DNA of 62,628 nt, counting the filler, from Stramenopiles sp. TOSAG23-6 (taxonomy: Eukaryota): the NCBI GenBank assembly GCA_900128565.1. It is 10 parts of 10 records of this genome, joined end to end, with 100 filler letters (N's around TTAATTAATTAA, not from the genome) between each part and the next. Parts side by side here need not be neighbours in the genome. Positions count along the whole stretch, not along the records: positions 1 to 11,078 come from LT636283.1; positions 11,179 to 22,198 come from LT636284.1; positions 22,299 to 33,222 come from LT636285.1; positions 33,323 to 44,231 come from LT636286.1; positions 44,332 to 55,232 come from LT636287.1; positions 55,333 to 56,713 come from LT639142.1; positions 56,814 to 58,193 come from LT639143.1; positions 58,294 to 59,672 come from LT639144.1; 2 more parts are not named here. One strand, written 5' to 3'. The notes under the pieces were generated by a model. It was not told the origin of the DNA. It searched no databases and saw only the letters and a list, made by a program, of their open reading frames with translations. Position 1 is the stretch's first letter. Each line of letters opens with the position of its first letter. Of this stretch, positions 1 to 62,628 are shown in pieces. The position numbers and the translations under genes are program-made.

Positions 1-57
1 TACAAAATTTCATTATGGAAAAAAAACTGAAAAAAAAAATCAATTTTGAAAACGTAC

Positions 58-1353
58 AAGAGGTTGATTTTGAACTGCTTCCCTCATTGATGAATAGTTT
101 TCCCCAACTTTCAAGCAATTATCAAATGGAAGTTTTCCAAAAATAAAGCAATATAAGGTTACTCCTGCAGCCCAAAGGTCAGCTTGGTATGCATCATACA
201 TGTATTTTTTGACAATAAACATGCAAGGTAAAATTTTCAAAAAAAAAAAAACAATTGAAATTGAAAAAATGATAAAAACATACATCAATGAATCTTTACC
301 ATGATCGTGCTTCGGATGCCTATAGATTTCCGGTGCCATAAACGCGGGAGTTCCTATATACCCTGAGCAAGGTAACAATGTCGTATTTCGTGGTAAACGA
401 ATTGCCATACCAAAATCACAGTATACATGTATTTTGAGACAATATTTTAAAGTTTGATTTTTGGATTCATTAGGTACAGAATTTCGTATGAAAAATAAAT
501 AAATTCGAAATTGAAAAAGATACACAGTGACCTCGACTGGATACCATAATATTAGCAGGTTTGATGTCACGATGGACAATGTATTTTAGAAAAATATTTC
601 AAAAAAAAATCGTTAAGTACAAAATTTACTATAAAAAAAAATTCGAATTTGAAAAAAAATATTTCAAAAAAAAATCGTTAGGTACAACATTTACTATTAA
701 AAAAAAAATCGAATTTGAAAAAAAAATAAAACATACATCCCATTATGTTTGAAATATAAAAGGCCACTCAACATGTCACAGAAATAGTCCTTAGCAAGCG
801 CTTCAGGCATTACACTTTGAGTACTTTTACGATAAAAAAAATTCTTTTCAAATTCCAATGTCTGCCCTCCCCCAAAATATTCAAATACCAATAGTAGTAT
901 ATTCGATTTTTGCTGGAAAAACTCATCCTGTCCAATCACTTCGTAGAGTAAGGCACAATTTCGATGGAATATATCTCTTGATATGTCAACTTCATGCTGT
1001 ATCATGTCAAACATTGTAGTCCGTCGTGCTTTGCGTTCATTTCTTTGTTGTTGATAAATATGTATTTTACGCAATTTATTTAAGGTATACTTTTTCACAG
1101 CAAAGCACTTCGGTTTTCCAGAAATTATTCGTTCACAGAGATAAACGTTTCCACAACTACCAGCCCCAAGTTTGCGCAAAACTTTTAAATCATTGAACCA
1201 AGTGTCACCACTTTGTTTTTCAACTTTCAAGTAAGGTGTGAACTTACAATCCCACTCTTCAAATCGAGGAAAACTATCCTCACTATACTTGGTTTCAAGT
1301 ACGTTTTGTCGTACCGGTGGTGGTGGTGGAGGCGACGGCGGTGGCACTTCCAT
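58..1353 (-). CDS. Ser/Thr protein kinase, CaMKK-like; exons 1353-737, 578-524, 426-284, 199-58; 3' end truncated
   Basis: LGAGSCG, FAVKK and GTPAFMAPE motifs; GIVHRDIKPANI, CVYCDFGMA and YDAYQADLWAAG are restored by removing 3 family introns. Confidence 0.9.
200..283 (-). mobile_element. Family intron GT-AT, 84 nt, in frame and stop-free
   Basis: ttgat|GTATGTTTT...AAATACAT|gtatgat gives SLMYDAYQ; branch motif degenerate. Confidence 0.75.
427..523 (-). mobile_element. Family intron GT-AT, 97 nt
   Basis: cactgt|GTATCTTTT...GTACCTAAT...AAATACAT|gtatactgt gives GHCVYCDFG. Confidence 0.85.
579..736 (-). mobile_element. Family intron GT-AT, 158 nt, with internal tandem duplication
   Basis: gggat|GTATG...AAATACAT|tgtccatcgtgac restores GIVHRD. 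Confidence 0.9.
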
Positions 1354-1690
1354 TCTACTCGGAATTGAAGATGAGTTAGTTTACCTTCAAAATCATTGGC
1401 TGGCGAAGGAACCTTAATGAGTAATCTGTTTTAAAACTTCGAAATAAATGGAAAAAAAGAAGAAGATTGATAACTTATATACTTTTGACCAGCCAAAAAT
1501 GACGTCAATCGAAATCGAAATCGGAGATGCCACGTGTTAATTTCAAATTAAAATTTTTTTTATCAATTTTTTGAATCAATCGAAATGAAATCGCGCTCCT
1601 CGGGCAGAGTATCGGTACCATTGTGTAAAACAACAACTGGGATTCTTATGTACCACAATGTATCTTTATAAAAAAGCGAATATGTAGACG

Positions 1691-3786
1691 ATGAGAGTAC
1701 CATCAATTTGTATAAATATTTTTCTGCTAAAGTTGTCTTGCGTACTAGCACAACCGTATCAATCTTGGTAGGTTTCATTTATCACTTTCGACTGATTCTT
1801 TTTTTTGTTGTTTTAACTTCCATTGAAAGTGTATATGTTATAAAGTTACTTTCATCCAAATATCCTCCAATAAGCGTAAATGATACATTTCGGACTAACA
1901 TGAAACATACATACGCAAATATTTTGTAATACGTCGCATGTAAGTTCATCGTTTCTTGAATACATCTAATATATAAAGTTGGCTTTTTTTTATATTTAAG
2001 AAATGAAAAACTAATTGATCTCCGTGTTTGAAAAACTCTCACTTACAGGAAAACTGCTGTCGGAGCATTGACAAATGGTCAGAATTATACCCCACCTCAC
2101 TGTAATAGTGATAACCAACAATCTATATGTTGCGTTTACCAAGCAGACATAGGCTGCTATAAAGTGAAAGGAAACTACGACGGAGCACTTCAACAGGTTT
2201 CTCCTCCAAAAGCGTGCACAATCTCAGATATTATCTATAAAGGTATAGTGGACTGCTGTTATCATGAAGGCATATGTCAACAAAAGAATCCACAAGAATG
2301 CTCAAGAATGGGAGGTATGTGGTGTGGCTATGATACGTGTAATCCAGTTTGTAAAGCTGGTTTCGATGCTGAAGAAAATTGTACAGCTTGTCCTAGCGGA
2401 AAATATTCGTGGATAAATTCACCATGTAATCTATGTGATCGAGGTTACGGTAAAACTATTGAAACACCTGTTGAAACACCAGTTAAAACACTAAACAAAA
2501 TTAAATGCCCCGGATGTGCTATTGGTAAGTACAAATCTGTGAGAGATCAACTTCCGTGTAAACAATGCCCAGTAGGAAAGTATTCAAATACTATGAATGC
2601 TTCCGTATGTAAGAGTTGTGAAACAGGAAAATATTCAAGTAAACAGGGTGCTTCTACGTGTAAAAGTTGTGATGCAGGACGCTATTCAACTGGTACTGGA
2701 TGTACAGAATGTGACGTAGGTTACTACTCCAGTCGGGAATCATCGATGTGTTCTCTATGTGCTAGTGGACAATATATAGATCGTAAAGGTGCCTCCAAAT
2801 GTGAAAAATGCCCCATAGGAAAGTTTCCACACCATACAACATGCTCGGCTTGTCCTGAAGGGAAAAGTGTCATGTTGGATAACAAGCCATACCAACAGCC
2901 CGAGGACTGTTCAATATGTGACGTAGGATATGAACCGGATAAAATATCTAGTTCATGTAGTTTGTGTACTCCAGGAAAAGCTAAAAGTATTCCAGGTAAC
3001 TCTCAATGTAATAAATGTGAAAGTGGGAAATATTCATACAATGACCCTACTAAATGTGACGAATGTGCCACTGGAAAATATTCTACGCCAAATGCAACTG
3101 AATGTAACTTATGTCTTCCAGGGTATAAAAAAACTAAAAGTAATACATTTTGTGAAGCATGTCCAGGTGGAAAGTATTCTCTGGATAATGAATCCTCTGA
3201 ATGTAAAAATTGTACTGAGGGAACATATTCTGCTGATGGTTCTTCTGAGTGTACAACATGCTCTCTTGGAAAATTTGCATTAAATGGATCTGATGAGTGC
3301 ACACTTTGTGACAAAGGCTACAAGTATATATCACCAACGGCAACACCAACTGCAGCACCAACAACTGCAACACCAACTGCAGCGCTAATAACTGCATCAC
3401 CAACGGCAACACCAACAGCCGCACCAACAACTGCATCAGAAACATGTACGTTGTGCGATGCGGGATATTACAAAAATACACAAGATAACAAAATTTGGTG
3501 CTCTCCGTGTCCTAACGGGAAATCCTCAGATGCAGGGGCTCCAGAATGTGGAAACACACAGCAGTTATACTTTCAACACTGCAAAATTCCAATCTTTTTG
3601 TGTCACGCTGTGAGAAAACAAATCAAGGAAACACTTACAAGAATGTGTCAAAACATGTCGATATCATTGAAAACGTGTTCAGTGAATGCAATCATAATTT
3701 TGACTACTACAACTTTAAGTGGGATTATTGGAGTAGGTGTAGTTTATTTCAGTCTAAAAACACTCCACAAAGTTGATTTGAGATAA
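1691..3786 (+). CDS. Cys-rich surface protein (GCC2/GCC3, TNFR/ephrin-receptor-like repeats) with signal peptide and C-terminal TM helix; exons 1691-1767 and 2049-3786
   Basis: Many C-x2-C-P-x-G-K-Y repeats and a Thr/Pro/Ala-rich stretch; a canonical intron joins a hydrophobic leader in frame. Confidence 0.8.
1768..2048 (+). other. Canonical GT-AG first intron, not a family member
   Basis: tg|GTAGGT...ACTAAT...TTACAG|g, phase consistent. Confidence 0.75.
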
Positions 3787-3838
3787 ATTTTATAAATTAT
3801 AACTTGTATCGTTTTGTTGATTTTTGTTATGAATAGAA

Positions 3839-4204
3839 TTAATCTTCTTGTTTTGCTTGGTTAGATTCAGGTTTACTTACAGAAGTGATTTTTGTGACTC
3901 CGTCGTTGTAACATTCACGTATTTCCATTAATGTTGCTGCTGTTAGATTGTGGCACTTGATTTGTATGTAACTCACAATAAGTATTGAAAAAATACCAGC
4001 AAAAATCGCGGCAGTACTACTTGTAATTACACAGTCTCGATCAAAAAAGGACTTGCTATTGCATCTTTCTTTAAGGATTATGTCTCGAACTGTTTCTTCA
4101 GATAAATTACTCAAGAAAGCTTCATCGAAACATTCTTCTGTGGCCTCAATTACAAGAAGTGTAAGACATATAATATTTCGAAGCTGATAACGTTCAAAAC
4201 CCAT
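3839..4204 (-). CDS. Small hypothetical membrane protein
   Basis: 121-aa ATG ORF with hydrophobic leader and one TM segment. Confidence 0.5.
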   Translation of the reverse strand: MGFERYQLRNIICLTLLVIEATEECFDEAFLSNLSEETVRDIILKERCNSKSFFDRDCVITSSTAAIFAGIFSILIVSYIQIKCHNLTAATLMEIRECYNDGVTKITSVSKPESNQAKQED

Positions 4205-4574
4205 TCGTCTTTTCTTTTTCTAATAATACAAGCAGACGGTTTTTGAGTTATTGGTACTGCGAGTCAATCAGAGACTACTTTTACTAGAATATTTATCGTT
4301 CTCGAAAAGATCAGATAATTAGTATACGGAGATGATCGGCACGCACCTTAGCTTTCAAGCATGTGGTTAGTCTCTACCGGTAGGCAATTGATGGTACCGA
4401 TATTCAAAGTGCAAAAAGGGTATGAAAATAGATTACTGTAAAAATTATTTTTTAAACTTCAGGACGACAAGAATTCAATTTAAATTCGAAGAGCGAAAAA
4501 TATAATTAACACGAAATCAGACAAGAAATCTTGAAAAATCATTACTGTTATGTTTATTCAATACTATGTGCATC

Positions 4575-5413
4575 TTATTTGTACTGATTATTCATCATAG
4601 TTGAAGCCGTCACTGGAACTCTCCCCATCTGTGCAGCATCAAATGATGTTTCAAGTTTTTCCTTGGTCTTGTATTGTTTTTTCTTACCTGACCAAGGGAC
4701 GTACTTATGCTTCCACATATGCTTAATTTGTCTCTTCATGGTCAGAAAAAAAAGAGCACAAAAATACATTAGAAGAATAGGCCAAAACACAGGAATATTA
4801 AAAATATTGAAAAACGTCATAAATAACGAGATTAATGTTGCACGCATACATGATGTCCAGAATTTAAATTCCGGAACGCGGCGTTGGAATGGTCTGTACT
4901 CCGAGTTACTACTACCAGGGAGGGTTGCCTCATGAGATTCAGGATCTATTTCAGGCGATAGAAATCCAATGAATAGATTTAACAAATATATTCCTAACCC
5001 ATACGTTATAATATACCATCCTTGTAATAACCAGACTCGTAGCATATAGACAAATAATAAAAAGAAAAAAGAACCCCAACGGGCTTTAGGCCAGACGGTT
5101 GACTTGTCCAGAAAATGCTGCATTTTTCTTTAGTTTACAAAAGATAAACAAACATCAAAAAATGAGTCAATGAAGAGTTCAAAAAAAAGTATAGCTAGAT
5201 TATGATTCAAAACCAAATGTTGATGTAATTGGTGAAAGCCACTTTGATCACTGACAGAGTACTTTTCAGAAACACAAAAAGTGAACACTGACGGGAAACA
5301 AGCGGGTAGAGAGAAAACTAATCAAAAGAGTTACATATAGCTTACCTGGAGTATGCTGCTTTTACGTGATCCATCATTGTTGATTCACTGACATCTGCTT
5401 CCAATGGATCCAT
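4575..5413 (-). CDS. RER1: RER1 Golgi-to-ER retrieval receptor; exons 5413-5346 and 5127-4575
   Basis: YIITYGLGIYLLNLFIGFLSP, EYRPFQRRVPEFKFW, PVFWPILL, MKRQIKHMWKHKY. Confidence 0.95.
5128..5345 (-). other. Canonical GT-AG first intron, not a family member
   Basis: ccag|GTAAG...CTAAAG|aaaaatg, phase consistent. Confidence 0.85.
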
Positions 5414-5775
5414 TCTTTAAAGTAAGGCTGTAAAAAATAATGCTGTAAATAATTAATTTGCACTGATTTCGTCCACCAGATATTTTATACAGTACGCCCG
5501 CGCTTCTTCTTATTCATTTCTATCAAAAATTTCCCCAAAAATTTGGCAAAAATTTGCTCGCGAAAAATCAGAAAATTTCAACAGGTAGTACCGGGTATCG
5601 TTGGTTGTGAAACTGTAAGAACTCACTTGTCTACTACTACGACGACGATGTCATTTTATTTTCTTTTTCATTTATAAAAATCTTGCATCGTAAAGAAGTT
5701 ACGTTGCGTGTTAGCAAACCTTATCAAAACTATGAAAACTATGGAAACTATGAAAACTATGACTAAGTAGCAATT

Positions 5776-8700
5776 ATGAAGGAAAGTGTCATAAAAAAAC
5801 GTCCGTATACAGCTCCTATATTGAACTACTGTAAAAAACCTTACATTCCATTTGCTAGGATTGATTCTTGGAGTTCTTCTCGTGAAGAGCCACCAAAACG
5901 TTCGTATAGATGGCGTCCTAGTCAACATAAAACTACTGATGGAAGCATAGGTTGGGATATCAATTACAAAGGTGGTGGCGCAGTTCAGTCAAATATAGAT
6001 GAACAAAATAGAATGAGACATCAAGGAAAACCAAAAGATTTTATAATTGAATTGAATGTCGAAAATATTAATACTTCCTTAAAGAAAAAGGCGTTCATCA
6101 CTAAAGAAAGAGAATCTATTATGTCTTCAGGAACAGAATGGAATTTCTCATTTGCTACATCAAATAAAGCACACGCTACAACTATAACAGCTATTTCGTG
6201 TTCACCTTTGATTCCCTCCAAAACGTTTCTCGATATGGAAAATAGAAACATGAAAGCATATCAACTTGATATAAATGATACAAATCGTCGCACTTGTGTT
6301 AGTGCTCATGGAAAGTTGCAGCATGATACGCGAAACAATAACTTTGAATATCGTAAAGGATTTGATGCATTTAACAATGATAATGAAAATAAAAGCAATA
6401 AAATTTTTCAGAACTTTCAAGATGAAAGTTCTCATATAATCGGCCAGATCGCAGCCACAGGTGATGCTGATGGTATTATTAAATTATGGAACATTGGTAC
6501 AAATGGCGACAAAGAAGCACTACAGTTGCTTATCGATACAAAGAATAACCAAATAGAAAAGAAAACGACATTGAATTCAAAAATTCATACAAAAATAACT
6601 ACAAAGAAAAAGTCAAGATTTCGTCGCTCATGCTTTTTTGAACTCACAGGGCACAAAAAGTGTATTACATGTCTTGATTTTTCCCCAAATGGTAAATTTT
6701 TAGCATCCGCATCACAGGACAAAACTGTGCGTATTTGGAATATTAAAAATGGTTTATGTTGTGATATTATTGATGGTCATACTTCCTGGGTTACATGAAT
6801 GTTTAATTTTTTTTCAAATTCGAATTTTTTTTTATAGTAAATTTTGTACCTAACGAGTTTTTTTTGAAATATTTTTCCAAAATACATCCGTTTCTTTCTT
6901 TTCAAGTGGCAATAAAATTATCACAAGTTCTTGTGATCGAGGGGTGCGAATCTGGCGAAATGAAAATATCAAATTTCATAATACACTTGAATCAACAACT
7001 CAAAGTACAGAAAAAACACAGAAATTAGAAAAAATAGAAAAATTAGAAAAAATGAATTATAGTACATGGGAGTTACTACTAACAATGTCAGATCGTTCAA
7101 AATCTGTTCGGGAGGGTCATGGTAAGTGTGGTTCGAAATCGGGTCATAAAGGATATATCACATCATGTGCGATTTCTCCAAATATGAAATATGCAGTATC
7201 AGCTTCAAATGATTCAACTCTTAAAATTTGGGACTGTAAAACAGGAAAGTTATATAGAGACTGTATCGGTCACAATCACAGTGTTTCAGATGTGAAGTTT
7301 CATAAATCTTCACTTCACATGTATGTTTTATTTTTTTTTTTAACAAAAAATCGAATTTTTTTTTTCATACGAAATTTTGTACCTAACAGATTTAAGTTTT
7401 TTTTTTTGTGAAATATTTTTCCAAAATACATATTGTCCGCTTCTTGGGATAAAACTTTGCGTTTGTGGACTTTAGAAGGAAATTGTGGTACAACTTATGT
7501 CGGCCATTCAGATATTGTATATGCGTGTTGTTTTTCTCAAGATGGGGAATATGCCTTTTCAGTATCTCGTGATAAAACGGTTCGAATGTGGGAAGTAGGA
7601 ATGTATGTTTTATTTTTTTTTTTTACAAAAAAATCGATTTTTGTTTTCGTACGAAATTTTGTACCTAACAAATTTAAGTTTTTTTTTGAAATATTTTTTC
7701 ATAATACATGTTTGGTCGTTGCTTGAATGTGTATTCTATAAATGGACATAGTCATTATATCACTAGTATAGCCTGCAGTGCAGATAGTACAATGCTCTTG
7801 ACAGGATCTAAAGACATGACAGTAAAAGCGTGGAGAATAGGAACAGAAGGTGAAAGTATCTGCACAAATTCACCCGCACAAAACTTAAAAAATATGAAAA
7901 ATACAAATAGTAAAAAGTTTAAAAAATATCAAAGAAAGACAAAAAAATGGTTGAAATATAATGTCATTGTGGAATTAAAAGTACCAAAAGGTGGACTTTT
8001 ACTAGGTCATTTACATGGTAAAGCATCACAAAAATTGAAGAATATGTTGAATTCGTTTTTAGAATTTTCTGAAAACTCTGGCAAAGTAGCTTTCCCTACT
8101 TTACAGAATATAGAAAAGACAATTCTTGAAACAAAAAAAAGTATTCCATCAAATGATTCTTCTGATCCTTTTATAAATGATTTTGATTCTGATATGGTAG
8201 TAAACATTGCAAATGAAAGTAATGAAATGAAAAAGCTGGAAAAAGGCATGATGACAATTGATCAATTCTGTGCTAGTGGAATTCGAAATGCAACGGAGGA
8301 AAATTTTTTTAGACTTTTATCTGGAGAACAAAAATATAAAGACATATATACAGTAAGATTAAGAGACTGGAACACAATTGAAAGTAATAGTTCTGAGAGA
8401 GAATATGTATTATATCATGCGGAATCTGGAGATGAAATTTGGTTTAATCCAGTTTTAATTGAAGTTTTAACACAAAGACCAGAGGAGCTATTATCACATC
8501 CCTGGGAAAAGTTGCAAGATCAAGAAGATAACAATTTAGGTATGGGAGATTTTATCCCTGGTCAATATTATTATTGGAATCGAGCGACAAGTATAACCAC
8601 CAAAGAAAGACCAGAAGCTTTGTTTAAATCAACAGATATAAAAACAAAATTAGAGATAAAAAGAGCATGTCATGAAGCAAGTAGTGCTGCTTTAGAATCT

Positions 8701-9534
8701 GTTGGTATGATCAAAACATTTTGTATGGAGACAGAAGAAATTGTGCAGCTTGCAATAGAAGAAGAGAAAAGGAGAAAAATGGCTATGCAAAATGCTGCTG
8801 CTATTTCTTTGGAAGCAGAAAAATTTGCAACAAAGGTTGCTGACAGTTGTCAGGAAACCATTACCAAGAAAGCCATCTTCGATGCAGCATCCATTTCTTT
8901 TCTTGCATCATCAGTTGCACAATGTTTTTCATTTTGCAGTACCGTACAAAAAGAAGGTCGTGTAGAAGTTCACTACTTGAAGGAAGATAATTGGTACCCG
9001 GGTACAGTAGAAAGTATAGATATTGATGAATTTACTGAAGAATTATTGCTTGAAATTCATTTTGATGATGGTGATATAGAAAAAGAGGTACCAATTAATA
9101 GAATTCGCGGAATCTCAAAAGATAAAGAAACAACTATTGAAAAAAAATTATCTGAGATAATAAACACTGCTATTGTTGCGGCCAAAGCGGCAAGCGAAGT
9201 TACAAAAGAAGTTTATAATATTACAGATACAATACTGAACCCTAACATTACAGATACAAATAAAATACTGAAGATTCCCATCATCGAGAAAACGCTAACA
9301 AAAAACAAAAAAACAAAACAACAAAAAAAAGTAAAGAAAACAAAAATGAAAAAAGCAGAAAATACAAATGTATTGAAATCAAAAGGACCAACAGAGAAGG
9401 GCATAAAAATAATAAAAAACAAAGCAAAATCCAAAAAAAAGAAAAAAAACATGAAAAAGTCGACAACGATAAAATCAAAGACTCAAAAGAAAAAGAAGAA
9501 AAAACAAAATGTAAAAAAACAAGCAAAACGATAA
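5776..9534 (+). CDS. WD40-repeat protein with WW-like and Tudor-like segments and a Lys-rich tail; 4 or more exons
   Basis: Repeated GH...ASASxDxTxRIW units, continuous after removing introns 6797-6887, 7321-7431 and 7603-7709. Confidence 0.85.
6797..6887 (+). mobile_element. Family intron, variant GA-AT (equivalently AT-AC if shifted by 2)
   Basis: ttacat|GAATGTTT...AAATACAT|ccgtt gives GHTSWVTSVSF. Confidence 0.85.
7321..7431 (+). mobile_element. Family intron GT-AT, 111 nt
   Basis: cacat|GTATG...AAATACAT|attgtcc gives HILSASWDK. Confidence 0.9.
7603..7709 (+). mobile_element. Family intron GT-AT, 107 nt
   Basis: ggaat|GTATG...AATACAT|gtttggt gives WEVGMFGRCL. Confidence 0.88.
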
Positions 9535-9761
9535 TATTTTTCGTATGAAGTTTTGTACCTAACAAATTCTAGTTTTTTTTTTGAAATATAAAAAAAACAA
9601 GTAAACCGATAATTTATTCCATAATCTAGGGGTAATCTTAGGGGTTGTTTTAAATAAATCACTGTAACCATTGGCGACATGTATTCATTAATAAGACGTG
9701 TACATTTCATCGGGTAAAATCTTCGAACGTTGTGTAAAAATCAAGTTATTCCGAAGATCCT

Positions 9762-10106
9762 CTATTTAGTTTTCGAAAAATTTCGAGCAACATCAACAAC
9801 CTTTGTTCTGAATAGCATAACGACCATGAAAACGACATAAGCCTTAACCACAACATCTGCTGAGAAATACTGAGAATTATTCCTTATGAATCGTTTGCCA
9901 GAGGTACTGAATCTAGCCAAGACCAACATAAAGAAAAGAAAAAAAGGTACTTGAAGAAAAATTTGCTCAGGATTTTTGAAACAGCCTAGTACAGATTCCT
10001 TCCAGGTCTTTAGCTTCGAGACAGAAGCACTTGATTTAGGTGACTTCTTACGGCCAGGACTCTTTGATCTCGTGCGCTTAGGAGTCCTTGATCTGGTAGT
10101 TGCCAT
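9762..10106 (-). CDS. Small membrane protein with RS/SP-rich basic N-terminus
   Basis: 114-aa ORF with two hydrophobic segments. Confidence 0.6.
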   Translation of the reverse strand: MATTRSRTPKRTRSKSPGRKKSPKSSASVSKLKTWKESVLGCFKNPEQIFLQVPFFLFFMLVLARFSTSGKRFIRNNSQYFSADVVVKAYVVFMVVMLFRTKVVDVARNFSKTK

Positions 10107-10540
10107 TTTGTCAATTATTCACTGTATTGTGTTGGAGATACTCGTAAAAGTGTTCACGATGAGTTTTAATGAGAGTGAGTTGAGGATGGAGAGTAACTAC
10201 AAAGTCAGTATAAGGGAGTAACTAAAACAAAACAGAGTAATACTGTACACTCTTGTTTCTTTGGTACTATGAGGTATATTACTTACGTGGGTAATTCCAA
10301 TGTAAATATATAGAGGACAATAATATGATATTATCTTTTCGCTTTACTCGTGAGGCACACGCGGATCGAACGCGGATCGAAGAACTCAAAAAAAAACTTT
10401 CAAATTTTTGAATTTTTGAAAAATTGGCGGGAAAAGATTTGATTAGGGTTTACCCAAAAATTTAAATACTACTAAAAGTCTAAAACAAAATAATTGCGAC
10501 TAAAAATAATAAATAAATACCAATGATGAAATTATTTTCA

Positions 10541-11025
10541 TTATTCATTACTTGTACTATAATCAGCCCATTTTGTTTCACCAGTACTATGATCATGCAA
10601 ATAAGCATATCCATCCTCCGTGATATATTCAGTCCAGTGACTATTCTTTTTCGTACGAAATTCTGTACCTAACGATTTTTTTGATTTATTACTGATGTGT
10701 TTCTCATTTTTTTCAGTCTGTTGTATCGTATTTTCCTGTGTTTTTAACAAGTTTTCATCTATTTTGTCACAAATAATTGATTTCATTTCATATGGATCGT
10801 GACTAGAACTTATAAATTGTTCCTTTTGTCTCAGCGAAAAATGTTCAGGATTTTTTGTTGTGCGACGTGAACTGAAATTATTTTTGATTTTTTGTGATTT
10901 TTGTGTGTTTCGTGAATTTTTGACGGTGTGGCTGCTATTACTGGAACTATTCGACATACCATTTTCCTTGTTTCTAAATTTGTTTTTATTTTTCGTACAT
11001 TTTTGATGATTTGTTATAGGTTTAA
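10541..11025 (-). CDS. Last exon of a WW-domain protein (partial)
   Basis: WTEYITEDGYAYLHDHSTGETKW; the frame is open up to a family acceptor at 11026. Confidence 0.75.
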
Positions 11026-11078
11026 ATGTATTTTGGAAAAATATTTCAAAAAAAAAAACTTAAATTCGTTAGGTACAA

Positions 11079-11178
11079 NNNNNNNNNNNNNNNNNNNNNN
11101 NNNNNNNNNNNNNNNNNNNNNNTTAATTAATTAANNNNNNNNNNNNNNNNNNNNNNNNNNNNNNNNNNNNNNNNNNNN
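11079..11178. other. Artificial contig spacer; others at 22199, 33223, 44232, 55233, 56714, 58194, 59673 and 61152
   Basis: Identical 100-nt N/TTAATTAATTAA/N blocks; contigs decrease in length. Confidence 0.98.
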
Positions 11179-11224
11179 ATTTTGTACCTAACAAATTTCG
11201 AATTTAATTTTTTTTACAATACAT

Positions 11225-11603
11225 GTCTTCAATCGGGGCTGAAATTTTTAAAAATCGTCTCCTGCAGTTTATTTACAAATTGCTTGGAGGTTTTAACTCC
11301 CCATCAAGCTTAGTGTCAATAGCAACTGCTTCCAGTGTTTTAATCATGGTATTGGAAATTACCCGATCTCCCCATTCTTCCAGGAGGGCATTTCGTCGGA
11401 TATTTAGGAAGTTTCTATTTACAATGGCTACTAGTGGGTGTATTGTTGGTTCTGTTGGGGTAGGCATTAAATTTTGGATGGAGTCGTCAGAAGAGCAGCG
11501 TACACTTTTTCGAAAAGCTTTTTCCTTTTTAAAGCGACCGGGAACTTTACCATCTATTGCTGTGATTGCTTTGATGATAAAATTTACACGTCGCAAGTTT
11601 TGA
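11225..11603 (+). CDS. Last exon of a hypothetical membrane protein (partial)
   Basis: Open frame following family acceptor ACAATACAT at 11224. Confidence 0.6.
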
Positions 11604-11740
11604 TGAATTTAATGTATTACTTGACAATAATACACTATGAATTATAATATAAATCCAGGAAATGTTAGGTTTTGCAAATTTTTTTCTTTTTATTACATTC
11701 TTTTATAAATCTTTTGAAATCAAGTGTAAAAAATATCAAG

Positions 11741-12253
11741 TTACAAAGCCTTCGTGTGCCTTCCAGTAGCAATAAGTCTATCACCCACTTTCAGTTTCAC
11801 TTCCGTAAAACCTAACGTTTTACCAGACTTTAGAACACGACCTTCTATTTTGATTGTTTCTCCAGTTTTTGCAGGCGAGCAAAACGACGTGTTCAACTCA
11901 ACACTAACACCTGGTTTCAATGGGTTGACACTCAAGAGTGCTAGAGTACCAACTATATCAATAAGAGTTGAAGTAGCTCCACCGTGAAGGGTCCCAAAAG
12001 AGTTTAAGAGTTTTTCTGTTACTTGAATGCTACATTCAACCTTGTTTCTTTCAATTCGGTCGATTTGAAGCCCAGTGAAGACACTATCAAACCGACCAGG
12101 AAATGAAAAAAACTTTCCAAGAAGAGCGTTAGCTCCTTTCAAAGCAGCTTTTTCAATGAAAGATGTTGGTTTTTTTTGTGAGCTCATATACCTTAGACAA
12201 CCATTCGTTGAGTTCGAAACTATTCTTGGCAACATGGGGTATCGAGACACCAT
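11741..12253 (-). CDS. ACOT13: Hotdog-fold acyl-CoA thioesterase 13 (THEM2/PaaI)
   Basis: NSFGTLHGG, GVSVELN and GRHTK motifs; transit-peptide-like N-terminus. Confidence 0.9.
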   Translation of the reverse strand: MVSRYPMLPRIVSNSTNGCLRYMSSQKKPTSFIEKAALKGANALLGKFFSFPGRFDSVFTGLQIDRIERNKVECSIQVTEKLLNSFGTLHGGATSTLIDIVGTLALLSVNPLKPGVSVELNTSFCSPAKTGETIKIEGRVLKSGKTLGFTEVKLKVGDRLIATGRHTKAL

Positions 12254-12591
12254 ATTTATCTAATGTGATCCAAAATATTTAGCAAGACCAAGACGGTGAA
12301 TCTTTAAGATTTTTCGATGACAATTAGTCATTGAATTTTGGTGGCCACTTTGACAAGTCAGTTTGTTTGCGTGAGTTTGCGTTGGAATTTCGCGACCCAG
12401 GATTTCGATTTGATTTCGTGGGTGGAATTTCGGAATTTATTTTTTTACTTTTTCGTTCTTTTTTCGTATCTTCTATTTGAAGTATATCTATATCTTGTCA
12501 ACTTTCAATGCTACAAAGAAGTCTGTATCTGTGGATCGCTGACCAGTGATTTATTTCCAGTAATTTACTATATCAATGAGAAGAAAACCAA

Positions 12592-14823
12592 ATGGGGAAG
12601 CATCCNATTGATAATATATCTCTTCCAAAGTTAAAACACCTTCATAGAAAGCTTACTTCCACTAATAAAAATTGTTTGGATTTTGTGTCAGACCTTTTAA
12701 ACAATAGGAGTGAAACCAATATTCCATGGAGTCAACTACGCGAAGCACTACGACGTATTTACAAGCTTTCCACTTACGAGTGTGCATCAATGGCATCATT
12801 ATTTGATGTACGTGGAAACAAGTCTGTAGACAAAACTGAATTTTTGGCATTCGTGGAATGTAAAGAGAATAAACTAATAACATTTGCTAATTTGATTCAT
12901 AACAGAAGACGGAAAATGTTTCATCAAAATCGACAAAANCAAGATCAAATGTCCACCAAGAAAAATAACAAACTTCAACTTGGAGNTTCTTATACTAGCT
13001 TATCTATATCTTCCTCAGATGAAGGTGAACCAGAAGAATATTTGAATNATCGAAAATACCATGGGCATCGCTCTCTCACAGCAGCGACCGAGCATTGGCT
13101 GCGATCTCACACACTAGCACGTAAATCAGTCCTCTGTGAGGATACAAAAAATTCAGCTGTTCGACAAAGATTGTCGCANCAAAATCAAGATTCGCTCAAT
13201 ACATTTGATTCTGAAGTATCAGTGAATAATTCTACTCGAAATATTCCAAAACAATTGACGTCGATTCAGACCAAAGAGACCAAAGAATATANAAAACAAA
13301 ACAAAAGGTATCGAATCAAACATTTTACCAACCGACATCGCCGAGTAAGTTTATCTCAACTTCAAAATTTACATCGTAAGTTAAATATGGAAATCCCGTA
13401 TACACAAACAAGGGCAATGCTTGAGAAGAGAAACAAAAGAACAAAAAGTTCACAATTTTCTCAAATTTTGATATGGGTTGGAAGTGATCAAAATGGTCAT
13501 TTGCTATGGACTAAATTTCGAGAGTCAATGCGTCGAATTTATAAACTGACACCAATAGAATGTGATCATTTAGCTTTATTATTCGATCCAGATTCGTCGG
13601 GTTTTATAATTTGCTCAGAAATTATAGCATTTGTCGAATGTAGTTATTNTAATTTAGCAGAGTTTAATGCTCGCATTCATAAGAAACGCAAAATAGTGAG
13701 TATGCAAATGCCAAAAAAAGAAAGGATGTTAACATATTCTAGTAATAGAAATATAAATCCAGAGGAATTATTTCGAAACAATAGTGAAATTACTACTAAT
13801 ACATTCAACAGTGACATATACTTATCTGAAACTCCCAAGAGCAATACGTTGAGTGAGTTGGCACAGCCGAAGTCTGTTACCCATGGTCAAAGCAAACATA
13901 TAGATTCCACTACTAATACCAATGTAAATAAATGTCATAAAGATTTCACAGAGAGTGTATTAAAACCATCTACTGAAGAATGGATTGAAAAACAGAATAA
14001 TTTTCGTGTGAACGAAAATAAAAGGATAGAAAAAGCTTCTGGAATTAGACCTGGATACACCCACCCTCTCCATAAGTTGTCCTTGGAAACAGTCATCAGA
14101 CTTCACAACAAATTGAATAGGCTAGTATTGTGCAACACTAGCGATAAATATGAAAAACATCATATTAATACATCTTTTGCATTCAGCGTATTTCTCACGG
14201 CATTGAATAAAAAATCTTATTCCAGAAACTATTGTATGTCATGGGCAGTATTTCGACAAAAAATCCGAGAAAATTACAATCTGAATTCAATAGAATGNGA
14301 TCATTTAGCTTTATTATTNGGTGTACATGAGATGAGCAAAATTAACATGAATGANTTTTTAGATTTTGTGAAGTGTAAAGAGAATGAAATTATTACATTT
14401 TGTAANATTCTATTTTATCGAAAAAACAACCAATCAAAAGATAACAAACAATTTGAGAAAAATCGATCAAATTTTGTTCACCGTAAAAGTACAAATGCAT
14501 CNACANTAGAAAAGTCCCCAGATATCAAAATTCTATTAGAAAATAAGGCAAAGTCAAAATTTCAGGAATTTTCAGATATTGAAATTCTACTAGAAAATAA
14601 GGCAAAGTTGAAATTCCAGGAATTAGATGTCTTTAATCGAGGAATACTAGATTCGAAACAATATCAAANGTTTGTTGAATGGCTTTGGAGTGAAGTTGAA
14701 GCCAATAGTGGCAGACAAAATTCATATGACACAGACACAGTTACATCCCAATGTTGTAAGTCACAGAGNTATTCGATTTTCAAGAGATGGTTTAATAATT
14801 ATGTATCAATGAAGAATCATTGA
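12592..14823 (+). CDS. EF-hand-like protein with three internal repeats of about 90 aa
   Basis: LHRKL...W..FRE...Y.L...ECDHLALLFD..G...EF..FV.C.E occurs 3 times. Confidence 0.7.
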   Translation: MGKHXIDNISLPKLKHLHRKLTSTNKNCLDFVSDLLNNRSETNIPWSQLREALRRIYKLSTYECASMASLFDVRGNKSVDKTEFLAFVECKENKLITFANLIHNRRRKMFHQNRQXQDQMSTKKNNKLQLGXSYTSLSISSSDEGEPEEYLNXRKYHGHRSLTAATEHWLRSHTLARKSVLCEDTKNSAVRQRLSXQNQDSLNTFDSEVSVNNSTRNIPKQLTSIQTKETKEYXKQNKRYRIKHFTNRHRRVSLSQLQNLHRKLNMEIPYTQTRAMLEKRNKRTKSSQFSQILIWVGSDQNGHLLWTKFRESMRRIYKLTPIECDHLALLFDPDSSGFIICSEIIAFVECSYXNLAEFNARIHKKRKIVSMQMPKKERMLTYSSNRNINPEELFRNNSEITTNTFNSDIYLSETPKSNTLSELAQPKSVTHGQSKHIDSTTNTNVNKCHKDFTESVLKPSTEEWIEKQNNFRVNENKRIEKASGIRPGYTHPLHKLSLETVIRLHNKLNRLVLCNTSDKYEKHHINTSFAFSVFLTALNKKSYSRNYCMSWAVFRQKIRENYNLNSIEXDHLALLXGVHEMSKINMNXFLDFVKCKENEIITFCXILFYRKNNQSKDNKQFEKNRSNFVHRKSTNAXTXEKSPDIKILLENKAKSKFQEFSDIEILLENKAKLKFQELDVFNRGILDSKQYQXFVEWLWSEVEANSGRQNSYDTDTVTSQCCKSQXYSIFKRWFNNYVSMKNH

Positions 14824-15051
14824 AAATTACCCGTCATTTCACCATGTGGTACAGTAATTTATAAATGAATAAATAAAGCAATCTTTCATAAGAAAAAATA
14901 AAATCGATTCTTGATGTAGATTTTTGTTTTGTATATCAAAGTTTATTTTTAAAATTAAGATATTTATTTCAGTTTTTTCACTGATCATTTTTTTTCGTAC
15001 GAAATTTTATACCTAATAATTTTTTTTAATTTTTTCACTAATCATTGCTTA

Positions 15052-16125
15052 CTACTTTTCATCGATATCATACAAATGTGGAGACACATACTTATTCATA
15101 GTAAACATTGTTACTTTTTTTCTTCCCATAAGTTTTGAAAACTTCTTATCACAGATAATTTGTCGTTTATCATCAGGATTTTGTAAGTTATGCTCACGAA
15201 TATACACCCAGAGCAATTTCACAACCTGTCCGCGAGATGATTGTGGTTTACCAATTATTGCTTGAAGGTCCGTCGAACATTTCCACTCTTTATGAAAGCC
15301 TGTGTTTTTCTTCTCACCTTCTGCAGAAACCTTTCGCTTTTTCTTTTTCACCTTTTTCTTTTTTTGGGTTTTTCTTGGTGGCTCATCACTCTCGTCACCA
15401 CTCTCATCACTATTGCTTTCTTCATCTTCACTCGAAATTTCTTTCTTCACTACTTTCTTTTTCTTTGTCTTTTTTGTATTCGTCTTTTTTTTTGGTTTCT
15501 TCGAAGATGGNGATTTATTACCCACTACTTCATCGGAATTATATAAATGTGAAGTCACNTACTTATTCATAGAAAACATTGTTACTTTTTTTCTGCCACC
15601 CATGATTTTTTCAAAGTTTGCGTCACAGATAATTTGTCGTTTATCCTTCGGATTCTGTAAGTTATGCTCACGAATATACACCCAAAGCAATTTCACACAC
15701 TGTCCGCGAGATGATTTTGGTGTACCAATAACCTTTTGAAGAGCATTTGAACAGTTTAGTTCTTTATGAAATCCTGTGTTTTTCTTCTCACCTTCTGCTT
15801 TTTTCTTTCTTTTNTTCTTCTTTTTTGGAGCTTCGTCTTCACTTTCACTAGAACTCGATTCAGATCGAGATGTTTTCTTTCGCTTCTTTGGAGTGGCCTT
15901 TTTTTTGTTAGCTTTGTCTAAAAAAGAAAGTATCTCCTTTTTAATCACGTCCTTCTGCGATTTCAAGCAAATCCCGTTGAACTCAGCTTCAATTGTCTTA
16001 CGCACAATTCTAATGGATAATTCTTCTAAAGGTAGCCTACTTAAAATACTTNCAATAGATTTTTTCAGCTGACCCTTGGTAGGCATCTCCATGTTCTCTT
16101 CATTTTCAACTGATTTCTTCGCCAT
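15052..16125 (-). CDS. DEK-C plus two SWIB/MDM2 domains (UAF30/Spp27-like)
   Basis: Two copies of SRGQ.VKLLWVYIREHNLQNP.DKRQIICD; N-terminal DEK_C-like helices. Confidence 0.9.
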   Translation of the reverse strand: MAKKSVENEENMEMPTKGQLKKSIXSILSRLPLEELSIRIVRKTIEAEFNGICLKSQKDVIKKEILSFLDKANKKKATPKKRKKTSRSESSSSESEDEAPKKKXKRKKKAEGEKKNTGFHKELNCSNALQKVIGTPKSSRGQCVKLLWVYIREHNLQNPKDKRQIICDANFEKIMGGRKKVTMFSMNKXVTSHLYNSDEVVGNKXPSSKKPKKKTNTKKTKKKKVVKKEISSEDEESNSDESGDESDEPPRKTQKKKKVKKKKRKVSAEGEKKNTGFHKEWKCSTDLQAIIGKPQSSRGQVVKLLWVYIREHNLQNPDDKRQIICDKKFSKLMGRKKVTMFTMNKYVSPHLYDIDEK

Positions 16126-16727
16126 GCTTCTCACAATGTTTCGCTGGATATACGTACTTGAACTCGATATTGTTCTGCGTGTACAACACACGCGCAAAAA
16201 TGGATCTGATCTAAGATCGAAATGACCGTTACCCGGTTCCCCATAAATAATTTTTTACTAGATAAAGAATACAACTATACCGGTAGAATCTATATACAAA
16301 ATATTATCTAACGAATTCANAANANAAGAGTATAATACTATTAATACACATTATCATGTATCATTAAAAATCATGAACAACATTTTTTTAAAGCGCGAGC
16401 CTTTTTATTTTATTTCGTGTGATGTTATTAATTTTGGTACAAAAAGTGTACCTAAGCAATTCATTAACGAGTAGTATATATCCAGACTTTTGCCTTATGA
16501 GACTTTTCTGATTACGACAGTTCGATCCTTTCGGTGAAATTTTTATAATAAAAACACAGTTTTACACAGACATACATACATTATAGAAACAATTGTAGAA
16601 AAACAATGGTAATATAACAGAGTACGCGGTGCCCGGTAACAAACAGTATTATATATCGAAAAACTTCAGCGTTGGAAGAGCTGAGACTATAATTAAACCA
16701 AAGTGCANAGCAATATCCTGACACTGC

Positions 16728-17572
16728 TTAGCGATTAGCTTTTGCAACACGCTCGATTTCATCCTTCTTCTTAATAGAGTAAGCATTGGATGAACCTTTT
16801 GAAGCGTTGATGATTTCGTCAGCGAGGCACTCTGCAACGGTTTTTACATTGCGGAAAGTAGCCTCACGTGCGCCAGTAGCAATTAAGAAAACTGCCTGGC
16901 AAACACGACGAAATGGTGAGACATCGACAGCTTGGCGGCGAACGATACCAGCAGCACCAATACGGGTAGAATCCTCACGTGGTCCAGCGTTGATGATAGC
17001 ATCAACGAGAACTTGGATTGGATTACGGTCAGTGAGCAAGAAAATAATCTCGAACGCATGGCGAACGATGTTAACTGCGAGTTGCTTTTTACCAGCATTG
17101 CGACCGTGAAACATAAGAGCATTAGCAAGGCGCTCAACAATTGGGCACTGAGCTTTGCGGAAACGTTTCACTTGGTAGCGACCACCAGTGTGTGGGAGAT
17201 AAGTTGCGAACTTTGGCTTTACAGCAATGTAGTCCTCTAGCGAGATGTCGTTAATTTCGACGTCATCGAAAGTCCTGTGTTGNGCGAAGTTGAGANAAAA
17301 GTTTAGATGATTGAGTAAATAAGTCTATATGAATATACGTTATATATNTGGGGAAATTGTATACAATGGAAATGTAAACCAAAATACGCTGAAGAGTACT
17401 TCCGCCGCTGGTAGGTGAAACTACCAGAAAGACAGAGAGCGCATTTGGACTATTGAGCACTGCGTATCATAAGCACNCATAATAGTCTCGTTTGCAATAC
17501 GAAAAGTTATGTTTNAGTCATCAAGATTACTTACCATTTGTTGAAAAGCTTGATATCAGCTCCGTCGGCCAT
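16728..17572 (-). CDS. RPS5: 40S ribosomal protein S5 (uS7); exons 17572-17535 and 17274-16728
   Basis: [36 protein letters not shown]; spliced N-terminus IKLFNKWTFDDV. Confidence 0.98.
17275..17534 (-). other. Canonical GT-AG first intron, not a family member
   Basis: aaatg|GTAAGT...ACACAG|gact. Confidence 0.92.
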
Positions 17573-17794
17573 ATTGAAAGGTTTGTTTTGTGGTAATTAG
17601 AAAGGTCATCCCGAGCAAGAAGCGGACACACAACAAGAAGAGCCGACCTTGCTGGAAATCGCAAAAGAAAGAACTGACTTGTTTATTGGAACAAACCTGT
17701 TTCAATTTTTAATGGAACAAACATGTTTTTATACGACTCACACAATTTTATAATAATTATTAATTTTACAAAAAAACATCGAATTCAATTCACA

Positions 17795-18847
17795 CTATGA
17801 ATGATACTTGTATCCGGTATCCGTATCTACCATTTCTGTCATTCTATTTCTTGAATTTCTTGAATTTCGTGTTCTTTTCGTTTTTTTTGTACCTCTAGCA
17901 ACACATCGAGCAACGCAGACTAAAACCAATGCAAGAATCGCAACAACACACTCAAAAATACCAAGTAAAATAAAAACAAATGCAGATTTCTTAAAAAGTT
18001 TCTGGAAGGCATCACTACAAGTTACTTCATCTGTCATAACAGAACCTAATTTAAATGGACCACTTAAGATTTCACCTTTGTTGGCTCCTTCTAGAAGAAA
18101 CTTTTTTCCTTCACCTGGNAGAGGACTGTATTGTGAAAAAATACAAAAAAAAATCGTTAGGTACGAAATTTTCTATGAAAAAAAACTAAGTTTGAAATTC
18201 ATGATGAAAATCTACTAATTGCATGTAAACACATTGGTCATCATATACGGATGTGCTCTATCATATCCACAACAATTAAAGAATTTTTGAGTCTTCATCC
18301 AACTACCATATGTAAATGGATCTTGACATTCTTCGGCAACACAGCCTTTTGGACCAGGTAGTCCNAAATGTAGGTTAATATATTCAATGCTTTTCCTGCT
18401 CAAGGACAATGAAGTTTCGGATGTCTTTTCTTTGCCACTAATTGGTGTATTCAAATCAATTTCATTAGAATAGTTGAGAGAATATACACCGCAAGTAATA
18501 TGGACTATGGAAAACGCAGTAACAAATATGATAAATATATACATTGGCCATCTTGCAGCATTGTGATCCATATCACTTCCGTCAGAGTTTCGCCGGATAG
18601 CCTGTGAGCGCATCTGACAACTACCAACAATTCCACAAAGAGATAAAACAGCCATTGCTAAGGCAATCGAGCCACATATTATCAGAATGTAATCAGGAAG
18701 ACCCAACAAATCTACGTGGTTAAACAAAATGTGACCAGCGAGACTGAGTGCAATTAGACTCAACACAAGCATTATTGACGTTAGAGTAATCAAAAGAAAA
18801 CCTAGACGCCTACCGCAGTTCGTACAACACATTTCAATATTACACAT
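17795..18847 (-). CDS. Tetraspanin; 2 exons
   Basis: Four TM segments and a CCG motif in the large loop. Confidence 0.85.
18126..18215 (-). mobile_element. Family intron with canonical GT-AG ends
   Basis: aatta|GTAGATTTTCAT...GTACCTAAC...CAATACAG|tcct. Confidence 0.85.
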
Positions 18848-19198
18848 GTTTCAATATATTGAATAGATACCAGTGGCAGAAGGAGTATTACTTAATTTCT
18901 CCCAACAGATAAATTTATTTTCGAAATAAAGAGTTCAAGTTCAACACATCAATCAAATCTAACCTGTACTAAGGAATTTAAAATCACGGATTTGACATGG
19001 TACCCGGTACCATATGTGAAATTTCAAATTTTTGGTGAATAAATTTCAGCGGATTTTCGATTAAATTTTGCCGGCGATTTGCGCGAGTCGGTCAGGTAGT
19101 TCCTGAGGACCTGAGACTTCCTGAAACACGAGTCAGGTAGTTCCTGAGAGTTCCTGAAACATTTGAAAGACTTGGCTAGTTCCTTTCAAAAATACAGA

Positions 19199-20995
19199 AT
19201 GAAGACCGCGATAATTGCTTTGCTCCTCATTATACGTGCACAACACCCAGCACATGGAGCACATGGAGCACATGCCGCAGGAAATTCATTAAAGCGTGAA
19301 GCATCATCTCAACAACGGCCAGCAAAAAAACCAAAAAAACTACGCCCCAGTTTTTCAAAGAAAGATATGATTGACGCAGTTAGTGTTGATGGGTTATCAT
19401 TGCGCAATTTCTCTATTGCCGCGCGTGATGATATTATAATTGTTAAGACAGCAGTTAGTCAAAATGGCATGGCGCTTGAGTTCGCGTCAGAACGACTCCG
19501 AAATAATGAAGAGGTGTTACTCATAGCAGTCCAAACTAGTAAAGGAATGGCGCTTAAATACACTTCACAACCACCAAAGGCGATAGGACCATGTGCCACC
19601 CATTGCGTGAAGTGCAACATTCCCAATTTCACTATGCCTGACATATATGGAGTTAGAGAGTTTTGGTGCCAGACGTGCAAGCAGTGGATGCCCATTCCGG
19701 ATGAAGTTTTTGACCAATATATGCACGATATAAAAAGAAGCGCAGAAAGAATGAATGCTGTGCGTTTTGGAGCCAACAATAAAAAAGTGATCATGCAAGC
19801 AGTCCGGCTTGACGGTATGTCCATTGAATACGCATCACAATGTTTAAAAAATGATGCCGAAGTTTTCCTCGCATCAGTGTATACCACCCCTGATGCTATT
19901 AAACTAGTAGACGGTGGAAAGGACGATGTGTTCCTAGTTGCTGTTGCGTCATTAAGGTCGCCAAGTAAGGTTTTGCCAAGTGCATCACAAGAGATTGCCG
20001 ATTCTATCCGCGCTACATTACATTTTAATCACAAATTATTACTGAATTTAAGTAGGATTCACAACAGGGCTTTTAAAGATATTTTACTCGAAAGGTTGTA
20101 TAGATACACAAAAAAAGAATCGCTGGTAAAGCAGTGGCGTTCATATTGGATCAATCGTATCAAGGCATTAGGTGATGACTACGATGAGGGGAGAAGAACA
20201 AGGAAAACAAATGTACTCATCGGTAGAGTTCATACATTGCGAAATGACAAACATATCATGTTGGCAACTTATAAATCATGGCATAATGGGATTTATCACC
20301 CAGGTACACTAAAACAATATGCACCAAAAGAATGGGCATTTGATCGTGATTTTTTGTTCGCAGCTGTTAAAGTAAATACAATTGGTGCAGTGCGCTGGGC
20401 GACAGACATTTCTAAAGATTTGGCGGGAGATCGGGAGTTTATAGAAACTGCCGTAAGAATAAATGGCCATGCATTTTTTTTTGCTTCAGAAGAGTTACAA
20501 CGAGATAAGAATATTGCATTGAGTGCTTTGACCACTGGTCCATTCATAGACGAAAATGGTAAGAATCTAAGTTCTGGTATACTTAGAATACTTGATGGCG
20601 TATATAATGACGATTTTGATGTCGCATTAGCGGCTGCTTCAATTGAGGGCGACGATGGAACTGCAATCTTTAGCTTGTCAGAAAGATTGCGAGGAAATCG
20701 CGACATTGTTATGGCGGCAGTAACAAATGAGGTAAAGGATTATGGTGGGGGTCAACCGCTTGAATACGCGTCAGTTGAGTTGAGAGATGATTATTCGGTC
20801 GTCTTGGCGGCTTGTCAAACCCGCGGCGATTCACTTGAATTTGCTTCTCCGCGGTTGAAGTATGATGTGCGAATTGTTTTAGCAGCTTTACAAGATGGGC
20901 GGGGTAAGGAATTTGTTCCTCAAGAATTTTGGCAACAACTCCTTGCCAAATGTTCAAGGATTGGTATCAAAAATATTTTAAATTGGGATTTGTGA
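19199..20995 (+). CDS. DUF4116-repeat protein, intronless
   Basis: Repeated G.ALEFAS.RLR.D.EVVL.AV units. Confidence 0.85.
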   Translation: MKTAIIALLLIIRAQHPAHGAHGAHAAGNSLKREASSQQRPAKKPKKLRPSFSKKDMIDAVSVDGLSLRNFSIAARDDIIIVKTAVSQNGMALEFASERLRNNEEVLLIAVQTSKGMALKYTSQPPKAIGPCATHCVKCNIPNFTMPDIYGVREFWCQTCKQWMPIPDEVFDQYMHDIKRSAERMNAVRFGANNKKVIMQAVRLDGMSIEYASQCLKNDAEVFLASVYTTPDAIKLVDGGKDDVFLVAVASLRSPSKVLPSASQEIADSIRATLHFNHKLLLNLSRIHNRAFKDILLERLYRYTKKESLVKQWRSYWINRIKALGDDYDEGRRTRKTNVLIGRVHTLRNDKHIMLATYKSWHNGIYHPGTLKQYAPKEWAFDRDFLFAAVKVNTIGAVRWATDISKDLAGDREFIETAVRINGHAFFFASEELQRDKNIALSALTTGPFIDENGKNLSSGILRILDGVYNDDFDVALAAASIEGDDGTAIFSLSERLRGNRDIVMAAVTNEVKDYGGGQPLEYASVELRDDYSVVLAACQTRGDSLEFASPRLKYDVRIVLAALQDGRGKEFVPQEFWQQLLAKCSRIGIKNILNWDL

Positions 20996-21273
20996 TATGT
21001 CTGTATTATAGAATTATAGAATCGATATCATGTGAGAAGGCAAGGATAAATTTATTTCTAAGATAGTTACCGCATAAAAAAAATAAAACTATTGATGATT
21101 AAAAAAAAAATGGTGTTTACGTAAACTTGTTTCAGTAAAATTTCATCTTTTACTGGGTAGTAAGTACCCTTGGTCAAATGAATTACGTTTAACAATTATG
21201 TTAAAAATATAATGTATTAAAGAAACCAATTTATTTTTTCCTTATTCAATATAATGCAATACTATACCACAAA

Positions 21274-21882
21274 TCACTCGTATATTGTGACTTTACTTCG
21301 GGAGCCTTTTTTCGATACATTAAACATTTTTTCAACTGGGATTTGAAATTTATCACGCAATAACACTGGAAGATCGAATGCAATGTCGCCCTGTACTTGA
21401 ATTTCTTTACCCCCCGATGCAGTCTTAGATACAGCCGATCCACAAGCAAACTTTTTACCCATCAGTTTTGCAGCAGACTTTAAATCAACATCAAACTTCT
21501 CAAGGCCTGTAATAACTGTGACAAATTTACGTTTGTTGCGCTGAATTTGACTGATGAGAACTTCCTGGACACCTTTCAGAGCGTCTTTCTTCCTGGATTT
21601 TTGTTTTGATGCCTTTATTTTCCGCTTACTTGAATGTTCATTATCTACGGTGGAAGCGCCATCACTAGCAATCATCATATTTTCTAAATATACCTCAAGG
21701 TCATCCATTTCATTTTCCTCCCACCACTTCATTGCTTCTTCTTTCTTTACAGTGTGACTAACGTATTCAAGAGGGAAACCTGTTACACCACAATATTTAA
21801 CTTCGGTGCCTTCTGAAAACAGAGGNAATCCCATATTATTATATCGTGGGCCTTTATCTTCTTCATCAGAGTAGTCAGACAT
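21274..21882 (-). CDS. DENR: Density-regulated protein / Tma22 (SUI1 domain)
   Basis: VKYCGVTGFPLEY, RNKRKFVTVITGL, KKFACGSAV, IQVQGD. Confidence 0.92.
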   Translation of the reverse strand: MSDYSDEEDKGPRYNNMGXPLFSEGTEVKYCGVTGFPLEYVSHTVKKEEAMKWWEENEMDDLEVYLENMMIASDGASTVDNEHSSKRKIKASKQKSRKKDALKGVQEVLISQIQRNKRKFVTVITGLEKFDVDLKSAAKLMGKKFACGSAVSKTASGGKEIQVQGDIAFDLPVLLRDKFQIPVEKMFNVSKKGSRSKVTIYE

Positions 21883-22387
21883 TGTAAAAGGTCCTCAATA
21901 CTACAAAATTATTACTACTTCTATCGTACCTTGTACTAAAAAGTTCGATAGGTAAAGAGTGCGGGTCACAACATTAATCATTGACTGCTTGCTGACTAAT
22001 TTTATTTTTTTTTGAGAAAGAGCCGAGAGCAGGTCTGTCTGTTCACAATATAATATTTGTTTGTGAACGTTTCATATTTCAGCACTTTCTAAAGATTTTT
22101 TTTTATTTTTTAAACTTGGCCAACACTTACATTTTCTTTTAGCTTAGAACAATTGTGCTAGATTGTTATTCCAAATATCCCATAAAATATATTTGGAANN
22201 NNNNNNNNNNNNNNNNNNNNNNNNNNNNNNNNNNNNNNNNNNTTAATTAATTAANNNNNNNNNNNNNNNNNNNNNNNNNNNNNNNNNNNNNNNNNNNNTA
22301 TTTTGGAAAAATATTTCAAAAAAAAATCGTTAGGTACAAAATTTCGTACGAAAAATAAATTAGAAATTGAAAAAAAATAAAACATAC

Positions 22388-24124
22388 ATACACTTCTTTG
22401 TCCATGATAGACGAGAATAAACATTGAACGGCAATGGAAAAACGCATACGAGAGCATACGCTCTTTACAACTTTACCAATCAATAATTCTCCAATACAAT
22501 CATTAAAATGTTCAGTCGCAAGTAATTTTTGTACAAGAAAATTTTTCAAAAACAGTTTTATACTACTCAGAAAGGCTCTCCCAGATTCTTCGCCCTTGAA
22601 AAGTAAAGGATCATCAATTGCATCTAAAATGTATGTAGCAAAAAAATCAAAGCTAATGTGATGACAAATTGTACAAGACCTAAGAGTACTGTTCAATAAA
22701 TACATCATACAAAATTTCTTTACAGTAGGTGTTCTGTGTCGAATTCCTTTTAATAATAAAATTTCTATATAGTTGATTCTATATTCAGAATTTATAATGT
22801 TTTCCTTTTCATATTGTTCAGACACCAAAGTGGCCAACATTGATATTTTTTCCCATGTAGAAGCAATTAAATGCTCATGATTTTCATCAAGTACTTCATA
22901 TATGTCCATGAAAATGGTAAAACATTTCATTGTATTGGTTTTCAATGATGAAGAATTACATTCCAACTCATGACACCAAGAATTTGTAATTTGTTGTAAC
23001 GTGTATACTGCTCGCTTTTGAGTAATAGAATCGGTTGATACTAAACCTCTTCTTATCGAATTGCATACAAAATTTGACGAAATTGTTCTGTTTTTAGTTG
23101 CATTTGGAGTTTTACCTGCACATACACTACTAAATATATCAAAATGTTCAAACACATCAATATTATTTTTGGTTGTATGGTCTATAATAACATGAACAAT
23201 AGCACAGATAATACCTGATATTTCATCATTGTTACTACACACACGCCTTCCACTTATACATATATGTTTCCGCGATTCATCTTCAAGTAACGAAAGTTTG
23301 TACCAAATTGTTTCAACACTTCCATCAAATTTCAAGAGCGTAGACAAAAGCGTAACAATAAGGTCTCTTTGAAACGATTTATCGTTTTCACACAAACAGA
23401 CTAAATGTATGAAATTTTGAATGAGAGATTTAACTATTGGTTTCATAGATGAAGTAAACCATTTATGACGTGTTTCAAACACAGTATTTAATAGCAGTGT
23501 TGTGACTTGACAAACTGAACGCTTGTCCAAAATAAGACTTGATGTCTTTGCCTTACTGGCGTATGAAGACCACCAAGGATAAGTATTAGAGTTAGGATAA
23601 GTATTTTTTGTCATATCTTCCGTAGTTTCCCATTTTTTTATGTCTAATCCTAATCCAACTTGAATAAATTCACAAAACATTGCTATATCAATTTTAGAAT
23701 ATTGATCAGCATTCTGAATCTCATCTAATTGAATCAAATATTTTATAAAGAGTTTCTCGAATTCTGTAATAAGTAAACTATATAACGACGACAAATCTTT
23801 CGATAATATTGGAGAGGCAACTTCAAGTAAAAAAATTGGTATTGTACCTACTTTACCCTTTGATATTAAAATATCACTTACATAAGTAATAGCAGCAATC
23901 AAAAGTGATAATTCACTTTCAGATGGTTTGGTCGATTCACACACAATTTGCAATTTGGTTATCAGTAAGGGTAACGTAGAAACTGCTTTTCGGAGTGTAA
24001 GAGCTTGAAATCGTGAACGAAGTATTGCACGGTGAATTATCGAGCGCTCGTTACCACATATAGCTGTATTCACAAGATCAGAGTGTATTTTATACAACTC
24101 TTTTATGAAATCGAAATCTTGCAT
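22388..24124 (-). CDS. First exon of a TARBP1/Trm3-like tRNA 2'-O-methyltransferase (partial)
   Basis: RGL...D...KRAVY.L, E.L.E...HL....W and G..H...VKK resemble the TARBP1 N-terminal helical region; SpoU domain not in the window; ends at family donor 22387. Confidence 0.6.
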
Positions 24125-24500
24125 TTCATAAATGTTATCTATACACTGTATTTTGTTTAGGAACGTAGAAAAAGGAGTTAGAGCACCAAGAAAATGGTAA
24201 ATTTTGAGTACTTAATAGGCTTGTTAATAACAACAGACGCAAAGTACTGCTGCTGACTACAAAGAAAGATTTGATTAGTTAGCACTAAATTTTTCTGGAA
24301 AAATCTGNATTTGGGATTTGATTTCGTGGGCATTTGATTTCGTGGGTGAGAACAAGGTACTATAACCCCAAGGTGAGAAATCGAAATTATACAAAAAAAA
24401 AGGTTGAGGGTACAGTATCCTTTTTTAAAGTTTTTTTTGATCCTTGCGGCTTGTGTATTAACGATATATTAAAAAAGACCGAGGTATAAAACACAGTATC

Positions 24501-25322
24501 ATGCTAAATTGCTTCTGTTTACTTTTATCATTGGTTACATTTCTATGTTTAGGTGATGCTTTTCCATCACATGAAATAGTTAACGACCTAGTGGGGAAAA
24601 TTGATTGGAAAAAGTTAGTAGACGAGGGTATAGATAGAGTAGACCCGGAAACAAAGTTAACTCCACTTCAACTGGCTTCCAAATTTGATTCTATAAAAGT
24701 TGCTCGCGAGTGTATCAAGCATGGTGCTAATATAAATCTAGCGCATTCTAAGACATTGGAAACCCCGTTAATGTATGCTACTCGCGCCGGAAGCGTACGA
24801 GTACTCAAATACTTCCTAGGCGAAGCTGGGGCGAATCCGACGCTGCGAGATGATGGAGGAAGAACTGCGCTCCATATCGGTGCACTTGGTAATAGTAATG
24901 CAAATGTAGTAGATATCATACTCGATGGTATAACAGATGATAAATTTTTGGTCAATATTCAAGACAGGCGAGAAAATACGGCTCTTCATCATGCCACTTA
25001 CTATGGTTCTGACATAGGATATGTTGAAAACCTAGTTCAACACGGTGCTGACGTCAATATCCCTGATGCAAACGGAAATACAGCCTTGCATTTTTCTGCA
25101 GGTAAAGCTAAAGATAAGGAAACTGCGCTTTTGTTATTGGCAGGATCAGACCCTTCTCAAAGGAATGCTGCTGGAGAAACAGCGTACGATATCGTGAGCG
25201 ACCTGAAAAAGTCACTTCAAAAAGGAAAAAATGAAAATCAGTCAATAGTTTCAATGAAATCATTAAATGCTGTTTCACGGCTACTTCTAAACTGGAATGG
25301 GAAACCTAAAGGTGAACTTTAA
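24501..25322 (+). CDS. Ankyrin-repeat protein with signal peptide and C-terminal KGEL
   Basis: TPL/TALH repeats and hydrophobic leader. Confidence 0.9.
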   Translation: MLNCFCLLLSLVTFLCLGDAFPSHEIVNDLVGKIDWKKLVDEGIDRVDPETKLTPLQLASKFDSIKVARECIKHGANINLAHSKTLETPLMYATRAGSVRVLKYFLGEAGANPTLRDDGGRTALHIGALGNSNANVVDIILDGITDDKFLVNIQDRRENTALHHATYYGSDIGYVENLVQHGADVNIPDANGNTALHFSAGKAKDKETALLLLAGSDPSQRNAAGETAYDIVSDLKKSLQKGKNENQSIVSMKSLNAVSRLLLNWNGKPKGEL

Positions 25323-25390
25323 ATATCATTAAATATTAATAATATATTTGTTTTAGAAAAAGATCAATACTGTATTTTTTTTATTCGTGC

Positions 25391-27366
25391 TTATTTTTTT
25401 ATAGAATACACTACCACTGTAATAATAAAAAGTAAAAAACTAACAAAAATAAAGGGTAGAGAACCAGGAGGAACATATTGCAACAATCCAGAACTATACG
25501 GAGCAAACGATGTATTATTTTGATGGTATTTAGCAGTATGTATGACGTCTGTATTGTATGAATGATACATAAACTATTTTATACAATGAATAAGAAATGA
25601 AAATGTAATATGAATAAAATATTGTAAGTTGTAATTAATGCAAAGTTCACAAATGGCCACCTATGATACCTCCAAAAATACGACCAATTGATGACAATGT
25701 ATTTTGGAAAAATATTTAAAAAAAAATCGTTAGGTACAAAATTTCGTACGAAAAAAAAAAGAAATTCGAAATTAAAAAAATAAAACATACATGCATTTAG
25801 GGAACCAAAAGTTCTTCCTTGTATAGCACGCGGCATTAGCAGTGAACCCATTGCTTTTAATGCAGGTTCGAGTGTTGCTATTGTTGATTTAAATATAATA
25901 ATAAATAATATATGAAGAACTATACAATATTTGTTTAGAGTTCCTACTATTTGTATTTGTGTTTTTTCTATTTTTTCTAGTTGATCATTTGCATCAGGGT
26001 TAGGGTTAGGGGTTTGTAAAAGATGTCTTAAGTTACCATCCATAAAAGAGGCATTTTTATTTCTAAGAGGGTTGGGGTTTACATTATAATGTAAAACACT
26101 AAATGCTAGCAATCCGGAAAACGCGGATAACAATAAAACTAATAATAAAGTATTGTACTTACCATGAACAAGTTCAACTGCTGGATATGTATTGTGAAAA
26201 AATATTTCACAAATTAAAATTTGTTAGGTACAAAATTTCTTACGAAAAATAAATACATTCGAAATTCATGCTGAAAACATAAACACTGCAATACTCACAG
26301 TGGAAAGTATTGAGCTCGCCAATAACAACCATGCAAATTCTGTTGCACTCCAACCAAATGCATCTCTTAGCCAAAGAGGCCAAACAACTTTTATAATTGC
26401 AGTGGCTATTGCTTGAATTACCATTGCAATACATATAATAAGAAATGGTACAAGCTGAAACTGAAATGTTGAAGAGTTTGTTCCTTTTTCAGTTTCAATT
26501 ATATCCTTCTTTCTTAATTTGGATTTCGTGTTTTTCAAGGATGGTGATACAACTAAACTTGATGAATCTATTGCATTATGATTTTCATTTGCTTCTTTTG
26601 TTTTGAAAGAGGTTGGAGAATAGTTCAAAATCCCTACTGTATTTTTTATAACTTCACAGGTTGACGACGATTCAACGTCTTCATTAGTTCCATATAAAGG
26701 TCCAACACTTCTGAAGGCTTTACCCCAATATGTCAAAACAAAAAACCCAAAAAAACAAAAAAATGTGCAAACACTCATAGATATACGATATCGTAAAAGA
26801 ATGTTGTGTTCTCCACAAACTTGTATTAAACAAAAATCCCATAAAGGATATACTCCACGACCAATTAATCTCAGAGCAGTAATCTGAACAACATACGCTG
26901 ATATAATCGCAGATCTATCCTCTCGGGAACTTTGACTAGCTACAAAGCTCATAGTTATTGTCCATAAAGCACTGGAACCTAACCCAATGACAGCAACACC
27001 AATGTATAAACTATTAATATTGAAAGCAAAACCCCGTATAGCACAACCCACAGCACATAATATAGTTGACAATAAACATGCAAGGTATGCACCATGAAAA
27101 TCCATCAACCAGCCATAAAATGGAACAACAAATATTCCTGGAAACTCTCCTACAGATGTTAAATAACCAATATCAGTATCAGTTGCACCCACCTTGTTGT
27201 AGAAGTAAGGTGTCACAGATGAGTGCAAAGAGCCGCCAAATGTTGCAACCCAAATCACTAAGCAGGGTGCAAAAAACTTTGGATCATTCCAGAAAATTGA
27301 AAGAACACGAGATTGAAGAGCAATTGTGGCATATATATAACGCAAAATTACAGACACAAATCTCAT
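25391..27366 (-). CDS. Major facilitator superfamily transporter; probably 4 exons
   Basis: Many TM segments and GWLMDFHG motif-A-like loop; boundaries of the last intron (about 25570-25650) uncertain. Confidence 0.8.
25697..25790 (-). mobile_element. Family intron GT-AT, 94 nt
   Basis: gcat|GTATG...AAATACAT|tgtca gives LNALSSIGRIFG. Confidence 0.88.
26187..26282 (-). mobile_element. Family intron, TT-AT (or GT-AC at 26284-26189)
   Basis: Both registers give SIAVYPAVE. Confidence 0.75.
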
Positions 27367-27628
27367 TTTCCTATCTAAGATTAGATTTAGATTGAATTAT
27401 GATGATTCTGTGAAAACTTGCACAAGAAAAATCGTCCTAATAACAAGAAAAAATGACAGCAAAAAAAATGGTTTGTTCGGTCTGATTAATTTTTTCAGAT
27501 TTCAAAAGTTGGATTTTTCGTGTGGAGGAGCAATTATTTTTGCTCCTGCAGCATATCCGGCCGGAATATTCTCTGTGTGTTCCTGAGTATTCTCCTAATA
27601 TCCGAAGATCGAAATTGGATAAATCGCA

Positions 27629-28477
27629 ATGTCATCAACAAGTAGTTTGCTTGCAACATCATCCAATCGAACAAAAGAATCAAGTGTAACACCAGTGACA
27701 GATCGTGCGAAGCAATGGCGTCAAAATAACCTCGCGTCAAAGCGACCAAATTCTCGTTCGAAAGTCCTTTGTTTTGTTCTTCTTGGATGTGCCGTAGCTG
27801 CTTTTATATATGTTGTACATTCTCATATGGACGTAAAGGTCAGATGGAATACTGGAAAGAGAAGGTATCGTAGCTTTCGTCTAGGAAGAAAGATACCTGG
27901 TGACCATGAAGACAAACTTGACGAACAACTCGAAAAGCTCAAAGAATATCTCGACAATAAAATTTCGGATCATGAAGGGCAGTTAAAGAAACACGAGGAG
28001 TCACTCAGCAGTCATGATTCTACTTTAAAGAGTCATGGTGAAAAATTGAGTACACAAAAAGAAACTTGGCAAGAATGGTTGCGCTCTCAAGTTCAACGTG
28101 AAGTTGAAAAATCAAATAAAAAGAAAGGTGAAACATCGACAACTCATGAAGAAGATGTTAAAGCCATGGATGCTGCTGCTGCCAAACATTTTGAACAAAA
28201 AAAGAAGAAACAGGATAATGATGAGGATGAGGATGAAGAAGATTCAGATGATGAACACTGGAAGGATATGGCAGAGTGGTTGAATGAACCAACACAACAA
28301 CAAAAAAGGGAGGAAGAACATACAGATCCATTTGAGCAATTAATGAATAACGTATTTAACGGTGATGCTGGGATTCGCCATTTTACTATGAAAAGTAGCC
28401 CAATTGGGAGCATTGTGATGCGACATTTTAGTCCAATGATGGGTAATACTCATCATATAACTATACCACTCAACTAA
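27629..28477 (+). CDS. Type II single-pass membrane protein with coiled coil
   Basis: 282-aa ORF, one TM helix, heptad and acidic regions. Confidence 0.7.
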   Translation: MSSTSSLLATSSNRTKESSVTPVTDRAKQWRQNNLASKRPNSRSKVLCFVLLGCAVAAFIYVVHSHMDVKVRWNTGKRRYRSFRLGRKIPGDHEDKLDEQLEKLKEYLDNKISDHEGQLKKHEESLSSHDSTLKSHGEKLSTQKETWQEWLRSQVQREVEKSNKKKGETSTTHEEDVKAMDAAAAKHFEQKKKKQDNDEDEDEEDSDDEHWKDMAEWLNEPTQQQKREEEHTDPFEQLMNNVFNGDAGIRHFTMKSSPIGSIVMRHFSPMMGNTHHITIPLN

Positions 28478-28950
28478 AACTCAACTGAAAAGTTGTTTAT
28501 AACTTAATTTTGTTGCCAGTATCAAAAAATGTATATAATACAATTGAACTGAAAGTCTTCCAATAGATTTACTATAGATTTACTTTATCGTACTGTACGT
28601 GCATAATGTATTCTAATTAGTGAGGGGGGAGAGATCTATAAAACAAAGTAGAAAAAGATGATTTTTTTTTCAATGATTTGGGAAATTAATCAAGTATATT
28701 TCGTGTTTTTTTATTTTTTGAGATTCTTGAGATTCAGCCGCGACTTCAAGTCAAATTAAATTTCGTAAAGATACACTACCAAACACCATCACCATATATT
28801 ATATAGACCTAGCCAAAACTCAGCTCATTTACAAGTTCATTTGTTCCTTTTTGATCGGGGAAGTAATAGTAGCGCACATTCTATAGTCAAAAATACGTTT
28901 TATAGTGTATTACTTGAGTGTGTTGTCCGAATTTAGTTGTAGAGTACAAA

Positions 28951-30111
28951 ATGACTTCACGTTGGTGGTACCAGGTTGATGTGGCACGTGGAGGAAATCA
29001 AATAGTAGCTGATGAAAGCGCTGGAATATTTGAACTACCTGCTGCAGGTGATTATCTTAGAGGTCGTTGTCGTTTGCGCCCATCTTCGTCAAGTAAAAAC
29101 ACAATATTAGTTGGTGAAGCTATATTAATACTTCTTCCGGAAACCTCTTCTTTGATTGACAGTGATAGTCATAATAGTATAGGTATTGCGAGTAGTGGGT
29201 GCGGATGGCGTGCTTTTATATGCAGTTCTTGGCCTTGTCGTGATCAAAGTCAGAAAAGTTTGTGTGATGTTACTACAGATGATGGAAATAATTCATCCTT
29301 GTGTTGCAGCTATGTCAGTTCACGTGTTGAACTTTCATTCTCATGGACTAAAGAACTAATACGTATTTGTCCAAATATAGAAACTAATCAAAGTGGGATT
29401 TGTTGGGGACTAATAAACCCTCCTCCAAACGAAGCAGTTAGTATTGAAATTGAACTTTTCCCTGTTCGACGACAGCAAGCTAGGGCATGGGATAGTGTCT
29501 TGATGTCATCCGTAAAATTTCATTTAATACAAAGTGTACGAAATCTATACATTTGTGTTGGTTCCATTTTGAAATTACCATTTTCACTCCCAGGATATTC
29601 CAGAGTTGTTCGTGCTTCCAGTGTTTCTGGGGACTCTTCATCGTTTGGTCATATTGAAGTATGTAAAGTAACAGCAACAACAATTGTAACAATAACAGTT
29701 GTGGAAGGAGCCACTGTTAACTCAGAGAATAAAATCAAAACAATAGACTGGAGGACACCACATCCTTTACCTATAAAACTTCGTCGTATTGAGTATATAA
29801 AAAATAATACAAATACCTGTATTGCTCAAACAAGTGAAACTAATGAAATGAAAAATGCCACAGAGTTACCAGAAAATATTTCTGAATATACAGCAAAATT
29901 AATTTTATTACACATTTGGCAAAAGTATGCACCGAATAAAGTTGGTACGGTTGATTTTGTACTTCATAAATATAACGGAAAGGAAAAACGATTAGTAATT
30001 GCTGTAGCCAAAAAGTACAAAATATCTACTGTGGCTCTTTTACAAATATATAATGTTGTTTTAAATAATATGAATATTACCACTACCACTACTACTACTA
30101 ATAATACTAAC

Positions 30112-30159
<48 letters not shown>

Positions 30160-30164
30160 AACAA

Positions 30165-30204
<40 letters not shown>

Positions 30205-32618
30205 GATACTGATACTCTATTGAATAATAGCAACATTACTACTGATACTACTACTACTGATAATAATAATAATAATAATAATGATAATAATAATATACCA
30301 ACAGTTGAAGAAACTATGTCATCATTGGTTGGTACACACGCAATCGCATGTGAAAAGCTCGTAGACAATATTCTTCTACCAATATTTCATAATGATTTGA
30401 TGAAAGATTTAAAATTATTTCCAACAAAAGGTATCCTGTTACATGGTCCACCAGGCACTGGAAAATCATCGATAATTCAATCAGCTCTGTCTTGTTGTAG
30501 AAATACCAAAGGTGTTTATGTAGAATTATTCCACGTAGATGGTGCGGATATAAGTGTTGAAACTGGTGCTGGTGATGCCACTGAAGCTTTGTGTGGTGTA
30601 TTTAAATCAGCTAAACATCATGCTGAAATGCCAGGCGCAATTTCTATCATACACATTGAAAGCATTGATATTTTATGCCCCAATCGGGATCGTACTGATG
30701 CGGCTGCTGCACGAAGAGTCGCGACTTTATTAACATTACTTGATGGTATTGAAACCTATCAATCTACATCAAAAAATTCTGATATATTCAACACAAAAAA
30801 TACAAGTTTTGGTATTGTTATTGTTGTAGCCTCCACAAATAATGTATCCGATGTTGATTCTGCTTTAAGAAGACCTGGTCGATTAGATATAGAAATTGCA
30901 CTTGACCCTCCTGGCCCTGATGTATGGTTTCTTCATTCATTTCGAATTTTATTTTTTTTTTCGTACCAACTTTTGTACCTAACAAAACAATGTAAACCAT
31001 TTTTTTTTTTACAATACATGAACGATCTATTCTTTTAGAACATTATTGTAGACATATTCCCGTTGAAGAGGGAATGTTCTCTAACCCCAACCCTAACCAG
31101 AATAAGACAGATAAATTAAAAGAATGTATTGCTGCTACATACAACAAAAATACAAAGAATAAAATAGCTAAAAAGGGAAAAATAGCCGAATTTGCCGCAA
31201 AACATTGTATTGGATATGTTCATGCAGATTTACTTGCACTGGCTAGGGAATTAGCAATGATTTGTGTTTCCCGGGCAGCAGATGCAATTCATAGTACAAA
31301 TAGTACTATAAACAATATTGATTCTCATAGTATACAAAAATCAAATGTTATACTTGCATCTCCTAAAGATCTTCACGATGCTGCAGAAAATGTAGGTGCA
31401 TCACTTCTTCGAGGTCATGCTATACAACCATCCAAGGTACAGTGGGATGTTCGTTTTATTTTTTTCACATCCGAATTTTTTTTTCGTACGCAATTTCGTA
31501 CCTAACAAATGTTTTTTGAAATATTTTTCCAAAATACATGACGTTGGTGGACTATCTAAAGTAAAATTACAATTGAAACAAGCTGTTGAATGGCCACTAC
31601 AACACTCTGATGTTTTTTCTTATATGGGACTTAGACCCTCCAGAGGTGTACTGTTATATGGTCCTCCGGGATGCTGCAAAACTACATTAGTTCGTGCTGC
31701 AGCGTCTGCATCAAATGCTACTTGTACGTTTTCATTTCAATGTTTTATCTAATTTTGTTTTATAGTAAATTTTGTACCTAACGATTTTTTTTAAATATTT
31801 TTTCACAATACATTTCTTTCGCTTTCTGGTGCTCAAATATATTCAGCTTTTGTTGGTGAATCGGAAGCTTGTATACGTCGAGTATTTAAACGTGCACGAT
31901 TGGCTTTACCAGCAATTTTGTTTCTTGATGAACTTGTATGTTTTCATAATTAATTTTTTACTCTGATTTTTTTTTAAATAGAAAATTCCGTACCTAATGA
32001 TTTTTTTTTTAAATATTTTTTCACCTACATGAAGCTTTAGTTGGAAAACGAAGTCAAAGTGGTGGTGATGGCCGTGTTCAAATGAGAATTCTTTCAACAT
32101 TATTAAATGAAATGGATGGCATTGAACAAACTGAAGGTTTACTCATGTACGTTTTCATTACTAATTTCGAATTTACTTTTTTTTCTTACGAAATTTTGTA
32201 CCTAATGAATTTCAAATTTTTGAAATATTTTTCACTATACATTGTGGGTGCAACAAATCGACCTGAAATGATCGATGCAGCTCTAATGCGCCCTGGTCGT
32301 TTCGATCAAGTCATTTATGTTCCACCACCAGATTATTCTGGATCACTAGCCATTCTTCAAATTCATACTAAAAATATTCCAATTGGTGAAGATGTTGATT
32401 TAAAACAAATTGCTCAAATTTGTATTGATAAAAAACTCACTGGAGCAGAGATAAAAAGCATCTGTAAAGAAGCTACGATTTCTGCCCTCAGAGAAAATAT
32501 TAAAGCAGAAAAAGTTTTAATGCGTCATTTTGAAAAAACAGCGAAAGAAATGAATGCAGGAATTTCAGCTCAGGATATTGAATGGTATGAAAATTTTTCT
32601 AATGGAAAATCCAAGTAA
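28951..32618 (+). CDS. Double-AAA ATPase, AFG2/SPATA5L1 (CDC48 family)-like; 6 exons
   Basis: GPPGTGKS, ALRRPGRLD, WDDVGGL, GPPGCCKT, FLDELEAL, IVGATNRP, RPGRFD; continuous only after removing 5 family introns. Confidence 0.92.
30080..30296 (+). repeat. Coding (ACT)n/(AAT)n microsatellite encoding poly-Thr/poly-Asn
   Basis: Directly visible. Confidence 0.95.
30922..31019 (+). mobile_element. Family intron GT-AT, 98 nt
   Basis: cctgat|GTATGG...CAATACAT|gaacga gives PPGPDERSILL. Confidence 0.9.
31449..31539 (+). mobile_element. Family intron GT-AT, 91 nt
   Basis: tgggat|GTTCG...AAATACAT|gacgtt gives VQWDDVGGL. Confidence 0.93.
31724..31813 (+). mobile_element. Family intron GT-AT, 90 nt
   Basis: actt|GTACG...CAATACAT|ttctt gives ATFLSLSGAQIYS. 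Confidence 0.92.
31936..32030 (+). mobile_element. Family intron GT-AT, 95 nt
   Basis: gaactt|GTATG...CCTACAT|gaagct gives Walker B FLDELEAL. Confidence 0.93.
32147..32242 (+). mobile_element. Family intron GT-AT, 96 nt
   Basis: ctcat|GTACG...TATACAT|tgtg gives LLIVGATNRP. Confidence 0.93.
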
Positions 32619-32910
32619 GATGTATGTGTATACATGACACATGCAAAACGACACGAAACCTGGGGGGAACCCGTACCGATTTTGTATACATTTGGTGTAC
32701 TACCAACTCTAATCCTAACCCATCTTATTTAAGTTATTTTGCAAATTCCCAGTAAATATTATTTATATATTAGCATTATGTATTTTATTTATTTATTGTA
32801 AATATATTCTGTATTTTTTGACAATGTATCATTTCTATAAGAGAATTTTTTATAGTTCAAACTATTACTATTAGTCTACAGTCTCTACAATTAAAGGGAT
32901 ATTTTTTTTT

Positions 32911-33180
32911 TCATTTCTGCCAATTTCGAGCAGCCTCGACATCAGAGGATATAATTGAGATATAATCTTCATAGTATACTCTACCAGTTTCTGGATCTTT
33001 AACCAATGAAATCATTTCGTCGAGNTCTTTCTCACGAAATTTTGTTCCCTTTTGAGTCAAAAGTTCACGAAGTGTATCTGTTGCTATCCAGCCTTTATTT
33101 TCTTTATCAATTACTTGAAATGCCTGTAAAAGCAAATTTTCTTGGGCAGGCGTAAACTCACCTGTGGCAATATAAACCAA
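32911..33180 (-). CDS. C-terminal fragment of an EF-hand protein, EFCAB2/DRC8-like
   Basis: LLQAFQVIDKENKGWI...L.Q.G..F...DPETGRVYYEDY. Confidence 0.65.
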   Translation of the reverse strand: MVYIATGEFTPAQENLLLQAFQVIDKENKGWIATDTLRELLTQKGTKFREKXLDEMISLVKDPETGRVYYEDYISIISSDVEAARNWQK

Positions 33181-33376
33181 AGCTATTCCTCCTGGTGTTC
33201 AACTTCACAATTTTTTAAATAANNNNNNNNNNNNNNNNNNNNNNNNNNNNNNNNNNNNNNNNNNNNTTAATTAATTAANNNNNNNNNNNNNNNNNNNNNN
33301 NNNNNNNNNNNNNNNNNNNNNNGTACGAAATTTTGTACCTAACGATTTTTTTTTGAAATATTTTTCCAAAATACAT

Positions 33377-33848
33377 TGTTTTGGATTTTTTCAATTCTTT
33401 CCGTTGCTCCATTACTCATGATTCCTCTCAGTGTTTGTTATACAGTTACATTAAAAAAAAAAAAAAAAACATACATACATACAAAATTCATAAAAAATTC
33501 ATACAAAATTTCATACCTAACAAAATTGTAACAATTTTTTTCATATATTTTTTCACAATACGTAAATTGTCAATTTTAAAAAAAAATCGAAAATTATACA
33601 TTTTATCCGAATTAATTGTTAGTGGATTTATTATATGGACATCTGTGCCATTAGGTATGGCCTTATATCCAGCAACTTCATTTGTTCCATCATCTGCTTT
33701 AGAGACTACATTTCATAACCCTAACCCTACACAAAACCCTAACCCTACTACACAAAACTCTATATTAGCTACAGTAGGTTCAAAATCTGTAGAATTTTCT
33801 GAAAATAAAAATATTGATGTTTTACTTCAATATAATAAAGGATTATAA
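33377..33848 (+). CDS. Sideroflexin C-terminal exons (partial)
   Basis: VPLGMALYP...LE...YNKGL terminus. Confidence 0.8.
33433..33563 (+). mobile_element. Diverged family intron, GT-GT (or GT-AC at 33431-33561)
   Basis: ctcagt|GTTTG...ATACCTAAC...CAATACGT|aaattg. Confidence 0.6.
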
Positions 33849-34175
33849 AGATATTTTCTGAAAATAAAAATATTGATATTTTACTTTAAAGTTACTATTT
33901 AATTAATTACAATTTCTGAAAAAAGTAAATAATACGAAATATAAGCGAAATCAAAATGAAGGATATATTCGTTCAACGAAATTGACAAACCTGCTTTTGC
34001 TTCGAAGTGATTTCAAAAAATAATTCAAATTTCAAAAGTGTGGCGCTGTGCCGCTGCTCCTCTCCGCTCCACTCACTGTGTACAAAACATTTCGAATATA
34101 CTTTGTAAGACTTACATTGAATCAACTGCTATATATATATATATTACATCAATTCAATTGAATATCAATACATAT

Positions 34176-36754
34176 ATGATGATGAAAATACAAAACATTG
34201 TGTTTATTACTTTCACATTTCTGTGTGTTTGTTTTACTGTGAACTCTCTTGGTGTATTTCGTCAAGGAGAGAAACTTACTCATAGTTTATCGCGCGGCCG
34301 CAGTAGCAGCTCTCGCAGTTCATCGCGCAGTAGCAGTAGCAGTAGCAGCTCTCAAAGCCCCGCCTCGCGCCCACACCCCCATTTGCACCCACGCCGCCAT
34401 GGCGGCCGCCCTGTTTCGCGCAGGTCGCCGCGCGTGAGCTCAGACACGGCGATACAGCCTGGAATCTTATTCATTAAAAGCGTGCGTACTAATTTATCGA
34501 ACTGCTGGGAAGGTAGGCATGAAGGTCGATCTTGTGAAGCCTGGATAAGAATCAATGCCCCTCCAGGACGTAATCTACAAAATTTTGAAACTGAAGTACG
34601 CAAGGAATTTAGTAGGGATGGGGATTATACTAGATACATTGGATATGAAATGCCGTATAATACTTTGGATGACTTAATCCATGATTTAACGCACGGCCAT
34701 ATCATAACTGAAGTGCTCGAGAAATCGCAGATGAAGAAAAAAGAAAAATCAAGAACATTGCGTTCAATGAAATTGAAACCTCTAAAATTTATCGAATACC
34801 TTCAGGGTATACGAAATATAGGGATGCCTCTTTTGAGCCCACAAGAGCGGTCTAAAATTCAAGGTTATACATTTAATGACATCTATATAGAGTTCTATAT
34901 AAAGGTACGTTTTTTTCCCTAAACAATTTTGTACCAAAAAAAAAAGAAAAAACATTTGTAGATAATTCAGTACCTAACAATTTGTTTTTAACCAAAAAAA
35001 AAAAAAAATATTTCTCAAAAATTCATGGATTTCAATCAGTAGATGCAATAAAACCATGGATACAGTTACGTGGGCCTGGATCTATAACAATTACAAATAT
35101 TAGTATAACTGGGATTCCAGAAATGGATACAGCTTCAGGAATTGGTAAACAAAAGAGAGATGCGTCAAAAAAAGCAGATGTATACCCGGAAATAGAATAT
35201 TTCAGCTCCAGTGCAGGCAAGATCGTGAAATGGGATGATAAAAAAAACTATAAAAAAAATGTTTCAGCTGCAGCCTTTACAACAAATTTGAAAATAGATT
35301 TTCAAAATTTGGAACATGTTAAAAAATCACTTTCCATTCTTGTTAAATTTTATGATCATGAGAGGGTTGGTAAGGATGACCTTATAACAAGTATGTACTT
35401 TACGCAAAGTATTAAGCAAGAGGTCGTTATTGAATCCGAAATGTGGTCGAATGACATCATCAATAGATCTATAACCCTAAGTAAATCACCTGTAACGGTA
35501 AAAAGTGTAAGCGTAAGTGTAACAGTAAAAATTGATGGTTTTAAATTGCTGAAACCTCGTCCATTCCATTGGGCTTGTAATCAACGTAAAAGAAAAGATT
35601 TTCGTGATTTAACAGTAGCTGAAAAAGAAACACTTTTTGAAGCATTTAATGTTTTAAAAGGGACATCAAGCCAGGCAGAAGATTCACAAAATATTTATGA
35701 TTCCTTTGCAGAAATTCATTCAAATAAGCAGAATCAGATTCAAGCATATGGAACATCAGCCTATCTTCCTTGGCATCGAAAGTTTCTATTTGAAATGGAG
35801 AGTGCTCTTCGTGATTTAAAGACATATCACGGTGTATTTAAATGTATAACATTGCCATATTGGGATTGGGCTGAAGGTTCAGAATTGTGTGAACATGATC
35901 ATTCTAAATGTAAGACTTTGGATCAACATAACCCAGTGCTTAAATTAACTGGTGGGTCAGGAGGAGACCCAAACGATATAATGACGGAACACAACAAAAA
36001 AATAACGAAGCAATTCATAAAAGACGTGAAATCAAAGTGGGGTAATGTAGGTTGTTTGAGTGAAGTTTCTCCTTTCTTCAACTGGTTTGATACCAATGGT
36101 ATATGTGTAATTCGTGGTAGTAATTGGAGTTTGAAAGGAAAAGGATCTAAGCCTGGTGGTGGCGAAGGTGGTGGTGGTGGTGAAGGTGAAGGTGGTGGTG
36201 GTGGCGAAGGTGGTGGTGGTGAAGGCGGTGGTGTGAATCCTGGTCCATTACCTGGAATTTTTGCTCTATATGAAATGATTCACAATAACAAATCATATGG
36301 TCGTGCAGATGGATTTCGTCAAGCAATAGAAACTTTATCTACACAAATACTTCAAGCATTAGGTGGACACATTGGATCGGAATTTGCTGCACATGATCCG
36401 TTATTCTATATGCATTATGCAAATGTTGATCGAATTTGGACTATGTGGAAAGATTGTCATTACGATGCTAGTTATGAGAAATATGATGGTGAAACAAAAA
36501 ATGCGAAATTTGGTACAAAATTAGATAGTAAACTTTTATACAATCCTTATCCGGGTGTACATGCAAAAGACATAATTCCTACTTGGGATAAAAAAAAAAC
36601 AACCATAAGGTATTATACCATTAGTCTAGGTGTGGTATATGTTAATGATGATATAATGCAAGAAACGAAAAGGCTACAAAAGATCCGAGGAGAAAAAATT
36701 CCTAATTTAGTATGTAAAAAATATAAAAAAAAAGGAAAAACATCCTATAATTAG
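34176..36754 (+). CDS. Secreted protein with C2-like and tyrosinase-like domains; 2 exons
   Basis: Signal peptide, ADVYP...DHERVGKDDLI, YLPWHRKFL, LPYWDW, DPLFYMHYANVDRIW. Confidence 0.85.
34905..35026 (+). mobile_element. Family intron GT-AT, 122 nt
   Basis: aaag|GTACG...GTACCTAAC...ATTCAT|ggattt joins two long ORFs in frame. Confidence 0.85.
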
Positions 36755-37104
36755 AATTTCGTATTTCGACTTCCGTCGATCCAGTGCAAAAATTTGTTAC
36801 GCGAAATGTCGTTTTTTAAGTAACAAATCCGTACCATTTTTGTTACGTTTTGATTTTTGATGAAGGAATTTTTTTTGAAAGTTTGATTTTTGGTGAAGGA
36901 TTTTTTTTTTAAACAAATAGTGCTCCTGTGTTGGTCGTGTTTACATCAAGTTATGGTGTTTGTTATTAATAAACATGAGTTATTGTAGTTTTTATAAGTA
37001 ATGGAAATAAAATGAATAAATGTAACATGTTGATGTTTTTGTTGTGTTGTATGAATCAGTGTTAGTCAATGTATTTGCCAGTTGTGTTTATGAAGAGTTT
37101 GTGA

Positions 37105-40100
37105 ATGTCTGAGCTGTTTGAGCCAACTGAGCCGCCAGATCCTCCAGATCCCCCAGTTCCCCCGGATCCACCAGTGTTATATGTAAATACTACAAAGTTT
37201 CAGATGAAGAAGAAACCCAAGACACCAAAGGAGAGGATGAGAGATAGCCGGAAGCGGGCAGCTAATTCCATAGCAAGAAAGGGGCAAAGAAGTAGGAAAA
37301 ATCCTTCACGTCCAAAGACACCAAAGACACCAGCAAAAGAACGGATGCGAAAAATGAGGTGGAGGAAAGCTGAAGCTGCAAAGAAGAAATTGGCAGCTAT
37401 AAAAGATGTGCAACCTGAAGTTGTTGTGCCAAAGGTGTTGTGTGGTTTTGAGCCAGTTGAAGATGTTGTTCAAGGTATGAGGAATATAAATATAACTGCA
37501 AAATCGCCACCTATAGTAGATGATCTAAAAGTTGTAGCAGAAGGCATTGGAAATATCAATATAACTTTGGAATCAACACCTATAGTAGAAGATGTAAAAG
37601 TTGTAGCTGATTTCAATGTTGTATATGAACAGTTGTATGAAGAGTTGTATGAGCAAGAATTATTAATGGAATTAGAGGATAAAGTGGCGACTGAGGTGGG
37701 GAAAAAACAAATGGAGCTCGAAGCACAAGCAATATTTAATTTTGATTCATTTCCCATATTTGTTGATGATGAAATACAGACAGGTATAGCTGAGCAGTGT
37801 ATGGATTATGCTGAAGAAGAATTTGAATATGAACAGTTGTATGAACAAGAATTATTAATGGATTTGGAGGGAAAATTGGCAACTGAGGTGGAAGATGTTG
37901 AGCCCCAACTTGATGTTGAGCGAAATGATGAGCTACGAAAGGCTGCTTTGAAAGATTTACGGTTTGATCGAAAGAATTCTGTTGCTGCAGAAAGGGAAAG
38001 AATTAGAAAATGTAAAGAATATCATGATAAATTATTGGAGAAATGTAGAAGTAATAGACCTGCAGGTCTTCGTGGCGCAAATGTTGAAGAGGATTTGGCT
38101 GGGGCATTTAATGATATAGGTTGGATGAATGAGAGGTGTCCCGATTGTCAAGCTTATCTTTGGGCAGATGAGAGAAACAAAGATGGAACTTTTTCTGTGT
38201 GTTGTTCTAAAGGTCAAGTAAGGATTAAGCAGCAATATCCACCACTCAAATTGGTTAAGTTATATTCTGCTGCCAATGGTGAGTTGGAGTGTTCGAAAGA
38301 AGAAAAAAAGGAAGGAAAGACATACATGCGTCATATTCGTCAGTTTAATAGTTGTCTTTCGTTTGCATCATTTTGTGTGCATGATGAATCCGTCTGCCGG
38401 TCAGCCGGTGGTGTTTCCGACTTTCGCTTGCAAGGGCAAGCGTATAAACTAATTGGTAGTTTGAATGCGCCTGAAGGAAAGAAACCAAAATTTTTACAAA
38501 TATATTTTACAACAAGTGAAGATGAGACAAAAAATTTCCTAGAGGCTGGAAATTTGGCAGACGACAAACGTCCTTTAATGATACAATTGGCTTCTATAGT
38601 CAAGGAAGAAAATGAAATATTCAAAATGTTTAAGTGGGCCAATGACACATTCCAGCAAGAATTGGTAGATGAAAAACATGATGATTGTCGTTCTGAAGAT
38701 GTGGAGGGAAAAGTTGTTGGATCCTTGGAATTAAGACTAACAGATAGTTCTCGCCCCAGTGGTGCACATGAAAGACAATACAACCTCCCTGTGGTAGAAG
38801 GTGAGGTAGCTGCAATTATTGCAGGTATTGATTCCCCATCATGTGATCAAAGGGAGATTCGCGTTCGTTCTGTTGCTTCTGATTCATGTGATAGAATCAG
38901 TAGTTGTCATGCTCTATATGATCCGCTGACATACCCGTTGTTGCTTCCGAAAGGGACATGCGGATGGCATATTGGAATGAAGAAAGAAAATTGTAAGTCT
39001 TTGACTGCACGTCATTTCGCAGCGTATATGCTGTTTCAACGTGATATTCGTCGTGATGAAAGTGGTGAAATTATTCCGCTTTTGTCGAAGAATGGAAATG
39101 GGGAAATTGTTCAAAACATCAAGCTTGATTTTATACATTTAGGGGGTAGATTATATCAACAGTGGATTGTTGATCAATGGGTGAAAATTGAGGAAGGGAG
39201 GCTGAATTATTTAAGATTTAATCAAAAACAGATAAAGGCTGAACTGTACCAAGAGTTAGAAGAGGCCATTGCTGACGGCGATGCCCACAATGCAGGACGG
39301 CGGATAGTGTTACCAGCAACTCATAAGGGTTCTCCTCGGGACATGACTCAAAGGTTTGCTGATGCAATGAGAATTGTTGGTGGAATTCATAGTCCTGATA
39401 TTTTTTTGACAATGACATGTAATCCCCTCTGGCCGGAGATCCAGAGGGAAATACGAGTTGGGAGCACACCTCCTCCAGATTTGTGTTCTCGCGTATTTGC
39501 TCTTAAATTGAAGGAATTAACGGATGATTTATATAATAATGGAATACTTGGTGAACATGTTGCGCATGTGCATGTTATAGAGTATCAAAAGCGTGGTTTA
39601 CCCCACGCTCACATTTTGTTAATTTTAAAAGATGCTGATAGGCCGAAATGTGTGGAGGATATAGACAGATTGGTATGTGCTGAGATACCAGACCCTACCA
39701 TTTCTAAAAATCATGCACGGCTCCATGCAATTGTTGTTGGGAATATGGTGCATCGGTGCAATAATCATTGTTTGGATGATTGTGGAAAATGTACGAAGGA
39801 CTTCCCAAAAGATTACTGTAAGGAGACAAAAATGAGAGATGATTCATTTCCACAGTATCGTCGTCGGAAAGAAGAAGATGGTGGAATCATTGCAATTTCA
39901 AGAGGTAGAAAAATAACAAATCAAATGATTGTTCCGTATAATCCGTTTTTGAGTTTGAAATACAACTGTCATATCAATGTGGAAGTTTGTACTTCGATTT
40001 CTTCAGTGAAATATCTATTTAAATATGTATATAAAGGGCATGATCGAATAATGTATGAAGTTCGAGCATCTACTACTGATGATGATAGTATTCGAGATGA

Positions 40101-42834
40101 GATAAAGGAATATATTGATGCACGATATGTGTCTACAAGTGAGGCAACATCTCGCATATTGTCCCATCCAATGTATGAGATGTATCCTCCAGTTGAAAGA
40201 TTGGAGGTTCATGCTCCTAATGAGCAGTTTGTGTCATATCAGGAAAATTCAGATGATGAGCAAGAGAATGCAAATGCTGCTGCAGCTTTATTTCAGGCAA
40301 AACGTACACAGTTGACAGCATTTTTTTTTCTCAACCGTGAGGAAAAGCATTTTAAGCCGCTGCTAGGGCCGCAGTTGGGGTGTGGAAACAAACATAAATG
40401 TGGTTGTGAACCGTGTTGTCGTTACAAACCAGAAATTATACATCCAGCAGGCAAATGTACAAATGATGTTGTTGTTGATGTTAATATTAAACAAATCCAC
40501 CCAGCTGCATATACTAGCAAACGAAATGGTAAAATTAAATTTACAACAAGAGGAAAAACACCACATGTGAAATGTGCAAAAGAACAGAAAAAAAAATGTC
40601 AAGGAGGTAAGTTATGTAAAAAAAATAACCCCTCAGCAAACGATCTAACATATATGGAACTGCCGCGTTATTATAAATATGATCGTAAAGAAAAAAATTG
40701 GATTCGGAGAAAGTCGCCAAAGCAGAAAAATATCTTGGGTAGAATGCGTTTAATTCAGCCAAGCGCAGGTCCTGCGTACTATGTTAGGCTCCTTCTACAT
40801 AATGTGAAGGGGCCAACAAGTTGGGTTGATCTCCGAACAGTTGATGGAACTGTTTTTGAAACTTTTCAGGCTGCCTGTGTTGCACGTGGGCTTCTTGAGG
40901 ATGACCAAGAATGGTCACGTGTTTTAGAGGAAACAGCTGCATTAAAAAGTGGTTCGCAGTTACGGGGCCTATTTGTTATAATACTTACTGCATGTTTTCC
41001 AGCAGATCCGGCTTTTTTGTGGTCTCAATTCAAAGATGACCTTTCTGAAGACTTTGCATGGAAAAGGAAATTTGATGGAAGATGGCATGGGAATGGAATG
41101 CCGCCAGTGATTGAGGAGGATTATATGCTTGCTTTGGCTGACCTAAAAAATCGATTGGCGTTGTTTCAAAAAAATAATCCAAGTGACTATGGTCTTCCAG
41201 AAATAAATGAAGAAATCCTTGCTCGCTTCAATAATCAACCAGTTAGGTCACATGTACAGGCGCGTGAGATAACTGAAGCCTTGAATTATGACCTTTTAGA
41301 GCAATCTGAGATATATAACAATCGTATGTCATGCTTTAATGAATCCCAAAAACCAGCATTTTTAGAGATTAAAAATGCAATAGATGAAGAAAATGGTGGT
41401 TGTTTTTTCCTTGATGCATTTGGTGGTTCCGGTAAAACATTTTTGACAAATGCGCTCCTTGCATATACACGAAGCTTAGGGAAAATAGCATTAGCAACAG
41501 CAACATCAGGTATTGCTGCCGTTCTTCTTGAAGGCGGACGTACAGCACACAGTACCCTGAAAATCCCTATAAATGTTAAAGAAAACAGTAGCTGCTACAT
41601 AACAAAACGACAAGGACGAGGTAAACTCTTAAAAGAAACATCAATCATAATTTGGGATGAGGCATGTATGTGTTCTGCCTTATGCCTGAATGCAGTTGAT
41701 CGTACACTTCGAGAGATCCGAGAGTGCAATGAGCCATTTGGTGGTGTAGTTTTTGTGGTATGTGGCGACTGGAGGCAAGTTCTGCCAATTATACCCAAAG
41801 GATCTCGAGCACAAATCATAGGTGCAACATTCAAAAAATCACCACTTTGGAAACATTTCAAAACATTGAAGTTAAATATTAATGAGCGTGTTGCTCGAGC
41901 AGTGAACTCAGGTGAATATTCCAAAAAAGATATGGAAGATTGGTCAAATTATTTATTATCTATTGGAGATGGTACAGAGGAAACTCATGATACAATTGAA
42001 GATGACCTCATCAAAGTACCGGATAACATTGTGCTAAAAAACGATAAAGGTGAAGTCAGTCAATCTGTGAATGATTTAATTGATTTTACATTTTCGAATA
42101 TTCCAGGTGCAGATGTAGACCCAATTGAAAAATCCAAATATTACTCAACAAAGGCAATTCTAACCCCGAAAAATGTAGATGTGGATCTCATAAATCTTGA
42201 AGTGCAGAAGAAAATTAATGGTGAAAGCCATACTTATTTATCAGCAGATTCGGTTGATAAATCATCGACTGAATCTGCTCATCATTATCCGGTAGATTTT
42301 CTTAATACACTAAATATTAGTGGTTTGCCGTCCCATGAAATCACTTTGACTGTAGGGAGTGTCTGCATGCTACTCCGAAATTTAGATCCAGATAGTGGTA
42401 TGTGCAACGGTTCTCGATTCATTGTGACACACTTAGGTACAAATTTTATTAAGGGAGTCCTTGCAAATGGTTCAAAGAAAGGAAACACAATAATAGTTCC
42501 TCGAATAACTTTAATACCAAACAATACAAGATTCCCGTTTACATTACGTAGACGTCAATTTCCCATTCGTTTAGCATTTGCTATGACAATAAATAAAAGT
42601 CAAGGTCAAACATTGGAGCGTGTAGGTATTTATTTGCCAAAAGGTGTCTTTGCCCATGGTCAAATGTATGTTGCACTATCAAGATGTGGAAAACCACCAT
42701 CTGATGGAAAAGGAGTACGACTACTGTGTGTTAATGGTTGTAATCATGGTCTTTTAAAGCCAGGACCTAACTCAAGAGTTACAAAAGAAGGTGTATATAC
42801 AAAAAATATTGTATATCAAGAAATATTGAATTAA
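37105..42834 (+). mobile_element. Helitron with intact 1909-aa RepHel ORF; termini not defined
   Basis: CxxC Zn finger; Rep motifs FLTMTCNP, EYQKRGLPHAH and YLFKY; PIF1 motifs GGSGKT, DEA, GDWRQ, TINKSQGQT and YVALSR. Confidence 0.96.
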
Positions 42835-42960
42835 TTAAATTAAAGTTATGAAAATAAATTAATGAACTTATCATTAGAAAAATTATATAGTATTCTCCGT
42901 TTATTGAATAATCACTCCAATACATATTCAAAATTTTTATATTTTCAAAGTTAATTCACA

Positions 42961-43362
42961 TCAAACATCCAACTCCATTGGTTCAATATGTTGTCCAATT
43001 GATATCAAGTATTTCAACTCCTCTTCTTCAGCAGCTATGTGCTGCGTATATTCTTCTTCAAGATCATTCAGCATTTCACTCTCAATGCGCCTCATAAAGT
43101 CAACATAATTCTCGATTTCTCCAATATTTTCAAATGCTACACTATGTGACTTTGCTACTTCCCTCACAATATCCATCAGCTCTTCTTTTAACTCCTTTCC
43201 CTGCTCCTTTTCACACATATTCCTTCTGCGTAAAATATTTTCTTTTCTCCTACTTCGCAAACGCTCCTGAACTCTTTTACGCAAAACTGATCTCAACATT
43301 TGTTTTGAGGTGTTTTTTATACCTCTATTTCGAAGACTTCTCATTTTTATTGCTTCCTGCAA
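42961..43362 (-). CDS. Small protein, possibly RPA-interacting protein (RPAIN) N-terminal-like
   Basis: LR.RV.ERLRSRR...L.R.R helix followed by an acidic helix; recognised from memory only. Confidence 0.5.
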   Translation of the reverse strand: MQEAIKMRSLRNRGIKNTSKQMLRSVLRKRVQERLRSRRKENILRRRNMCEKEQGKELKEELMDIVREVAKSHSVAFENIGEIENYVDFMRRIESEMLNDLEEEYTQHIAAEEEELKYLISIGQHIEPMELDV

Positions 43363-43600
43363 AGAATATGTAAATCTTTCACAAAAACATATTCAAATCT
43401 CTCTTCAACAATTATTTCTCCGTAAAGAACCCGAGAACCTCCAAAAATAAAAATAAATTCAAAATCCTTCAATCTATGGCACAAACCTGTTTTTCTGAGG
43501 TGTCAAGTTTAAAAAAAAAACTTGACACCACAAACCTGTTTTTCTGAGGTATAAAAAAAAAATAATAAAAAAAAAAAAAAAAAAATTTGCAGGATCCAGG

Positions 43601-43672
43601 CACGAAATCTGAAAAAAAAATCATCACTTTTTGTTGAGCAAAAAAGTGATGATTTTTTTTTCAGATTTCGTG
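43601..43672. repeat. Perfect 32-bp inverted repeat with 8-nt loop
   Basis: CACGAAATCTGA9TCATCACT5 and its reverse complement. Confidence 0.95.
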
Positions 43673-43732
43673 TTCATCTGAGTTCGTATAAAATAATTTT
43701 TTTTAAAGACAAAATTTTTTTTTTTTTTTTTT

Positions 43733-44221
43733 ATCGGCAAAGTAATAAAACAACATTTTATATTGAATCTACCAAATATTTAACATTAAATTTATCAAAA
43801 GTTAATGTACAGATCCCAGAATTTCTTTTTTGAATAAATAAAAAAAAAATAATAAAAAAAAAAAAAAATTCGAAATTTGCCGGATCCGGGGGCTTTTTTC
43901 TCCCTGGATCCGGCAAATTTATTCGAAAATAATTTATAAAAAAAAAAAATTAAAAATAAATAAAAATTTAATAAATTAGACATTGGACAATATCACAAAT
44001 ACGTAAAAATTATTTCATTACAAAAAAAAAATTTTTAATAAAATTAATCCGAGATATACAAATTTCAGAAAGTAACGTACCGGACGAAAAAATGAGAAAA
44101 ACAGGTTCGTCCCCTCATATATCGGCAAAGTAATAAAAAAACATTTTATATTGAATCTACCAAATATTTAACATTAAATTTATCAAAAGTTAATGTACAG
44201 ATCCCAGAATTTCTTTTTTGA
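43733..44221. repeat. Two direct repeats of about 100 bp (43733, 44121) bracketing a GC-rich hairpin at 43874-43920
   Basis: ATCGGCAAAGTAAT...TTCTTTTTTGA twice; AAATTTGCCGGATCC...GGATCCGGCAAATTT. Confidence 0.9.
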
Positions 44222-44442
44222 TTACCGGGTTNNNNNNNNNNNNNNNNNNNNNNNNNNNNNNNNNNNNNNNNNNNNTTAATTAATTAANNNNNNNNNNNNN
44301 NNNNNNNNNNNNNNNNNNNNNNNNNNNNNNNTTTTATTTTTTTTTTTTTTCGTTAGGTACAAAATTTCAAACGAAAAAAAAAAAAAAAAAAAAATTTAAA
44401 TTTAAAATTAAATTTAAATTTAAAATTGATCCTGAAACGGAC

Positions 44443-46202
44443 ATTTTTTTTCTCTTGTTGCGGACCTGCATGACAATACTATCAAAAATATTTCATATAT
44501 TTGAAATTCGTTAGGTATACAAAATTGTCTATGAAAAAAAAAATGAAATTAGGGTTAGGGCTACAACTGTACACTACTGTATGATCTGCAATAAATGTAT
44601 TTTGGAAAAATATTTCAAAAAAAAAAAAAAAATTCGTTAGGTACAAAATTTCGTACGAAAAAAATTTCGATTTTTTTGTAAAAAAAAAAAAAAAAAATTA
44701 AAACATACATAACGTTCCTTTTGACCATGTTTTATTTGAAATAGGAAAAGATTTTTTTGTTTTTGAATTTTTTTTCAACTTTATTGTGTTTGAATTTTTT
44801 TTCAACTTTTTTGTGTTTGAAAATATGATTTCCTCTTTTTCTAGCTGAACTTCAGAATTGGTTTTAGTTTTAAGTGGATTTGCAATATGTATTGTGATTT
44901 TTTTTTTTTTGTTAAAAATAATTGTTAGGTACAACATTTCGTACGAAAAAAAAAAAATTTTTTGTTAAAAATAATCGTTAGGTACAACATTTAGAAAATG
45001 TTAGATAAAAAATTTTTAAAAAAAAAAAAAAAAAAAAAAAAAGACAACCAACACACGGTTTCATTCTTCGAAGTAATTCAGTCCTTGGCAATGCTAATTC
45101 GGGTGCATATGTCAATACACGTTCATACTTTGAACCACTCCCAGGAGAAATGCCAAGATAATTACAAGCTTCTTTATGTGTTGGTTTTGATGAGGATATC
45201 TTGGAAAATATATTTTAAAAAAAATTAAAATTTGTTAGGTACGAAATTTCGTATGAAAAAAAAAATATATTTCAAAAAAAATTAAAATTTGTTAGGTACG
45301 AAATTTCGTATGAAAAAAAAAATCATACTCAATATAAAAACATACCTGTTTTGGAAATAGAACATGGTGTAGTACTATAATACACTAATGTTGGTTCAGC
45401 ATTATTTGTCAATGCCATTACTACTTGCATTTGACCAGGTTTGTATTTTGGAAAAATATTTCAAAAAAAATCTAAAAAAAAAAAATCTAAAAAAATTCGT
45501 TAGGTACAAAATTTCGTACGAAAAAAATAAAAATAAATTCAAATTGAAAAAAAAAAGAAAAATGTACAATAAATCTACGTGCGGTGTTTGAACTTTTTCA
45601 GCTCCAATCAACACAGCCACATCTGGTGAAACGCGAACATTTGAAAATCCATTATTTCGTGCACAATTTCGAATGGTATTACGAAAACAAACTAAAAAAC
45701 GTGAAAACTCATCGACACAAAAATCTAAATGAATTGCATTTGAACCACGTTGAACGTGTGTATAATAATTCCTGAGATATGTTTTCCATGATTCAGAATT
45801 TTTACCATCTAAATGTACTTCACTTCTTGCACCAATGACACGTGTTGTTTTTTCTTTATTTCTCTCGGCAAATCGTATCAAATGATACATGAAATTACAC
45901 GGTAACGAAAACTCTTTTGTTGGTGCATACATCATCACACCAGGAATATCATGTAATGTAGTTGTACGCTCGATAGGTAAGACAGATACATTCTCATGAA
46001 TGATTGTAGTACCAAATTTTTTCCGCAACAGTGTTTTCTTTGTATATTTCTTGAGATCGTCAACAAATAAGCCACACGATTTTGTATCGATGCTCATCTT
46101 TTCATTTTTAACTGATGAATTTCTTTGGCGCTTCGGTCTAGATGATATTGATGAACAAATGGCATTTGATTGTTNCCGTTTGTGCATTNCAAGATGGTAC
46201 AC
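44443..46202 (-). CDS. Putative 2OG-Fe(II)/PhyH-like dioxygenase, multi-exon, 3' end truncated, start uncertain
   Basis: QTPHVD (HxD) and distal GTLFIADHT..HAGP after removing family introns. Confidence 0.6.
44595..44708 (-). mobile_element. Family intron GT-AT
   Basis: ttat|GTATG...AAATACAT|ttatt gives GTLFIAD. Confidence 0.85.
44887..45052 (-). mobile_element. Family intron GT-AT with duplicated core
   Basis: ccgtgt|GTTGG...CAATACAT|attgca. Confidence 0.7.
45196..45345 (-). mobile_element. Family intron GT-AT with duplicated core
   Basis: acag|GTATG...CCAAGATAT|cctca; the nearby AG is out of phase. Confidence 0.7.
45441..45567 (-). mobile_element. Family intron GT-AA
   Basis: ttatt|GTACA...AAATACAA|acctggt gives HVDLLPGQMQV. 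Confidence 0.8.
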
Positions 46203-46505
46203 TTATAAACAGGAGTAAAAATATATTGACTACTAAAGATGGAAGGTAGTTATATTACAATTCTTCTTCTCCACATAGCCTATATGGCCATGAAGTCAAG
46301 CATGTCAGTCATAATTTTTACCCGAGTCGGTCCCTTTTTTTTTTTTTGTTCTGGGGACGTTAATTTTGAACCGTTAACGGCTTTTTTTGTTGTAGCTTAT
46401 GTAAGGTCGTTTAGTCGGTGTAGTACACTATTTTTGCCTCGGAATTTTTTAAATTATAATCGATACAATCAGTTACAAACATTATCTAAAGAAGAGGAGT
46501 CATCA

Positions 46506-49073
46506 ATGATGAGTTCAACTGCTGGATATTCACCAGAATTTCCATCTTTTATGNTTCAAACTTTATCAAAACAACCAAAACCNANAAGTGCATCANCTGC
46601 TGATTTCAAAATTGAAAAAAAGTCGACCACGCCAATATCGAAAACACTGAAAGCTCTACATTTACTCAAGGGATGGCAAAAAGATAAATCACTTTCAGAT
46701 GAAGAATATTTGGTATCAAATAGCCTTCTCCAGCATCCAACTGAAAAAACATCTGTAATGATGACGGACAAAACTGGCAAAGAAAAACTCCGAAGAAAAA
46801 TCTCCTTAGTTTCCAAAAATCAAAAAGAAAAACAAAATGACGTAACCTATACCAATGATGATGATGATGATGAGGAGGAGGAGGAGGAGGAGGAGGATAT
46901 CATCATAATACGAGATTCGGTCTCAGTCACTGAAGAAGTCAAAAACTTTATGAAACTCAAAGGACTATCTAGATTTTTACCTGTTTTTCAAAATATTGGT
47001 ATAATTGAAATGTACGATTTTGTTCATTTCATCTCTCGAGCAATGTTACAAGTTGAGGGACTTGGCAACACTGACATTGAAATTATTATGAACGCTAGAC
47101 TAACACTATTACGTAATATTAAACAACATGCTTCAAATACCGTCATTTCAATGCGTGTATGTTTTATATGAATTTCTAATTTAATTTTTTTTTCATACGA
47201 AATTTGCGTGTGCCTCGATCTCTATCAACGACAAAATCAAAAAATAGTGTTCGGATTGTTGCTGGAGATTTCGTGATTGTTGAAAATGAAAATTTAAATT
47301 TAAATTTAAATTTAAATTTTGTAAAAGGGCAAAAAGAAACAAACAACTGGTCTAGATTTTATTTAGCAAAGGTTAAAAAAGTGCACCATCCGTCATATAA
47401 TAATTGTCAATTACAATTATTTGTTTCAACAACGTTTAATCCCAAAATATTTGTAATGACAAACTGGGTTTTTTTTGAATATTTTTCGAAAATAATTTCT
47501 GTTCAAGTTGAAGTAGACAAAGATTTAGGAGGTATCTTTTATTTTTTTTTTACAAAAAAAATGAATTTTTTTTTTCAATTTCAATGTTTTTTTTCGTACG
47601 AAATTTTGTACCTAACAAATTTTTTTTTAAGAAAATTTTGAAATATTTTCCAAAATACAGGTGCACGTATCTTGGATGAAATACCATTAGATATAGGCTT
47701 AGGAAATTTCTTTTCAAATAAAGATAAAATATTTAAACGTGATAAAGATGACGTTGACACTCTATTTGAAACATCTACATCTAGAGTAAGCCTATTAGAA
47801 TTATCCACAACAATGGCATCAAATGCATATATAAAATTATCTTGTAAATTTGTATTTGGGGTATACAAAGATACNATGTACGTTTTCACAATTAATTTCA
47901 AATTTAATTTTTTTTTTAATAGAGAATTTTGTACCTAACGATTTTTTTTTATTATCCAAAAAAAAAAAAAAAATATTTTTCACAATACATGAATGATAAT
48001 AATGGTATTAGTAAGACAATTGTTAATGTTGCACTAGATGAGTCTTTCTTCAATGAAGAAGATGTAACAGGAGCTATTCATGAAATTCTATGCTTACCAG
48101 GCTTGCAATGCAAAATGACGAATATTTCTCCATATAAATTGTTCGGTACTGAAATGCATAATGACTTAAAAAGTTTAATCGGCAATTCAACTGAGAAAGA
48201 TTTCAATGATTGTTATATAATTACTTATAGTTTTCAAATTGATCCATATTATGTCGAAACTTGGAGACCAAAATCATCACTTACTGTTGAAATGTTGGTT
48301 TCTCATCTTGAGTTTCAATTAGGTGGTTTAGATGTAGGACATTCGTCACAAGAAATTATTTCTGAAACGCATGTATGTTTTATTTTTTTTTTTACATTTT
48401 TTTTTTACAAAAAAATCGAATTTATTTTTTTTTTCGTAAAAAAATTTTGTACCTAACAGATTTTTTTTTTCGTAAAATTTTTTTGAAATATTTTTTCAAA
48501 ATACATGGAAGTGCATCACATTCAAAATCACCAATGCAATTTTTTCGACTACACACAGGACTTAAGTACATCGGTTTGTTTCCAATAATAGTGACATCGA
48601 TAAAGAAACTTCCCTTTGCAGTACAAAAAGGAAATACTGTTGAAGATCTATGTAATACTCACGTGAATCAATTTGATATTGGTTCATTTGTCTATCTCAT
48701 AAACTATACAACTTCTACAAGTCTTGATGATAATGGAAAACATAATGTCCCTTTCATTGCGGGACAAGTGATGAGTGTCAATCGTGGTACGTATAAGCTA
48801 CGTATTTTTGTTTTCGATGAAAAAACTAGGACATATCATCCTATTAAGGAGACATCGCTCGCACCGGAAGAGACATTGACGAAATTTGAGGGCTTTCATA
48901 GGGACCTCAATGGTGATTGGAAATCAGAACACAAAATTTCTCCTCTTGGAGGAGCAGCTTCTATTCCGCGACGAGTGTATTCTGCTGCTATTAAAGAGGT
49001 ATTCAAAGGAATGACAAAATCAAACTTTGATAACTTAAGTATTAAAGTTGGTAAACCAGTCACAAAAAATTGA
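46506..49073 (+). CDS. SAM-domain-containing hypothetical protein; about 5 exons
   Basis: FMKLKGLSRFLPVF..IGI..M.D SAM-like motif; ORFs joined by family introns. Confidence 0.65.
47532..47660 (+). mobile_element. Family intron with canonical GT-AG ends
   Basis: ggag|GTATCTTTT...AAATACAG|gtgca. Confidence 0.88.
47878..47990 (+). mobile_element. Family intron GT-AT
   Basis: at|GTACG...CAATACAT|gaat, frame consistent. Confidence 0.85.
48373..48506 (+). mobile_element. Family intron GT-AT
   Basis: cat|GTATG...AAATACAT|gga, frame consistent. Confidence 0.85.
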
Positions 49074-49117
49074 AAACAAAACGTAAAATAAAAGAAAATT
49101 TTAATTGATACAATTTT

Positions 49118-51529
49118 CTAAAATGTATAAGGTGAAATACCTTTAGTACCCCACTCTTGAAGTAATGATACAGCTTCAATTTTTCGTAAAGGAATCTGAT
49201 CACATCCTCTGCCACCTTCTTTTTCATTTTTCCATGATAATTTTGTAAATACTAAAAGCTCTTTTTCGTTGACAGGCAAACGACAATTTATTCTTTGGAA
49301 ATCATCAATTGCCTGCCTAGATGCTGTCTTATTATCTATTTCCATCTCGGGGGAGTAATTTGCCCACTTTCTATTAAACCAAATCATTTTTTCTATTTGC
49401 GCTATCATTTTGCCTTCTTCATCATCTTCACCAATCCTTTTTGTACATGGATTTCCATCCAGTTTGAGCTCATGAAGAGTTGTATTTTTCCTTGCAAAAT
49501 CTCTTAATGTTTCCAATGTTGCAGAACTAATATAATTATTTGAAATATCAAGCATTTGCATTGGGTAAGGTTTACGTTGTTCCATCGCGGAAACTAGCTG
49601 TGAAATTCCTACATCCCCTATATTGTTATCATTCAAACTCAATAAACATATATATTGATTTGATGCAGTTGACAGCAGTGAGGCTATTTGTATAGCCCCG
49701 GAATCAGTGAGATTATTATGACCAAGGCCAAGACCAATCGTAAAAGTAGATATATTTGGAGACTTTGGTGACTCTAAAGCTACAATTAAATGGGATATTC
49801 CATCATCACCCAAATTATTACCCGAGAGATCCATACTCACAAATGTATTGTATTCATTCATTGCCATTAGGGTGGACGTTTCTATTTCTTTTTCACTTGA
49901 ATTTCCACCAAAATGTGTTGTTTTCAGTGCGCATTGTTTCAAAGCATTCAATAGAGCAACAGAACTAAACGCTGACAAGTCATTGAAACTAACGTTTAGA
50001 ATTTTCATATTTGAGGATGTCACCGATTCTAATGATTTTGCTAATGCGAATGCACCATCATCTTGAATTGCACACGCAGATATATTGATTGAAGTTAGCG
50101 ACTCGCTTATTTGCCTCTTTGCAAATGCTTCCGAGAGCGCTTTAATACCAATGGAGCCGAAGGTATTAAAAGATAAATCCAATGACTTTAGAGGCGCCGT
50201 ACCACAATAATTGGTATCCAAATCATTTTCAGTATCACGCCCCGAAAGAATTACTACAAGTGTATTAGCAATTGCACGCACTCCGGCTTCTCGAATAAAA
50301 TTCCCAGAGAGGTCTAGGTGTGATAGAATGTATTGTGAAAAAATAACTTACATTTGAAAATTGTTAGGGTATAGAATTTTCTATGAAAAACATATAAATT
50401 CGAAACTCATGATAATAACGTACATGCACATCGGTGTCATCAATACTGACGCTATCGATATAGCCCCAACATCGCCCAAACATGTATTACTCAGATTCAA
50501 TGAAGTGAGTGATACACCTGCACTAAGTACAGGAGCTAAAAATTGAACTCCCATATCTCCAATATTATTCTCAGCCAAATTAAGAATAGTGATTGGTAGA
50601 GGTTTCCTCATTCTATTTTTGAGCCAATTATGGTGCTTGTTGATGGCAAATTGATCAATTTGTGTCGGATCAAATTTACTTAACAGTGACACGGGATCTA
50701 AACTACTGGGAGCTTCTTCTAGAATCCCATGTCTATCCCCACGTAACATACAACTAAGAGTACGGAAAAACACTGGGCCCTTCAAAAAATTCAGTCCACA
50801 ATTACTAAGATCGATTGCTTTTATATTATTAGCTCCATGTGTTTTGGAAATACCAATTGAAGCTAGTATTATAGCTGCCCCAGTTGGTCCAATTGACGTA
50901 CCTGATAAATTTATAGTATAAGGTTGTTCTATAATGTCACGTGGATTTATATCTTTCTGAGAATTTAAAGTCTGCGGTATACCAATATTCCTCTTTTCAA
51001 TATTTTGCGTTACGTTTTGTAGACAAGAAGCTATTGCAAGAGCACCAAACATGCCAAGGTTTTCTCCAGAAAAATCTATTGCTCTTTCCCAACGTGTGAG
51101 TATTAACTCAGTGACAACTTTCTGAAATTCTTCCTCTTTTATATGTAACTGCTTTATATGTTCTGACAAGGTACCCGCTTGATTTAACATAATTTTTTGA
51201 GATATTTTATTGATTTTGGTGGCTATAGATGCACTCGTAGAGTTATTGAGTTCACAGACAGGTTTTATTTCGCCACAACACTTACTCTGCGCAGCTTTAC
51301 ACATCGTAACACTTGCATCGAAACACTTCACAGCAGCGTCGTACCAATTTAGCGCCAATTTTAGTTGCTGAGTATTCTGAGTTCTTTTTGTGCACGTTTC
51401 ATTATTTTGTTTTCTTTGTATTTCCTCTACGTGCACTTTTGTTTGTACGAGCTCACATTGGGATAGATCTACGCGAAGAAGCGCTGTTTGCCAATCCTTG
51501 AAATACTTGACGGTACTCTTGCTCAACAT
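49118..51529 (-). CDS. RNI-like leucine-rich repeat protein; 2 exons
   Basis: LxLxxNxIGDxG repeats. Confidence 0.88.
50328..50423 (-). mobile_element. Family intron GT-AT, 96 nt
   Basis: tgcat|GTACG...CAATACAT|tcta gives CILSHLDLSGN. Confidence 0.88.
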
Positions 51530-52094
51530 TTACGACAAAAATATTTCCTCTCTATACCTAACGTGTATATATTACAATGATCTTGCTCATGCATATATTC
51601 CTGTGTTTCTTTTCATATTAGAGTATTATTAGATATGACTGTAATGCTCGTTGTAAATTATTGGGTATAACCACAGTATATGCTTCTCCGAATAAAATTT
51701 CCAGAGGGTCTTTCTTTTTTAATTTTTTTAACTGACGAAAACGTACAACACTATGATGCCTACCTAGGAAAACATGTTTGTGCCATGTTTTTCTAGAAAA
51801 AAAAACTCAATTGCGTGTAACATACTTTTTATATTTTATAATACAATATATTTCATAGTATATTTCATAATATATTTCGCAAAATTAAATATTTTGTGCA
51901 TTTTCTTGAAAATTTTAAACAAGTAAATAACATAACATTCATTTTTTCATTCAAAAAATTCTTTCTCTTGTTAAAGGCTTGTTATTTTTTCATTCAAAAA
52001 ATTCTTTCTCTTGTTAAAGGCTTGTTATTTGTAATGTATCACACAAGGTATCCAAACCAAATGTAGCCGCACAATTCGATTTGTTTGTACCTTA

Positions 52095-55000
52095 TCATAA
52101 AGTATCCAAAAAATGTAATTGCGATTTGTCTCTTTTAGATTCAGCAGTGGATATAATTTCCTTGCGATCTGTATTGTTTTGATTTCTTGTTTTTTCTGTA
52201 ACAACTGCAGTTTTTACGATAGAAAATACATCATGTAATAATGCAAGAATTGACATAAACAATGCAACAATCATAGAATGAAAAGCATGTCCTGTCTTTG
52301 AGTCAAAAGTAGGTGATGTTGCTCTAGATTTCAATATGTCAAAATACGTTGAAATACAAAAGAAAACGATGACTAAATTCCCGACAAATTGCAAATTTGC
52401 ATTGATTTGTATTGCTTTCAGCTTTAATTTCGAAAAAGATTTGGTAAATGATATATAGTATTTGATGATGAGTGACATAATCATCATAATCATAAAAATT
52501 TCAATTATAATTATCTCAAAACTACCTTCAAAAACACCTGGGAAAATATTATATGAAGAAAAACAAGTTGTTTCATCTTGGTAATGTAAACAAGATTTCC
52601 ACATACCAATATACATCCGCAACTCAATGCTATAGCTGATACGTTGCCAAATTCCATTTATAGGTATCTCACCTAAATCAGTTGATTGTCCTACGATGTA
52701 GCAGATAAACATAACGCCATCAAATACAATGCTTAAAGTTTCATTTCTTTCAAATTTCGGAGTAGCATACTTACATAATACAACAAGTAAAATAATTGTG
52801 ATGAACAAAAACAAATAGACTGCAATTCGACCAACTATATTGTACCGGCCGTTGTCTCCTACTAAGCTATCTTTTCTTGCTGTATCTGAGCATGTTCCAT
52901 TTGCATAGCAAAACTGACCTATCTTACAGTTTGTTTTTGTATCATTTGCATGTGATGTAATTACTTTGTTTTTGCACAAACAATTGTCTTTATCCACGTA
53001 AAACTTCCCTAATCCTGGGTCACATTGAAATCCGAATCTACATGAATATAATGTAACGCCATTCATTCGAATAGGATAAAAAGCAGTTTCTATCGGTGGA
53101 TAAATTGTACATATTTTTGTACTTGTCCCATATGCGAAATGAGCACATTTCAACTCCAAACGCCTACATGTCTCGTAACACTCAAATAGTGTTGTCTCAA
53201 CGGGTGTAGCATAAGTACTCGTCCCTGGTGGATAACTTGTATTTTCTTGTATCATTTCACAATTTACAATGGTGTTTTGAGCGCGCGAAGGAAAAATATA
53301 CGAAACTGTTAGTGAAACATTCAAAGTTTTCTGTGTATCTTGTACACTCACACCTCTATCATACAACTCACAATATTTAGTTTCAGCGATATAAACCATT
53401 GCAGCACAAAATGAGTTGTCAATACATTTTGTATAACAATCATTAACCGATTGAATACCAGAGTGTCTAATCAGTAAATTTTTATATGTAGAATGATTGT
53501 TAAATTCACAATTTTGATACTGTACGGCATCCTTATCATTAACAAATTCATCAGTCTTCAACCCTTTACAATTATCCAACGATATGGAAACATGTTCATG
53601 TTCATGTTCTTCTCCATTTTCAGCAGAACATACTCCATCATGACACCACTTTGACTTTCCACAAGGAGTATCATTCAATTGTCCTAGACCGGCAAAAGCA
53701 GACATGGAACTACACCGATTTCCAATTCCGCATTTAAAATGACATAAATCCTTGGTTATACCACAAAAATCACCCACAGAATCCAAATTATCACAAAATG
53801 ATAATTCACAGACTCCACTTACACACATACCAATTCGTGTTTGAGATCCTACGTTCTGTGTACATGGCGTTCCTAATGTAAAGTATCCATTATCAGTACA
53901 ACAATCGCTACCAAAGATAGATTCAGGAGAACAATCTTTTCCGTCTTCTAATGTACAATTGTTACAATATTTGCATGAATTAGACTTATCCATACACTCA
54001 CATTCATCACCTCCTGATATAACACCGTCACCACAAACTGGTTTGTAAAGCTCTACTTGTTTTCCAACAATACATTTTTTCAAATTTCTTTCAAGAGTTT
54101 TACATGTTTTGTGAAAAAAAAATTTAGTTAAAAAAATTGTTAGGTACAAAATTTCGTATGAAAAAAAAAAAAATTAGAAATTCATATCAAACGTACATAT
54201 ATACTTTCTATTCCCTTTATGGAATTGATACACGTGATCTATTTGGAGACGATAGCCATAATCCATTATACCACCGATGTTTCCTGCTTTTCCCAATGGC
54301 CGATCATATATTGTGAATTTNGTTTTTGTAAAATTCGTTAGGTACGAAATTTCGTACGTAAAAAAAATAGGTAAAAAATTGAAAAAAAAAACGTACCCCG
54401 TTTTTAGGATCAAATAAATGTTTACCACCAAGACCATGACCTACTTCGTGAGCAAATGTTATCCAAGACAATTCTCCTTTTGTGACATTCGTGGCACCAA
54501 CATTCAGTATTTCGCACAGGCCTCCAGTATATGCGATTTTGTAAAAATATTTCAAAAAAAAAAACTAAAATTTGTTAGGTACAAATTTTTTTACCAAAAA
54601 AAAAAAATAAATTCGATTTTTTTGTAAAAAAAAAATAAAACGCACATGCGATACCTAAAGTTCTATCTATGTTATTATTAAGTTCAAAAATATGATACAA
54701 AGCATATTCTGAAGATACTTTTGTCGCCGCATTTACAACTCTCAATTTGGAAATTTGATCACCTAATTTTTTTGAATTTGTATTGTCATGTATTTTGGAA
54801 AAATATTTGAAAATTTACCAAAAAAAAAAAATTGTTAGGTACAAAATTTTTATAAAAAAAAAAGTTCAATTTCAAATTAAATAAAAAAATAAACATAAAA
54901 CATACATATGAAACATGTACTGTTAAATAATCCACTTTTTTGATTTTAAGCACAATATCAAATTGTTGCTTATATATTTGATTTGTCTTCTCAACAATTG

Positions 55001-55232
55001 ATGTGAGAAATTCGTTTGCTTTGTTTTGATTATTACCAAATGCTTGGAATAAGTTTTTCGTAACTGTGATATGTATAAGAAGAGTCTCAGGTACTGTATT
55101 GTGAAAAAAAAAAAAAAAAAAATTGTTAGGTACAAATTTTACTATGAAAAAAAAAAACTCAAAAAAAAAAAAAAAAAAAATCATGATGAAAAAAAAATTT
55201 GTCCTGTACATGGTTTCCCCTCATCGATTTTT
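52095..55232 (-). CDS. ADAM-like (M12B reprolysin) metalloprotease with disintegrin-like, PAN/apple-like and claudin-like C-terminal regions; 5' end truncated
   Basis: AHEVGHGLGGKH, Met-turn GIMDY, CGDGVISGGDECEC, GMWKSC plus several TM helices. Confidence 0.88.
54104..55209 (-). mobile_element. Five family introns: 54104-54196, 54306-54396, 54531-54645 and 54788-54905 (GT-AT); 55094-55209 (GT-AG)
   Basis: Removal gives one frame including LGIAYTGGLC and KYICKTL. Confidence 0.85.
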
Positions 55233-55332
55233 NNNNNNNNNNNNNNNNNNNNNNNNNNNNNNNNNNNNNNNNNNNNTTAATTAATTAANNNNNNNNNNNN
55301 NNNNNNNNNNNNNNNNNNNNNNNNNNNNNNNN

Positions 55333-55489
55333 GAAGTTTTTCTAGTAAATCAGAACCGATTGCATTGAACGCTGTATCCTGGTTACTTCCCGTAACTAAG
55401 GACGTAAAAGAATTACTATTGTTTTTTACCCATTCTGGAATCTCATTGTTGAATGAATCGGGTCGAACACGTACGTAAACTGATACCAT
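55333..55489 (-). CDS. Kinesin motor N-terminal fragment
   Basis: MVSVYVRVRP...NQDTAF..IG..L. Confidence 0.7.
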
Positions 55490-55928
55490 ATTTGTCTTTT
55501 TTGTCTTTTTTGTCTTTTTTGTGTTTTTCATGATATGATGTACTAGTAGAGTTTTCTTTTTACATATCTACAACTGTGTGAAATGTCTTTCTGTGTTTTA
55601 TATATATTGTATGGTACCTATAAGATACACGTACTCTGTTAAATGGTGGTTTGTATTTATAAATTGTACTGTAAATACAAGGAGATAAAAATAAAATATA
55701 TTCAATATTGTTGTGGGTATGTTAATAGGCTAGGCCTATGTCTCTCTCTATTCTCTCTCTTTTGCCATCACATCATCTTTCTTCTTTGACTTGTTGGACA
55801 GTTACTTTTTTAAGATACCCGGTTCCCTTGGTCTTTGAGTCACCAACGAAAAAAAAAAATGCAAAAAGGAAAATTTTCAAAAATTTTCAAAAAATTAAAC
55901 TTTTATACAAAAACTAAATCTTAATTTC

Positions 55929-56262
55929 TTAAATACGTTCAGAAAAATACACAACGACAACAGTGATATCTTCAATATTATGCTTCCTTAATTTTGCATT
56001 TGCTTTTGCACCTTGTACTAAAGCAGTGACGGCATATTTTGTGAAAAAAAAAAACATTACATTTTGTTAGGTACAAAATTTCGTACCAAAAAAAAATTAA
56101 AATTTTTACATTGAAATTCATGATAAAAATGTACATGCTCTGGTTTAATATAACTTCCAACTATATTGCAAACTGTTTCCATAGTCATATATTGTAAAAG
56201 AGCATGTTTTGTAAAGATATATACAAAAAAATACAATGTTTTTATTAGGTACGAAATTTTGT

Positions 56263-56309
<47 letters not shown>

Positions 56310-56531
56310 TGTGACTTGAACAATTTTCAATTTTCAATTTTCAATTAAAAAAAAAAATTGAAATTTTTGGAAATTAAAATCTTTCAACAATACAATTATT
56401 GAAACTAAACAATGAAGTGTAAACAAAAAAAAATGAATTGTAAAAAACGAACATGCGTGCTACACACAAGAAATCGATCCTGGACCAAAAGTTTTCTCTT
56501 TACAACACAAGGGTCTGAAATAATACCTAGA
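55929..56531 (-). CDS. PP2C-like C-terminal exons (partial); family GT-AT introns 56034-56134 and 56204-56452
   Basis: GIISDPCV...DRFLVCSTHALLQYM...AVTALV...EDITVVVVYF. Confidence 0.7.
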
Positions 56532-56647
56532 ATATAAATAATATTTTTTTTTTTTTTTTTTTTTTTTTTTGGTATGAAATTTCGTAAAAAAAAAAAAAAA
56601 AATTTTTTTTTTTTTTTTTTGTATGAAATTTTTTTTGAAAATTTTTT

Positions 56648-56679
<32 letters not shown>

Positions 56680-57020
56680 GTTAGGTATGAAATTTCGTAT
56701 GAAAAAAAAAATTNNNNNNNNNNNNNNNNNNNNNNNNNNNNNNNNNNNNNNNNNNNNTTAATTAATTAANNNNNNNNNNNNNNNNNNNNNNNNNNNNNNN
56801 NNNNNNNNNNNNNCAGAAGGCCCTCAAGTGTTATTCTGCTCGATATCGGATATTTACCAATCGATTGAGTAACACCTAGCGCAAGCTAAGATTCAATTCA
56901 GGGCTGTTAAAAGAGTTCTGAAACATCAATAAGAAATATTGCTTATCAAAGATTGCAATATATAGTGCTAAGTTGTTGGCTTTCATATTCTTACCGTGTG
57001 TGTCATTGTTTCTCTTGGAT

Positions 57021-58193
57021 ATGGCATCTCGTTCCCACCAAAGTGAATTCCACGAGACGGATTTACTTGATTCTCTATTTTCGTTCGACGGAATGAACGG
57101 TGATGATATAAAATTTAACCCTCAATCTGATGTATCAGTGAATAATTTCTTTGCGTCTCTAGACTCTGACCATCTTCTCAGTAACTTTGAGACAGGCGTA
57201 AGTCATACTAGTCGACAACGGCATAACATTTCTAATGAACTTTTTAGCGGTATATGCACGGGAGTTCCTCCTATAAGTTCATTTTCTTGTGAGACCAACA
57301 TACAACCATTTTCTCGTATATCGAAACATGACGATTCGTCAACAACTTTCAAATTATCTCCGGTGGTCGCAAACGCTGCTGCTTCGTCTGAACGAAAAAT
57401 ATGTACTTCACGGTTAGGGTTAGGGTTAGCTGCTTCGTCTGAACGAAAAATGTGTACTTCACTGTTACGTCACACAAACTTACATATGAGTACTTCCCAT
57501 AATCTGAACTGTACTGATAGAAGCAGATTGCGTTCAAAATCACCGTCTAAACGTCTGTGTAAATTTAGTCCAAAGTCTCGAATACAAAAATCTCATATAA
57601 AAAGGAAGAGATCGGTATAAAGTAGATTCTATATTGCCGGGTAAATCACAGACGCGTATATATAGCAAAACATTTGGGTCTGCAACGAATCAAGCATTTA
57701 GTTTTCCATCTAAATCCACTATAGATGATTTAGCTTTCAAAACAAAGAAAAAGTCGAAAAAGAAGAAAACGAGTAAAAAAAAAACATGGAAACAACCGGA
57801 AAATGTTAATGTAAAAAGTAAATCAAAAACAAAACCATTGAAACAATCGGAAAATGTTAATGTAAAAAGTAAATCAAAAAATGAAGATTTTACAGTAAAA
57901 AGTGGGGTGTTGCATAAGACTCAAAATACATTCAAAACGATTAATGAACTCGATGAATACGATATAGTGCAAATATTTGGTCAGCCTACAACTAAAAATA
58001 TTGAAAATAATATTGAAGAATGTGCTTATACGCCATTTAGTGCACCAGAAAAAAGCATATATAGTACGCATTCGCCGCTTTCTAAAAATATCCGTAACGT
58101 AATGCCATGTTCTCCTCCAACGACTCCAAAGTTGATACCAGAAACGCATTTAAATCAATCTGTTGATAAATCCAATGATAATTTTAATAGTAA
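57021..58193 (+). CDS. Ser/Lys-rich hypothetical protein (partial); two ORFs separated by a frame break near 57620
   Basis: Consecutive long ORFs; junction unresolved. Confidence 0.45.
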
Positions 58194-58341
58194 NNNNNNN
58201 NNNNNNNNNNNNNNNNNNNNNNNNNNNNNNNNNNNNNTTAATTAATTAANNNNNNNNNNNNNNNNNNNNNNNNNNNNNNNNNNNNNNNNNNNNAAAAAAA
58301 AAATTTCCCAAAAAAAAAAATTTTTTTTTTTTTTTTTCCCG

Positions 58342-58375
<34 letters not shown>

Positions 58376-58379
58376 ATAC

Positions 58380-59475
58380 ATATTTGCTTTAAGAATAATT
58401 GAATGGGAAAAAGCATCAATGTTCTGTTTTGAACCCAATTGATCTTTTAATTTTTTTGTAATGATTAATCCAATATGTAAAATTGTAACTCTTGAAGGAT
58501 CATTCGAATAACAGTTTTGAAATGTAGTGATACTCAATTTTCTTTTTGACTGGTGATGATCTGTTTCAATGGAATGAACATTTTATATGAAAAAATATGT
58601 CACATTTTATTTTTTATACATTTTTGTTAGGTACAAAATTTCATATGAAACATTAAATTTGAAATTCATAATGAAAACGTACTTTTGTTATATGAAGTTT
58701 ATTCGACTTTTGAAGTGACCGAAAATCATATAACTGTCCTTGCCAAGTAAAAATACCATCCAATATGGCTCCTGTACTTTCGATACTTTGGTTAGGGTTA
58801 GGGTTTTCATGAATAAAATCAGGTAATAGCATTAATGTATTGTGAATTTTTTCTTTTTTTTTTGAAAAATTTGTTAGGTACAAAATTTCGTATGAAAAAA
58901 ATAAATTCGAAATTTAAAAGCAATAATAATGAAAACGTACATAAAGCTTTGTCTTTGTTGTTTTGCTTGTTCTGAATTGATTTTTTTACCGATGATATTN
59001 TTTTTGATGTTGTTGATTTTGTTGTGTAATAAGGTACATCCCAAAAAATATCATTTTTATCATTTTTATCATTTTTATCATTTTCAGTAGAATGTTTTGT
59101 AAATAAAGAATGATGGTGTGTATCTTTTTGTTTATGTAATATAAAATTGACATTTTCATCATCGAGTTCTAACTGTAAATGAAGTATTTCTGCTGCTTTA
59201 ACTTCCTTATGAGATAATCTCCGATGATGTCTTTTATTACCTTGAGTATACAATATATTATGTGGTTCATTAACTGGTGTTGTACCCAATTCATTCGATG
59301 TAAGTATTCGTAAATTAAATGTATTTTGATACGTCTGAGTATTTTCAGGTTCGGAAAAACTTTCGAGATGAATTTTTTGTAGTAGGTCTTTTTGGTCTTT
59401 TTGTACCAAAGAGTAACACTGTATGATGATTTGAATACACAACAGAATGAAAAGGAATTTCTGTGTCATTGTCAT
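58380..59475 (-). CDS. N-terminal exons of a secreted ADAM-like protein; family GT-AT introns 58835-58940 and 58580-58682
   Basis: Signal peptide and prodomain-like region; ILHIGLIITK...IILKAN resembles 55093-54960. Confidence 0.6.
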
Positions 59476-59772
59476 AGTACAAAATCTTTTCGCGAGTGGT
59501 TTTTTGTTTATTTCGTTTGTTTCGTTTCAATGGGAAGATTTTTACTACTACTACAAGGTTCCGTTGAGAATTTGGAAAGTTTATTGGACTTACAAAAAAA
59601 AAATCTTTTTTTTTTTGTTTGAAACTCCGAAAATATCGATATGTAACGTAAATATTCGTCGTTTCGGCGATTNNNNNNNNNNNNNNNNNNNNNNNNNNNN
59701 NNNNNNNNNNNNNNNNTTAATTAATTAANNNNNNNNNNNNNNNNNNNNNNNNNNNNNNNNNNNNNNNNNNNN

Positions 59773-59820
59773 AAAAAAAAAATTTCCCAAAAAAAAAAAT
59801 TTTTTTTTTTTTTTTTCCCG

Positions 59821-59854
<34 letters not shown>

Positions 59855-61151
59855 ATACATATTTGCTTTAAGAATAATTGAATGGGAAAAAGCATCAATG
59901 TTCTGTTTTGAACCCAATTGATCTTTTAATTTTTTTGTAATGATTAATCCAATATGTAAAATTGTAACTCTTGAAGGATCATTCGAATAACAGTTTTGAA
60001 ATGTAGTGATACTCAATTTTCTTTTTGACTGGTGATGATCTGTTTCAATGGAATGAACATTTTATATGAAAAAATATGTCACATTTTATTTTTTATACAT
60101 TTTTGTTAGGTACAAAATTTCATATGAAACATTAAATTTGAAATTCATAATGAAAACGTACTTTTGTTATATGAAGTTTATTCGACTTTTGAAGTGACCG
60201 AAAATCATATAACTGTCCTTGCCAAGTAAAAATACCATCCAATATGGCTCCTGTACTTTCGATACTTTGGTTAGGGTTAGGGTTTTCATGAATAAAATCA
60301 GGTAATAGCATTAATGTATTGTGAATTTTTTCTTTTTTTTTTGAAAAATTTGTTAGGTACAAAATTTCGTATGAAAAAAATAAATTCGAAATTTAAAAGC
60401 AATAATAATGAAAACGTACATAAAGCTTTGTCTTTGTTGTTTTGCTTGTTCTGAATTGATTTTTTTACCGATGATATTNTTTTTGATGTTGTTGATTTTG
60501 TTGTGTAATAAGGTACATCCCAAAAAATATCATTTTTATCATTTTTATCATTTTTATCATTTTCAGTAGAATGTTTTGTAAATAAAGAATGATGGTGTGT
60601 ATCTTTTTGTTTATGTAATATAAAATTGACATTTTCATCATCGAGTTCTAACTGTAAATGAAGTATTTCTGCTGCTTTAACTTCCTTATGAGATAATCTC
60701 CGATGATGTCTTTTATTACCTTGAGTATACAATATATTATGTGGTTCATTAACTGGTGTTGTACCCAATTCATTCGATGTAAGTATTCGTAAATTAAATG
60801 TATTTTGATACGTCTGAGTATTTTCAGGTTCGGAAAAACTTTCGAGATGAATTTTTTGTAGTAGGTCTTTTTGGTCTTTTTGTACCAAAGAGTAACACTG
60901 TATGATGATTTGAATACACAACAGAATGAAAAGGAATTTCTGTGTCATTGTCATAGTACAAAATCTTTTCGCGAGTGGTTTTTTGTTTATTTCGTTTGTT
61001 TCGTTTCAATGGGAAGATTTTTACTACTACTACAAGGTTCCGTTGAGAATTTGGAAAGTTTATTGGACTTACAAAAAAAAAATCTTTTTTTTTTTGTTTG
61101 AAACTCCGAAAATATCGATATGTAACGTAAATATTCGTCGTTTCGGCGATT
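59773..61151. repeat. Apparently exact duplicate of contig 58294-59672
   Basis: Same sequence, same N position, offset 1479. Confidence 0.95.
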
Positions 61152-61560
61152 NNNNNNNNNNNNNNNNNNNNNNNNNNNNNNNNNNNNNNNNNNNNTTAAT
61201 TAATTAANNNNNNNNNNNNNNNNNNNNNNNNNNNNNNNNNNNNNNNNNNNNCCTAATAATTTTCCAAAAAAAAAAAAAAAATGAAAGTGTAATCGCTGGA
61301 TGATTCATTCTGTGAAATTTCATGATACTCTTTTTCGAATTTATCCATCAACATTGAAATTGGATCCGTACTCTATTTTGTACCTAAAGAATTTCGAATT
61401 CTGTAGAGGTATGAAACATGTATAAAAAATCAAAAATCATAAATTTTTGGTTTTCTTTATTTTCTTTATTTTTTTCTATAATCTATAAGTATAAGTTGAA
61501 AGTACTAAATAACTCAACCCTAGACTCCTAACCCTAACCTTAACCATACTAAGACCTCAC

Positions 61561-62628
61561 TTATCGAATTTCTATGACTACAATTTTCAATGCTTTTTTA
61601 AAGCCCCTAACACGAAATTTCTCCGCCAAAATTGACCAAATTTCTCCTGGAGAACACCCTAACCCTACTATTTTGTTATCAAACGTTGAAGTTTTAGGTT
61701 TTGATATTTCATTCGAAAAGTTATTAAAATTGCTCAAGTTAAAAATACCCATACTAGGTACTGGAGGAAGATCTTCAATATTTGATTTTTTTGACTTTTT
61801 TGATTTTATTGATTTTTTTGATTTAAAAACATCTGTACCGTACTTAGCGTTAGTGTTCGTACATAACGATTTTCTAATATACTGAATCAATTCTAAGCAC
61901 TCCTCTTCACAGTTACAATATTTTAACATAATTATGCATTGCTCTTTTGACGCAATGCCAGAATATACAAATGTTCCAAAGAGACGTAAGGCACGAGACC
62001 TAGTAAGCTTTCTTATTTGTTGGTTTGTCATTTCTTTACACATATTCTGATAATTAGGGCAAGATAATGTTAAAAGATTTTTTAAACGCGATATTCGTTT
62101 TTCGTCTAGTAATTTATGACTATATCTTTTATTTCGCCAAGATTTAGTAAAAAAAGTATTCCTATGAAAAAGTTGTGAAAATTCCAAAAGCGATGAAAAT
62201 TCACATGTATTGTGATATATATATATATATTATTGTACAATTTGTTAGGCACTAAATTTCATACCAAAAAAAAAAAATTGAAATTCATGATGAAAATGTA
62301 CAGATTGCATTTTGATAACCACACAAAACCATTTCATCAAATATTGCCATTGATAAAAAATTACAAAGTTTTGTAGACAAAATATTATGGTCAAAAATGT
62401 ATCTCATCAGTATTTGATACGACAATTGTGGGGATAAAAGGGCGACATTATATGACGGGATTTCATAATCTAGTAATTGTTTAATCATTATATATATATC
62501 GGATCTATATGTATTTTGGAAAAATATTTCAAAAAAAATATCGTTAGGGACAAAATTTCGTACGAAAAAAAAAAAGAATTTGAAGAAAAATAAAACATAC
62601 ATATACTATTTGGTTTTTGTAGTGTTTT
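61561..62628 (-). CDS. Hypothetical protein, 3' exons; family GT-AT introns 62205-62301 and 62509-62600
   Basis: Single frame after intron removal. Confidence 0.65.

What the first reader, a model, noticed from the sequence alone, without database searches (positions are those of the whole stretch)
200..62600. Pervasive family of introner-like introns with non-canonical GT-AT boundaries
Seen: 36 hand-reconstructed complete copies (plus partial ones) of one element, mostly 84-135 nt, interrupt about 14 unrelated genes, always in sense orientation. They share a GTAYGTTTT donor, a TTTCGTACGAAATTTTGTACCTAAC core with a CTAAC branch-like motif, and an AATACAT end. 30 end in AT, 3 in AG, 1 in AA and 2 in GT. 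Removing them restores kinase HRD/DFG, WD40, AAA, LRR and M12B motifs. Known: U2 introns almost always end in AG; introners are described in Micromonas, Aureococcus and fungi; mass non-canonical introns occur in Fritillaria and Physarum. Inference: a mobile intron family spread in a lineage whose spliceosome accepts CAT as the main 3' splice site. I do not recall a described GT-AT-dominated system, but I cannot search the literature.
Basis: partly seen in the sequence, partly recalled or inferred. Interest (0 to 1): 0.97.

Follow-up and report, generated by a model that had tools for sequence, protein, structure and literature searches.

The report
Transposon-like introns ending in AT
One family of short repeated inserts sits inside about 15 genes of a marine protist, looks like ordinary introns except that nearly all copies end in AT instead of AG, must be cut out exactly for the proteins to make sense, and is misread by a public gene model.

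Summary
A conserved 25-nt core occurs 28 times (0 expected), and a profile finds 50 hits. I curated 31 distinct complete copies of 84-158 nt, plus 2 assembly duplicates and several partial copies. All 31 lie in the sense orientation between open reading frames. 29 of 31 start with GT; 28 end in AT, 2 in AG and 1 in AA.

Cutting from GT to AT joins the flanking frames in 22 of 27 testable cases (p=4e-7). In an AAA-ATPase gene it gives a gapless alignment to homologues at 5 of 5 junctions, where the public gene model has insertions or deletions. Nearby AG acceptors cannot replace the AT ends.

Each copy has a U2-type donor (GTAYGT), a CTAAC branch motif 31-59 nt from the 3' end, and a T-rich tract. 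The upstream exon ends in AT in 19 of 31 copies (background 10%). This fits a 2-bp AT target duplication, as ISL2EU transposons make.

My reading is transposon-derived introns spliced at GT...AT. No RNA junction could be recovered, so splicing is inferred. An RPS5 intron in the same window is GT-AG. Fritillaria and Amoebophrya are precedents, so this is a new variant of a known kind.

The parts
200..283 (-). Diverged copy without the core, in the kinase gene. GT...AT, upstream exon ends AT.
   Evidence: joins ...GKDSLM|YDAYQADLW
427..523 (-). Copy in the kinase gene, GTATCT...ACAT. Restores GHC|VYCDFG.
579..736 (-). Copy with an internal tandem duplication, in the kinase gene. Restores HNG|IVHRDIKP.
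   Evidence: Pfam Pkinase profile positions 2-118 before it and 140-179 after the next copy
6797..6887 (+). Copy in the WD40 gene with a GA start and an ACAT direct repeat. Restores GHTSWVT|SVSFFSSG.
7321..7431 (+). Copy in the WD40 gene, GT...AT, ACAT upstream.
7603..7709 (+). Copy in the WD40 gene, GT...AT.
18126..18215 (-). Copy in the tetraspanin-like gene, GTAGAT...ACAG (ends in AG).
22299..22387 (-). 5' part of a copy, with donor GTATGTTTT after GTAT. The 3' end is lost in an assembly gap.
25697..25790 (-). Copy in the MFS transporter gene, GT...AT, GCAT upstream.
26187..26282 (-). Copy in the MFS gene with an ambiguous start: TT here, or GT 4 nt upstream with the end 2 nt further on.
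30922..31019 (+). AAA-ATPase intron 1, GT...AT. Junction PGPD|ERSIL.
   Evidence: gapless against 5 homologues
31449..31539 (+). AAA-ATPase intron 2, GTTCGT...ACAT. Junction VQWD|DVGGL.
31724..31813 (+). AAA-ATPase intron 3, GT...AT with TT upstream, so it cannot be read AT-AC. Junction SNAT|FLSLSG.
31936..32030 (+). AAA-ATPase intron 4, GT...AT with TT upstream. Junction LDEL|EALVG.
32147..32242 (+). AAA-ATPase intron 5, GT...AT. 96 nt with no in-frame stop; the public model reads through it. Junction GLL|IVGATNRP.
33323..33376 (+). 3' part of a copy next to an assembly gap; ends ACAT.
33433..33563 (+). Degenerate copy with uncertain ends (possibly ...ACGT).
34905..35026 (+). Copy in the tyrosinase-domain gene, GTACGT...TTCAT.
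44595..44708 (-). Copy, GT...AT, TTAT upstream.
44885..44992 (-). Partial tandem pieces of the element (two profile hits); the 5' end is not defined.
45196..45345 (-). Copy with an internal duplication, GT...TAT, CAG upstream.
45441..45567 (-). Copy ending in AA (ATACAA).
47157..47205 (+). 5' fragment only (profile positions 27-92).
47532..47660 (+). Copy with canonical-looking ends, AG|GTATCT...ACAG|GT.
47878..47990 (+). Copy, GT...AT.
48373..48506 (+). Copy, GT...AT, GCAT upstream.
50328..50423 (-). Copy in the LRR gene, GT...AT, GCAT upstream. The flanking ORFs are 368 and 402 codons.
54104..54196 (-). Copy in the reprolysin (M12B) gene, GT...AT.
54306..54396 (-). Copy in the M12B gene just after HEVGHGLGGKH. 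GG upstream and TAT end, so it cannot be read AT-AC.
54531..54645 (-). Copy in the M12B gene, GTGCGT...CGCAT. Junction TLGIA|YTGGLCE.
54788..54905 (-). Copy in the M12B gene, GT...AT.
55094..55159 (-). 3' part of a copy ending ACAG; the 5' end is not defined.
56034..56134 (-). Copy, GTACAT...ATAT.
56203..56275 (-). 3' part of a copy behind a long T run.
58580..58682 (-). Copy, GTACGT...AAAAT, AA upstream.
58835..58940 (-). Copy, GT...AT.
60059..60161 (-). Exact duplicate of 58580-58682 (assembly duplication, offset 1479).
60314..60419 (-). Exact duplicate of 58835-58940.
62205..62301 (-). Copy, GTACAT...ACAT, CT upstream.
62509..62600 (-). Copy, GT...AT, ATAT upstream. The upstream exon runs off the window.
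11020..11078 (-). 3' part of a copy next to an assembly gap; ends ACAT.
17275..17534 (-). Comparator, not a family member: canonical GTAAGT...CACAG intron in the RPS5 gene.
   Evidence: read from the sequence; RPS5 identity

Best explanation
These are introns derived from a non-autonomous DNA transposon (introner-like elements) in the genome of a marine protist. The name of the closest public gene model points to a MAST-3 stramenopile.

What each copy carries:
- a major-spliceosome-type 5' splice site, GTAYGT;
- a yeast-like branch motif, (GTAC)CTAAC, 31-59 nt upstream of the 3' end;
- a T-rich tract;
- an (A)CAT end.

Proposed mechanism. [quoted passage not shown] The terminal AT is most likely the second copy of a 2-bp AT target-site duplication. 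The element would then supply the GT and the branch site, and the duplicated target would supply the last two intron bases.

Shown here:
- the family and its strict sense orientation;
- the need for exact removal;
- that nearby AG acceptors cannot serve;
- that the 3' AT is better conserved than the upstream AT.

Inferred:
- that removal happens in RNA and by the spliceosome;
- the exact cutting register in copies with AT on both sides;
- the origin from a transposon.
For: 1. Family. The core matches 28 times against 0 expected. There are 50 profile hits. The alignment of 30 copies has its best-conserved columns at the start (G1, T2, A3, T6), the branch region (GTACCTAAC) and the end (CA..AAT.ACAT).

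2. Exact removal is needed.
- 22 of 27 motif-defined copies join the two longest flanking frames in phase (p=3.8e-7).
- Lengths are spread evenly over the three residues modulo 3 (11, 11 and 9 of 31), so about two thirds would shift the frame if kept.
- The GT...AT model of the AAA-ATPase gene aligns without gaps to 5 homologues at 5 of 5 junctions. The public model P0011 has insertions or deletions at those places.
- A copy on an independent metagenome contig (L002:2475-2578) is also ACAT|GT...ACAT|. It joins 178 and 46 open codons in one phase.

3. AG acceptors do not serve.
- 19 of 28 AT-ending copies have no frame-preserving AG within 30 nt.
- The first AG at least 12 nt past the branch A keeps the frame in only 8 of 27, which is chance level.

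4. RNA-level removal is favoured.
- 31 of 31 complete copies are in sense orientation (binomial p=9e-10).
- They carry U2-type signals.
- In an independent crude count of all 50 profile hits, 32 are sense, 13 unclear and 5 nominally antisense. Of those 5, 2 are misclassified sense copies and 3 are fragments.

5. Register.
- GT starts 29 of 31 copies.
- 12 of 31 lack AT upstream and so cannot be read AT...AC.

6. Transposon origin.
- The upstream exon ends in AT in 19 of 31 copies, against a 10% background (p=5.6e-12).
- The share is 12 of 16 in the more uniform subfamily and 4 of 10 in the more diverged one.
- ISL2EU transposons make 2-bp duplications, typically AT (Discussion passage of PMC4122938).

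7. Selection on the 3' AT. It is kept in 28 of 31 copies, against 19 of 31 for its upstream twin (Fisher p=0.016). Nearest-neighbour identity between copies is only 0.70-0.90.

8. Precedent. In Fritillaria a YAY triplet ends the non-canonical introns and often precedes the 5' splice site (passages). Here CAT or TAT ends 27 of 31 copies and precedes 13 of 31.
Against: - No RNA junction was seen. RNA contigs laid on 1-11078 cover only exons or only elements, and none shown bridges an element. Only 15 of 259 joints were listed.
- Contigs of RNA runs hold element sequence abundantly: 1257 contigs were laid for X4 and 1283 for X8, with nearly all depth in element bins. Some run from an element into unlike flanks. 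Retention in some molecules, or carry-over of DNA, therefore cannot be excluded.
- The cutting register cannot be fixed from sequence in 19 of 31 copies.
- One copy starts GA and one starts TT.
- The terminal inverted repeat is only 4-6 bp. Predicted RNA folding is no better than shuffles in 7 of 8 copies.
- 12 of 31 copies lack the upstream AT. No empty site and no autonomous element was found.
- A GT...AT pair has no known good fit in the second-step active site of standard spliceosomes (my own knowledge).
Confidence: 0.7

Rival explanations
1. Same introns, different register or machinery. They are cut as AT...AC (or TG...CA), or by a transformed minor (U12-type) spliceosome, whose 3' terminal bases are known to be flexible.
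For: - AT precedes GT in 19 of 31 copies, so AT...AC gives the same mRNA there.
- The one copy with a GA start (6797-6887) can still be read AT...AC.
- GT-AT is a known minor class of U12-type introns in Physarum (17% of 1,014 non-canonical U12-type introns), where transposon-like termini with a TA target were also proposed (passages).
- 2 of 31 copies start GTATCT.
Against: - 12 of 31 copies lack the upstream AT. These include 2 of the 5 AAA-gene introns whose junctions are fixed by homologue alignment.
- Position +5 is C in only 2 of 31 copies, G in 25 and A in 4. No copy has GTATCC.
- The invariant CTAAC lies 31-59 nt from the 3' end. U12-type branch sites lie about 10-26 nt away (my own knowledge).
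- A T-rich tract is present.
Confidence: 0.13
2. The elements are excised from DNA (programmed elimination, as for ciliate IES) or removed from RNA by a non-spliceosomal route that relies on pairing of the intron ends (as for euglenid nonconventional introns).
For: - Short terminal inverted repeat (AT)GTAT...ATAC(AT).
- A 6-bp terminal stem appears in the minimum-energy fold of 3 of 8 copies.
- Direct AT repeats lie at the borders.
- Introner elements with inverted and direct repeats and non-canonical ends in Amoebophrya were proposed to use a distinct mechanism (passages).
Against: - Strict sense orientation, 31 of 31. DNA excision would not care about orientation.
- The best-conserved positions are a U2-type donor, a CTAAC branch motif and a T-rich tract.
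- Fold energies are no better than shuffles in 7 of 8 copies.
- The elements are present at very high summed depth in an independent DNA metagenome (X3).
Confidence: 0.07
3. The elements are not removed at all. They are recent disruptive insertions, or are tolerated as in-frame insertions, or are assembly artefacts.
For: - The public gene model reads through or into several of them.
- 11 of 31 have a length divisible by 3, and some of those lack an in-frame stop, e.g. 32147-32242.
- RNA-run contigs contain element sequence.
Against: - About 15 genes in 62 kb would be broken, and 20 of 31 lengths shift the frame.
- Copies are old, with nearest-neighbour identity of 0.70-0.90, yet the flanking ORFs are intact and in phase.
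- All complete copies are in sense orientation.
- Read-through places 32 residues inside the conserved ...GLL|IVGATNRP... segment of the AAA domain.
- The same element occurs in independent metagenomes, so it is not an artefact of one assembly.
Confidence: 0.05

Closest known systems
Introner elements of Micromonas, Aureococcus, dinoflagellates, fungi and other eukaryotes (Gozashti et al. 2022 and 2025; passages read)
   Same: - One sequence family fills introns of many unrelated genes in sense orientation.
- The element carries one splice site, and the other can come from the target-site duplication.
- Short AT-rich non-autonomous elements, common in marine protists.
   Different: - Described families end in AG. 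The 2025 survey lists only AG and AC as accepted 3' sites and discarded families with unfamiliar, unverified sites.
- Here 28 of 31 copies end in AT.
Non-canonical, transposon-derived introns of the tunicate Fritillaria (Henriet 2019, not held, known only from citing passages; Soo et al. 2026, PMC13326754, passages; review PMC11282704, passages)
   Same: - 3' AT is a dominant intron end.
- A YAY triplet ends the intron and often precedes the 5' splice site.
- Origin from MITE-like elements is proposed.
- Removal is by the major spliceosome.
   Different: - The Fritillaria classes start with AG (AG/AC, AG/AT) and under 10% of its introns are GT/AG. Here the 5' end is a normal GTAYGT.
- Here there is a strong CTAAC branch motif.
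- Here all copies belong to one repeat family.
- The host is a stramenopile protist, not an animal.
- U2AF paralogues could not be examined.
Non-canonical introner elements of Amoebophrya (Farhat et al. 2021, PMC7789003, passages)
   Same: Marine protist. Repeated introns with inverted repeats at the ends and short direct repeats across the exon-intron borders. Standard gene predictors fail on them.
   Different: Amoebophrya shows many different boundary pairs, 8-20 nt inverted repeats, variable 3-5 nt direct repeats and GC-rich genomes. Here there is one dominant GT...AT pair, 4-6 bp inverted ends, a fixed AT repeat and clear U2-type signals.
ISL2EU group of the PHIS (PIF/Harbinger-ISL2EU-Spy) DNA transposons (Han et al. 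2014, PMC4122938, passages)
   Same: A 2-bp target duplication that is typically AT, and a preference for AT-rich targets.
   Different: No transposase, no long inverted repeats and no empty site were found here. The link rests on the AT flanks alone.
U12-type GT-AT introns, e.g. in Physarum (Larue et al., bioRxiv 10.1101/2020.10.12.336362, passages)
   Same: GT...AT terminal pair, and a proposed creation by a transposon with a 2-bp target.
   Different: No U12-type donor (RTATCC/TTT) and no branch motif 10-12 nt from the end. In Physarum GT-AT is a small minority; here it is about 90% of the family.

Membership tests
Introner elements | Many related copies of one sequence that fill introns of unrelated genes | tested here: met
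   28 core matches against 0 expected. 50 profile hits. 31 complete copies in about 15 genes of different Pfam families.
Introner elements | Sense orientation, with removal restoring the reading frame | tested here: met
   31 of 31 in sense. 22 of 27 in phase. 5 of 5 AAA junctions gapless against homologues.
Introner elements | Removed from pre-mRNA by the spliceosome | tested here: inconclusive
   Among the pieces and the 15 of 259 joints that were listed, no RNA contig bridges an element. No genome or further read calls were available.
Introner elements | Canonical GY...AG (or AT...AC) boundaries, as in described families | tested here: not met
   Ends: AT 28, AG 2, AA 1 of 31.
Introner elements | Transposon hallmarks: target duplication and terminal inverted repeats | tested here: inconclusive
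   AT upstream in 19 of 31 against 10% background. Inverted ends of only 4-6 bp. No empty site.
U12-type (minor) introns | 5' splice site RTATCCTT | tested here: not met
   Position +5 is C in 2 of 31, G in 25 and A in 4. No copy has GTATCC.
U12-type (minor) introns | Branch motif TCCTTAAC close to the 3' end, and no pyrimidine tract | tested here: not met
   CTAAC lies 31-59 nt from the end in correctly bounded copies. T-rich tract present. The 10-26 nt range is recalled, not taken from a call.
U12-type (minor) introns | U11, U12, U4atac and U6atac snRNA genes in the genome | not testable with these tools
   No genome is held. No Rfam family was found in the window.
Fritillaria-type non-canonical introns | YAY triplet as the last three intron bases | tested here: met
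   CAT 24 plus TAT 3, giving 27 of 31.
Fritillaria-type non-canonical introns | YAY triplet just upstream of the 5' splice site | tested here: inconclusive
   CAT 8 plus TAT 5, giving 13 of 31. The paper says 'often'.
Fritillaria-type non-canonical introns | Non-GT 5' end (AG) in the main classes | tested here: not met
   GT in 29 of 31.
Fritillaria-type non-canonical introns | Divergent U2AF1/U2AF2 paralogues | not testable with these tools
   No genome is held.
ISL2EU (PHIS) transposons or their MITEs | 2-bp target duplication, typically AT | tested here: inconclusive
   AT on both sides in 19 of 31 (12 of 16 in the more uniform subfamily). Without empty sites, AT could also be part of the element.
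ISL2EU (PHIS) transposons or their MITEs | DDE transposase in an autonomous partner with the same termini | not tested
   17 ORF pieces of the window were scanned with Pfam. The only transposon proteins found belong to a Helitron. No genome-wide search was possible.
Euglenid nonconventional introns | Stable pairing of the intron ends, no pyrimidine tract, variable borders | tested here: not met
   z-scores from -2.6 to +0.6, with only 1 of 8 below -2. T-rich tract and uniform GT...AT borders.
Ciliate-type internal eliminated sequences | DNA-level excision that is independent of orientation; non-standard nuclear biology | tested here: not met
   31 of 31 in sense. The standard genetic code gives long ORFs. 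DNA excision itself could not be tested.

The most novel reading that the evidence does not exclude
A stramenopile lineage has independently evolved a major spliceosome that uses YAT as an efficient 3' splice site. This let a MITE with an AT target duplication (ISL2EU-like) turn each insertion into a working GT...AT intron and colonise thousands of genes. It would be a convergent counterpart of the Fritillaria system, in which the transposon's target specificity dictated the new splice-site rule. It predicts altered 3'-site recognition factors (U2AF or second-step factors) in this lineage.
Probability: 0.45. Interest if true: 0.9.

Novelty: new variant of a known kind. Interest (0 to 1): 0.78.

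Why it matters
1. Mechanism. If RNA data confirm it, this is a second, unrelated lineage in which 3' AT is used at scale. Here the 5' site and branch site stay normal, so the 3' site question is isolated: how does a spliceosome accept U in place of G at the last intron base?

2. Intron origin. The target-site duplication of a transposon appears to define a non-canonical splice site. The idea that a transposon's target specificity can drive spliceosome evolution then becomes directly testable.

3. Practical. A public gene model of this uncultured marine protist is wrong at each of the five such introns in one gene. P0011 reads into or through the elements or drops conserved residues. With about 36 copies in 62 kb, gene content and protein sets derived from such assemblies would be affected widely.

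4. Surveys. Introner surveys that accept only AG or AC ends would miss families like this one.

Tried and rejected
- Reads. RNA and DNA contigs of four coded runs were laid on 1-11078. No listed contig bridges an element and no clean element-sized joint was listed (15 of 259 joints shown). Element bins carry summed word depths of 470-19,000, against 8 or less in most element-free bins. The tool warns that this is not a copy number. It shows neither splicing nor retention.
- Near-identical transcript-derived proteins. Searches with the WD40 exon found none: 'longer' gave 8 generic WD40 hits at 25-51% identity, and 'near' gave none.
- Representative search with AAA exon 2. It found only the public gene model P0011 and one unrelated protein.
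- Pattern scans. The exact core in metagenome contigs gave 0. A degenerate core gave 2 loci. Viral contigs gave 0.
- Rfam. No family in the window.
- Whole genome not held.
- RPS5 against solved structures, to place the organism, was uninformative.
- RNA folding of 8 copies gave no convincing structure.
- A generic ORF-joining scan for other introns and a relaxed motif scan (156 candidates) were too noisy to count non-family introns. I used only the rows supported by the profile.
- Literature. I found no GT-AT-dominated family and no introners reported for MAST lineages. The MAST single-cell genome paper has 0 hits for 'splice' and for 'non-canonical' in its main text. Supplements were not seen. 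Henriet 2019 is not held.

Full report
**What is there.** The window is AT-rich eukaryotic DNA (26-38% G+C) that reads well in the standard code. A profile built from 24 core-centred copies finds 50 hits on both strands (sequences with flanks).

A typical copy has five parts:
- GTATGTTTT or GTACGTTTT at the start;
- a T-rich stretch with a short AAATTCGAATTT-like piece;
- the core TTTCGTACGAAATTTTGTACCTAAC;
- a T-rich tract;
- (C)CAAAATACAT or CACAATACAT at the end.

The alignment of 30 copies puts the best-conserved columns at the start (G1, T2, A3, T6), at the branch-like GTACCTAAC, and at the end (CA..AAT.ACAT). Mean column identity is only 50%. Pairwise identity has a median of 0.68 and nearest-neighbour identity is 0.70-0.90. 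The copies are therefore not young.

**Boundaries and the need for removal.** I placed ends by short consensus motifs alone. I then asked whether the longest open frame upstream and the longest downstream are joined in phase.
- Of 29 candidates, 27 have at least 30 open codons on both sides. 22 of those 27 are in phase (p=3.8e-7 against 1/3).
- Three of the five misses are true short exons. The kinase HRD exon and the MFS C-terminus were read, and the AAA exon was fixed. The other two are poor candidates.
- The curated set has 31 distinct complete copies. Starts: GT 29, GA 1, TT 1. Ends: AT 28, AG 2, AA 1.
- Length modulo 3 is 11, 11 and 9. About two thirds would shift the frame if kept, and there is no excess of lengths divisible by 3. 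Intron phases are mixed (9, 7 and 6 of 22).

The junctions restore textbook motifs: HNG|IVHRDIKP and GHC|VYCDFG in a kinase, GHTSWVT|SVSFFSSG in a WD40 protein, and TLGIA|YTGGLCE in a reprolysin. The Pfam kinase profile covers positions 2-118 before the first of these two copies and 140-179 after the second. That leaves about 21 positions for the 18-residue exon between them.

**The strongest test: the AAA-ATPase gene.** I spliced its five copies out from GT to AT by coordinates. I aligned the product with five CDC48-type homologues fetched.
- All five junctions (PGPD|ERSIL, VQWD|DVGGL, SNAT|FLSLSG, LDEL|EALVG, GLL|IVGATNRP) are gapless.
- The only close public protein, P0011 (96% identical over the matched part), is evidently a gene model of this locus.
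- P0011 drops 29 residues at the first site, reads 12 element-encoded residues at the second, garbles the third and fourth, and reads straight through the 96-nt fifth copy.

That model did not recognise these introns. It is a prediction, not RNA evidence.

**Can ordinary AG acceptors explain the frames?** No. Of the 28 AT-ending copies, 19 have no frame-preserving AG within 30 nt. The first AG lying at least 12 nt past the branch adenosine keeps the frame in 8 of 27, which is chance level.

**Orientation and signals.** All 31 complete copies lie in sense between ORFs. In a cruder count of all 50 hits, 32 were sense, 13 unclear and 5 nominally antisense. Of those 5, two are sense copies next to short exons and three are fragments. 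Only one of the fragments, about 45 nt at 10591-10704, truly lies antisense inside an ORF.

The donor GTAYGT and the CTAAC motif 31-59 nt from the end, followed by a T-rich tract, are the signals of major-spliceosome introns. The end reads YAT|G where normal introns read YAG|G; G follows the intron in 16 of 31 copies. U12-type features are not met. Position +5 is C in 2 of 31 copies, and the branch motif is too far from the end.

Predicted RNA folds show a 6-bp terminal stem in 3 of 8 copies. Energies are no better than shuffles in 7 of 8, so I do not invoke structure-guided removal.

**The AT on both sides.** The upstream exon ends in AT in 19 of 31 copies, against a 10% background (p=5.6e-12). 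The share is 12 of 16 in the more uniform subfamily and 4 of 10 in the more diverged one. Both extra copies from metagenome contigs have ACAT before GT.

Because AT is its own reverse complement, it extends the inverted ends GTAT...ATAC. It cannot be told apart from a target duplication without empty sites. ISL2EU transposons make 2-bp duplications, typically AT (passage of PMC4122938).

If that is the origin, the element supplies GT and the branch site, and the second AT supplies the last two intron bases. This is the splice-site co-option known from introners (passages of PMC9860276), but with a target that is not AG. The 3' AT is kept in 28 of 31 copies and its upstream twin in 19 of 31 (Fisher p=0.016). 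This fits selection on the 3' AT as a splice signal.

The AT pair also means that in 19 copies AT...AC or TG...CA cuts would give the same mRNA. The 12 copies without it, two of them fixed by the AAA alignment, can only be read GT...AT or a one-base shift of it.

**What is not shown.**
- No whole genome was available.
- The single read-laying run, on 1-11078 with three RNA runs and one DNA run, gave RNA contigs that cover exons or elements. No listed contig bridges an element, and only 15 of 259 joints were printed.
- Element sequence is abundant in both DNA and RNA contigs, and some RNA-run contigs run from an element into other flanks. Unspliced RNA or DNA carry-over is present. Efficient splicing is inferred, not seen.
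- The summed depth in element bins is hundreds to thousands of times that of unique bins. The number of contigs laid was 7916 for X3, 1257 for X4 and 1283 for X8. These suggest very many copies in natural populations, but the tool warns that this is not a copy number.
- The one intron outside the family that I could define, in the RPS5 gene, is GTAAGT...CACAG. AG is therefore also used, and AT cannot be called the organism's main 3' site.

**Comparison with what is known.**
- Introners are well described, but with canonical ends. The 2025 survey lists only AG and AC as 3' sites and dropped families with unfamiliar, unverified sites.
- Fritillaria is the closest functional parallel. 3' AT is its most frequent intron end, a YAY triplet ends the intron and often precedes the 5' site, the elements are thought to be MITE-derived, and divergent U2AF paralogues recognise the odd 3' ends. 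Here CAT or TAT ends 27 of 31 copies and precedes 13 of 31, but the 5' end is a normal GT.
- Amoebophrya has repeated non-canonical introns with inverted and direct repeats, but with many boundary types.
- Physarum has GT-AT as a minor U12-type class.

The name of the public gene model points to a MAST-3 stramenopile. Papers on MAST single-cell genomes and on a MAST-3 culture genome do not mention such introns in their main text. Searches combining 'introner' with MAST terms found nothing. Supplements were not seen.

**Verdict.** The interpretation as a mobile intron family with GT...AT ends is the best reading (about 0.7), pending RNA evidence. It is a new variant of a known kind rather than a new kind.

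Noticed in passing
window 37105-42834 (+): A single 1909-codon ORF with Helitron_like_N and PIF1 helicase domains. It looks like an apparently intact Helitron transposase, and no copy of the intron family lies inside it.
   Followed up: partly
window 28918-32618 (+) and protein P0011: The public gene model of the AAA-ATPase gene is wrong at all five element sites: it reads into or through elements or skips conserved residues. Other gene models of this assembly probably share the problem.
   Followed up: yes
window 58294-59672 and 59773-61151: Two blocks are identical at an offset of 1479 bases, each bounded by N-TTAATTAATTAA-N linkers. This is probably an assembly duplication, and it doubles two element copies.
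   Followed up: partly
window 10591-10704 (+), inside the (-) ORF 10541-11059: A roughly 45-nt piece of the element core lies antisense and in frame inside an ORF, upstream of a WW-like segment (read by eye, not run through Pfam). It may be an exonised fragment.
   Followed up: no
window 579-736 (-) and 45196-45345 (-): Two copies carry an internal tandem duplication of the core-to-tract part, so each has two branch-like motifs.
   Followed up: partly
window 17275-17534 (-): The RPS5 gene has a canonical GTAAGT...CACAG intron that is unrelated to the family.
   Followed up: yes
L001:1-1076: This metagenome contig is chimeric. An element copy (about 88-170) is followed by unrelated AT-rich sequence, and the contig ends in what I recall as a Nextera-type adapter.
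   Followed up: no
L002:2230-2330 (-): Telomere-like CCCTAA/TTAGGG pieces lie downstream of the gene that carries the element copy. A GTAAGT donor follows the exon after the element.
   Followed up: no
window 11079-11178, 22199-22298, 33223-33322, 44232-44331, 55233-55332, 56714-56813: Six of the assembly gaps abut element copies, as expected if this repeat breaks the assembly.
   Followed up: partly

Follow-up and report, generated by a model that had tools for sequence, protein, structure and literature searches.

The window (the whole stretch of DNA analysed, 62,628 nucleotides) joins 10 contigs, unrelated to one another, from an AT-rich marine eukaryote, Stramenopiles sp. TOSAG23-6, and these supply 61.8 kb of sequence with a GC content of about 32%. 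The genes on these contigs are interrupted by two kinds of intron, whose coexistence had been claimed in an initial sequence-only reading and is confirmed here: four GT-AG introns share the genome with a family of introns to which they are unrelated and which are excised at non-AG ends. The ordinary introns are the following.

1768..2048, plus strand: Cys-rich (Ephrin_rec_like) gene, ordinary intron GTAGGT..TTACAG; signal-peptide-like first exon joined in frame; Pfam
5128..5345, minus strand: RER1, ordinary intron GTAAGC..AG; polyA RNA contig (X3 record 18); model in frame
10122..10286, minus strand: 5'UTR, ordinary GT-AG intron; RNA joint 10121->10287
17275..17534, minus strand: RPS5, ordinary intron GTAAGT..CACAG; homology

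The GTARG...AG introns that the same reading had placed in RER1, RPS5 and the Cys-rich gene are borne out by RNA, homology and reading frame respectively. At RER1, where the Rer1 Pfam match is 3.6e-66, the RNA joint runs from 5127 to 5346 and reads CT..AC on the plus strand. The spliced RPS5 model is a 193-aa protein which aligns without gaps to five homologues across K-W/T-F-D-D (the slash marks the boundary here and below). The reading frame is the sole basis for the intron at 1768-2048, into which the only contigs there, X1 and X2, continue unspliced. The 5'UTR intron has no match to the family profile in a profile search of the window, and it ends in CACAATACAG, the 3' ten-mer of the family but for a G; the ACAG end found in three of the four ordinary introns is the ACAT motif of the family save for the last base.

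The second kind of intron forms one repeat family in the window, with elements of 90-166 nt that follow the pattern GTAYGTTTT ... TACCTAAC ... CAMAATACAT. In the window the motif TACCTAAY, described earlier as almost invariant, is found 47 times, compared with 3.30 +/- 1.88 expected (100 shuffles), and a search of the window with a profile made from 11 copies gives 68 matches at E<1, of which 46 are at E<1e-3 on the model strand. At least 29 copies, in unrelated genes, are present in the 61.8 kb, and the 29 family copies with both ends make up the curated set. The 24 copies that align over their full length have a median pairwise identity of 72% (range 59-92%), with 80-100% conservation in the first 9 nt, in the approximately 22 nt up to TACCTAAC and in the final 10 nt. 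There are two subfamilies, GTATG with CCAAAATACAT and GTACG with TCACAATACAT. The copies and fragments are as follows.

427..523, minus strand: kinase gene, family intron GTATCTTTT..ACAT; junction H-C/V-Y-C-D-F-G
579..736, minus strand: kinase gene, family intron duplicated internally in tandem, with two branch motifs; junction H-N-G-I/V-H-R-D-I-K-P
6797..6887, plus strand: WD40 gene, family intron GAATG..ACAT; RNA-confirmed excision
7321..7431, plus strand: WD40 gene, family intron GT..AT; in frame, up 465 / down 291 nt
7603..7709, plus strand: WD40 gene, family intron GT..AT; in frame, up 189 / down 1821 nt
10638..10684, plus strand: family-core fragment, antisense, as coding sequence in a minus-strand ORF; profile 27-78
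11026..11078, minus strand: 3' part of a family copy, ..ACAT, at contig end; profile 52-98
18126..18215, minus strand: GT-AG variant of the family, GTAGAT..ACAG; in frame, up 633 / down 327 nt
22299..22387, minus strand: 5' part of a family copy, at contig end; profile 1-95
25697..25790, minus strand: MFS transporter gene, last intron, family GT..AT; consensus cut gives a 15-codon last exon to TGA
26185..26286, minus strand: MFS gene, family copy whose ends are shifted (GTGTTTATG..ACATAT, or 3 nt less); boundary uncertain
30922..31019, plus strand: AAA ATPase gene, family intron GT..AT; junction P-G-P-D/E-R-S-I-L
31449..31539, plus strand: AAA gene, family intron GTTCG..ACAT; junction Q-W-D/D-V-G-G, gapless against 3 homologues
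31724..31813, plus strand: AAA gene, family intron GT..AT; junction N-A-T-F/L-S-L-S-G, gapless
31936..32030, plus strand: AAA gene, family intron GT..AT; junction L-F-L-D-E-L/E-A-L-V-G (Walker B), gapless; flank TT
32147..32242, plus strand: AAA gene, family intron GT..AT; junction G-L-L-I/V-G-A-T-N-R-P, gapless
34905..35026, plus strand: probable diverged family intron GTACGTTTT..TTCAT, 5' of a tyrosinase-domain ORF; in frame (every third cut fits), up 894 / down 1725 nt
44595..44708, minus strand: family intron GT..AT; in frame
44887..45052, minus strand: family intron GTTGGT..ACAT, branch motif duplicated; in frame, up 162 / down 186
45196..45345, minus strand: family intron GT..GATAT, core duplicated; phase suits 95-nt upstream exon, boundary picked by frame
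45441..45567, minus strand: family copy GTACAT..ACAA, 3' site uncertain; ACAA cut in frame, AG 30 nt upstream also open
47532..47660, plus strand: family intron GTATCTTTT..ACAG (GT-AG variant); in frame, up 351 / down 273
47878..47990, plus strand: family intron GT..AT; in frame
48373..48506, plus strand: family intron GT..AT; in frame, up 450 / down 564
50328..50423, minus strand: family intron GT..AT, an LRR ORF on either side; in frame, up 1104 / down 1206
54104..54196, minus strand: family intron GT..AACAT; in frame, up 243 / down 2004
54306..54396, minus strand: family intron GT..ATATAT; best phases concordant
54531..54645, minus strand: family intron GTGCG..ATCGCAT, 7-nt direct repeat of 5' flank; in frame, shift ambiguity 7
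54788..54905, minus strand: family intron GT..AT; in frame
55094..55209, minus strand: family copy GTACAG..ACAG, contig end; ends by consensus
56034..56134, minus strand: family intron GTACAT..AATAT; in frame, up 192 / down 102, boundary picked by frame
58574..58682, minus strand: family intron GTACG..TTCAT (also 60053-60161, duplicate contig); 3' end inferred from adjacent cuts
58835..58940, minus strand: family intron GT..AT (also 60314-60419, duplicate contig); in frame, up 585 / down 177
62205..62301, minus strand: family intron GTACAT..ACAT with TGCCTAAC as branch motif; in frame, up 303 / down 639
62509..62600, minus strand: family copy GT..AT close to contig end; full profile match E 2e-14

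All 29 curated copies lie on the sense strand of an ORF which they interrupt, and of the approximately 32 full-length copies found by the profile search of the window none is antisense or intergenic. The ORF at 10541-11059 (a WW-domain-like gene) stays open across the antisense fragment at 10638-10684. Excision at the consensus ends is exact with respect to frame: of 20 informative copies, 18 have their longest flanking ORFs joined in frame by the cut (p = 2.3e-7), and short exons (55 nt and 48 nt) explain the two misses. Four of the five junctions in the AAA gene are gapless in alignment with P0123, P0125 and P0129, while at the fifth (30922-31019) the homologues have a 29-30-column gap directly after the junction; downstream H-I-P-V-E-E resembles, by eye, G-M-P-V-E-E of P0125. 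The two kinase-gene junctions bring back the HRD and DFG motifs, and the 1110- and 603-nt ORFs flanking the copy at 26185-26286 are joined only by the cuts listed for it.

One junction is present in RNA. The polyA metatranscriptome contig X3 record 19 omits exactly the 91 nt of copy 6797-6887, covering 6655-6791 and 6883-6945 with a 5-nt TACAT ambiguity at the joint; its depth is 2.8 and its origin metatranscriptomic, and an element-free allele is possible in principle as its source. The bridged copy, which carries GA rather than GT in the assembly, is the one of the five complete family introns in 1-11078 to be bridged by RNA, and family copies are also seen in unspliced RNA or DNA-like contigs from the same runs. 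Gene models to date overlook the family introns, and the public model P0122 is wrongly spliced at all five family introns of one gene.

The terminal pairs of the curated copies are GT-AT in 25, GT-AG in 3 and GA-AT in 1. The donors agree with the GTAYG form proposed in the sequence-only reading (+1 G in 29/29, +2 T in 28/29, +4 T or C in 27/29, +5 G in 23/29) and continue into a run of T at +6 to +9 in 26-28 of the 29; the GTATCTTTT donors noted there exist in two copies (427-523 and 47532-47660). At the 3' end, -2 is A and -3 is C or T in every copy, and the last base, which had been called degenerate, is T (26) or G (3). The A-ending copy at 45441-45567 is uncertain, its upstream in-frame AG being a possible alternative. 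The branch motif TACCTAAC is yeast-like, with a CTAAC core and a T-rich tract after it, and the distance from the branch-like A to the 3' end is 31-53 nt (a value of 99 nt for copy 2 arose because the regex overlooked its second motif, TACTTAAC; it is otherwise 34 nt). Candidate sites upstream of the used one are passed over, YAT in 24 of the 29 copies and AG in 7. The register of the family introns is GT..A(T/G), as is seen from the 28 copies with GT, the seven that have no AT flank and the three that are plain GT-AG.

The flanks of the copies are not random: exon positions -2,-1 are AT in 22/29 (p 1e-16), exon -3 is C in 12/28 and exon 2 +1 is G in 13/29, and the copies in their flanks therefore form the palindrome CAT/GTA..TAC AT/G. 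Intron phases are about even (10 / 10 / 7, by hand tally). The AT-ending elements are probably introners, a family of spliceosomal introns derived from transposons, that are removed by the major, U2-type spliceosome with T or G as the last base. Each copy brings its own strong donor GTAYGTTTT and strong branch site TACCTAAC, and at its 3' side the element runs out in ..ATACAT at a CAT/G-like target, so that excision from GT to the final T restores the original coding sequence. An introner origin would explain the source of the odd 3' end. The TSD reading is not clean, as 7 of 29 copies have a non-AT 5' flank though their 3' end is AT; no autonomous partner of the family was found, and the copies are old (median identity 72%). 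The copy number in unrelated genes, the sense-only full-length copies, the even phases, the non-random flanks and the one copy with a 7-nt direct repeat of its flank are marks of a mobile element, a character of which the sequence-only reading made no mention.

As judged from its signals, the family is most likely U2-type. The signals are read as U2-like because of the G at +5 (23/29), the branch-to-3' distance of 31-53 nt and the similarity of ACAG in the ordinary introns to ACAT in the family; against this, a T run at +6 to +9, and branch and 3' motifs as strongly conserved as these, are seen more typically in U12-type than in U2-type introns. The spliceosome at work would be the major one, acting through an ACA-N 3' site at which A(-2) and Y(-3) would be required and a last base of T as well as G permitted, with the old unrelated introns of the same genome retaining GTARGT..(A)CAG. 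We know of no documented precedent for G(+1)-U(-1) pairing at the catalytic step. As to the altered Prp8, U2AF35 or Slu7 and the variant snRNPs offered as mechanisms in the sequence-only reading, sequence and Pfam searches of the window detected no snRNA or splicing-factor genes. The two intron classes and non-AG excision survive from the earlier interpretation, but its suggestion of a 3' site defined by branch distance is weakened by the 31-53 nt spread and by the bypassed YAT and AG, and its U12-derived route has also lost ground, for reasons given next.

Two distinct signal sets within one genome would be expected as well if a separate, transformed minor (U12-like) or variant snRNP system, co-evolved with an intron burst as in Physarum, spliced the family and left the ordinary introns to the major spliceosome. 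This is unlikely, even though the family's flexible last base and its long stretches of conservation in the donor (+1 to +9) and at the branch are like those of U12-type introns, two of 29 donors read GTATCTTT, the "+6T" U12-like form of Physarum, and excerpts of the Physarum report (10.1101/2020.10.12.336362) provide a precedent for expansion and motif change in such systems. RTATCCTT occurs in 0/29 copies while the U2-type hallmark +5 G occurs in 23/29, 31-53 nt separate the branch motif from the 3' end as against the 10-12 nt given for Physarum, the canonical U12 donor/branch pair is absent from the 61.8 kb, and no minor snRNA was detected in the window, which was the sequence searched. It is very unlikely that most copies are instead AT-AC introns (ATGTAYG..ATAC) lying 2 nt further left, with GT..AT an artefact of a 2-nt end repeat. 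That terminal pair is well established, the register is possible in 22/29 copies, and the RNA-confirmed copy 6797-6887 is GA..AT or, in the other register, AT..AC; but it is impossible in seven copies that are in frame at GT..AT, including two AAA introns with gapless homology (the flank, which precludes it, is TT at 31724-31813 and 31936-32030 in the AAA gene and GT at 427-523 in the kinase gene), the GT register gives GT-AG in three copies, and GT is present in 28/29 as against AT in 22/29. To our knowledge, ATGTAYGT is unlike any known AT-AC donor.

There are two further readings. The view of the elements as non-autonomous Helitrons that inserted between A and T, with exon T(-1) the first base of the element and the last T of the intron belonging to the host, is a shade less probable again than the AT-AC register. 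The flanks (A(-2) in 22/29, T(-1) in 24/29, last base T in 26/29) allow it, the window contains a 1909-aa Helitron_like_N + PIF1 ORF (37105-42834), and Helitron-derived introners are on record in the part of PMC12130899 drawn on here. The family termini, however, are TG..CA-like and palindromic rather than asymmetric, the enrichment of C(-3) and G(+1) is symmetric as in TIR elements, and the profile search found no family-like termini around the ORF on the RepHel ORF contig; this reading bears in any case on mobility only, and not on splicing. Helitron ends are TC..CTRR. Least probable of all, and very unlikely, is non-spliceosomal excision, in which pairing of the intron ends sets the cut, as in euglenids or Amoebophrya, or the copies are removed at the DNA level. 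The ends are short inverted repeats (GTAT..ATAC) with direct repeats of 1-7 nt across the boundaries, resembling the way IR and DR are arranged in Amoebophrya introners (excerpts of PMC7789003), but RNAalifold predicts 0 consensus pairs in 24 copies, the two subfamilies differ without compensatory end-to-end change, selection acts on a canonical donor and branch motif, the boundaries are fixed rather than variable, and the runs behind the RNA junction also contain unspliced RNA or DNA-like contigs in which copies are present.

The following comparisons draw on excerpts of the cited papers. Like the U12-type introns of Physarum polycephalum, the family is a numerous second class with extended motifs, non-canonical terminal bases and some GTATCTTT donors; Physarum donors are RTATC[CT]TT, with the branch motif TTTGA 10-12 nt from the 3' end (10.1101/2020.10.12.336362), unlike GTAYGTTTT here with TACCTAAC 31-53 nt upstream. 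Amoebophrya, for which its authors propose a distinct splicing mechanism (PMC7789003), is likewise a marine protist having repeated introns with inverted-repeat ends and direct repeats over the boundaries (3-5 nt there), but is described with no consensus terminal dinucleotides and an end-joining hairpin, whereas the family has fixed GT..AT ends, a conserved branch motif and no predicted hairpin; the GC content of Amoebophrya nuclear cox genes exceeds 50%, against about 32% in the window. Fritillaria borealis, a precedent for U2-type removal, also makes mass use of non-GT/AG ends: its conserved U2-type spliceosome removes such introns, divergent U2AF paralogues recognise the non-canonical 3' ends, and less than 10% of introns keep GT/AG (PMC13326754), the non-canonical introns being tied to an introner bloom in the discussion of another paper. 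Its 5' ends are non-canonical too, unlike those of the present family, in which the donor is canonical and the last base of the intron alone departs from the rule, and the present host is a protist. The family also resembles the introner elements of Micromonas, Aureococcus, Chrysochromulina and others (Gozashti et al. 2022, PMC9860276), which are multi-copy related introns of about 100 nt in unrelated genes of aquatic protists, with short terminal inverted repeats and flank repeats, and, like type C among them, it has its 5' splice site inside the element and its 3' site at the element/target edge; the family differs in that its copies are old and its 3' end is AT (25/29) rather than AG. The 2025 introner curation, as described in its excerpted text, started from annotated introns and admitted AG or AC 3' sites only (PMC12130899), and an AT-ending family would therefore tend to escape it.

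The window holds two classes of intron side by side, a few old introns with ordinary GT-AG ends and a GT-AT family, best read as introners, whose members are repeat introns of 90-166 nt of the form GTAYGTTTT ... TACCTAAC ... CAMAATACAT. A sequence-only reading had already drawn this distinction, and as an observation it is confirmed; the interpretation attached to it is supported in part. The three introns which that reading had set apart as ordinary, in RER1, RPS5 and a Cys-rich gene, are indeed GT-AG introns according to RNA, homology and reading frame respectively, and a fourth lies in a 5'UTR:

5128-5345, minus strand: RER1 intron, GTAAGC..AG, skipped exactly by record 18 of X3, a polyA metatranscriptome run
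17275-17534, minus strand: RPS5 intron, GTAAGT..CACAG, gapless across the junction against five homologues
1768-2048, plus strand: intron of the Cys-rich gene, GTAGGT..TTACAG, with a signal-peptide-like exon joined in frame
10122-10286, minus strand: 5'UTR GT-AG intron, supported by RNA

The spliced RPS5 model encodes a protein of 193 aa. Among the RNA contigs placed on 1-11078, the sole ones over the Cys-rich gene intron are unspliced. The final ten bases of the 5'UTR intron are the 3' ten-mer of the family except that the last base is G for T, and the family profile does not detect this intron.

The family is evident from its abundance, since TACCTAAY occurs 47 times compared to 3.3 +/- 1.9 expected from shuffles of the window, and a profile built from 11 copies gives 68 matches at E<1 in the window. 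The 29 copies curated with both ends are spread across the 10 contigs, where they interrupt kinase, WD40, AAA, MFS and LRR genes as well as other ORFs. Alignment over the whole length was possible for 24 complete copies; pairwise identity among copies is 72% at the median and reaches 92%, and conservation falls in three blocks, namely the first 9 nt (GTAYGTTTT), a block of ~22 nt with TACCTAAC at its end, and the last 10 nt (CAMAATACAT). The motif TACCTAAC or a one-base variant of it is present in 24/24 aligned copies and is followed by T runs, and three copies (579-736, 44887-45052 and 45196-45345) contain an internal tandem duplication with two branch motifs. Upstream of the branch motif, the conserved block contains a 12-nt palindrome, TTTCGTACGAAA (for example at 25740-25760, minus strand), which produces weak antisense self-matches of the profile; a transposase or a splicing factor could bind there. 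A 19-nt family core found 3 loci in JGI metagenome contigs, none of them a full copy when checked with the profile, and a 17-nt degenerate core found 15 loci in IMG/VR, with no full copy and no viral link; at all 18 of these loci the profile matches the typed core alone.

The window is made up of ten contigs and is not a single locus. The five contigs that are not placed below are ~1.38 kb each, two of these being identical, and every spacer consists of N44, the 12-nt all-frame stop string TTAATTAATTAA and N44:

1-11078; 11179-22198; 22299-33222; 33323-44231; 44332-55232: five contigs of ~11 kb
11079-11178; 22199-22298; 33223-33322; 44232-44331; 55233-55332; 56714-56813; 58194-58293; 59673-59772; 61152-61251: 100-nt spacers

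The contigs at 58294-59672 and 59773-61151 look like duplicates, because they carry the same two family copies at an offset of 1479 nt. The GC content of the window is ~32%, and single Ns are dotted through 12.6-18.4 kb and 46-48 kb. The gene content is eukaryotic, in the main as long open ORFs, and includes Rer1, ribosomal protein S5, kinase, WD40, AAA ATPase, MFS transporter, LRR, ankyrin, tyrosinase and Helitron RepHel genes; the RNA runs that cover parts of the window are all seawater metatranscriptomes. Short internal telomere-like runs of TTAGGG/CCCTAA (~33700-33750 and ~44545-44560) adjoin degenerate family fragments. A 631-aa ORF at 22316-24211 (minus strand) weakly matches PF02217, the T-antigen origin-binding domain, at E 8e-6, and is followed by a family intron that the end of the contig truncates.

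To test whether family copies are introns, the cut was set by the family consensus and not by the reading frame, and the phases of the longest upstream and downstream ORFs were compared; this consensus-cut test replaced an enumeration of candidate cuts from ORFs alone, which was non-discriminating because the T-rich intron tails lack stop codons. Twenty of the 26 copies tried were informative and 18 of the 20 were in phase, which has p = 2.3e-7 for a chance agreement of 1/3. Short exons account for the two misses. In the kinase gene, 55 nt of exon separate two family introns, and the junction there restores H-N-G-I/V-H-R-D-I-K-P (the slash marks the junction); in the second case the last exon is 48 nt long, with TGA at its end. 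In the AAA gene, the GT..AT model is gapless at 4 of 5 junctions, which span Walker B and VGATNRP among other motifs, against a diatom homologue, archaeal CDC48 and a metagenomic homologue. At the fifth junction (30922-31019) the homologues have a gap of 29-30 columns right after the junction, and the HIPVEE of the model resembles, by eye, the GMPVEE of P0125, one of the aligned homologues.

Record 19 of X3 covers 6655-6791 and 6883-6945 at consecutive record positions, so that 91 nt are skipped at the WD40 copy; the skip has a 5-nt ambiguity (TACAT), is consistent with 6797-6887 and cannot be placed with GT-AG ends. This bridges one of the five complete family introns on 1-11078, and for the others (427-523, 579-736, 7321-7431 and 7603-7709) there is no bridging contig among the 32 of 2363 pieces listed, with 4 joints outside that listing. 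The RNA runs X1 and X2 are uninformative on expression because their contigs are unspliced and DNA-like. The family copies are spliced out of mRNA, with thin support from RNA. In orientation, ~32/32 full-length copies are sense to the ORF that they interrupt. The one clear antisense case is a family-core fragment at 10638-10684 (plus strand), which includes the reversed branch motif and is coding within the minus-strand ORF 10541-11059 of a WW-domain-like protein; it looks like an exonised antisense insertion. The summed contig depth of family sequence at 371-740, 6661-7770 and 10361-11078 is 500-3000 in X1 and X2, where unique exons have depths of 1-5 and unspliced contigs are also present; this high depth could come from DNA carry-over, from pre-mRNA, or from excised introns of many loci that persist as stable RNA.

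On cDNA alone, GT..AT cannot be told from AT..AC or TG..CA, since most exons here have AT as their last two bases and so does the intron. The presence of GT at the 5' end in 28/29 copies favours GT..A[T/G], and in 7/29 copies the AT flank is missing yet GT..AT is in frame, two of these being AAA-gene introns with gapless homology. The terminal pairs are GT-AT in 25 copies, GT-AG in 3 (18126-18215, 47532-47660 and 55094-55209, all in the same register, which likewise favours GT..A[T/G]) and GA-AT in 1; a possible GT-AA copy at 45441-45567 is uncertain, because an upstream AG in frame could serve. Compared to canonical U2-type introns, the 3' end is thus AG in 3/29 and AT in 26/29, which bears out the degenerate last base that had been noted from sequence.

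The branch-like A lies 31-53 nt upstream of the 3' end, and this variation argues against the proposal that branch distance defines the 3' site. Nor does splicing simply take the first YAT or AG: upstream YAT is passed over in 24/29 copies, and AG at least 8 nt past the branch is passed over in 7/29. What is constant at the 3' end is A at -2 (29/29), a pyrimidine at -3 (29/29) and the wider ten-mer, and since 3 of the 4 ordinary introns end in ACAG, the family ACAT is the host 3' motif with its last base changed. Introns of the euglenid nonconventional or Amoebophrya type are a poor fit, as the borders here are fixed rather than variable and RNAalifold gives 0 consensus pairs between the ends; end-pairing covariation between two subfamilies was ruled out on inspection of the alignment.

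In their sequence, the family signals resemble those of U2-type introns, with GTAYGT, G at +5 (23/29), a yTnAy-type branch of CTAAC core at some distance from the 3' end, and a tract of T or pyrimidine. A U12-derived route, which had been offered as possible, fits the sequence signals poorly: compared to the U12 consensus given in 10.1101/2020.10.12.336362, the donor [G/A]TATCCTT occurs in 0/29 copies (the donor GTATCTTT occurs in 2/29), and in place of the branch TTCCTT[G/A]AC close to the 3' end there is TACCTAAC at 31-53 nt. The window has 3 occurrences of TCCTTRAC, none of them paired with a donor, and Rfam models at gathering thresholds gave 0 matches in it, those for U11, U12, U4atac and U6atac included. 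Splicing of the family by variant snRNPs would be in keeping with a last base that varies, with a T run conserved from +6 to +9 and with the length of the conserved blocks at the branch and the 3' end, but the failure of every donor and branch motif to fit the U12 consensus weighs against it, and on the sequence signals it seems improbable. According to PMC13326754, Fritillaria has a conserved U2-type spliceosome that copes with non-canonical ends via divergent U2AF paralogues; this case makes the earlier suggestion of an altered U2AF a reasonable one, though unproven here. It is quite possible, if not quite probable, that the 3' rule of the major spliceosome has been re-specified (to Y-A-K, in which CAT is equivalent to CAG) and thereby let an ACAT-ended mobile element spread through coding sequence, to a density of about one copy per 1-2 kb, in a free-living marine stramenopile-like protist most of whose introns are GT-AT and whose public proteomes are systematically corrupted.

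The flanks of the copies suggest how such an element may have entered. Exon positions -2 and -1 are AT in 22/29 copies (p 1e-16), position -3 is C in 12/28, and exon 2 begins with G in 13/29; together with the GTA..TAC ends, these biases form the palindrome C-AT-[GTA..TAC]-AT-G. This would suit a small inverted-repeat element that enters CATG-like targets and duplicates 2 bp (AT) as it does so; splicing would then start at the GT of the element and finish after the second AT, the duplication step being inferred rather than shown because 7/29 copies have non-AT flanks. A fixed-length target-site duplication was rejected, as boundary repeats span 0-7 nt; at the copy 54531-54645, 7 nt of the flank recur as a direct repeat. 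No autonomous partner of the family was identified in the window. Helitrons have asymmetric ends and a 3' hairpin, and insert between A and T without duplication. That the copies are non-autonomous Helitrons inserted at A^T fits some of the numbers, as the A..T flanks are consistent with it and a RepHel ORF is present in the window, but the family ends are palindromic and symmetric and no 3' hairpin is predicted. The RepHel ORF itself (37105-42834, plus strand; 1909 aa, with Helitron_like_N and PIF1 helicase domains) is uninterrupted, has a strong positive GC skew and, unlike the surrounding host genes, contains zero family introns.

The consequences for annotation can be seen in P0122 (GSMAST32.ASY1.ANO1.2481.1), a public EukProt model of the AAA ATPase gene, which is encoded letter for letter at 30400-32615 in eight identical blocks and whose label gives a hint, no more, of a marine stramenopile. 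This model reads 36 nt of intron at 31449 and 17 nt beyond the donor at 31724, reads straight through 32147-32242, and at 30922 uses a longer GT..AG that loses 29 residues including the HIPVEE stretch; because it reads into or through introns or drops conserved residues, it is wrong at 5/5 family introns of the gene. Gene callers bound to GT-AG fail on family introns, and proteomes and phylogenomic matrices that use the lineage may carry many such errors.

Few eukaryotic signals are as strongly conserved as the terminal G of introns. Introns with a canonical donor and branch that end in T isolate one variable, the last base, and so offer a clean system for the study of the second catalytic step and of the U2AF-type reading of the 3' site; they would also add a case in which a mobile element, rather than the host, sets the splice-site rule. 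A search of the main texts of reports on uncultured marine stramenopile genomes (PMC5778133, PMC12614181, 10.64898/2026.04.17.719054) and of introner surveys (PMC9860276, PMC12130899) gave no mention of the present introns; the supplements may bear on the matter. In the introners of Gozashti et al. (PMC9860276), as the main text describes them, the element carries the 5' site and the 3' site comes from the duplication; the geometry proposed for the present family is the same, and it differs in that the co-opted end is AT.

What the first reader, a model, noticed from the sequence alone, without database searches (positions are those of the whole stretch)
30922..32242. AAA ATPase locus fixes the splice register as GT...AT rather than AT...AC
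Many junctions can slide because the exon also ends in AT, which mimics U12 AT-AC introns. At 31936-32030 the GT-AT register gives Walker B FLDELEAL, whereas the -2 register gives FLDEHEAL with a TT donor. At 34905-35026 the exon ends in AAG, so the -2 register would be AG...TC. At 45441 a TG...CA register creates a stop codon. Five introns fall within 1.3 kb of highly conserved sequence, and none has an AG at the required position.
Basis: partly seen in the sequence, partly recalled or inferred. Interest (0 to 1): 0.85.

Follow-up and report, generated by a model that had tools for sequence, protein, structure and literature searches.

The report
Repeated GT-AT introns in marine stramenopile
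An ATPase gene of an uncultured marine protist is interrupted by five copies of a repeated ~95-base intron that starts with GT but ends with AT instead of the near-universal AG, so ordinary gene finders mis-read the gene.

Summary
Removing 30922-31019, 31449-31539, 31724-31813, 31936-32030 and 32147-32242 restores a two-domain AAA+ ATPase. It is colinear, without gaps at junctions 2-5, with archaeal CDC48. No usable AG lies at any of the five 3' ends. One poly(A) metatranscriptome contig joins exon 5 to exon 6 exactly as predicted, but that junction cannot tell the registers apart.

The five introns belong to a window-wide family of about 40 copies: GTAYGTTTT...TTCGTACGAAATTTTGTACCTAAC...U-rich...AAAATACAT. 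It has two subfamilies whose 5' and 3' variants are linked, so it looks introner-like.

Cut at family-aligned positions, 23 of 28 introns are GT-AT. The -2 register gives AT-AC in only 16 of 28 plus nine other pairs. Conservation starts at G+1 and stops after T-1. At intron 4, GT-AT gives Leu after the Walker B DE; AT-AC gives His, seen in 0 of 237 aligned AAA domains.

The GT-AT reading is therefore supported, but no cDNA covers an informative junction. Two public gene models of this locus miss these introns. I found no published description.

The parts
28951..30921 (+). AAA+ ATPase exon 1: N-terminal region, a low-complexity N/T run, and the D1 AAA domain with Walker A GPPGTGKS and a degenerate Walker B (IHIESID). 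The start codon is inferred.
   Evidence: ORF. Pfam AAA E=9.8e-21 at residues 495-651 of this translation.
30922..31019 (+). Family intron 1, 98 nt, subfamily B, phase 0. Begins GTATGG, ends ATACAT. The exon ends AT, so GT..AT and AT..AC give the same mRNA.
   Evidence: Junction PPGPD|ERSILLEHY aligns without a gap to P0028.
31020..31448 (+). Exon 2: D1 lid and linker. Contains an in-frame telomere-like CCCCAACCCTAA.
31449..31539 (+). Family intron 2, 91 nt, subfamily A, phase 0. Begins GTTCGT, ends ATACAT. The exon ends AT.
   Evidence: Junction VQWD|DVGGL aligns to VRWSDIGGL.
31540..31723 (+). Exon 3: start of the D2 AAA domain, with Walker A GPPGCCKT.
   Evidence: Pfam AAA profile positions 1-24.
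31724..31813 (+). Family intron 3, 90 nt, subfamily B, phase 1. The exon ends TT. GT..AT gives ACT|TTT and the -2 register gives ACA|TTT, both Thr-Phe.
31814..31935 (+). Exon 4: D2 up to the Walker B motif FLDEL.
   Evidence: Pfam AAA profile positions 28-66.
31936..32030 (+). Family intron 4, 95 nt, subfamily B, phase 0. The exon ends CTT. This is the only register-informative junction in the gene: Leu with GT..AT, His with the -2 register.
   Evidence: H in 0 of 237 aligned domains.
32031..32146 (+). Exon 5: D2, sequence EALVGKR...TEGLL.
   Evidence: It fills Pfam AAA positions 67-105 by subtraction.
32147..32242 (+). Family intron 5, 96 nt, subfamily B, phase 2. Its removal is seen in RNA. 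A CAT repeat makes the registers CA..TA, AT..AC, TG..CA and GT..AT indistinguishable.
   Evidence: Joint 32143->32240, skips 96, 'both' = 3, one contig of run X2, shorter side 22 letters..
32243..32618 (+). Exon 6: end of D2, the AAA lid, and the stop codon.
   Evidence: Pfam AAA profile positions 106-130 and AAA_lid_3 at E=6.5e-10. 99% identical to P0001.
34905..35026 (+). Family intron, 122 nt, in the neighbouring gene. The exon ends AAAG and the intron ends TTCAT. It is register-informative (Lys or Asn) but the site is not conserved.
45441..45567 (-). Family intron, 127 nt. In the family register it is GT..AA. The -1 register makes a stop codon.
47532..47660 (+). Family intron, 129 nt, with ordinary GT..AG ends. 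The exon also ends AG.
18126..18215 (-). Family intron, 90 nt, subfamily B. Begins GTAGAT, ends ACAG. The exon ends TA.
17275..17534 (-). Probable ordinary intron in the uS7 (RPS5) gene, 260 nt, GTAAGT...CACAG, with none of the family boxes.
   Evidence: Sequence. Exon 2 matches uS7 chains at E=2e-90. The junction is inferred from the frame, not shown by RNA.

Best explanation
The five interruptions are real spliceosomal introns. They are copies of a repeated ~90-135-nt intron family that dominates this window (about 40 copies in 62.6 kb).

Each copy carries a full set of linear signals:
- a yeast-like 5' site, G+1 U A Y G U U U U;
- an almost invariant internal box, UUCGUACGAAAUUUUGUACCUAAC, whose CUAAC is the likely branch site;
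- a U-rich tract;
- a 3' box, (C)CAAAAUACAU or UCACAAUACAU, with the cut after the final U.

The ends are thus GU...AU: the usual Y-A at -3/-2 is kept, and the last base is U (25/28), rarely G (2/28) or A (1/28).

Two subfamilies have linked 5' and 3' variants, which shows the copies descend from master sequences. The family therefore spread like introners, always in the sense orientation of genes.

Shown: the segments interrupt otherwise colinear conserved proteins, and one of them is absent from an RNA contig.

Inferred: the exact cut positions (GT..AT), the branch site, the use of a U2-type spliceosome with relaxed or altered recognition of the last intron base, and the copy-and-paste origin.

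The organism is most likely a MAST-3 (Nanomonadea) marine stramenopile. This rests on the source's name for the 99%-identical protein P0001.
For: Family: GTACCTAA occurs 44 times against 1.21 expected. The aligned flanks share the whole intron length. Median pairwise identity of 26 aligned introns is 0.66, range 0.48-0.86.

Real introns: 25 of 30 candidates give an open frame over +/-30 codons when cut at family positions. The frames hold sensible motifs (HRDIKPAN, GHTSWVTSVSF, HEVGHGLGGKH). A 26th, 477-, fails only because the upstream stretch runs into the previous intron.

The AAA product is colinear with CDC48 and tiles the Pfam AAA profile.

RNA: a poly(A) metatranscriptome contig skips exactly 32144-32239, or the equivalent 32147-32242.

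Register: termini are GT-AT in 23/28, against AT-AC in 16/28. Conservation edges fall at G+1 and T-1. Leu versus His at Walker B+1, with H in 0/237. The -1, +1, +2, +3, +4 and -4 shifts make stops in 1-4 introns each.

Three family members end in AG in the same alignment column (18164-, 47608+ and 55133-). 55133- is not among the 28 counted because it abuts an N gap.

Subfamilies: position +10 A/C against position -8 A/C gives 11/1/1/7, Fisher p=7.7e-4.

Linear rather than structural signals: folding z-scores of 8 introns range from -1.8 to +0.7. There is no G at -6 to compensate for C at +4.

A U2-like layout: the 3' end lies 31-59 nt beyond the GTACCTAA box in single-box introns, median 37 nt from the branch-like A, with a U-rich tract between.

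Public models P0001 and P0121 read through or mis-splice these introns.
Against: No RNA covers a junction that separates the registers.

The single RNA joint has only 22 letters on its shorter side and comes from a metatranscriptome contig.

Unspliced contigs across the intron 1/exon 2 boundary (30952-31117) and the exon 3/intron 3 boundary (31542-31783) are also present in the RNA libraries. These could be pre-mRNA or DNA carry-over.

The -2 and -3 registers make no stop in the 9 and 20 introns where they would change the mRNA.

2 of 28 introns lack GT in the family register: GA at 6797 and TT at 26282. Both could be read as AT-AC or GT-AC by sliding.

Exon-end AT in 18/28 is unexplained and is what an AT-AC system would also show.

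D2 has a non-canonical Walker A and D1 a degenerate Walker B. This weakens the 'highly conserved' premise a little.

As far as I recall, a G+1/U-1 terminal pair is not known to work efficiently in U2-type splicing.

The snRNA and U2AF genes could not be examined, because no genome is held.

Everything rests on one 62.6-kb window plus two short related contigs.
Confidence: 0.75

Rival explanations
1. The true cuts lie two bases upstream. Most copies would then be AT...AC introns (AUGUAYGUUUU...AAUAC), removed by the A+1/C-1 chemistry known for AT-AC introns. The copies whose exon does not end in AT would be exceptions, decayed, or spliced idiosyncratically.
For: The exon ends in AT in 18 of 28 introns, against a 10% background frequency for that dinucleotide, so 16 of 28 can be read as AT-AC. 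The GA-starting intron at 6797-6887 becomes a clean AT-AC by sliding. No in-frame stop arises in the 9 informative introns. The related lineage Blastocystis has hundreds of mostly AT-AC minor introns (passages read).
Against: This register gives ten different terminal pairs among 28 introns, including TT-AC x3, AG-TC, GG-AT and TA-AC. The supposed first two intron bases would be less conserved (21/28 and 23/28) than positions +3 to +11. The supposed first two exon bases would be A 28/28 and T 25/28 in all three phases. At intron 4 it puts His where 237 of 237 aligned AAA domains have I, L, M, V or F.
Confidence: 0.1
2. The family is a greatly expanded and transformed minor (U12-type) intron class, as in Physarum. 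Its snRNAs would have co-evolved to the new 5' and branch boxes. This concerns the machinery and is compatible with GT-AT ends.
For: GT-AT is a recognised rare subtype of U12-type introns, making up 17% of non-canonical U12 introns in Physarum (passage read). The family has rigid 5' and internal boxes. At least one ordinary GTAAGT...CAG intron with different signals coexists. The 5' site GTATGTTTT shares 7 of 9 positions with GTATCCTTT, and two members have GTATCTTTT. Blastocystis, a relative in the same larger group, keeps all four minor snRNAs and seven minor-specific proteins (passage read).
Against: The defining CC at +5/+6 is replaced by G (23/28) and T (27/28). The box is TACCTAAC, not TCCTTAAC, and sits a median of 37 nt from the 3' end with a U-rich tract between, which is a U2-like layout. 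The family makes up nearly all introns seen in the window, which would be without precedent for minor introns. No snRNA was found in the window.
Confidence: 0.12
3. The segments are removed from DNA, like eliminated sequences or excising transposons, or they are polymorphic insertions. The RNA contig would then come from a copy that never had the insert.
For: The elements are repeated and short, with 2-7-nt direct repeats at their borders. A truncated antisense copy sits inside a minus-strand ORF near 10640-10700. The tool could not say whether the joined form also exists in DNA runs (table 5b).
Against: All 28 full copies are in the sense orientation of the only open frame. They carry 5' site, branch-like box and U-tract in spliceosomal order. 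Direct repeats are absent or a single base in 9 of 28. Unspliced and spliced forms coexist in RNA libraries.
Confidence: 0.02
4. The interruptions are artefacts of a fragmentary assembly, or the genes are dead, so no splicing rule can be read from them.
For: The window has 61 N runs with linker-like fillers and a duplicated block (58.2-59.7 kb and 59.7-61.2 kb) (ORF list).
Against: The same ordered signals recur at about 40 sites with lengths that always restore the frame. Related copies occur in two independent metagenome contigs, L001 and L003. One junction is confirmed in RNA.
Confidence: 0.01

Closest known systems
Non-canonical introns of the tunicate Fritillaria borealis and relatives (abstract of PMC13326754 read; passages of the review PMC11282704 read)
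   Same: Most introns in the genome escape the GT/AG rule. 3' ends include AT. The introns are lineage-specific and thought to derive from mobile elements. They are removed by a modified major spliceosome, with divergent U2AF paralogues recognising the odd 3' ends.
   Different: There the prevalent pairs are AG-AC and AG-AT, so the 5' end is odd too. Here the 5' end is an ordinary GTAYGT and only the last base departs from the rule. The host is a stramenopile protist rather than a chordate. The whole intron is one conserved ~100-nt family.
Introner elements of Micromonas, Aureococcus, dinoflagellates and fungi (passages of PMC11282704)
   Same: Many similar short introns at unrelated positions. 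They carry splice signals, are inserted in the sense orientation, and fall into subfamilies.
   Different: Known introners use canonical GT-AG. Many have fixed-length target-site duplications and terminal inverted repeats. Here the ends are GT-AT, no fixed duplication is seen (border repeats of 0-7 nt), and there is no paired-end structure.
Amoebophrya non-canonical introner elements (passages of PMC7789003 read)
   Same: A marine protist with more than 60% non-canonical introns. These are repeated intronic elements with 3-5-nt direct repeats overlapping the borders, which makes the cut position ambiguous.
   Different: Amoebophrya shows no preferred terminal dinucleotides and has 8-20-nt inverted repeats that form hairpins. 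Here one pair dominates (GT-AT 23/28), the signals are linear, and folding is no better than for shuffled sequence.
U12-type (minor) introns with non-canonical ends, and the Physarum expansion (passages of 10.1101/2020.10.12.336362; 10.1101/2022.09.24.509304)
   Same: GT-AT is a documented minor-intron subtype. The 5' and internal boxes are rigid. Such introns coexist with ordinary introns.
   Different: The 5' site lacks the CC at +5/+6. The box is TACCTAAC at a median of 37 nt from the 3' end, not TCCTTAAC or TTTGA at 9-13 nt. A U-rich tract is present.
Yeast-type U2 introns (GUAUGU...UACUAAC...YAG; recalled from general knowledge, not from a call)
   Same: A GUAYGU 5' site, a near-invariant UAC(C)UAAC-like box and Y-A at -3/-2.
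   Different: The last base is U, not G. There is one extra C in the box. The introns are copies of one repeat.

Membership tests
U2-type (major) spliceosomal intron | GU at the 5' end within a GURAGU/GUAUGU-like 5' site | tested here: met
   G+1 27/28, T+2 27/28, A+3 26/28, G+5 23/28, T+6 27/28.
U2-type (major) spliceosomal intron | A branch consensus (CUAAC/yUnAy) roughly 18-40 nt upstream of the 3' end, followed by a pyrimidine tract | tested here: met
   A branch-like box is found in 27 of 28. Median distance is 37 nt from its A to the 3' end. The tract is U-rich in the alignment. The branch itself was not mapped.
U2-type (major) spliceosomal intron | AG at the 3' end | tested here: not met
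   Last two bases: AT 25, AG 2, AA 1 of 28. There is no usable AG near the five AAA 3' ends.
U2-type (major) spliceosomal intron | Absent from mature mRNA | tested here: inconclusive
   1 of the 5 AAA introns is seen removed, in one RNA contig. For the others it is inferred from protein colinearity.
U12-type (minor) intron | 5' site [AG]TATCCTT | tested here: not met
   +5 is G 23, A 3, C 2 of 28. +6 is T 27 of 28.
U12-type (minor) intron | TCCTTAAC-like branch box close to the 3' end, with no pyrimidine tract | tested here: not met
   The box is TACCTAAC. The 3' end lies 31-59 nt beyond it, with a U-rich tract between.
U12-type (minor) intron | Minor snRNAs (U11, U12, U4atac, U6atac) and minor-specific proteins present in the genome | not testable with these tools
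   No genome is held for the window. No Rfam family reached its gathering score in the window.
Introner elements | Many similar intron copies at unrelated gene positions, falling into families | tested here: met
   44 box hits against 1.21 expected. 26 aligned copies have median identity 0.66. Two subfamilies have linked ends, 11/1/1/7, p=7.7e-4.
Introner elements | Target-site duplication of fixed length at the borders | tested here: not met
   Left border repeat lengths are 0 x5, 1 x4, 2 x12, 3 x4, 4 x1, 5 x1, 7 x1 of 28. Exon-end AT and exon+1 G are not linked (9/9/5/5, my count).
Introner elements | Terminal inverted repeats | tested here: inconclusive
   Only GTAT/ATAC (4 nt) can pair. 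C at +4 in 12/28 has no G at -6 (0/28). Review passages say not all introners have inverted repeats or duplications.
Hairpin-type non-conventional introns (euglenids, Amoebophrya) | Intron ends brought together by a stable stem | tested here: not met
   8 introns folded, with z-scores of -1.12, -1.78, -0.07, -0.39, -1.48, +0.70, -1.09 and -0.12.
Type II AAA+ ATPase (CDC48/AFG2/NVL group), the host gene | Two AAA domains with Walker A and B motifs and an AAA lid | tested here: met
   Pfam AAA in exon 1 (E=9.8e-21) and in exons 3, 4 and 6, plus AAA_lid_3. 37.5% identity over 596 residues to P0028. D1 Walker B (IES) and D2 Walker A (GCCKT) are atypical. The subfamily was not resolved.

The most novel reading that the evidence does not exclude
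In this MAST-3-like stramenopile the default 3' splice site is AU, not AG. Nearly every intron would be a copy of a mobile ~100-nt intron that ends in ACAU. The spliceosome's second-step recognition of the last intron base (G+1 with U-1), and probably its U2AF-type 3'-end readers, would have been remodelled to cope.

This would be an independent, protist counterpart of the Fritillaria case, and the first intron set dominated by GT-AT. It could also explain why published gene sets for MAST-3 single-cell genomes are so small (2,694-3,289 genes in 19-21 Mb; table read).
Probability: 0.5. Interest if true: 0.9.

Novelty: new variant of a known kind. Interest (0 to 1): 0.8.

Why it matters
The AG at the end of introns is among the most constant signals in eukaryotic genes. 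It is read by conserved contacts in the catalytic core of the spliceosome. A free-living marine protist in which most introns end in AU would give a second, independent natural experiment, after one tunicate lineage, on how that recognition can change. It would also link the change to the spread of a mobile intron family.

There is a practical consequence too. Gene finders limited to GT-AG mis-build the genes. Both public models examined here read intron sequence as protein or skip conserved exon parts. Functional inventories of this abundant uncultured group are therefore likely incomplete until the genomes are re-annotated with the GT...AT rule.

Tried and rejected
Whole genome: none is held, so snRNA, U2AF and minor-spliceosome genes could not be sought.
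The N-free stretch 24309-33222 was then laid. No contig bridged introns 1-4, and 34905-35026 lay outside the stretch, so the informative junctions remain untested. The three other joints listed link copies of the repeat and were set aside.
- More copies from public DNA: the family pattern found 4 metagenome stretches, of which only L001 and L003 carry family introns. It found none in viral contigs. That is too few for the planned stop-codon test of registers.
- Stop-codon test within the window: it cannot exclude the -2 or -3 shifts, with 0 stops in 9 and 20 informative introns. Shift 0 has none by construction, because frames were chosen with it.
- Transcript-based public models: P0001 and P0121 are both mis-built. 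The metalloprotease exon found nothing in the 367-1169-aa range. A 33-aa query was too short.
- A 3-nt ATG target-site duplication: rejected, because exon-end AT and exon+1 G are not linked.
- A hairpin bringing the ends together: rejected.
- Scan for further ordinary GT-AG introns: it gave only spurious or unverifiable candidates. The ratio of family to ordinary introns is therefore 'about 40 to at least 1', not a census.
- Rfam: nothing reached gathering score.
- Dropped rows: four of the 30 candidates were left out of the counts. 44932-, 58634- and 56252- had ends not established, and 55133- abuts an N gap. For 25737- I chose phase 1 by the look of the protein, although the frame flagged open was phase 2. 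That intron is not register-informative.
Full report
What is there. The window is AT-rich (GC 0.24-0.39) eukaryotic DNA with many N-filled gaps (61 N runs). Between 28951 and 32618 on the plus strand lies a gene for a two-domain AAA+ ATPase. Its reading frame is broken five times within 1.3 kb.

Cutting out 30922-31019, 31449-31539, 31724-31813, 31936-32030 and 32147-32242 (98, 91, 90, 95 and 96 nt) leaves exactly one open frame at each junction. The product aligns at 37.5% identity over query residues 6-601 to an archaeal CDC48-type protein, P0028, with no gap at junctions 2-5. Exons 3, 4 and 6 hit Pfam AAA profile positions 1-24, 28-66 and 106-130. The 38-codon exon 5 is left to fill positions 67-105.

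AG dinucleotides near the five 3' ends lie only at +19; +22; none; +4, +10, +23, +29; none. None is in register. These include the AG..TC consequence at 34905-35026 and the stop made by the TG..CA register at 45441.

A family, not five oddities. The eight-base box GTACCTAA occurs 44 times in the window, against 1.21 expected and at most 4 in 100 shuffles. Listing the flanks shows one recurring ~90-135-nt unit:
- GTAYGTTTT;
- a T-rich stretch, often with TTCGAA;
- TTCGTACGAAATTTTGTACCTAAC;
- a T-rich tract;
- GAAATATTTTTCCAAAATACAT or TTTTTCACAATACAT.

A few more members have a diverged box. By my count there are about 40 distinct copies in 62.6 kb. They sit in a kinase, a WD40 protein, a transporter, a metalloprotease, an LRR protein and other genes.

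Of 30 candidates, 25 give an open frame over +/-30 codons when cut at the family-aligned positions. A 26th fails only because the upstream stretch enters the preceding intron. Four had ends I could not establish and were dropped. The junction peptides make sense: YFKHNG|IVHRDIKPAN, GHTSWVT|SVSFFSSG and HEVGHGLGGKH...KNG|DRPLG. All copies with established ends lie in the sense orientation of the open frame. Phases are 9, 10 and 7 for 26 introns.

Twenty-six aligned copies have a median pairwise identity of 0.66, range 0.48-0.86.

Two subfamilies exist. One has GTATGTTTTATT... at the start and CCAAAATACAT at the end. The other has GTACGTTTTCAT(T/C)ATGAATTTCG... and TCACAATACAT. Position +10 (A/C) against position -8 (A/C) gives 11/1/1/7, Fisher p=7.7e-4. 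Variants about 90 nt apart that travel together indicate descent from master copies. The family is therefore introner-like and not merely a set of strong signals.

Register. Because 18 of 28 upstream exons end in AT (the background frequency of that dinucleotide is 0.10), most junctions can slide by two bases and look like AT-AC. Three observations favour GT..AT.

1. Uniformity. The family register gives GT-AT 23, GT-AG 2, GT-AA 1, GA-AT 1 and TT-AT 1 of 28. The -2 register gives AT-AC 16 and nine other pairs.
2. Conservation edges. Exon -2/-1 is A 21 and T 23 of 28, against intron +1/+2/+3 at G 27, T 27 and A 26. At the other end, intron -4 to -1 is A 26, C 25, A 28 and T 25, against exon +1 at G 14 and unremarkable bases beyond. 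Under the -2 register the intron's first two bases would be its least conserved. The exon's first two bases would be nearly invariant in all phases.
3. Intron 4. Its exon ends CTT. GT..AT gives FLDELEAL and the -2 register gives FLDEHEAL. In 237 aligned AAA domains of 119 homologues this position is I 199, L 32, M 4, V 1, F 1 and H 0.

Shifts of -4, -1, +1, +2, +3 and +4 create in-frame stops in 1 to 4 introns each. Shifts of -2 and -3 create none in the 9 and 20 introns where they would change the mRNA. Stops alone therefore do not exclude AT..AC.

Within the AAA gene only intron 4 is informative at protein level. Intron 3 gives Thr either way, and introns 1, 2 and 5 give identical mRNA.

RNA. 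Five seawater metatranscriptome runs from two coded studies hold small shares of the gene's words. Four of them were laid on 24309-33222.

One contig of the poly(A) run X2 joins 32143 to 32240, skipping 96 nt, with three letters (CAT) fitting either side. That is intron 5 removed exactly as predicted, in a register-ambiguous way. Its shorter side is 22 letters, followed by 17 loose letters that look like sequencing adapter (recalled).

Unspliced contigs with no mismatches cross the intron 1/exon 2 boundary (30952-31117, X2) and the exon 3/intron 3 boundary (31542-31783, X3). These are either pre-mRNA or DNA carry-over.

Many contigs of run X1 (927 laid, 326 fitting two places) pile up on the intron cores and then diverge at loose ends around 25697-25760. 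This suggests many more copies of the family outside this window in the sampled populations, though summed contig depth is no count.

Other introns. The uS7 gene (exon 2 matches uS7 chains at E=2e-90) has the layout ATG...AAATG|GTAAGT...(260 nt)...CACAG|GACTTTCGATGAC. This restores ...[15 protein letters not shown] and has none of the family boxes. At least one ordinary GT-AG intron therefore probably coexists with the family. My scan for more gave nothing reliable.

Three family members themselves end in ACAG (18126-18215, 47532-47660, and 55094-55209 next to a gap) and one ends in ACAA. The 3' rule is thus roughly A-Y-A-[U>>G,A].

How it probably works. The order and spacing of the signals are those of U2-type introns:
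- a GUAYGU 5' site;
- a CUAAC-containing box a median of 37 nt from the 3' end;
- a U-rich tract;
- Y-A at -3/-2.

They differ from the U12 type, which has CC at +5/+6, a TCCTTAAC box close to the 3' end and no tract.

The introns do not fold better than shuffled sequence: z-scores of 8 introns run from -1.8 to +0.7. The only possible end pairing, GUAU/AUAC, shows no compensation: C at +4 in 12/28, G at -6 in 0/28.

I therefore favour removal by a major-type spliceosome that accepts, or prefers, U at the last position. The elements have multiplied by a copy-and-paste route that leaves no fixed target-site duplication. Border repeats run from 0 to 7 nt, and 9 of 28 have 0 or 1. The steps beyond 'these segments are absent from the mature message' are inferred.

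A transformed, expanded minor spliceosome remains a live alternative for the machinery. GT-AT is a known minor subtype. Blastocystis, a relative in the same larger group, keeps the minor system with mostly AT-AC introns.

Identity and prior knowledge. The best database match to exon 6 is P0001: 99% identical, 531 aa, named by its source 'GSMAST32...assembled CDS'. It is evidently a public gene model of this locus and points to a MAST-3 (Nanomonadea) marine stramenopile.

P0001 skips or reads through all five junctions. Examples are ...VQWDVRFIFFTSEFFFLKLQ......FLDELVSLVGKR... and ...LLMYVFITNFEFTFFSYEILYLMNFKFLKYFSLYIVGATNRP.... P0121, the model of the neighbouring transporter, reads intron 25790..25697 as protein.

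In a published single-cell genome study of MAST-3 and MAST-4 lineages (PMC5778133) I read passages only. The words splice, non-canonical and GT-AG do not occur in it. Its MAST-3 assemblies have 2,694-3,289 predicted genes in 19-21 Mb. Its supplements could not be opened.

Full-text searches found no description of such introns. The searches were:
- MAST-3 with single-cell genomics, introns and splice: 0 papers;
- introner with MAST: 0 papers;
- Nanomonadea with intron: 11 papers, none on this by title or abstract;
- MAST-3 with introns: 6 papers, none on this;
- GT-AT with introns and stramenopile: 1 paper, the minor-intron survey.

The Incisomonas metagenome paper (PMC12614181) has no occurrence of intron or splice in its main text.

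The nearest known cases are:
- the Fritillaria tunicates, where 95% of introns escape GT/AG and divergent U2AF paralogues read the odd 3' ends (abstract);
- Amoebophrya non-canonical introners, which have direct repeats at their borders, inverted repeats and no preferred ends (passages);
- canonical introners (review passages).

Verdict. The GT...AT reading is the best supported one (about 0.75 for the whole model). It still needs cDNA across an informative junction.

The larger point is that a marine stramenopile carries a prolific, two-branched intron family that ends in AU and defeats standard annotation. I rate this a new variant of a known kind and of high interest.

Noticed in passing
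window 31085-31096 (+), 25994-26011 (-), 44549-44560 (-), 58792-58803 (-), 33719-33748 (+), 57414-57425 (-), 61526-61543 and 61657-61668 (+): Telomere-like (CCCTAA)2 units occur 12 times, against 0.14 expected. Those I checked inside ORFs lie on the sense strand and are read in frame as NPNPN. In the AAA protein the unit falls in a stretch absent from the archaeal homologue. Origin unknown.
   Followed up: partly
window 54531-54645 (-): This family intron has a 7-nt direct repeat, ATCGCAT, at the exon end and the intron end. Its 3' box departs from the family consensus exactly there (AAAATCGCAT instead of AAAATACAT). It looks like a duplication or a conversion event.
   Followed up: partly
window about 10640-10700 (+) and 9530-9600 (+): There are truncated copies of the family core without splice ends. 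One lies antisense inside a minus-strand ORF, where it is read as ...SLGTEFRTKK... next to a WW-like segment. One lies just past the end of the 7705-9534 ORF. This hints at movement at the DNA level.
   Followed up: no
window 579-736 (-), 44887-45045 (-), 45196-45345 (-): These introns carry the internal box module twice in tandem.
   Followed up: no
window 37105-42834 (+): A single 1909-aa ORF has higher GC (0.37-0.39) and a strong positive GC skew. By eye, its C-terminal half has helicase-like motifs of the kind seen in Helitron-type elements. Not searched.
   Followed up: no
window 58194-59716 and 59673-61195: Two near-identical blocks, with the same ORFs and the same two introns, are separated by N runs with a TTAATTAATTAA filler. 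This is probably an assembly duplication.
   Followed up: no
window 30560-30740 and 31640-31690 (+): The ATPase has atypical motifs. D1 Walker B reads IHIESID (no DE) and D2 Walker A reads GPPGCCKT (C where G is usual). Either each domain is half-disabled or the single-cell assembly carries errors.
   Followed up: no
window 17275-17534 (-): The probable ordinary intron of the uS7 gene holds a TGATGA near its 5' end. It might host a small RNA, but no Rfam family reached its gathering score.
   Followed up: no
L001 (about 60-180) and L003 644-747 (-): Two metagenome contigs from elsewhere carry family-type introns. The L003 copy is GT..AT, 104 nt, with one open frame across it. The family is therefore not confined to this assembly.
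   Followed up: partly

Follow-up and report, generated by a model that had tools for sequence, protein, structure and literature searches.

Genes in the stretch of Stramenopiles sp. TOSAG23-6 DNA analysed here (the window, 62,628 nucleotides in ten joined parts, assembly GCA_900128565.1) are interrupted almost solely by a single intron family, which is old and very abundant and whose copies leave the mRNA as GT...AT introns, the register being set by RNA for one of them. The evidence supports these introns being copies of one family, alike through common descent rather than through shared splice signals alone. The explanation to which we lean, tentatively, is an old, high-copy introner-like element that spread as DNA with a 2-bp target duplication, usually of AT, and is spliced GT-AT; the AT duplication itself is plausible.

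The family was defined by 35 unique complete copies, which were curated; read as GT...AT, each of the 35 links one open frame to another and is frame-consistent. The set excludes the copies that a duplicate contig repeats (60161, 60419) and those broken off where a contig ends. The introns are of roughly 90-130 nt, the family as a whole spanning 84-166 nt. In the following list a caret marks a splice border and a slash separates the exon-end from the intron-end dinucleotide.

200-283, minus strand: divergent family intron, 84 nt, AT/AT
427-523, minus strand: family intron, 97 nt, GT^GTATCT..ATACAT, mismatch GT/AT
579-736, minus strand: family intron, 158 nt, internal tandem duplication, AT/AT
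6797-6887, plus strand: family intron, 91 nt, AT^GAATGT..ATACAT, without GT in register, AT...AC two bases upstream
7321-7431, plus strand: family intron, 111 nt, AT/AT
7603-7709, plus strand: family intron, 107 nt, AT/AT
18126-18215, minus strand: family intron, 90 nt, TA^GTAGAT..ATACAG, GT-AG variant
25697-25790, minus strand: family intron, 94 nt, AT/AT
26187-26282, minus strand: family intron, 96 nt, GT^TTATGT..ATACAT, without GT in register, GT...AC two bases upstream, same protein either way
30922-31019, plus strand: family intron, 98 nt, AT/AT, in an AFG2-like AAA gene
31449-31539, plus strand: family intron, 91 nt, AT/AT, junction giving VQWD^DVGGL
31724-31813, plus strand: family intron, 90 nt, TT/AT, mismatch synonymous
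31936-32030, plus strand: family intron, 95 nt, TT/AT, protein (FLDEL) fitting the GT-AT register
32147-32242, plus strand: family intron, 96 nt, AT/AT
33433-33563, plus strand: family intron, 131 nt, GT^GTTTGT..ATACGT^AAA, GT/GT match, GT...AC alternative two bases upstream; exon junction presumably a no-gap fit to human sideroflexin
34905-35026, plus strand: divergent family intron, 122 nt, AG^GTACGT..ATTCAT, mismatch
44595-44708, minus strand: family intron, 114 nt, AT/AT
44887-45052, minus strand: family intron, 166 nt, degenerate 5' end with donor set by frame only, internal duplication, GT/AT
45196-45345, minus strand: family intron, 150 nt, internal tandem duplication, AG/AT
45441-45567, minus strand: family intron, 127 nt, TT^GTACAT..ATACAA, ends complementary, no repeat
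47157-47209, plus strand: doubtful shortened copy, 53 nt, 5' half only, GT^GTATGT..TTGCGT^GTG, 7-nt repeat TGCGTGT across the borders
47532-47660, plus strand: the focal family intron, 129 nt, GGAG^GTATCT..ATACAG^GTGC, canonical GT-AG variant and sole AG/AG match, phase 1, frame open for 117 codons on one side and 91 on the other
47878-47990, plus strand: family intron, 113 nt, AT/AT
48373-48506, plus strand: family intron, 134 nt, AT/AT
50328-50423, minus strand: family intron, 96 nt, AT/AT
54104-54196, minus strand: family intron, 93 nt, AT^GTACGT..AAACAT^GTA, spliced out in the RNA contigs that also lack 54306-54396
54306-54396, minus strand: family intron, 91 nt, GG^GTACGT..ATATAT^GAT, mismatch copy with GT...AT borders from RNA
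54531-54645, minus strand: family intron, 115 nt, exon and intron both closing with the 7-bp direct repeat ATCGCAT, 3' end off the ATACAT consensus
54788-54905, minus strand: family intron, 118 nt, AT/AT
55094-55209, minus strand: family intron, 116 nt, AT^GTACAG..ATACAG, mismatch AT/AG
56034-56134, minus strand: family intron, 101 nt, AT/AT
58580-58682, minus strand: family intron, 103 nt, AA/AT, identical copy on the duplicate contig at 60059-60161
58835-58940, minus strand: family intron, 106 nt, AT/AT, identical copy on the duplicate contig at 60314-60419
62205-62301, minus strand: family intron, 97 nt, CT/AT, mismatch synonymous
62509-62600, minus strand: family intron, 92 nt, AT/AT

Within the window the core word, allowing at most 2 mismatches, turns up 70 times where 18.5 would be expected, and the family profile gives 46 nhmmer matches at E<0.001. 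Six of the 18 internal contig ends fall inside family copies, and a seawater DNA run yielded 6336 contigs on the stretch, chiefly at its repeat parts. The host genes are unrelated (kinase, WD40, AFG2-like ATPase, MFS, metalloprotease, LRR), and one, the RPS5 gene, holds a non-family intron, GTAAGT...CACAG. Metagenomes scanned for the core word AAATTTYGTACCTAAC gave at least 117 stretches, and none of the 117 listed holds the family by nhmmer, all being chance matches; viral contigs searched with a 20-nt core word gave 0 stretches, and Rfam and tRNA scans of the window gave no match.

The copies share sequence beyond their splice signals. An extra TCGA motif lies between donor and core, outside the signal blocks, in 14 of 33 copies (0.65 expected), and there are two subfamilies in which a 5' variant (T or C at +4) is coupled with a 3' variant (Fisher P=0.012). 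Both features argue for common descent, and they bear out the original prediction that these introns are copies of one family. The copies have diverged, with a median pairwise identity of 0.66 and none of 435 pairs above 0.9, and three of them contain internal tandem duplications. Partial copies occur past the stop codons at 9536 and 14982, and a further fragment lies within an exon:

10630-10683, plus strand: partial family core, profile positions 24-77 (E=2.7e-8), antisense inside a minus-strand coding exon (ORF 10541-11059)

This antisense fragment and the partial copies past stops are points in favour of mobility at the DNA level.

Three blocks of the family are best conserved. The first is a donor of yeast-like type, GTAYGTTTT; the second is a branch-like box that hardly varies, GTACCTAAC, found in its exact form in 26 of 35 copies and placed 31-59 nt (median 38) upstream of the intron's 3' terminus; the third is a 3' box that closes with ...AATAC-AT. 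The donor hexamer is GTATGT in 12 copies, GTACGT in 9 and GTATC[CT] in 2 (n=35). Two RNA contigs (X5 record 13 and X9 record 28) join 54304 to 54396, with a skip of 91 and an ambiguity of 1, which excludes the register two bases upstream, so that the intron at 54306-54396 is spliced GT..AT and not AT...AC. The RNA junction 54100 to 54194, belonging to 54104-54196, skips 93 with an ambiguity of 5 that spans both the GT-AT and the AT-AC registers. Removal in RNA was thus seen for 2 of the 35 copies, among the joints listed and in two metatranscriptome runs of one study, the evidence for the other 33 being frame consistency; the joined form of the two copies was absent from the DNA run. RNA contig X7 record 15 enters the shortened copy at 47157-47209 by 11 nt and then diverges from the window sequence. 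At 31936 the GT-AT register gives FLDEL, which aligns with F[ILF]DEI of solved AFG2/VCP ATPases, and the GT...AT borders as originally drawn therefore held in both places where they could be tested. RNAalifold on 30 copies returned 0 consensus pairs, and fold z-scores of 6 copies (-1.15 to +0.44) were no better than those of shuffled sequence.

Exons end in AT at 20 of 35 occupied sites against a background of 10.9% (P=3e-11), and AT^G is found at 9 of 35 against 2.3%, a strong preference for AT^ and AT^G that agrees with the proto-splice site proposed at the outset; about half of the downstream exons (17/35) begin with G, also as proposed. For a palindromic CATG target, C at -3 (9/20) and G at +1 (9/20) are each enriched, but CAT^G occurs jointly at 2 of 35 sites, so that no clear palindromic target emerges. 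Of the complementary ends claimed earlier, ATGTAT...ATACAT, the 3' member stands, since the intron ends in ATACAT in 21 of 35 copies, but the inverted ends reach 6 nt only with the exon AT included; the element itself has GTAT/ATAC, 4 nt. Beyond these 4 nt a T-run pairs with an A-run with a bulge, and in the GTAC subfamily position 4 is unpaired. Longer autonomous elements with the same ends, for which a search had been suggested, were looked for in the window, and none was found there. The window does contain an intact Helitron ORF (Helitron_like_N and PIF1) at 37105-42831, around which no family-like ends were found.

Exon-end and intron-end dinucleotides are identical in 22 of 35 copies (19 AT/AT, 2 GT/GT and 1 AG/AG), so that the matching first reported persists, while its counts (23 of 36, with 20 AT/AT) come down on the curated unique copies. 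The GT/GT matches at 33433 and 47157, the AG/AG match at 47532 and the 7-bp ATCGCAT repeat off the consensus at 54531-54645 are all present; a repeat as long as 7 bp is the longest suffix match in 3% of shuffles. When intron ends were shuffled among exon ends, the mean was 17.1 matches (P=0.004 for the observed 22), and 3 non-AT matches are seen where chance would give about 0.5 (P=0.011, n=34). This excess rests on the three non-AT matches and the one 7-bp repeat. Covariation beyond a general AT preference, for which a check had been suggested and which we ran on the window copies, is thus visible as an excess but fades when the doubtful copies are removed, to P=0.02 without the 53-nt copy at 47157 and to P=0.10 when the canonical AG^GT..AG copy is dropped as well. 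Locus-specific matching amounts to 28 versus 26.1 at -1 (1.07-fold, P=0.11) and 26 versus 23.0 at -2 (1.13-fold, P=0.025), with none at -3 to -7 or at +1 to +6. From the permutation and per-position tests we infer that the matching is real but mostly an AT consensus across introns. G at intron position -2 goes with G at exon position -2 in 2 of 2 window copies, and in 3 of 4 (P=0.011) once the sample is enlarged by read-through introns from other genes, whose bases were deduced from residues; the counter-case is read-through intron P0123 (ENA contig), with exon end AT and G at intron -2. Among the non-AT exon ends, 12 of 15 differ from their own intron end, which counts against duplication. 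Mismatches do fall at third codon positions, as had been pointed out for 31724 and 62301 and as is also the case at 26282, but 3 of about 10 single-base mismatches is the one-third that chance would give. Because AT (and GU in RNA) is self-complementary, direct and inverted repeats are indistinguishable in 21 of the 22 matches.

Under the explanation to which we lean, the family would have multiplied at the DNA level, in the manner of a MITE-like introner whose short ends are GTAT..ATAC, and each insertion would have duplicated 2 bp of target, in most cases AT. The original message would be restored by splicing that runs from the element's GT through the second copy of the target, as in the Micromonas introner model. 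Mismatched copies would be old insertions in which the exon or intron end has since changed, and selection may keep or restore the terminal AT. The originally envisaged GTAT...ATAC element with a target duplication as acceptor is in this way upheld in its single family, its GT...AT borders at the two testable copies and its AT^ sites, while the identity of the terminal AT as a target copy is ambiguous. At 31936 the exon end codes for the conserved hydrophobic residue that follows DE of Walker B, so that the target there was not AT, and a TT duplication would need a later change to AT. The 7-bp repeat at 54531-54645 speaks against a fixed 2-bp duplication, and with all copies diverged no recent insertion offers a clean case. 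Further points against are the mere 4 nt of inverted ends once the AT is set aside, the lack of an autonomous partner in the window and the sense orientation, inside coding sequence, of all 35 complete copies. The methods section of PMC9860276, in the portion available, treats patterns found only across introns as ambiguous between duplication and site preference without duplication, and by that standard the target-site duplication is ambiguous. A bolder extension, which we consider doubtful, is that a transposon-derived family sits in most genes of an abundant uncultured marine protist, with routine use of a 3' AT; the AT^GT...AC^AT layout arising from a 2-bp duplication would then offer two interchangeable in-frame registers, loss of GT (6797, 26282) would be tolerated, and the spliceosome, major or transformed minor, would have co-evolved.

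It is quite possible that no duplication took place, and that a GT...AT element brings its own AT while the exon AT (AT^G) reflects an insertion or splicing preference, a reading that includes reverse splicing into AT^G sites followed by reverse transcription and recombination. In its favour, the consensus AT/AT accounts for 19 of the 22 matches, two AT preferences by themselves predict 17.1 matches of any kind, and an ordinary AT intron end stands beside 10 of 15 non-AT exon ends, one of them at a conserved protein position; all 35 complete copies are in sense orientation within coding sequence, and the splice signals are the best conserved blocks. The available parts of PMC9860276 hold that such patterns cannot part duplication from site preference, and describe fungal introners without duplications or inverted ends, which we count on the same side. 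The permutation results (P=0.004 for dinucleotides, P=0.011 for G/G at -2) and a 7-bp direct repeat off the family 3' consensus weigh against it, and reverse splicing in particular would not be expected to leave an antisense core fragment in an exon. Canonical Helitrons have 5'-TC and 3'-CTRR ends and a 3' hairpin, and insert between A and T without duplication. A Helitron-like insertion between the A and T of a host AT would make the element TGTAT...ATACA, each apparent AT being half host and half element; we judge this quite unlikely. Read directly from the sequence, excision of TGTAT..ATACA from DNA has the same product as GT-AT splicing, an intact Helitron ORF does lie in the window, and the accessible text of PMC12130899 reports Helitron-derived introners, but the family lacks 5'-TC and 3'-CTRR ends and a stable hairpin, so that only the AT site fits. 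The absence of family-like ends around the ORF also counts against it, and such insertion predicts neither the G/G matches nor the 7-bp repeat.

The layout AT^GT...AC^AT also contains a second in-frame register, AT...AC, which could explain the two copies without an in-register GT. That the family consists of AT...AC introns (^ATGTAT...ATAC^AT), of U12 or U2 type, with the copied AT a mere ambiguity of border placement, seems to us quite unlikely, even though the two registers give identical mRNA in the 19 AT/AT copies and an A as first base and a C as last base of an intron are a known compatible pair. The copies at 6797 and 26282 have AT..AC or GT..AC two bases upstream, and two copies begin GTATCT, like U12-type donors in the portion available of the Physarum study cited below. 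For the two testable copies, 54306-54396 and 31936, this register is refuted: RNA places the border of the former at GT..AT, the upstream register giving a different mRNA, and at 31936 it would put H in place of the I of solved homologues. Moreover, GT is found at +1/+2 in 33 of 35 copies, against AT or GT upstream in just 25 of 35, a GTATC[CT] donor occurs in 2 of 35, and the distance between branch-like box and 3' end is 31-59 nt. As for the U12 type itself, its donor [AG]TATCCTT (RTATCYTT in Physarum) is approached by GTATC[CT] in 2 of 35 copies, and in place of a TTCCTTRAC branch box near the 3' splice site the family has GTACCTAAC, at a median of 38 nt. Long, strict splice signals are described for some intron-poor eukaryotes, and ordinary non-mobile introns might resemble one another through such signals, as donor, branch-like box and 3' end being the three best conserved blocks would suggest. 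We hold this to be very unlikely in view of the TCGA motif outside those blocks (14/33 versus 0.65 expected), the subfamilies with coupled 5' and 3' variants, the partial and antisense copies outside introns and the internal tandem duplications in three copies, and the GTAAGT...CACAG intron of RPS5 shows that introns with different signals are tolerated.

Bursts of intron gain are explained, in the leading view, by transposon-derived introns, and to our knowledge nearly all described families of this kind end in AG. The best reading of the present family is as a further variant of them, set apart by GT...AT splicing. If this is true, a GT...AT family filling the genes of an organism would reveal how far an invading element can bend the spliceosome, and would provide a natural system for the study of 3' site choice. 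The public gene models for this organism run through family introns, or leave out genuine exons in order to arrive at an AG, as they do in the window genes P0121 and P0128; a profile of the read-through intron peptide, run against 1.84 billion representatives, found only 10 proteins, all of them already among the public gene models. Since public models read through or bypass these introns, gene counts, apparent pseudogenes and missing functions in such uncultured protists may partly be annotation artefacts. A full-text search of the literature found no description of this GT-AT family, and the main text, in the parts available, of PMC5778133 and PMC8163842 on uncultured stramenopile genomes makes no mention of non-canonical introns.

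The comparisons that follow draw on the available parts of the papers cited. Border repeats, complementary ends and a suspected MITE origin are shared with the nonconventional introns of euglenids and hemistasiid diplonemids (PMC12621601, PMC6221363), but these introns lack GT and have stable pairing of their ends, whereas our family has GT and no consensus structure. Assignment to this euglenozoan class was considered and set aside, with GT in 33 of 35 copies, 0 pairs by RNAalifold and folds like those of shuffled sequence. The tunicate Fritillaria borealis has mostly non-canonical introns (AG-AC, AG-AT), thought to be MITE-derived (Henriet et al. 2019, via PMC11282704). It resembles our family in the use of AT as the 3' dinucleotide, and an exonic repeat contributed to the formation of its 3' splice site; it differs in having highly diverse introns with no 5' GT, while the family is homogeneous, with GT in 33 of 35 copies and yeast-like donor and branch boxes.

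Physarum polycephalum has expanded U12-type introns, for which an origin from a TA-duplicating transposon is proposed (bioRxiv 10.1101/2020.10.12.336362), and the likeness extends to massive intron gain, inverted ends with a 2-bp repeat and GT-AT borders among the non-canonical ones. The Physarum donor GTATCTTT is common to 2 of 35 family copies; unlike Physarum, with its RTATCYTT donor and TTTGA 9-12 nt from the 3' end, the family has GTAYGTTTT and GTACCTAAC 31-59 nt upstream. Algal introners, including IE1 of Micromonas pusilla, carry their donor and co-opt the acceptor from a target-site duplication (PMC11282704, PMC9860276); the putative duplication of our family, being 2 bp long and almost always the same dinucleotide, is inseparable from site preference. 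As with these algal introners, a short non-coding high-copy element makes up introns of unrelated genes in a marine protist host, with its own 5' splice site, short inverted ends, a short border repeat and a message restored on removal. What distinguishes the family from them is a 3' end in AT rather than AG, and the age of its copies (median identity 0.66).

The genes in the window are interrupted by an abundant family of related short introns, which are removed with GT-AT borders and sit preferentially at AT^ sites (^ marking the splice border). A family profile made from 10 clear copies has 46 hits in the window with E<0.001, and the 11-nt word TTGTACCTAAC, with at most two mismatches, occurs 70 times there against 18.5 expected. 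The consensus reads NN^GTAYGTTTT, a T-rich stretch with AATTTCGAATTT, then TTTCRTACGAAATTTTGTACCTAAC, another T-rich stretch, and GAAATATTTTTYCAMAATAC-AT^. The host genes are unrelated (kinase, WD40 protein, MFS transporter, metalloprotease, LRR protein and others), and an AFG2-like AAA ATPase gene alone holds five copies. The window itself consists of small contigs chained by nine N44-TTAATTAATTAA-N44 linkers, not of one chromosome stretch, with a GC content of 24-39%; its DNA is also present in seawater metagenomes and metatranscriptomes, and scans of the window for tRNA genes and Rfam families found none. Six of the 18 internal contig ends lie inside family copies, and 6336 contigs of a seawater DNA run fall on one 8.6-kb stretch, chiefly on its repeat parts; the family must therefore be very abundant.

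After exclusion of copies cut off at contig ends and of those repeated at 60059-60161 and 60314-60419 on a duplicate contig, our curated set comprises 35 complete, unique copies, 53-166 nt long; in all 35, removal in the GT...AT register joins two open frames. The neighbouring contigs 58294-59672 and 59773-61151 are apparently one sequence deposited two times, as the 200-nt surroundings of both family introns are identical, and the ORFs too.

The sequence fits two drawings of the borders equally well, AT^GTAT...ATACAT^ and ^ATGTAT...ATAC^AT, the latter being an AT-AC intron, and because copies with AT at both exon end and intron end fit both drawings, the register is decidable only where the two ends differ. 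One such copy, 54306-54396 on the minus strand (...AACGGG^GTACG...ATATAT^GATCGG), is spliced in two RNA contigs (X5 record 13 and X9 record 28), which come from two poly(A) metatranscriptome runs of a single study and join 54304 to 54396, skipping 91 bases with a one-base ambiguity; this joint matches GT...AT precisely and rules out the alternative register, shifted upstream by two bases. The copy 54104-54196 is likewise removed in these two contigs, and the joined forms of both copies are absent from the DNA run compared alongside. At copy 31936, the GT-AT register yields FLDEL, aligned to FIDEI, FFDEI or FLDEI in all six compared stretches of solved AFG2 and VCP-like ATPases, and the alternative register would place H at that conserved position. 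GT occupies +1/+2 in 33 of the 35 copies, and the introns end in AT (29), AG (3), GT (2) or AA (1). From the RNA joints, the FLDEL fit and the prevalence of GT, we take the family to consist of GT-AT introns. The two copies that miss GT in this register, 6797 (GA..AT) and 26282 (TT..AT), have AT..AC or GT..AC available two bases upstream; at 26282 the choice of register does not alter the protein.

The sole non-family intron seen in the window, GTAAGT...CACAG in the ribosomal protein S5 gene (~17275-17543, minus strand), has no similarity to the family; ordinary GT-AG splicing thus coexists with it, and there are two intron classes. The public proteins P0121 and P0128 are identical to the window genes 25579-27396 and 28918-32618, and their gene models translate through family introns (e.g. 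...LLMYVFITNFEFTFFSYEILYLMNF...) or skip genuine exon sequence to reach an AG; the annotation behind them evidently did not permit GT-AT introns. Two more family-type donors (GTACGTTTTC) occur at 51746 and 57, both on the minus strand: one lies upstream of an LRR gene start and has a possible CACAG acceptor, and the other runs off the window start.

Common descent of the copies is robust. A TCGA-containing motif lies between donor and core in 14 of 33 copies (0.65 expected), a T/C variant at +4 is coupled with an A/C variant at -8, counted from the 3' end (13, 4, 4, 10; P=0.012), and within 579-736, 44887-45052 and 45196-45345 (all minus strand) a segment of ~55-65 nt containing the branch-like box is duplicated in tandem. 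This box is found in 33/35 copies, 31-59 nt from the 3' end, as exact GTACCTAAC in 26. Partial copies occur beyond stop codons, and at 10630-10683 a core fragment lies antisense within a coding exon. Pairwise identity among copies has a median of 0.66 and a maximum of 0.84; the family, or at least its present copies, is old. RNAalifold found no consensus pairing across 30 copies, and six copies folded no better than their shuffles (z -1.15 to +0.44). In the family consensus (e.g. 25697-25790, minus strand), two conserved CpG palindromes, TTCGAA and CGTACG, adjoin GTAC within the T-rich introns, and TTTCGTACGAAA is a perfect 12-nt palindrome.

Other repeats in the window include telomere-like units, several of which sit within open reading frames, reading NPNP, while one takes the place of the 5' end in the family copy 44485-44551:

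Telomere-like units in the window
26000-26011: (TTAGGG)2 / (CCCTAA)2 unit
44549-44560: (TTAGGG)2 / (CCCTAA)2 unit
57414-57425: (TTAGGG)2 / (CCCTAA)2 unit
58792-58803 (duplicate 60271-60282): (TTAGGG)2 / (CCCTAA)2 unit
near 31060 and 33718-33745: other rotations of the unit

The exon ends in AT at 20 of 35 insertion sites, a dinucleotide whose background frequency in the flanking exons is 10.9% (P=3e-11), and AT^G is found at 9/35 against a background of 2.3%; C is enriched at -3, as is G at +1, CAT^G occurring jointly just twice. The original prediction held that the intron end tends to copy the exon end, which would fit a target duplication supplying the acceptor or reverse splicing into AT^G sites. 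Its 23 matches in 36 copies become 22 in 35 in our set (19 AT/AT, two GT/GT, one AG/AG). The GT/GT pairs at 33433 and 47157, the AG/AG pair at the focal copy 47532-47660 and the 7-bp repeat at 54531-54645 are all as described, 17 of 35 downstream exons begin with G (about half, as had been claimed), and the complementarity of intron ends is true of the consensus. Given AT at 20 exon ends and 29 intron ends, independence predicts 17.1 matches (P=0.004, intron ends shuffled, n=35). The excess consists of three non-AT matches, with ~0.5 expected (P=0.011, n=34), and of the long repeat, whose 7-base suffix match is equalled by the longest suffix in 3% of shuffles. Copy 47157 is truncated (53 nt), an RNA contig diverging from the window sequence inside it, and the focal copy is a canonical AG^GT..AG intron; the excess has P=0.02 without the former and weakens to P=0.10 without both.

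Locus-specific matches number 28 at -1, where 26.1 are expected (P=0.11), and 26 at -2, where 23.0 are expected (P=0.025), with nothing at ten other tested positions, and 12 of the 15 non-AT exon ends differ from their own intron end. Outside the window, we inspected by eye 24 read-through proteins among the same organism's public gene models; in seven read-through introns the -2 base is determined for exon and intron alike, as A/A in five, G/G in one (P0126) and A/G in one (P0123, from an ENA contig). Window and read-through introns together pair G at intron -2 with G at exon -2 in three of four cases (P=0.011). As the methods of PMC9860276 put it, flanks shared across a whole family make a duplication indistinguishable from a duplication-free site unless one or more positions agree within loci and not between them; by that standard the family is ambiguous, leaning weakly to duplication. 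Since AT is self-complementary, as is GU in RNA, matches of the AT/AT and GT/GT kind fit an inverted as well as a direct repeat; the 7-bp repeat can be read only as direct, and the TT...AA ends of 45441-45567 only as inverted.

Our tentative preference is for a MITE-like element, its short ends being GTAT..ATAC, that would spread at the DNA level. Each insertion would duplicate a 2-bp target, usually AT, and the message would be restored when splicing runs from the GT of the element through the second target copy, as in the introner model outlined for Micromonas and other algae in PMC11282704 and PMC9860276. The main rival, which we hold to be somewhat less likely, is that the same element carries its own AT and simply prefers AT^ sites, spread by reverse splicing included: this accounts for the 10 cases, one at a conserved protein position, in which a non-AT exon end adjoins an ordinary AT intron end, but leaves the G/G matches, the 7-bp repeat and the antisense fragment unaccounted for. 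Helitron-like insertion between A and T, with no duplication, is a lesser rival; an apparently intact Helitron lies in the window (37105-42831, plus strand, a 1909-aa ORF that runs without interruption and encodes Helitron_like_N and PIF1 helicase domains), yet no family-like ends were found in its surroundings. Downstream of this ORF lie long hairpin-forming inverted repeats (~43590-43680, ~43870-43920). AT-AC borders, another lesser rival, are refuted wherever a test was possible, by RNA at 54306-54396 and by protein at 31936, and ordinary introns with strict splice signals are unlikely because the copies share non-signal sequence. The predicted duplication, as a transposon footprint, is no more than plausible, leaving the original observation partly confirmed; the GT-AT introner-like family is more solid and more interesting than the footprint reading.

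The family belongs to the introner kind, and differs from described introners in its AT acceptor, in a putative duplication of 2 bp that is nearly invariant, in the age of its copies and in supplying nearly all introns seen in the window. Our literature searches, including word look-ups in the main text of two papers on uncultured stramenopile genomes, found no description of such introns. Euglenozoan nonconventional introns depend on end pairing, which is absent here, and Fritillaria introns, as summarised in PMC11282704, have the AT acceptor in common with the family while lacking GT. The U12-type introns of Physarum carry signals other than those of this family, but resemble it in GT-AT as a minority border and in a proposed 2-bp duplication.
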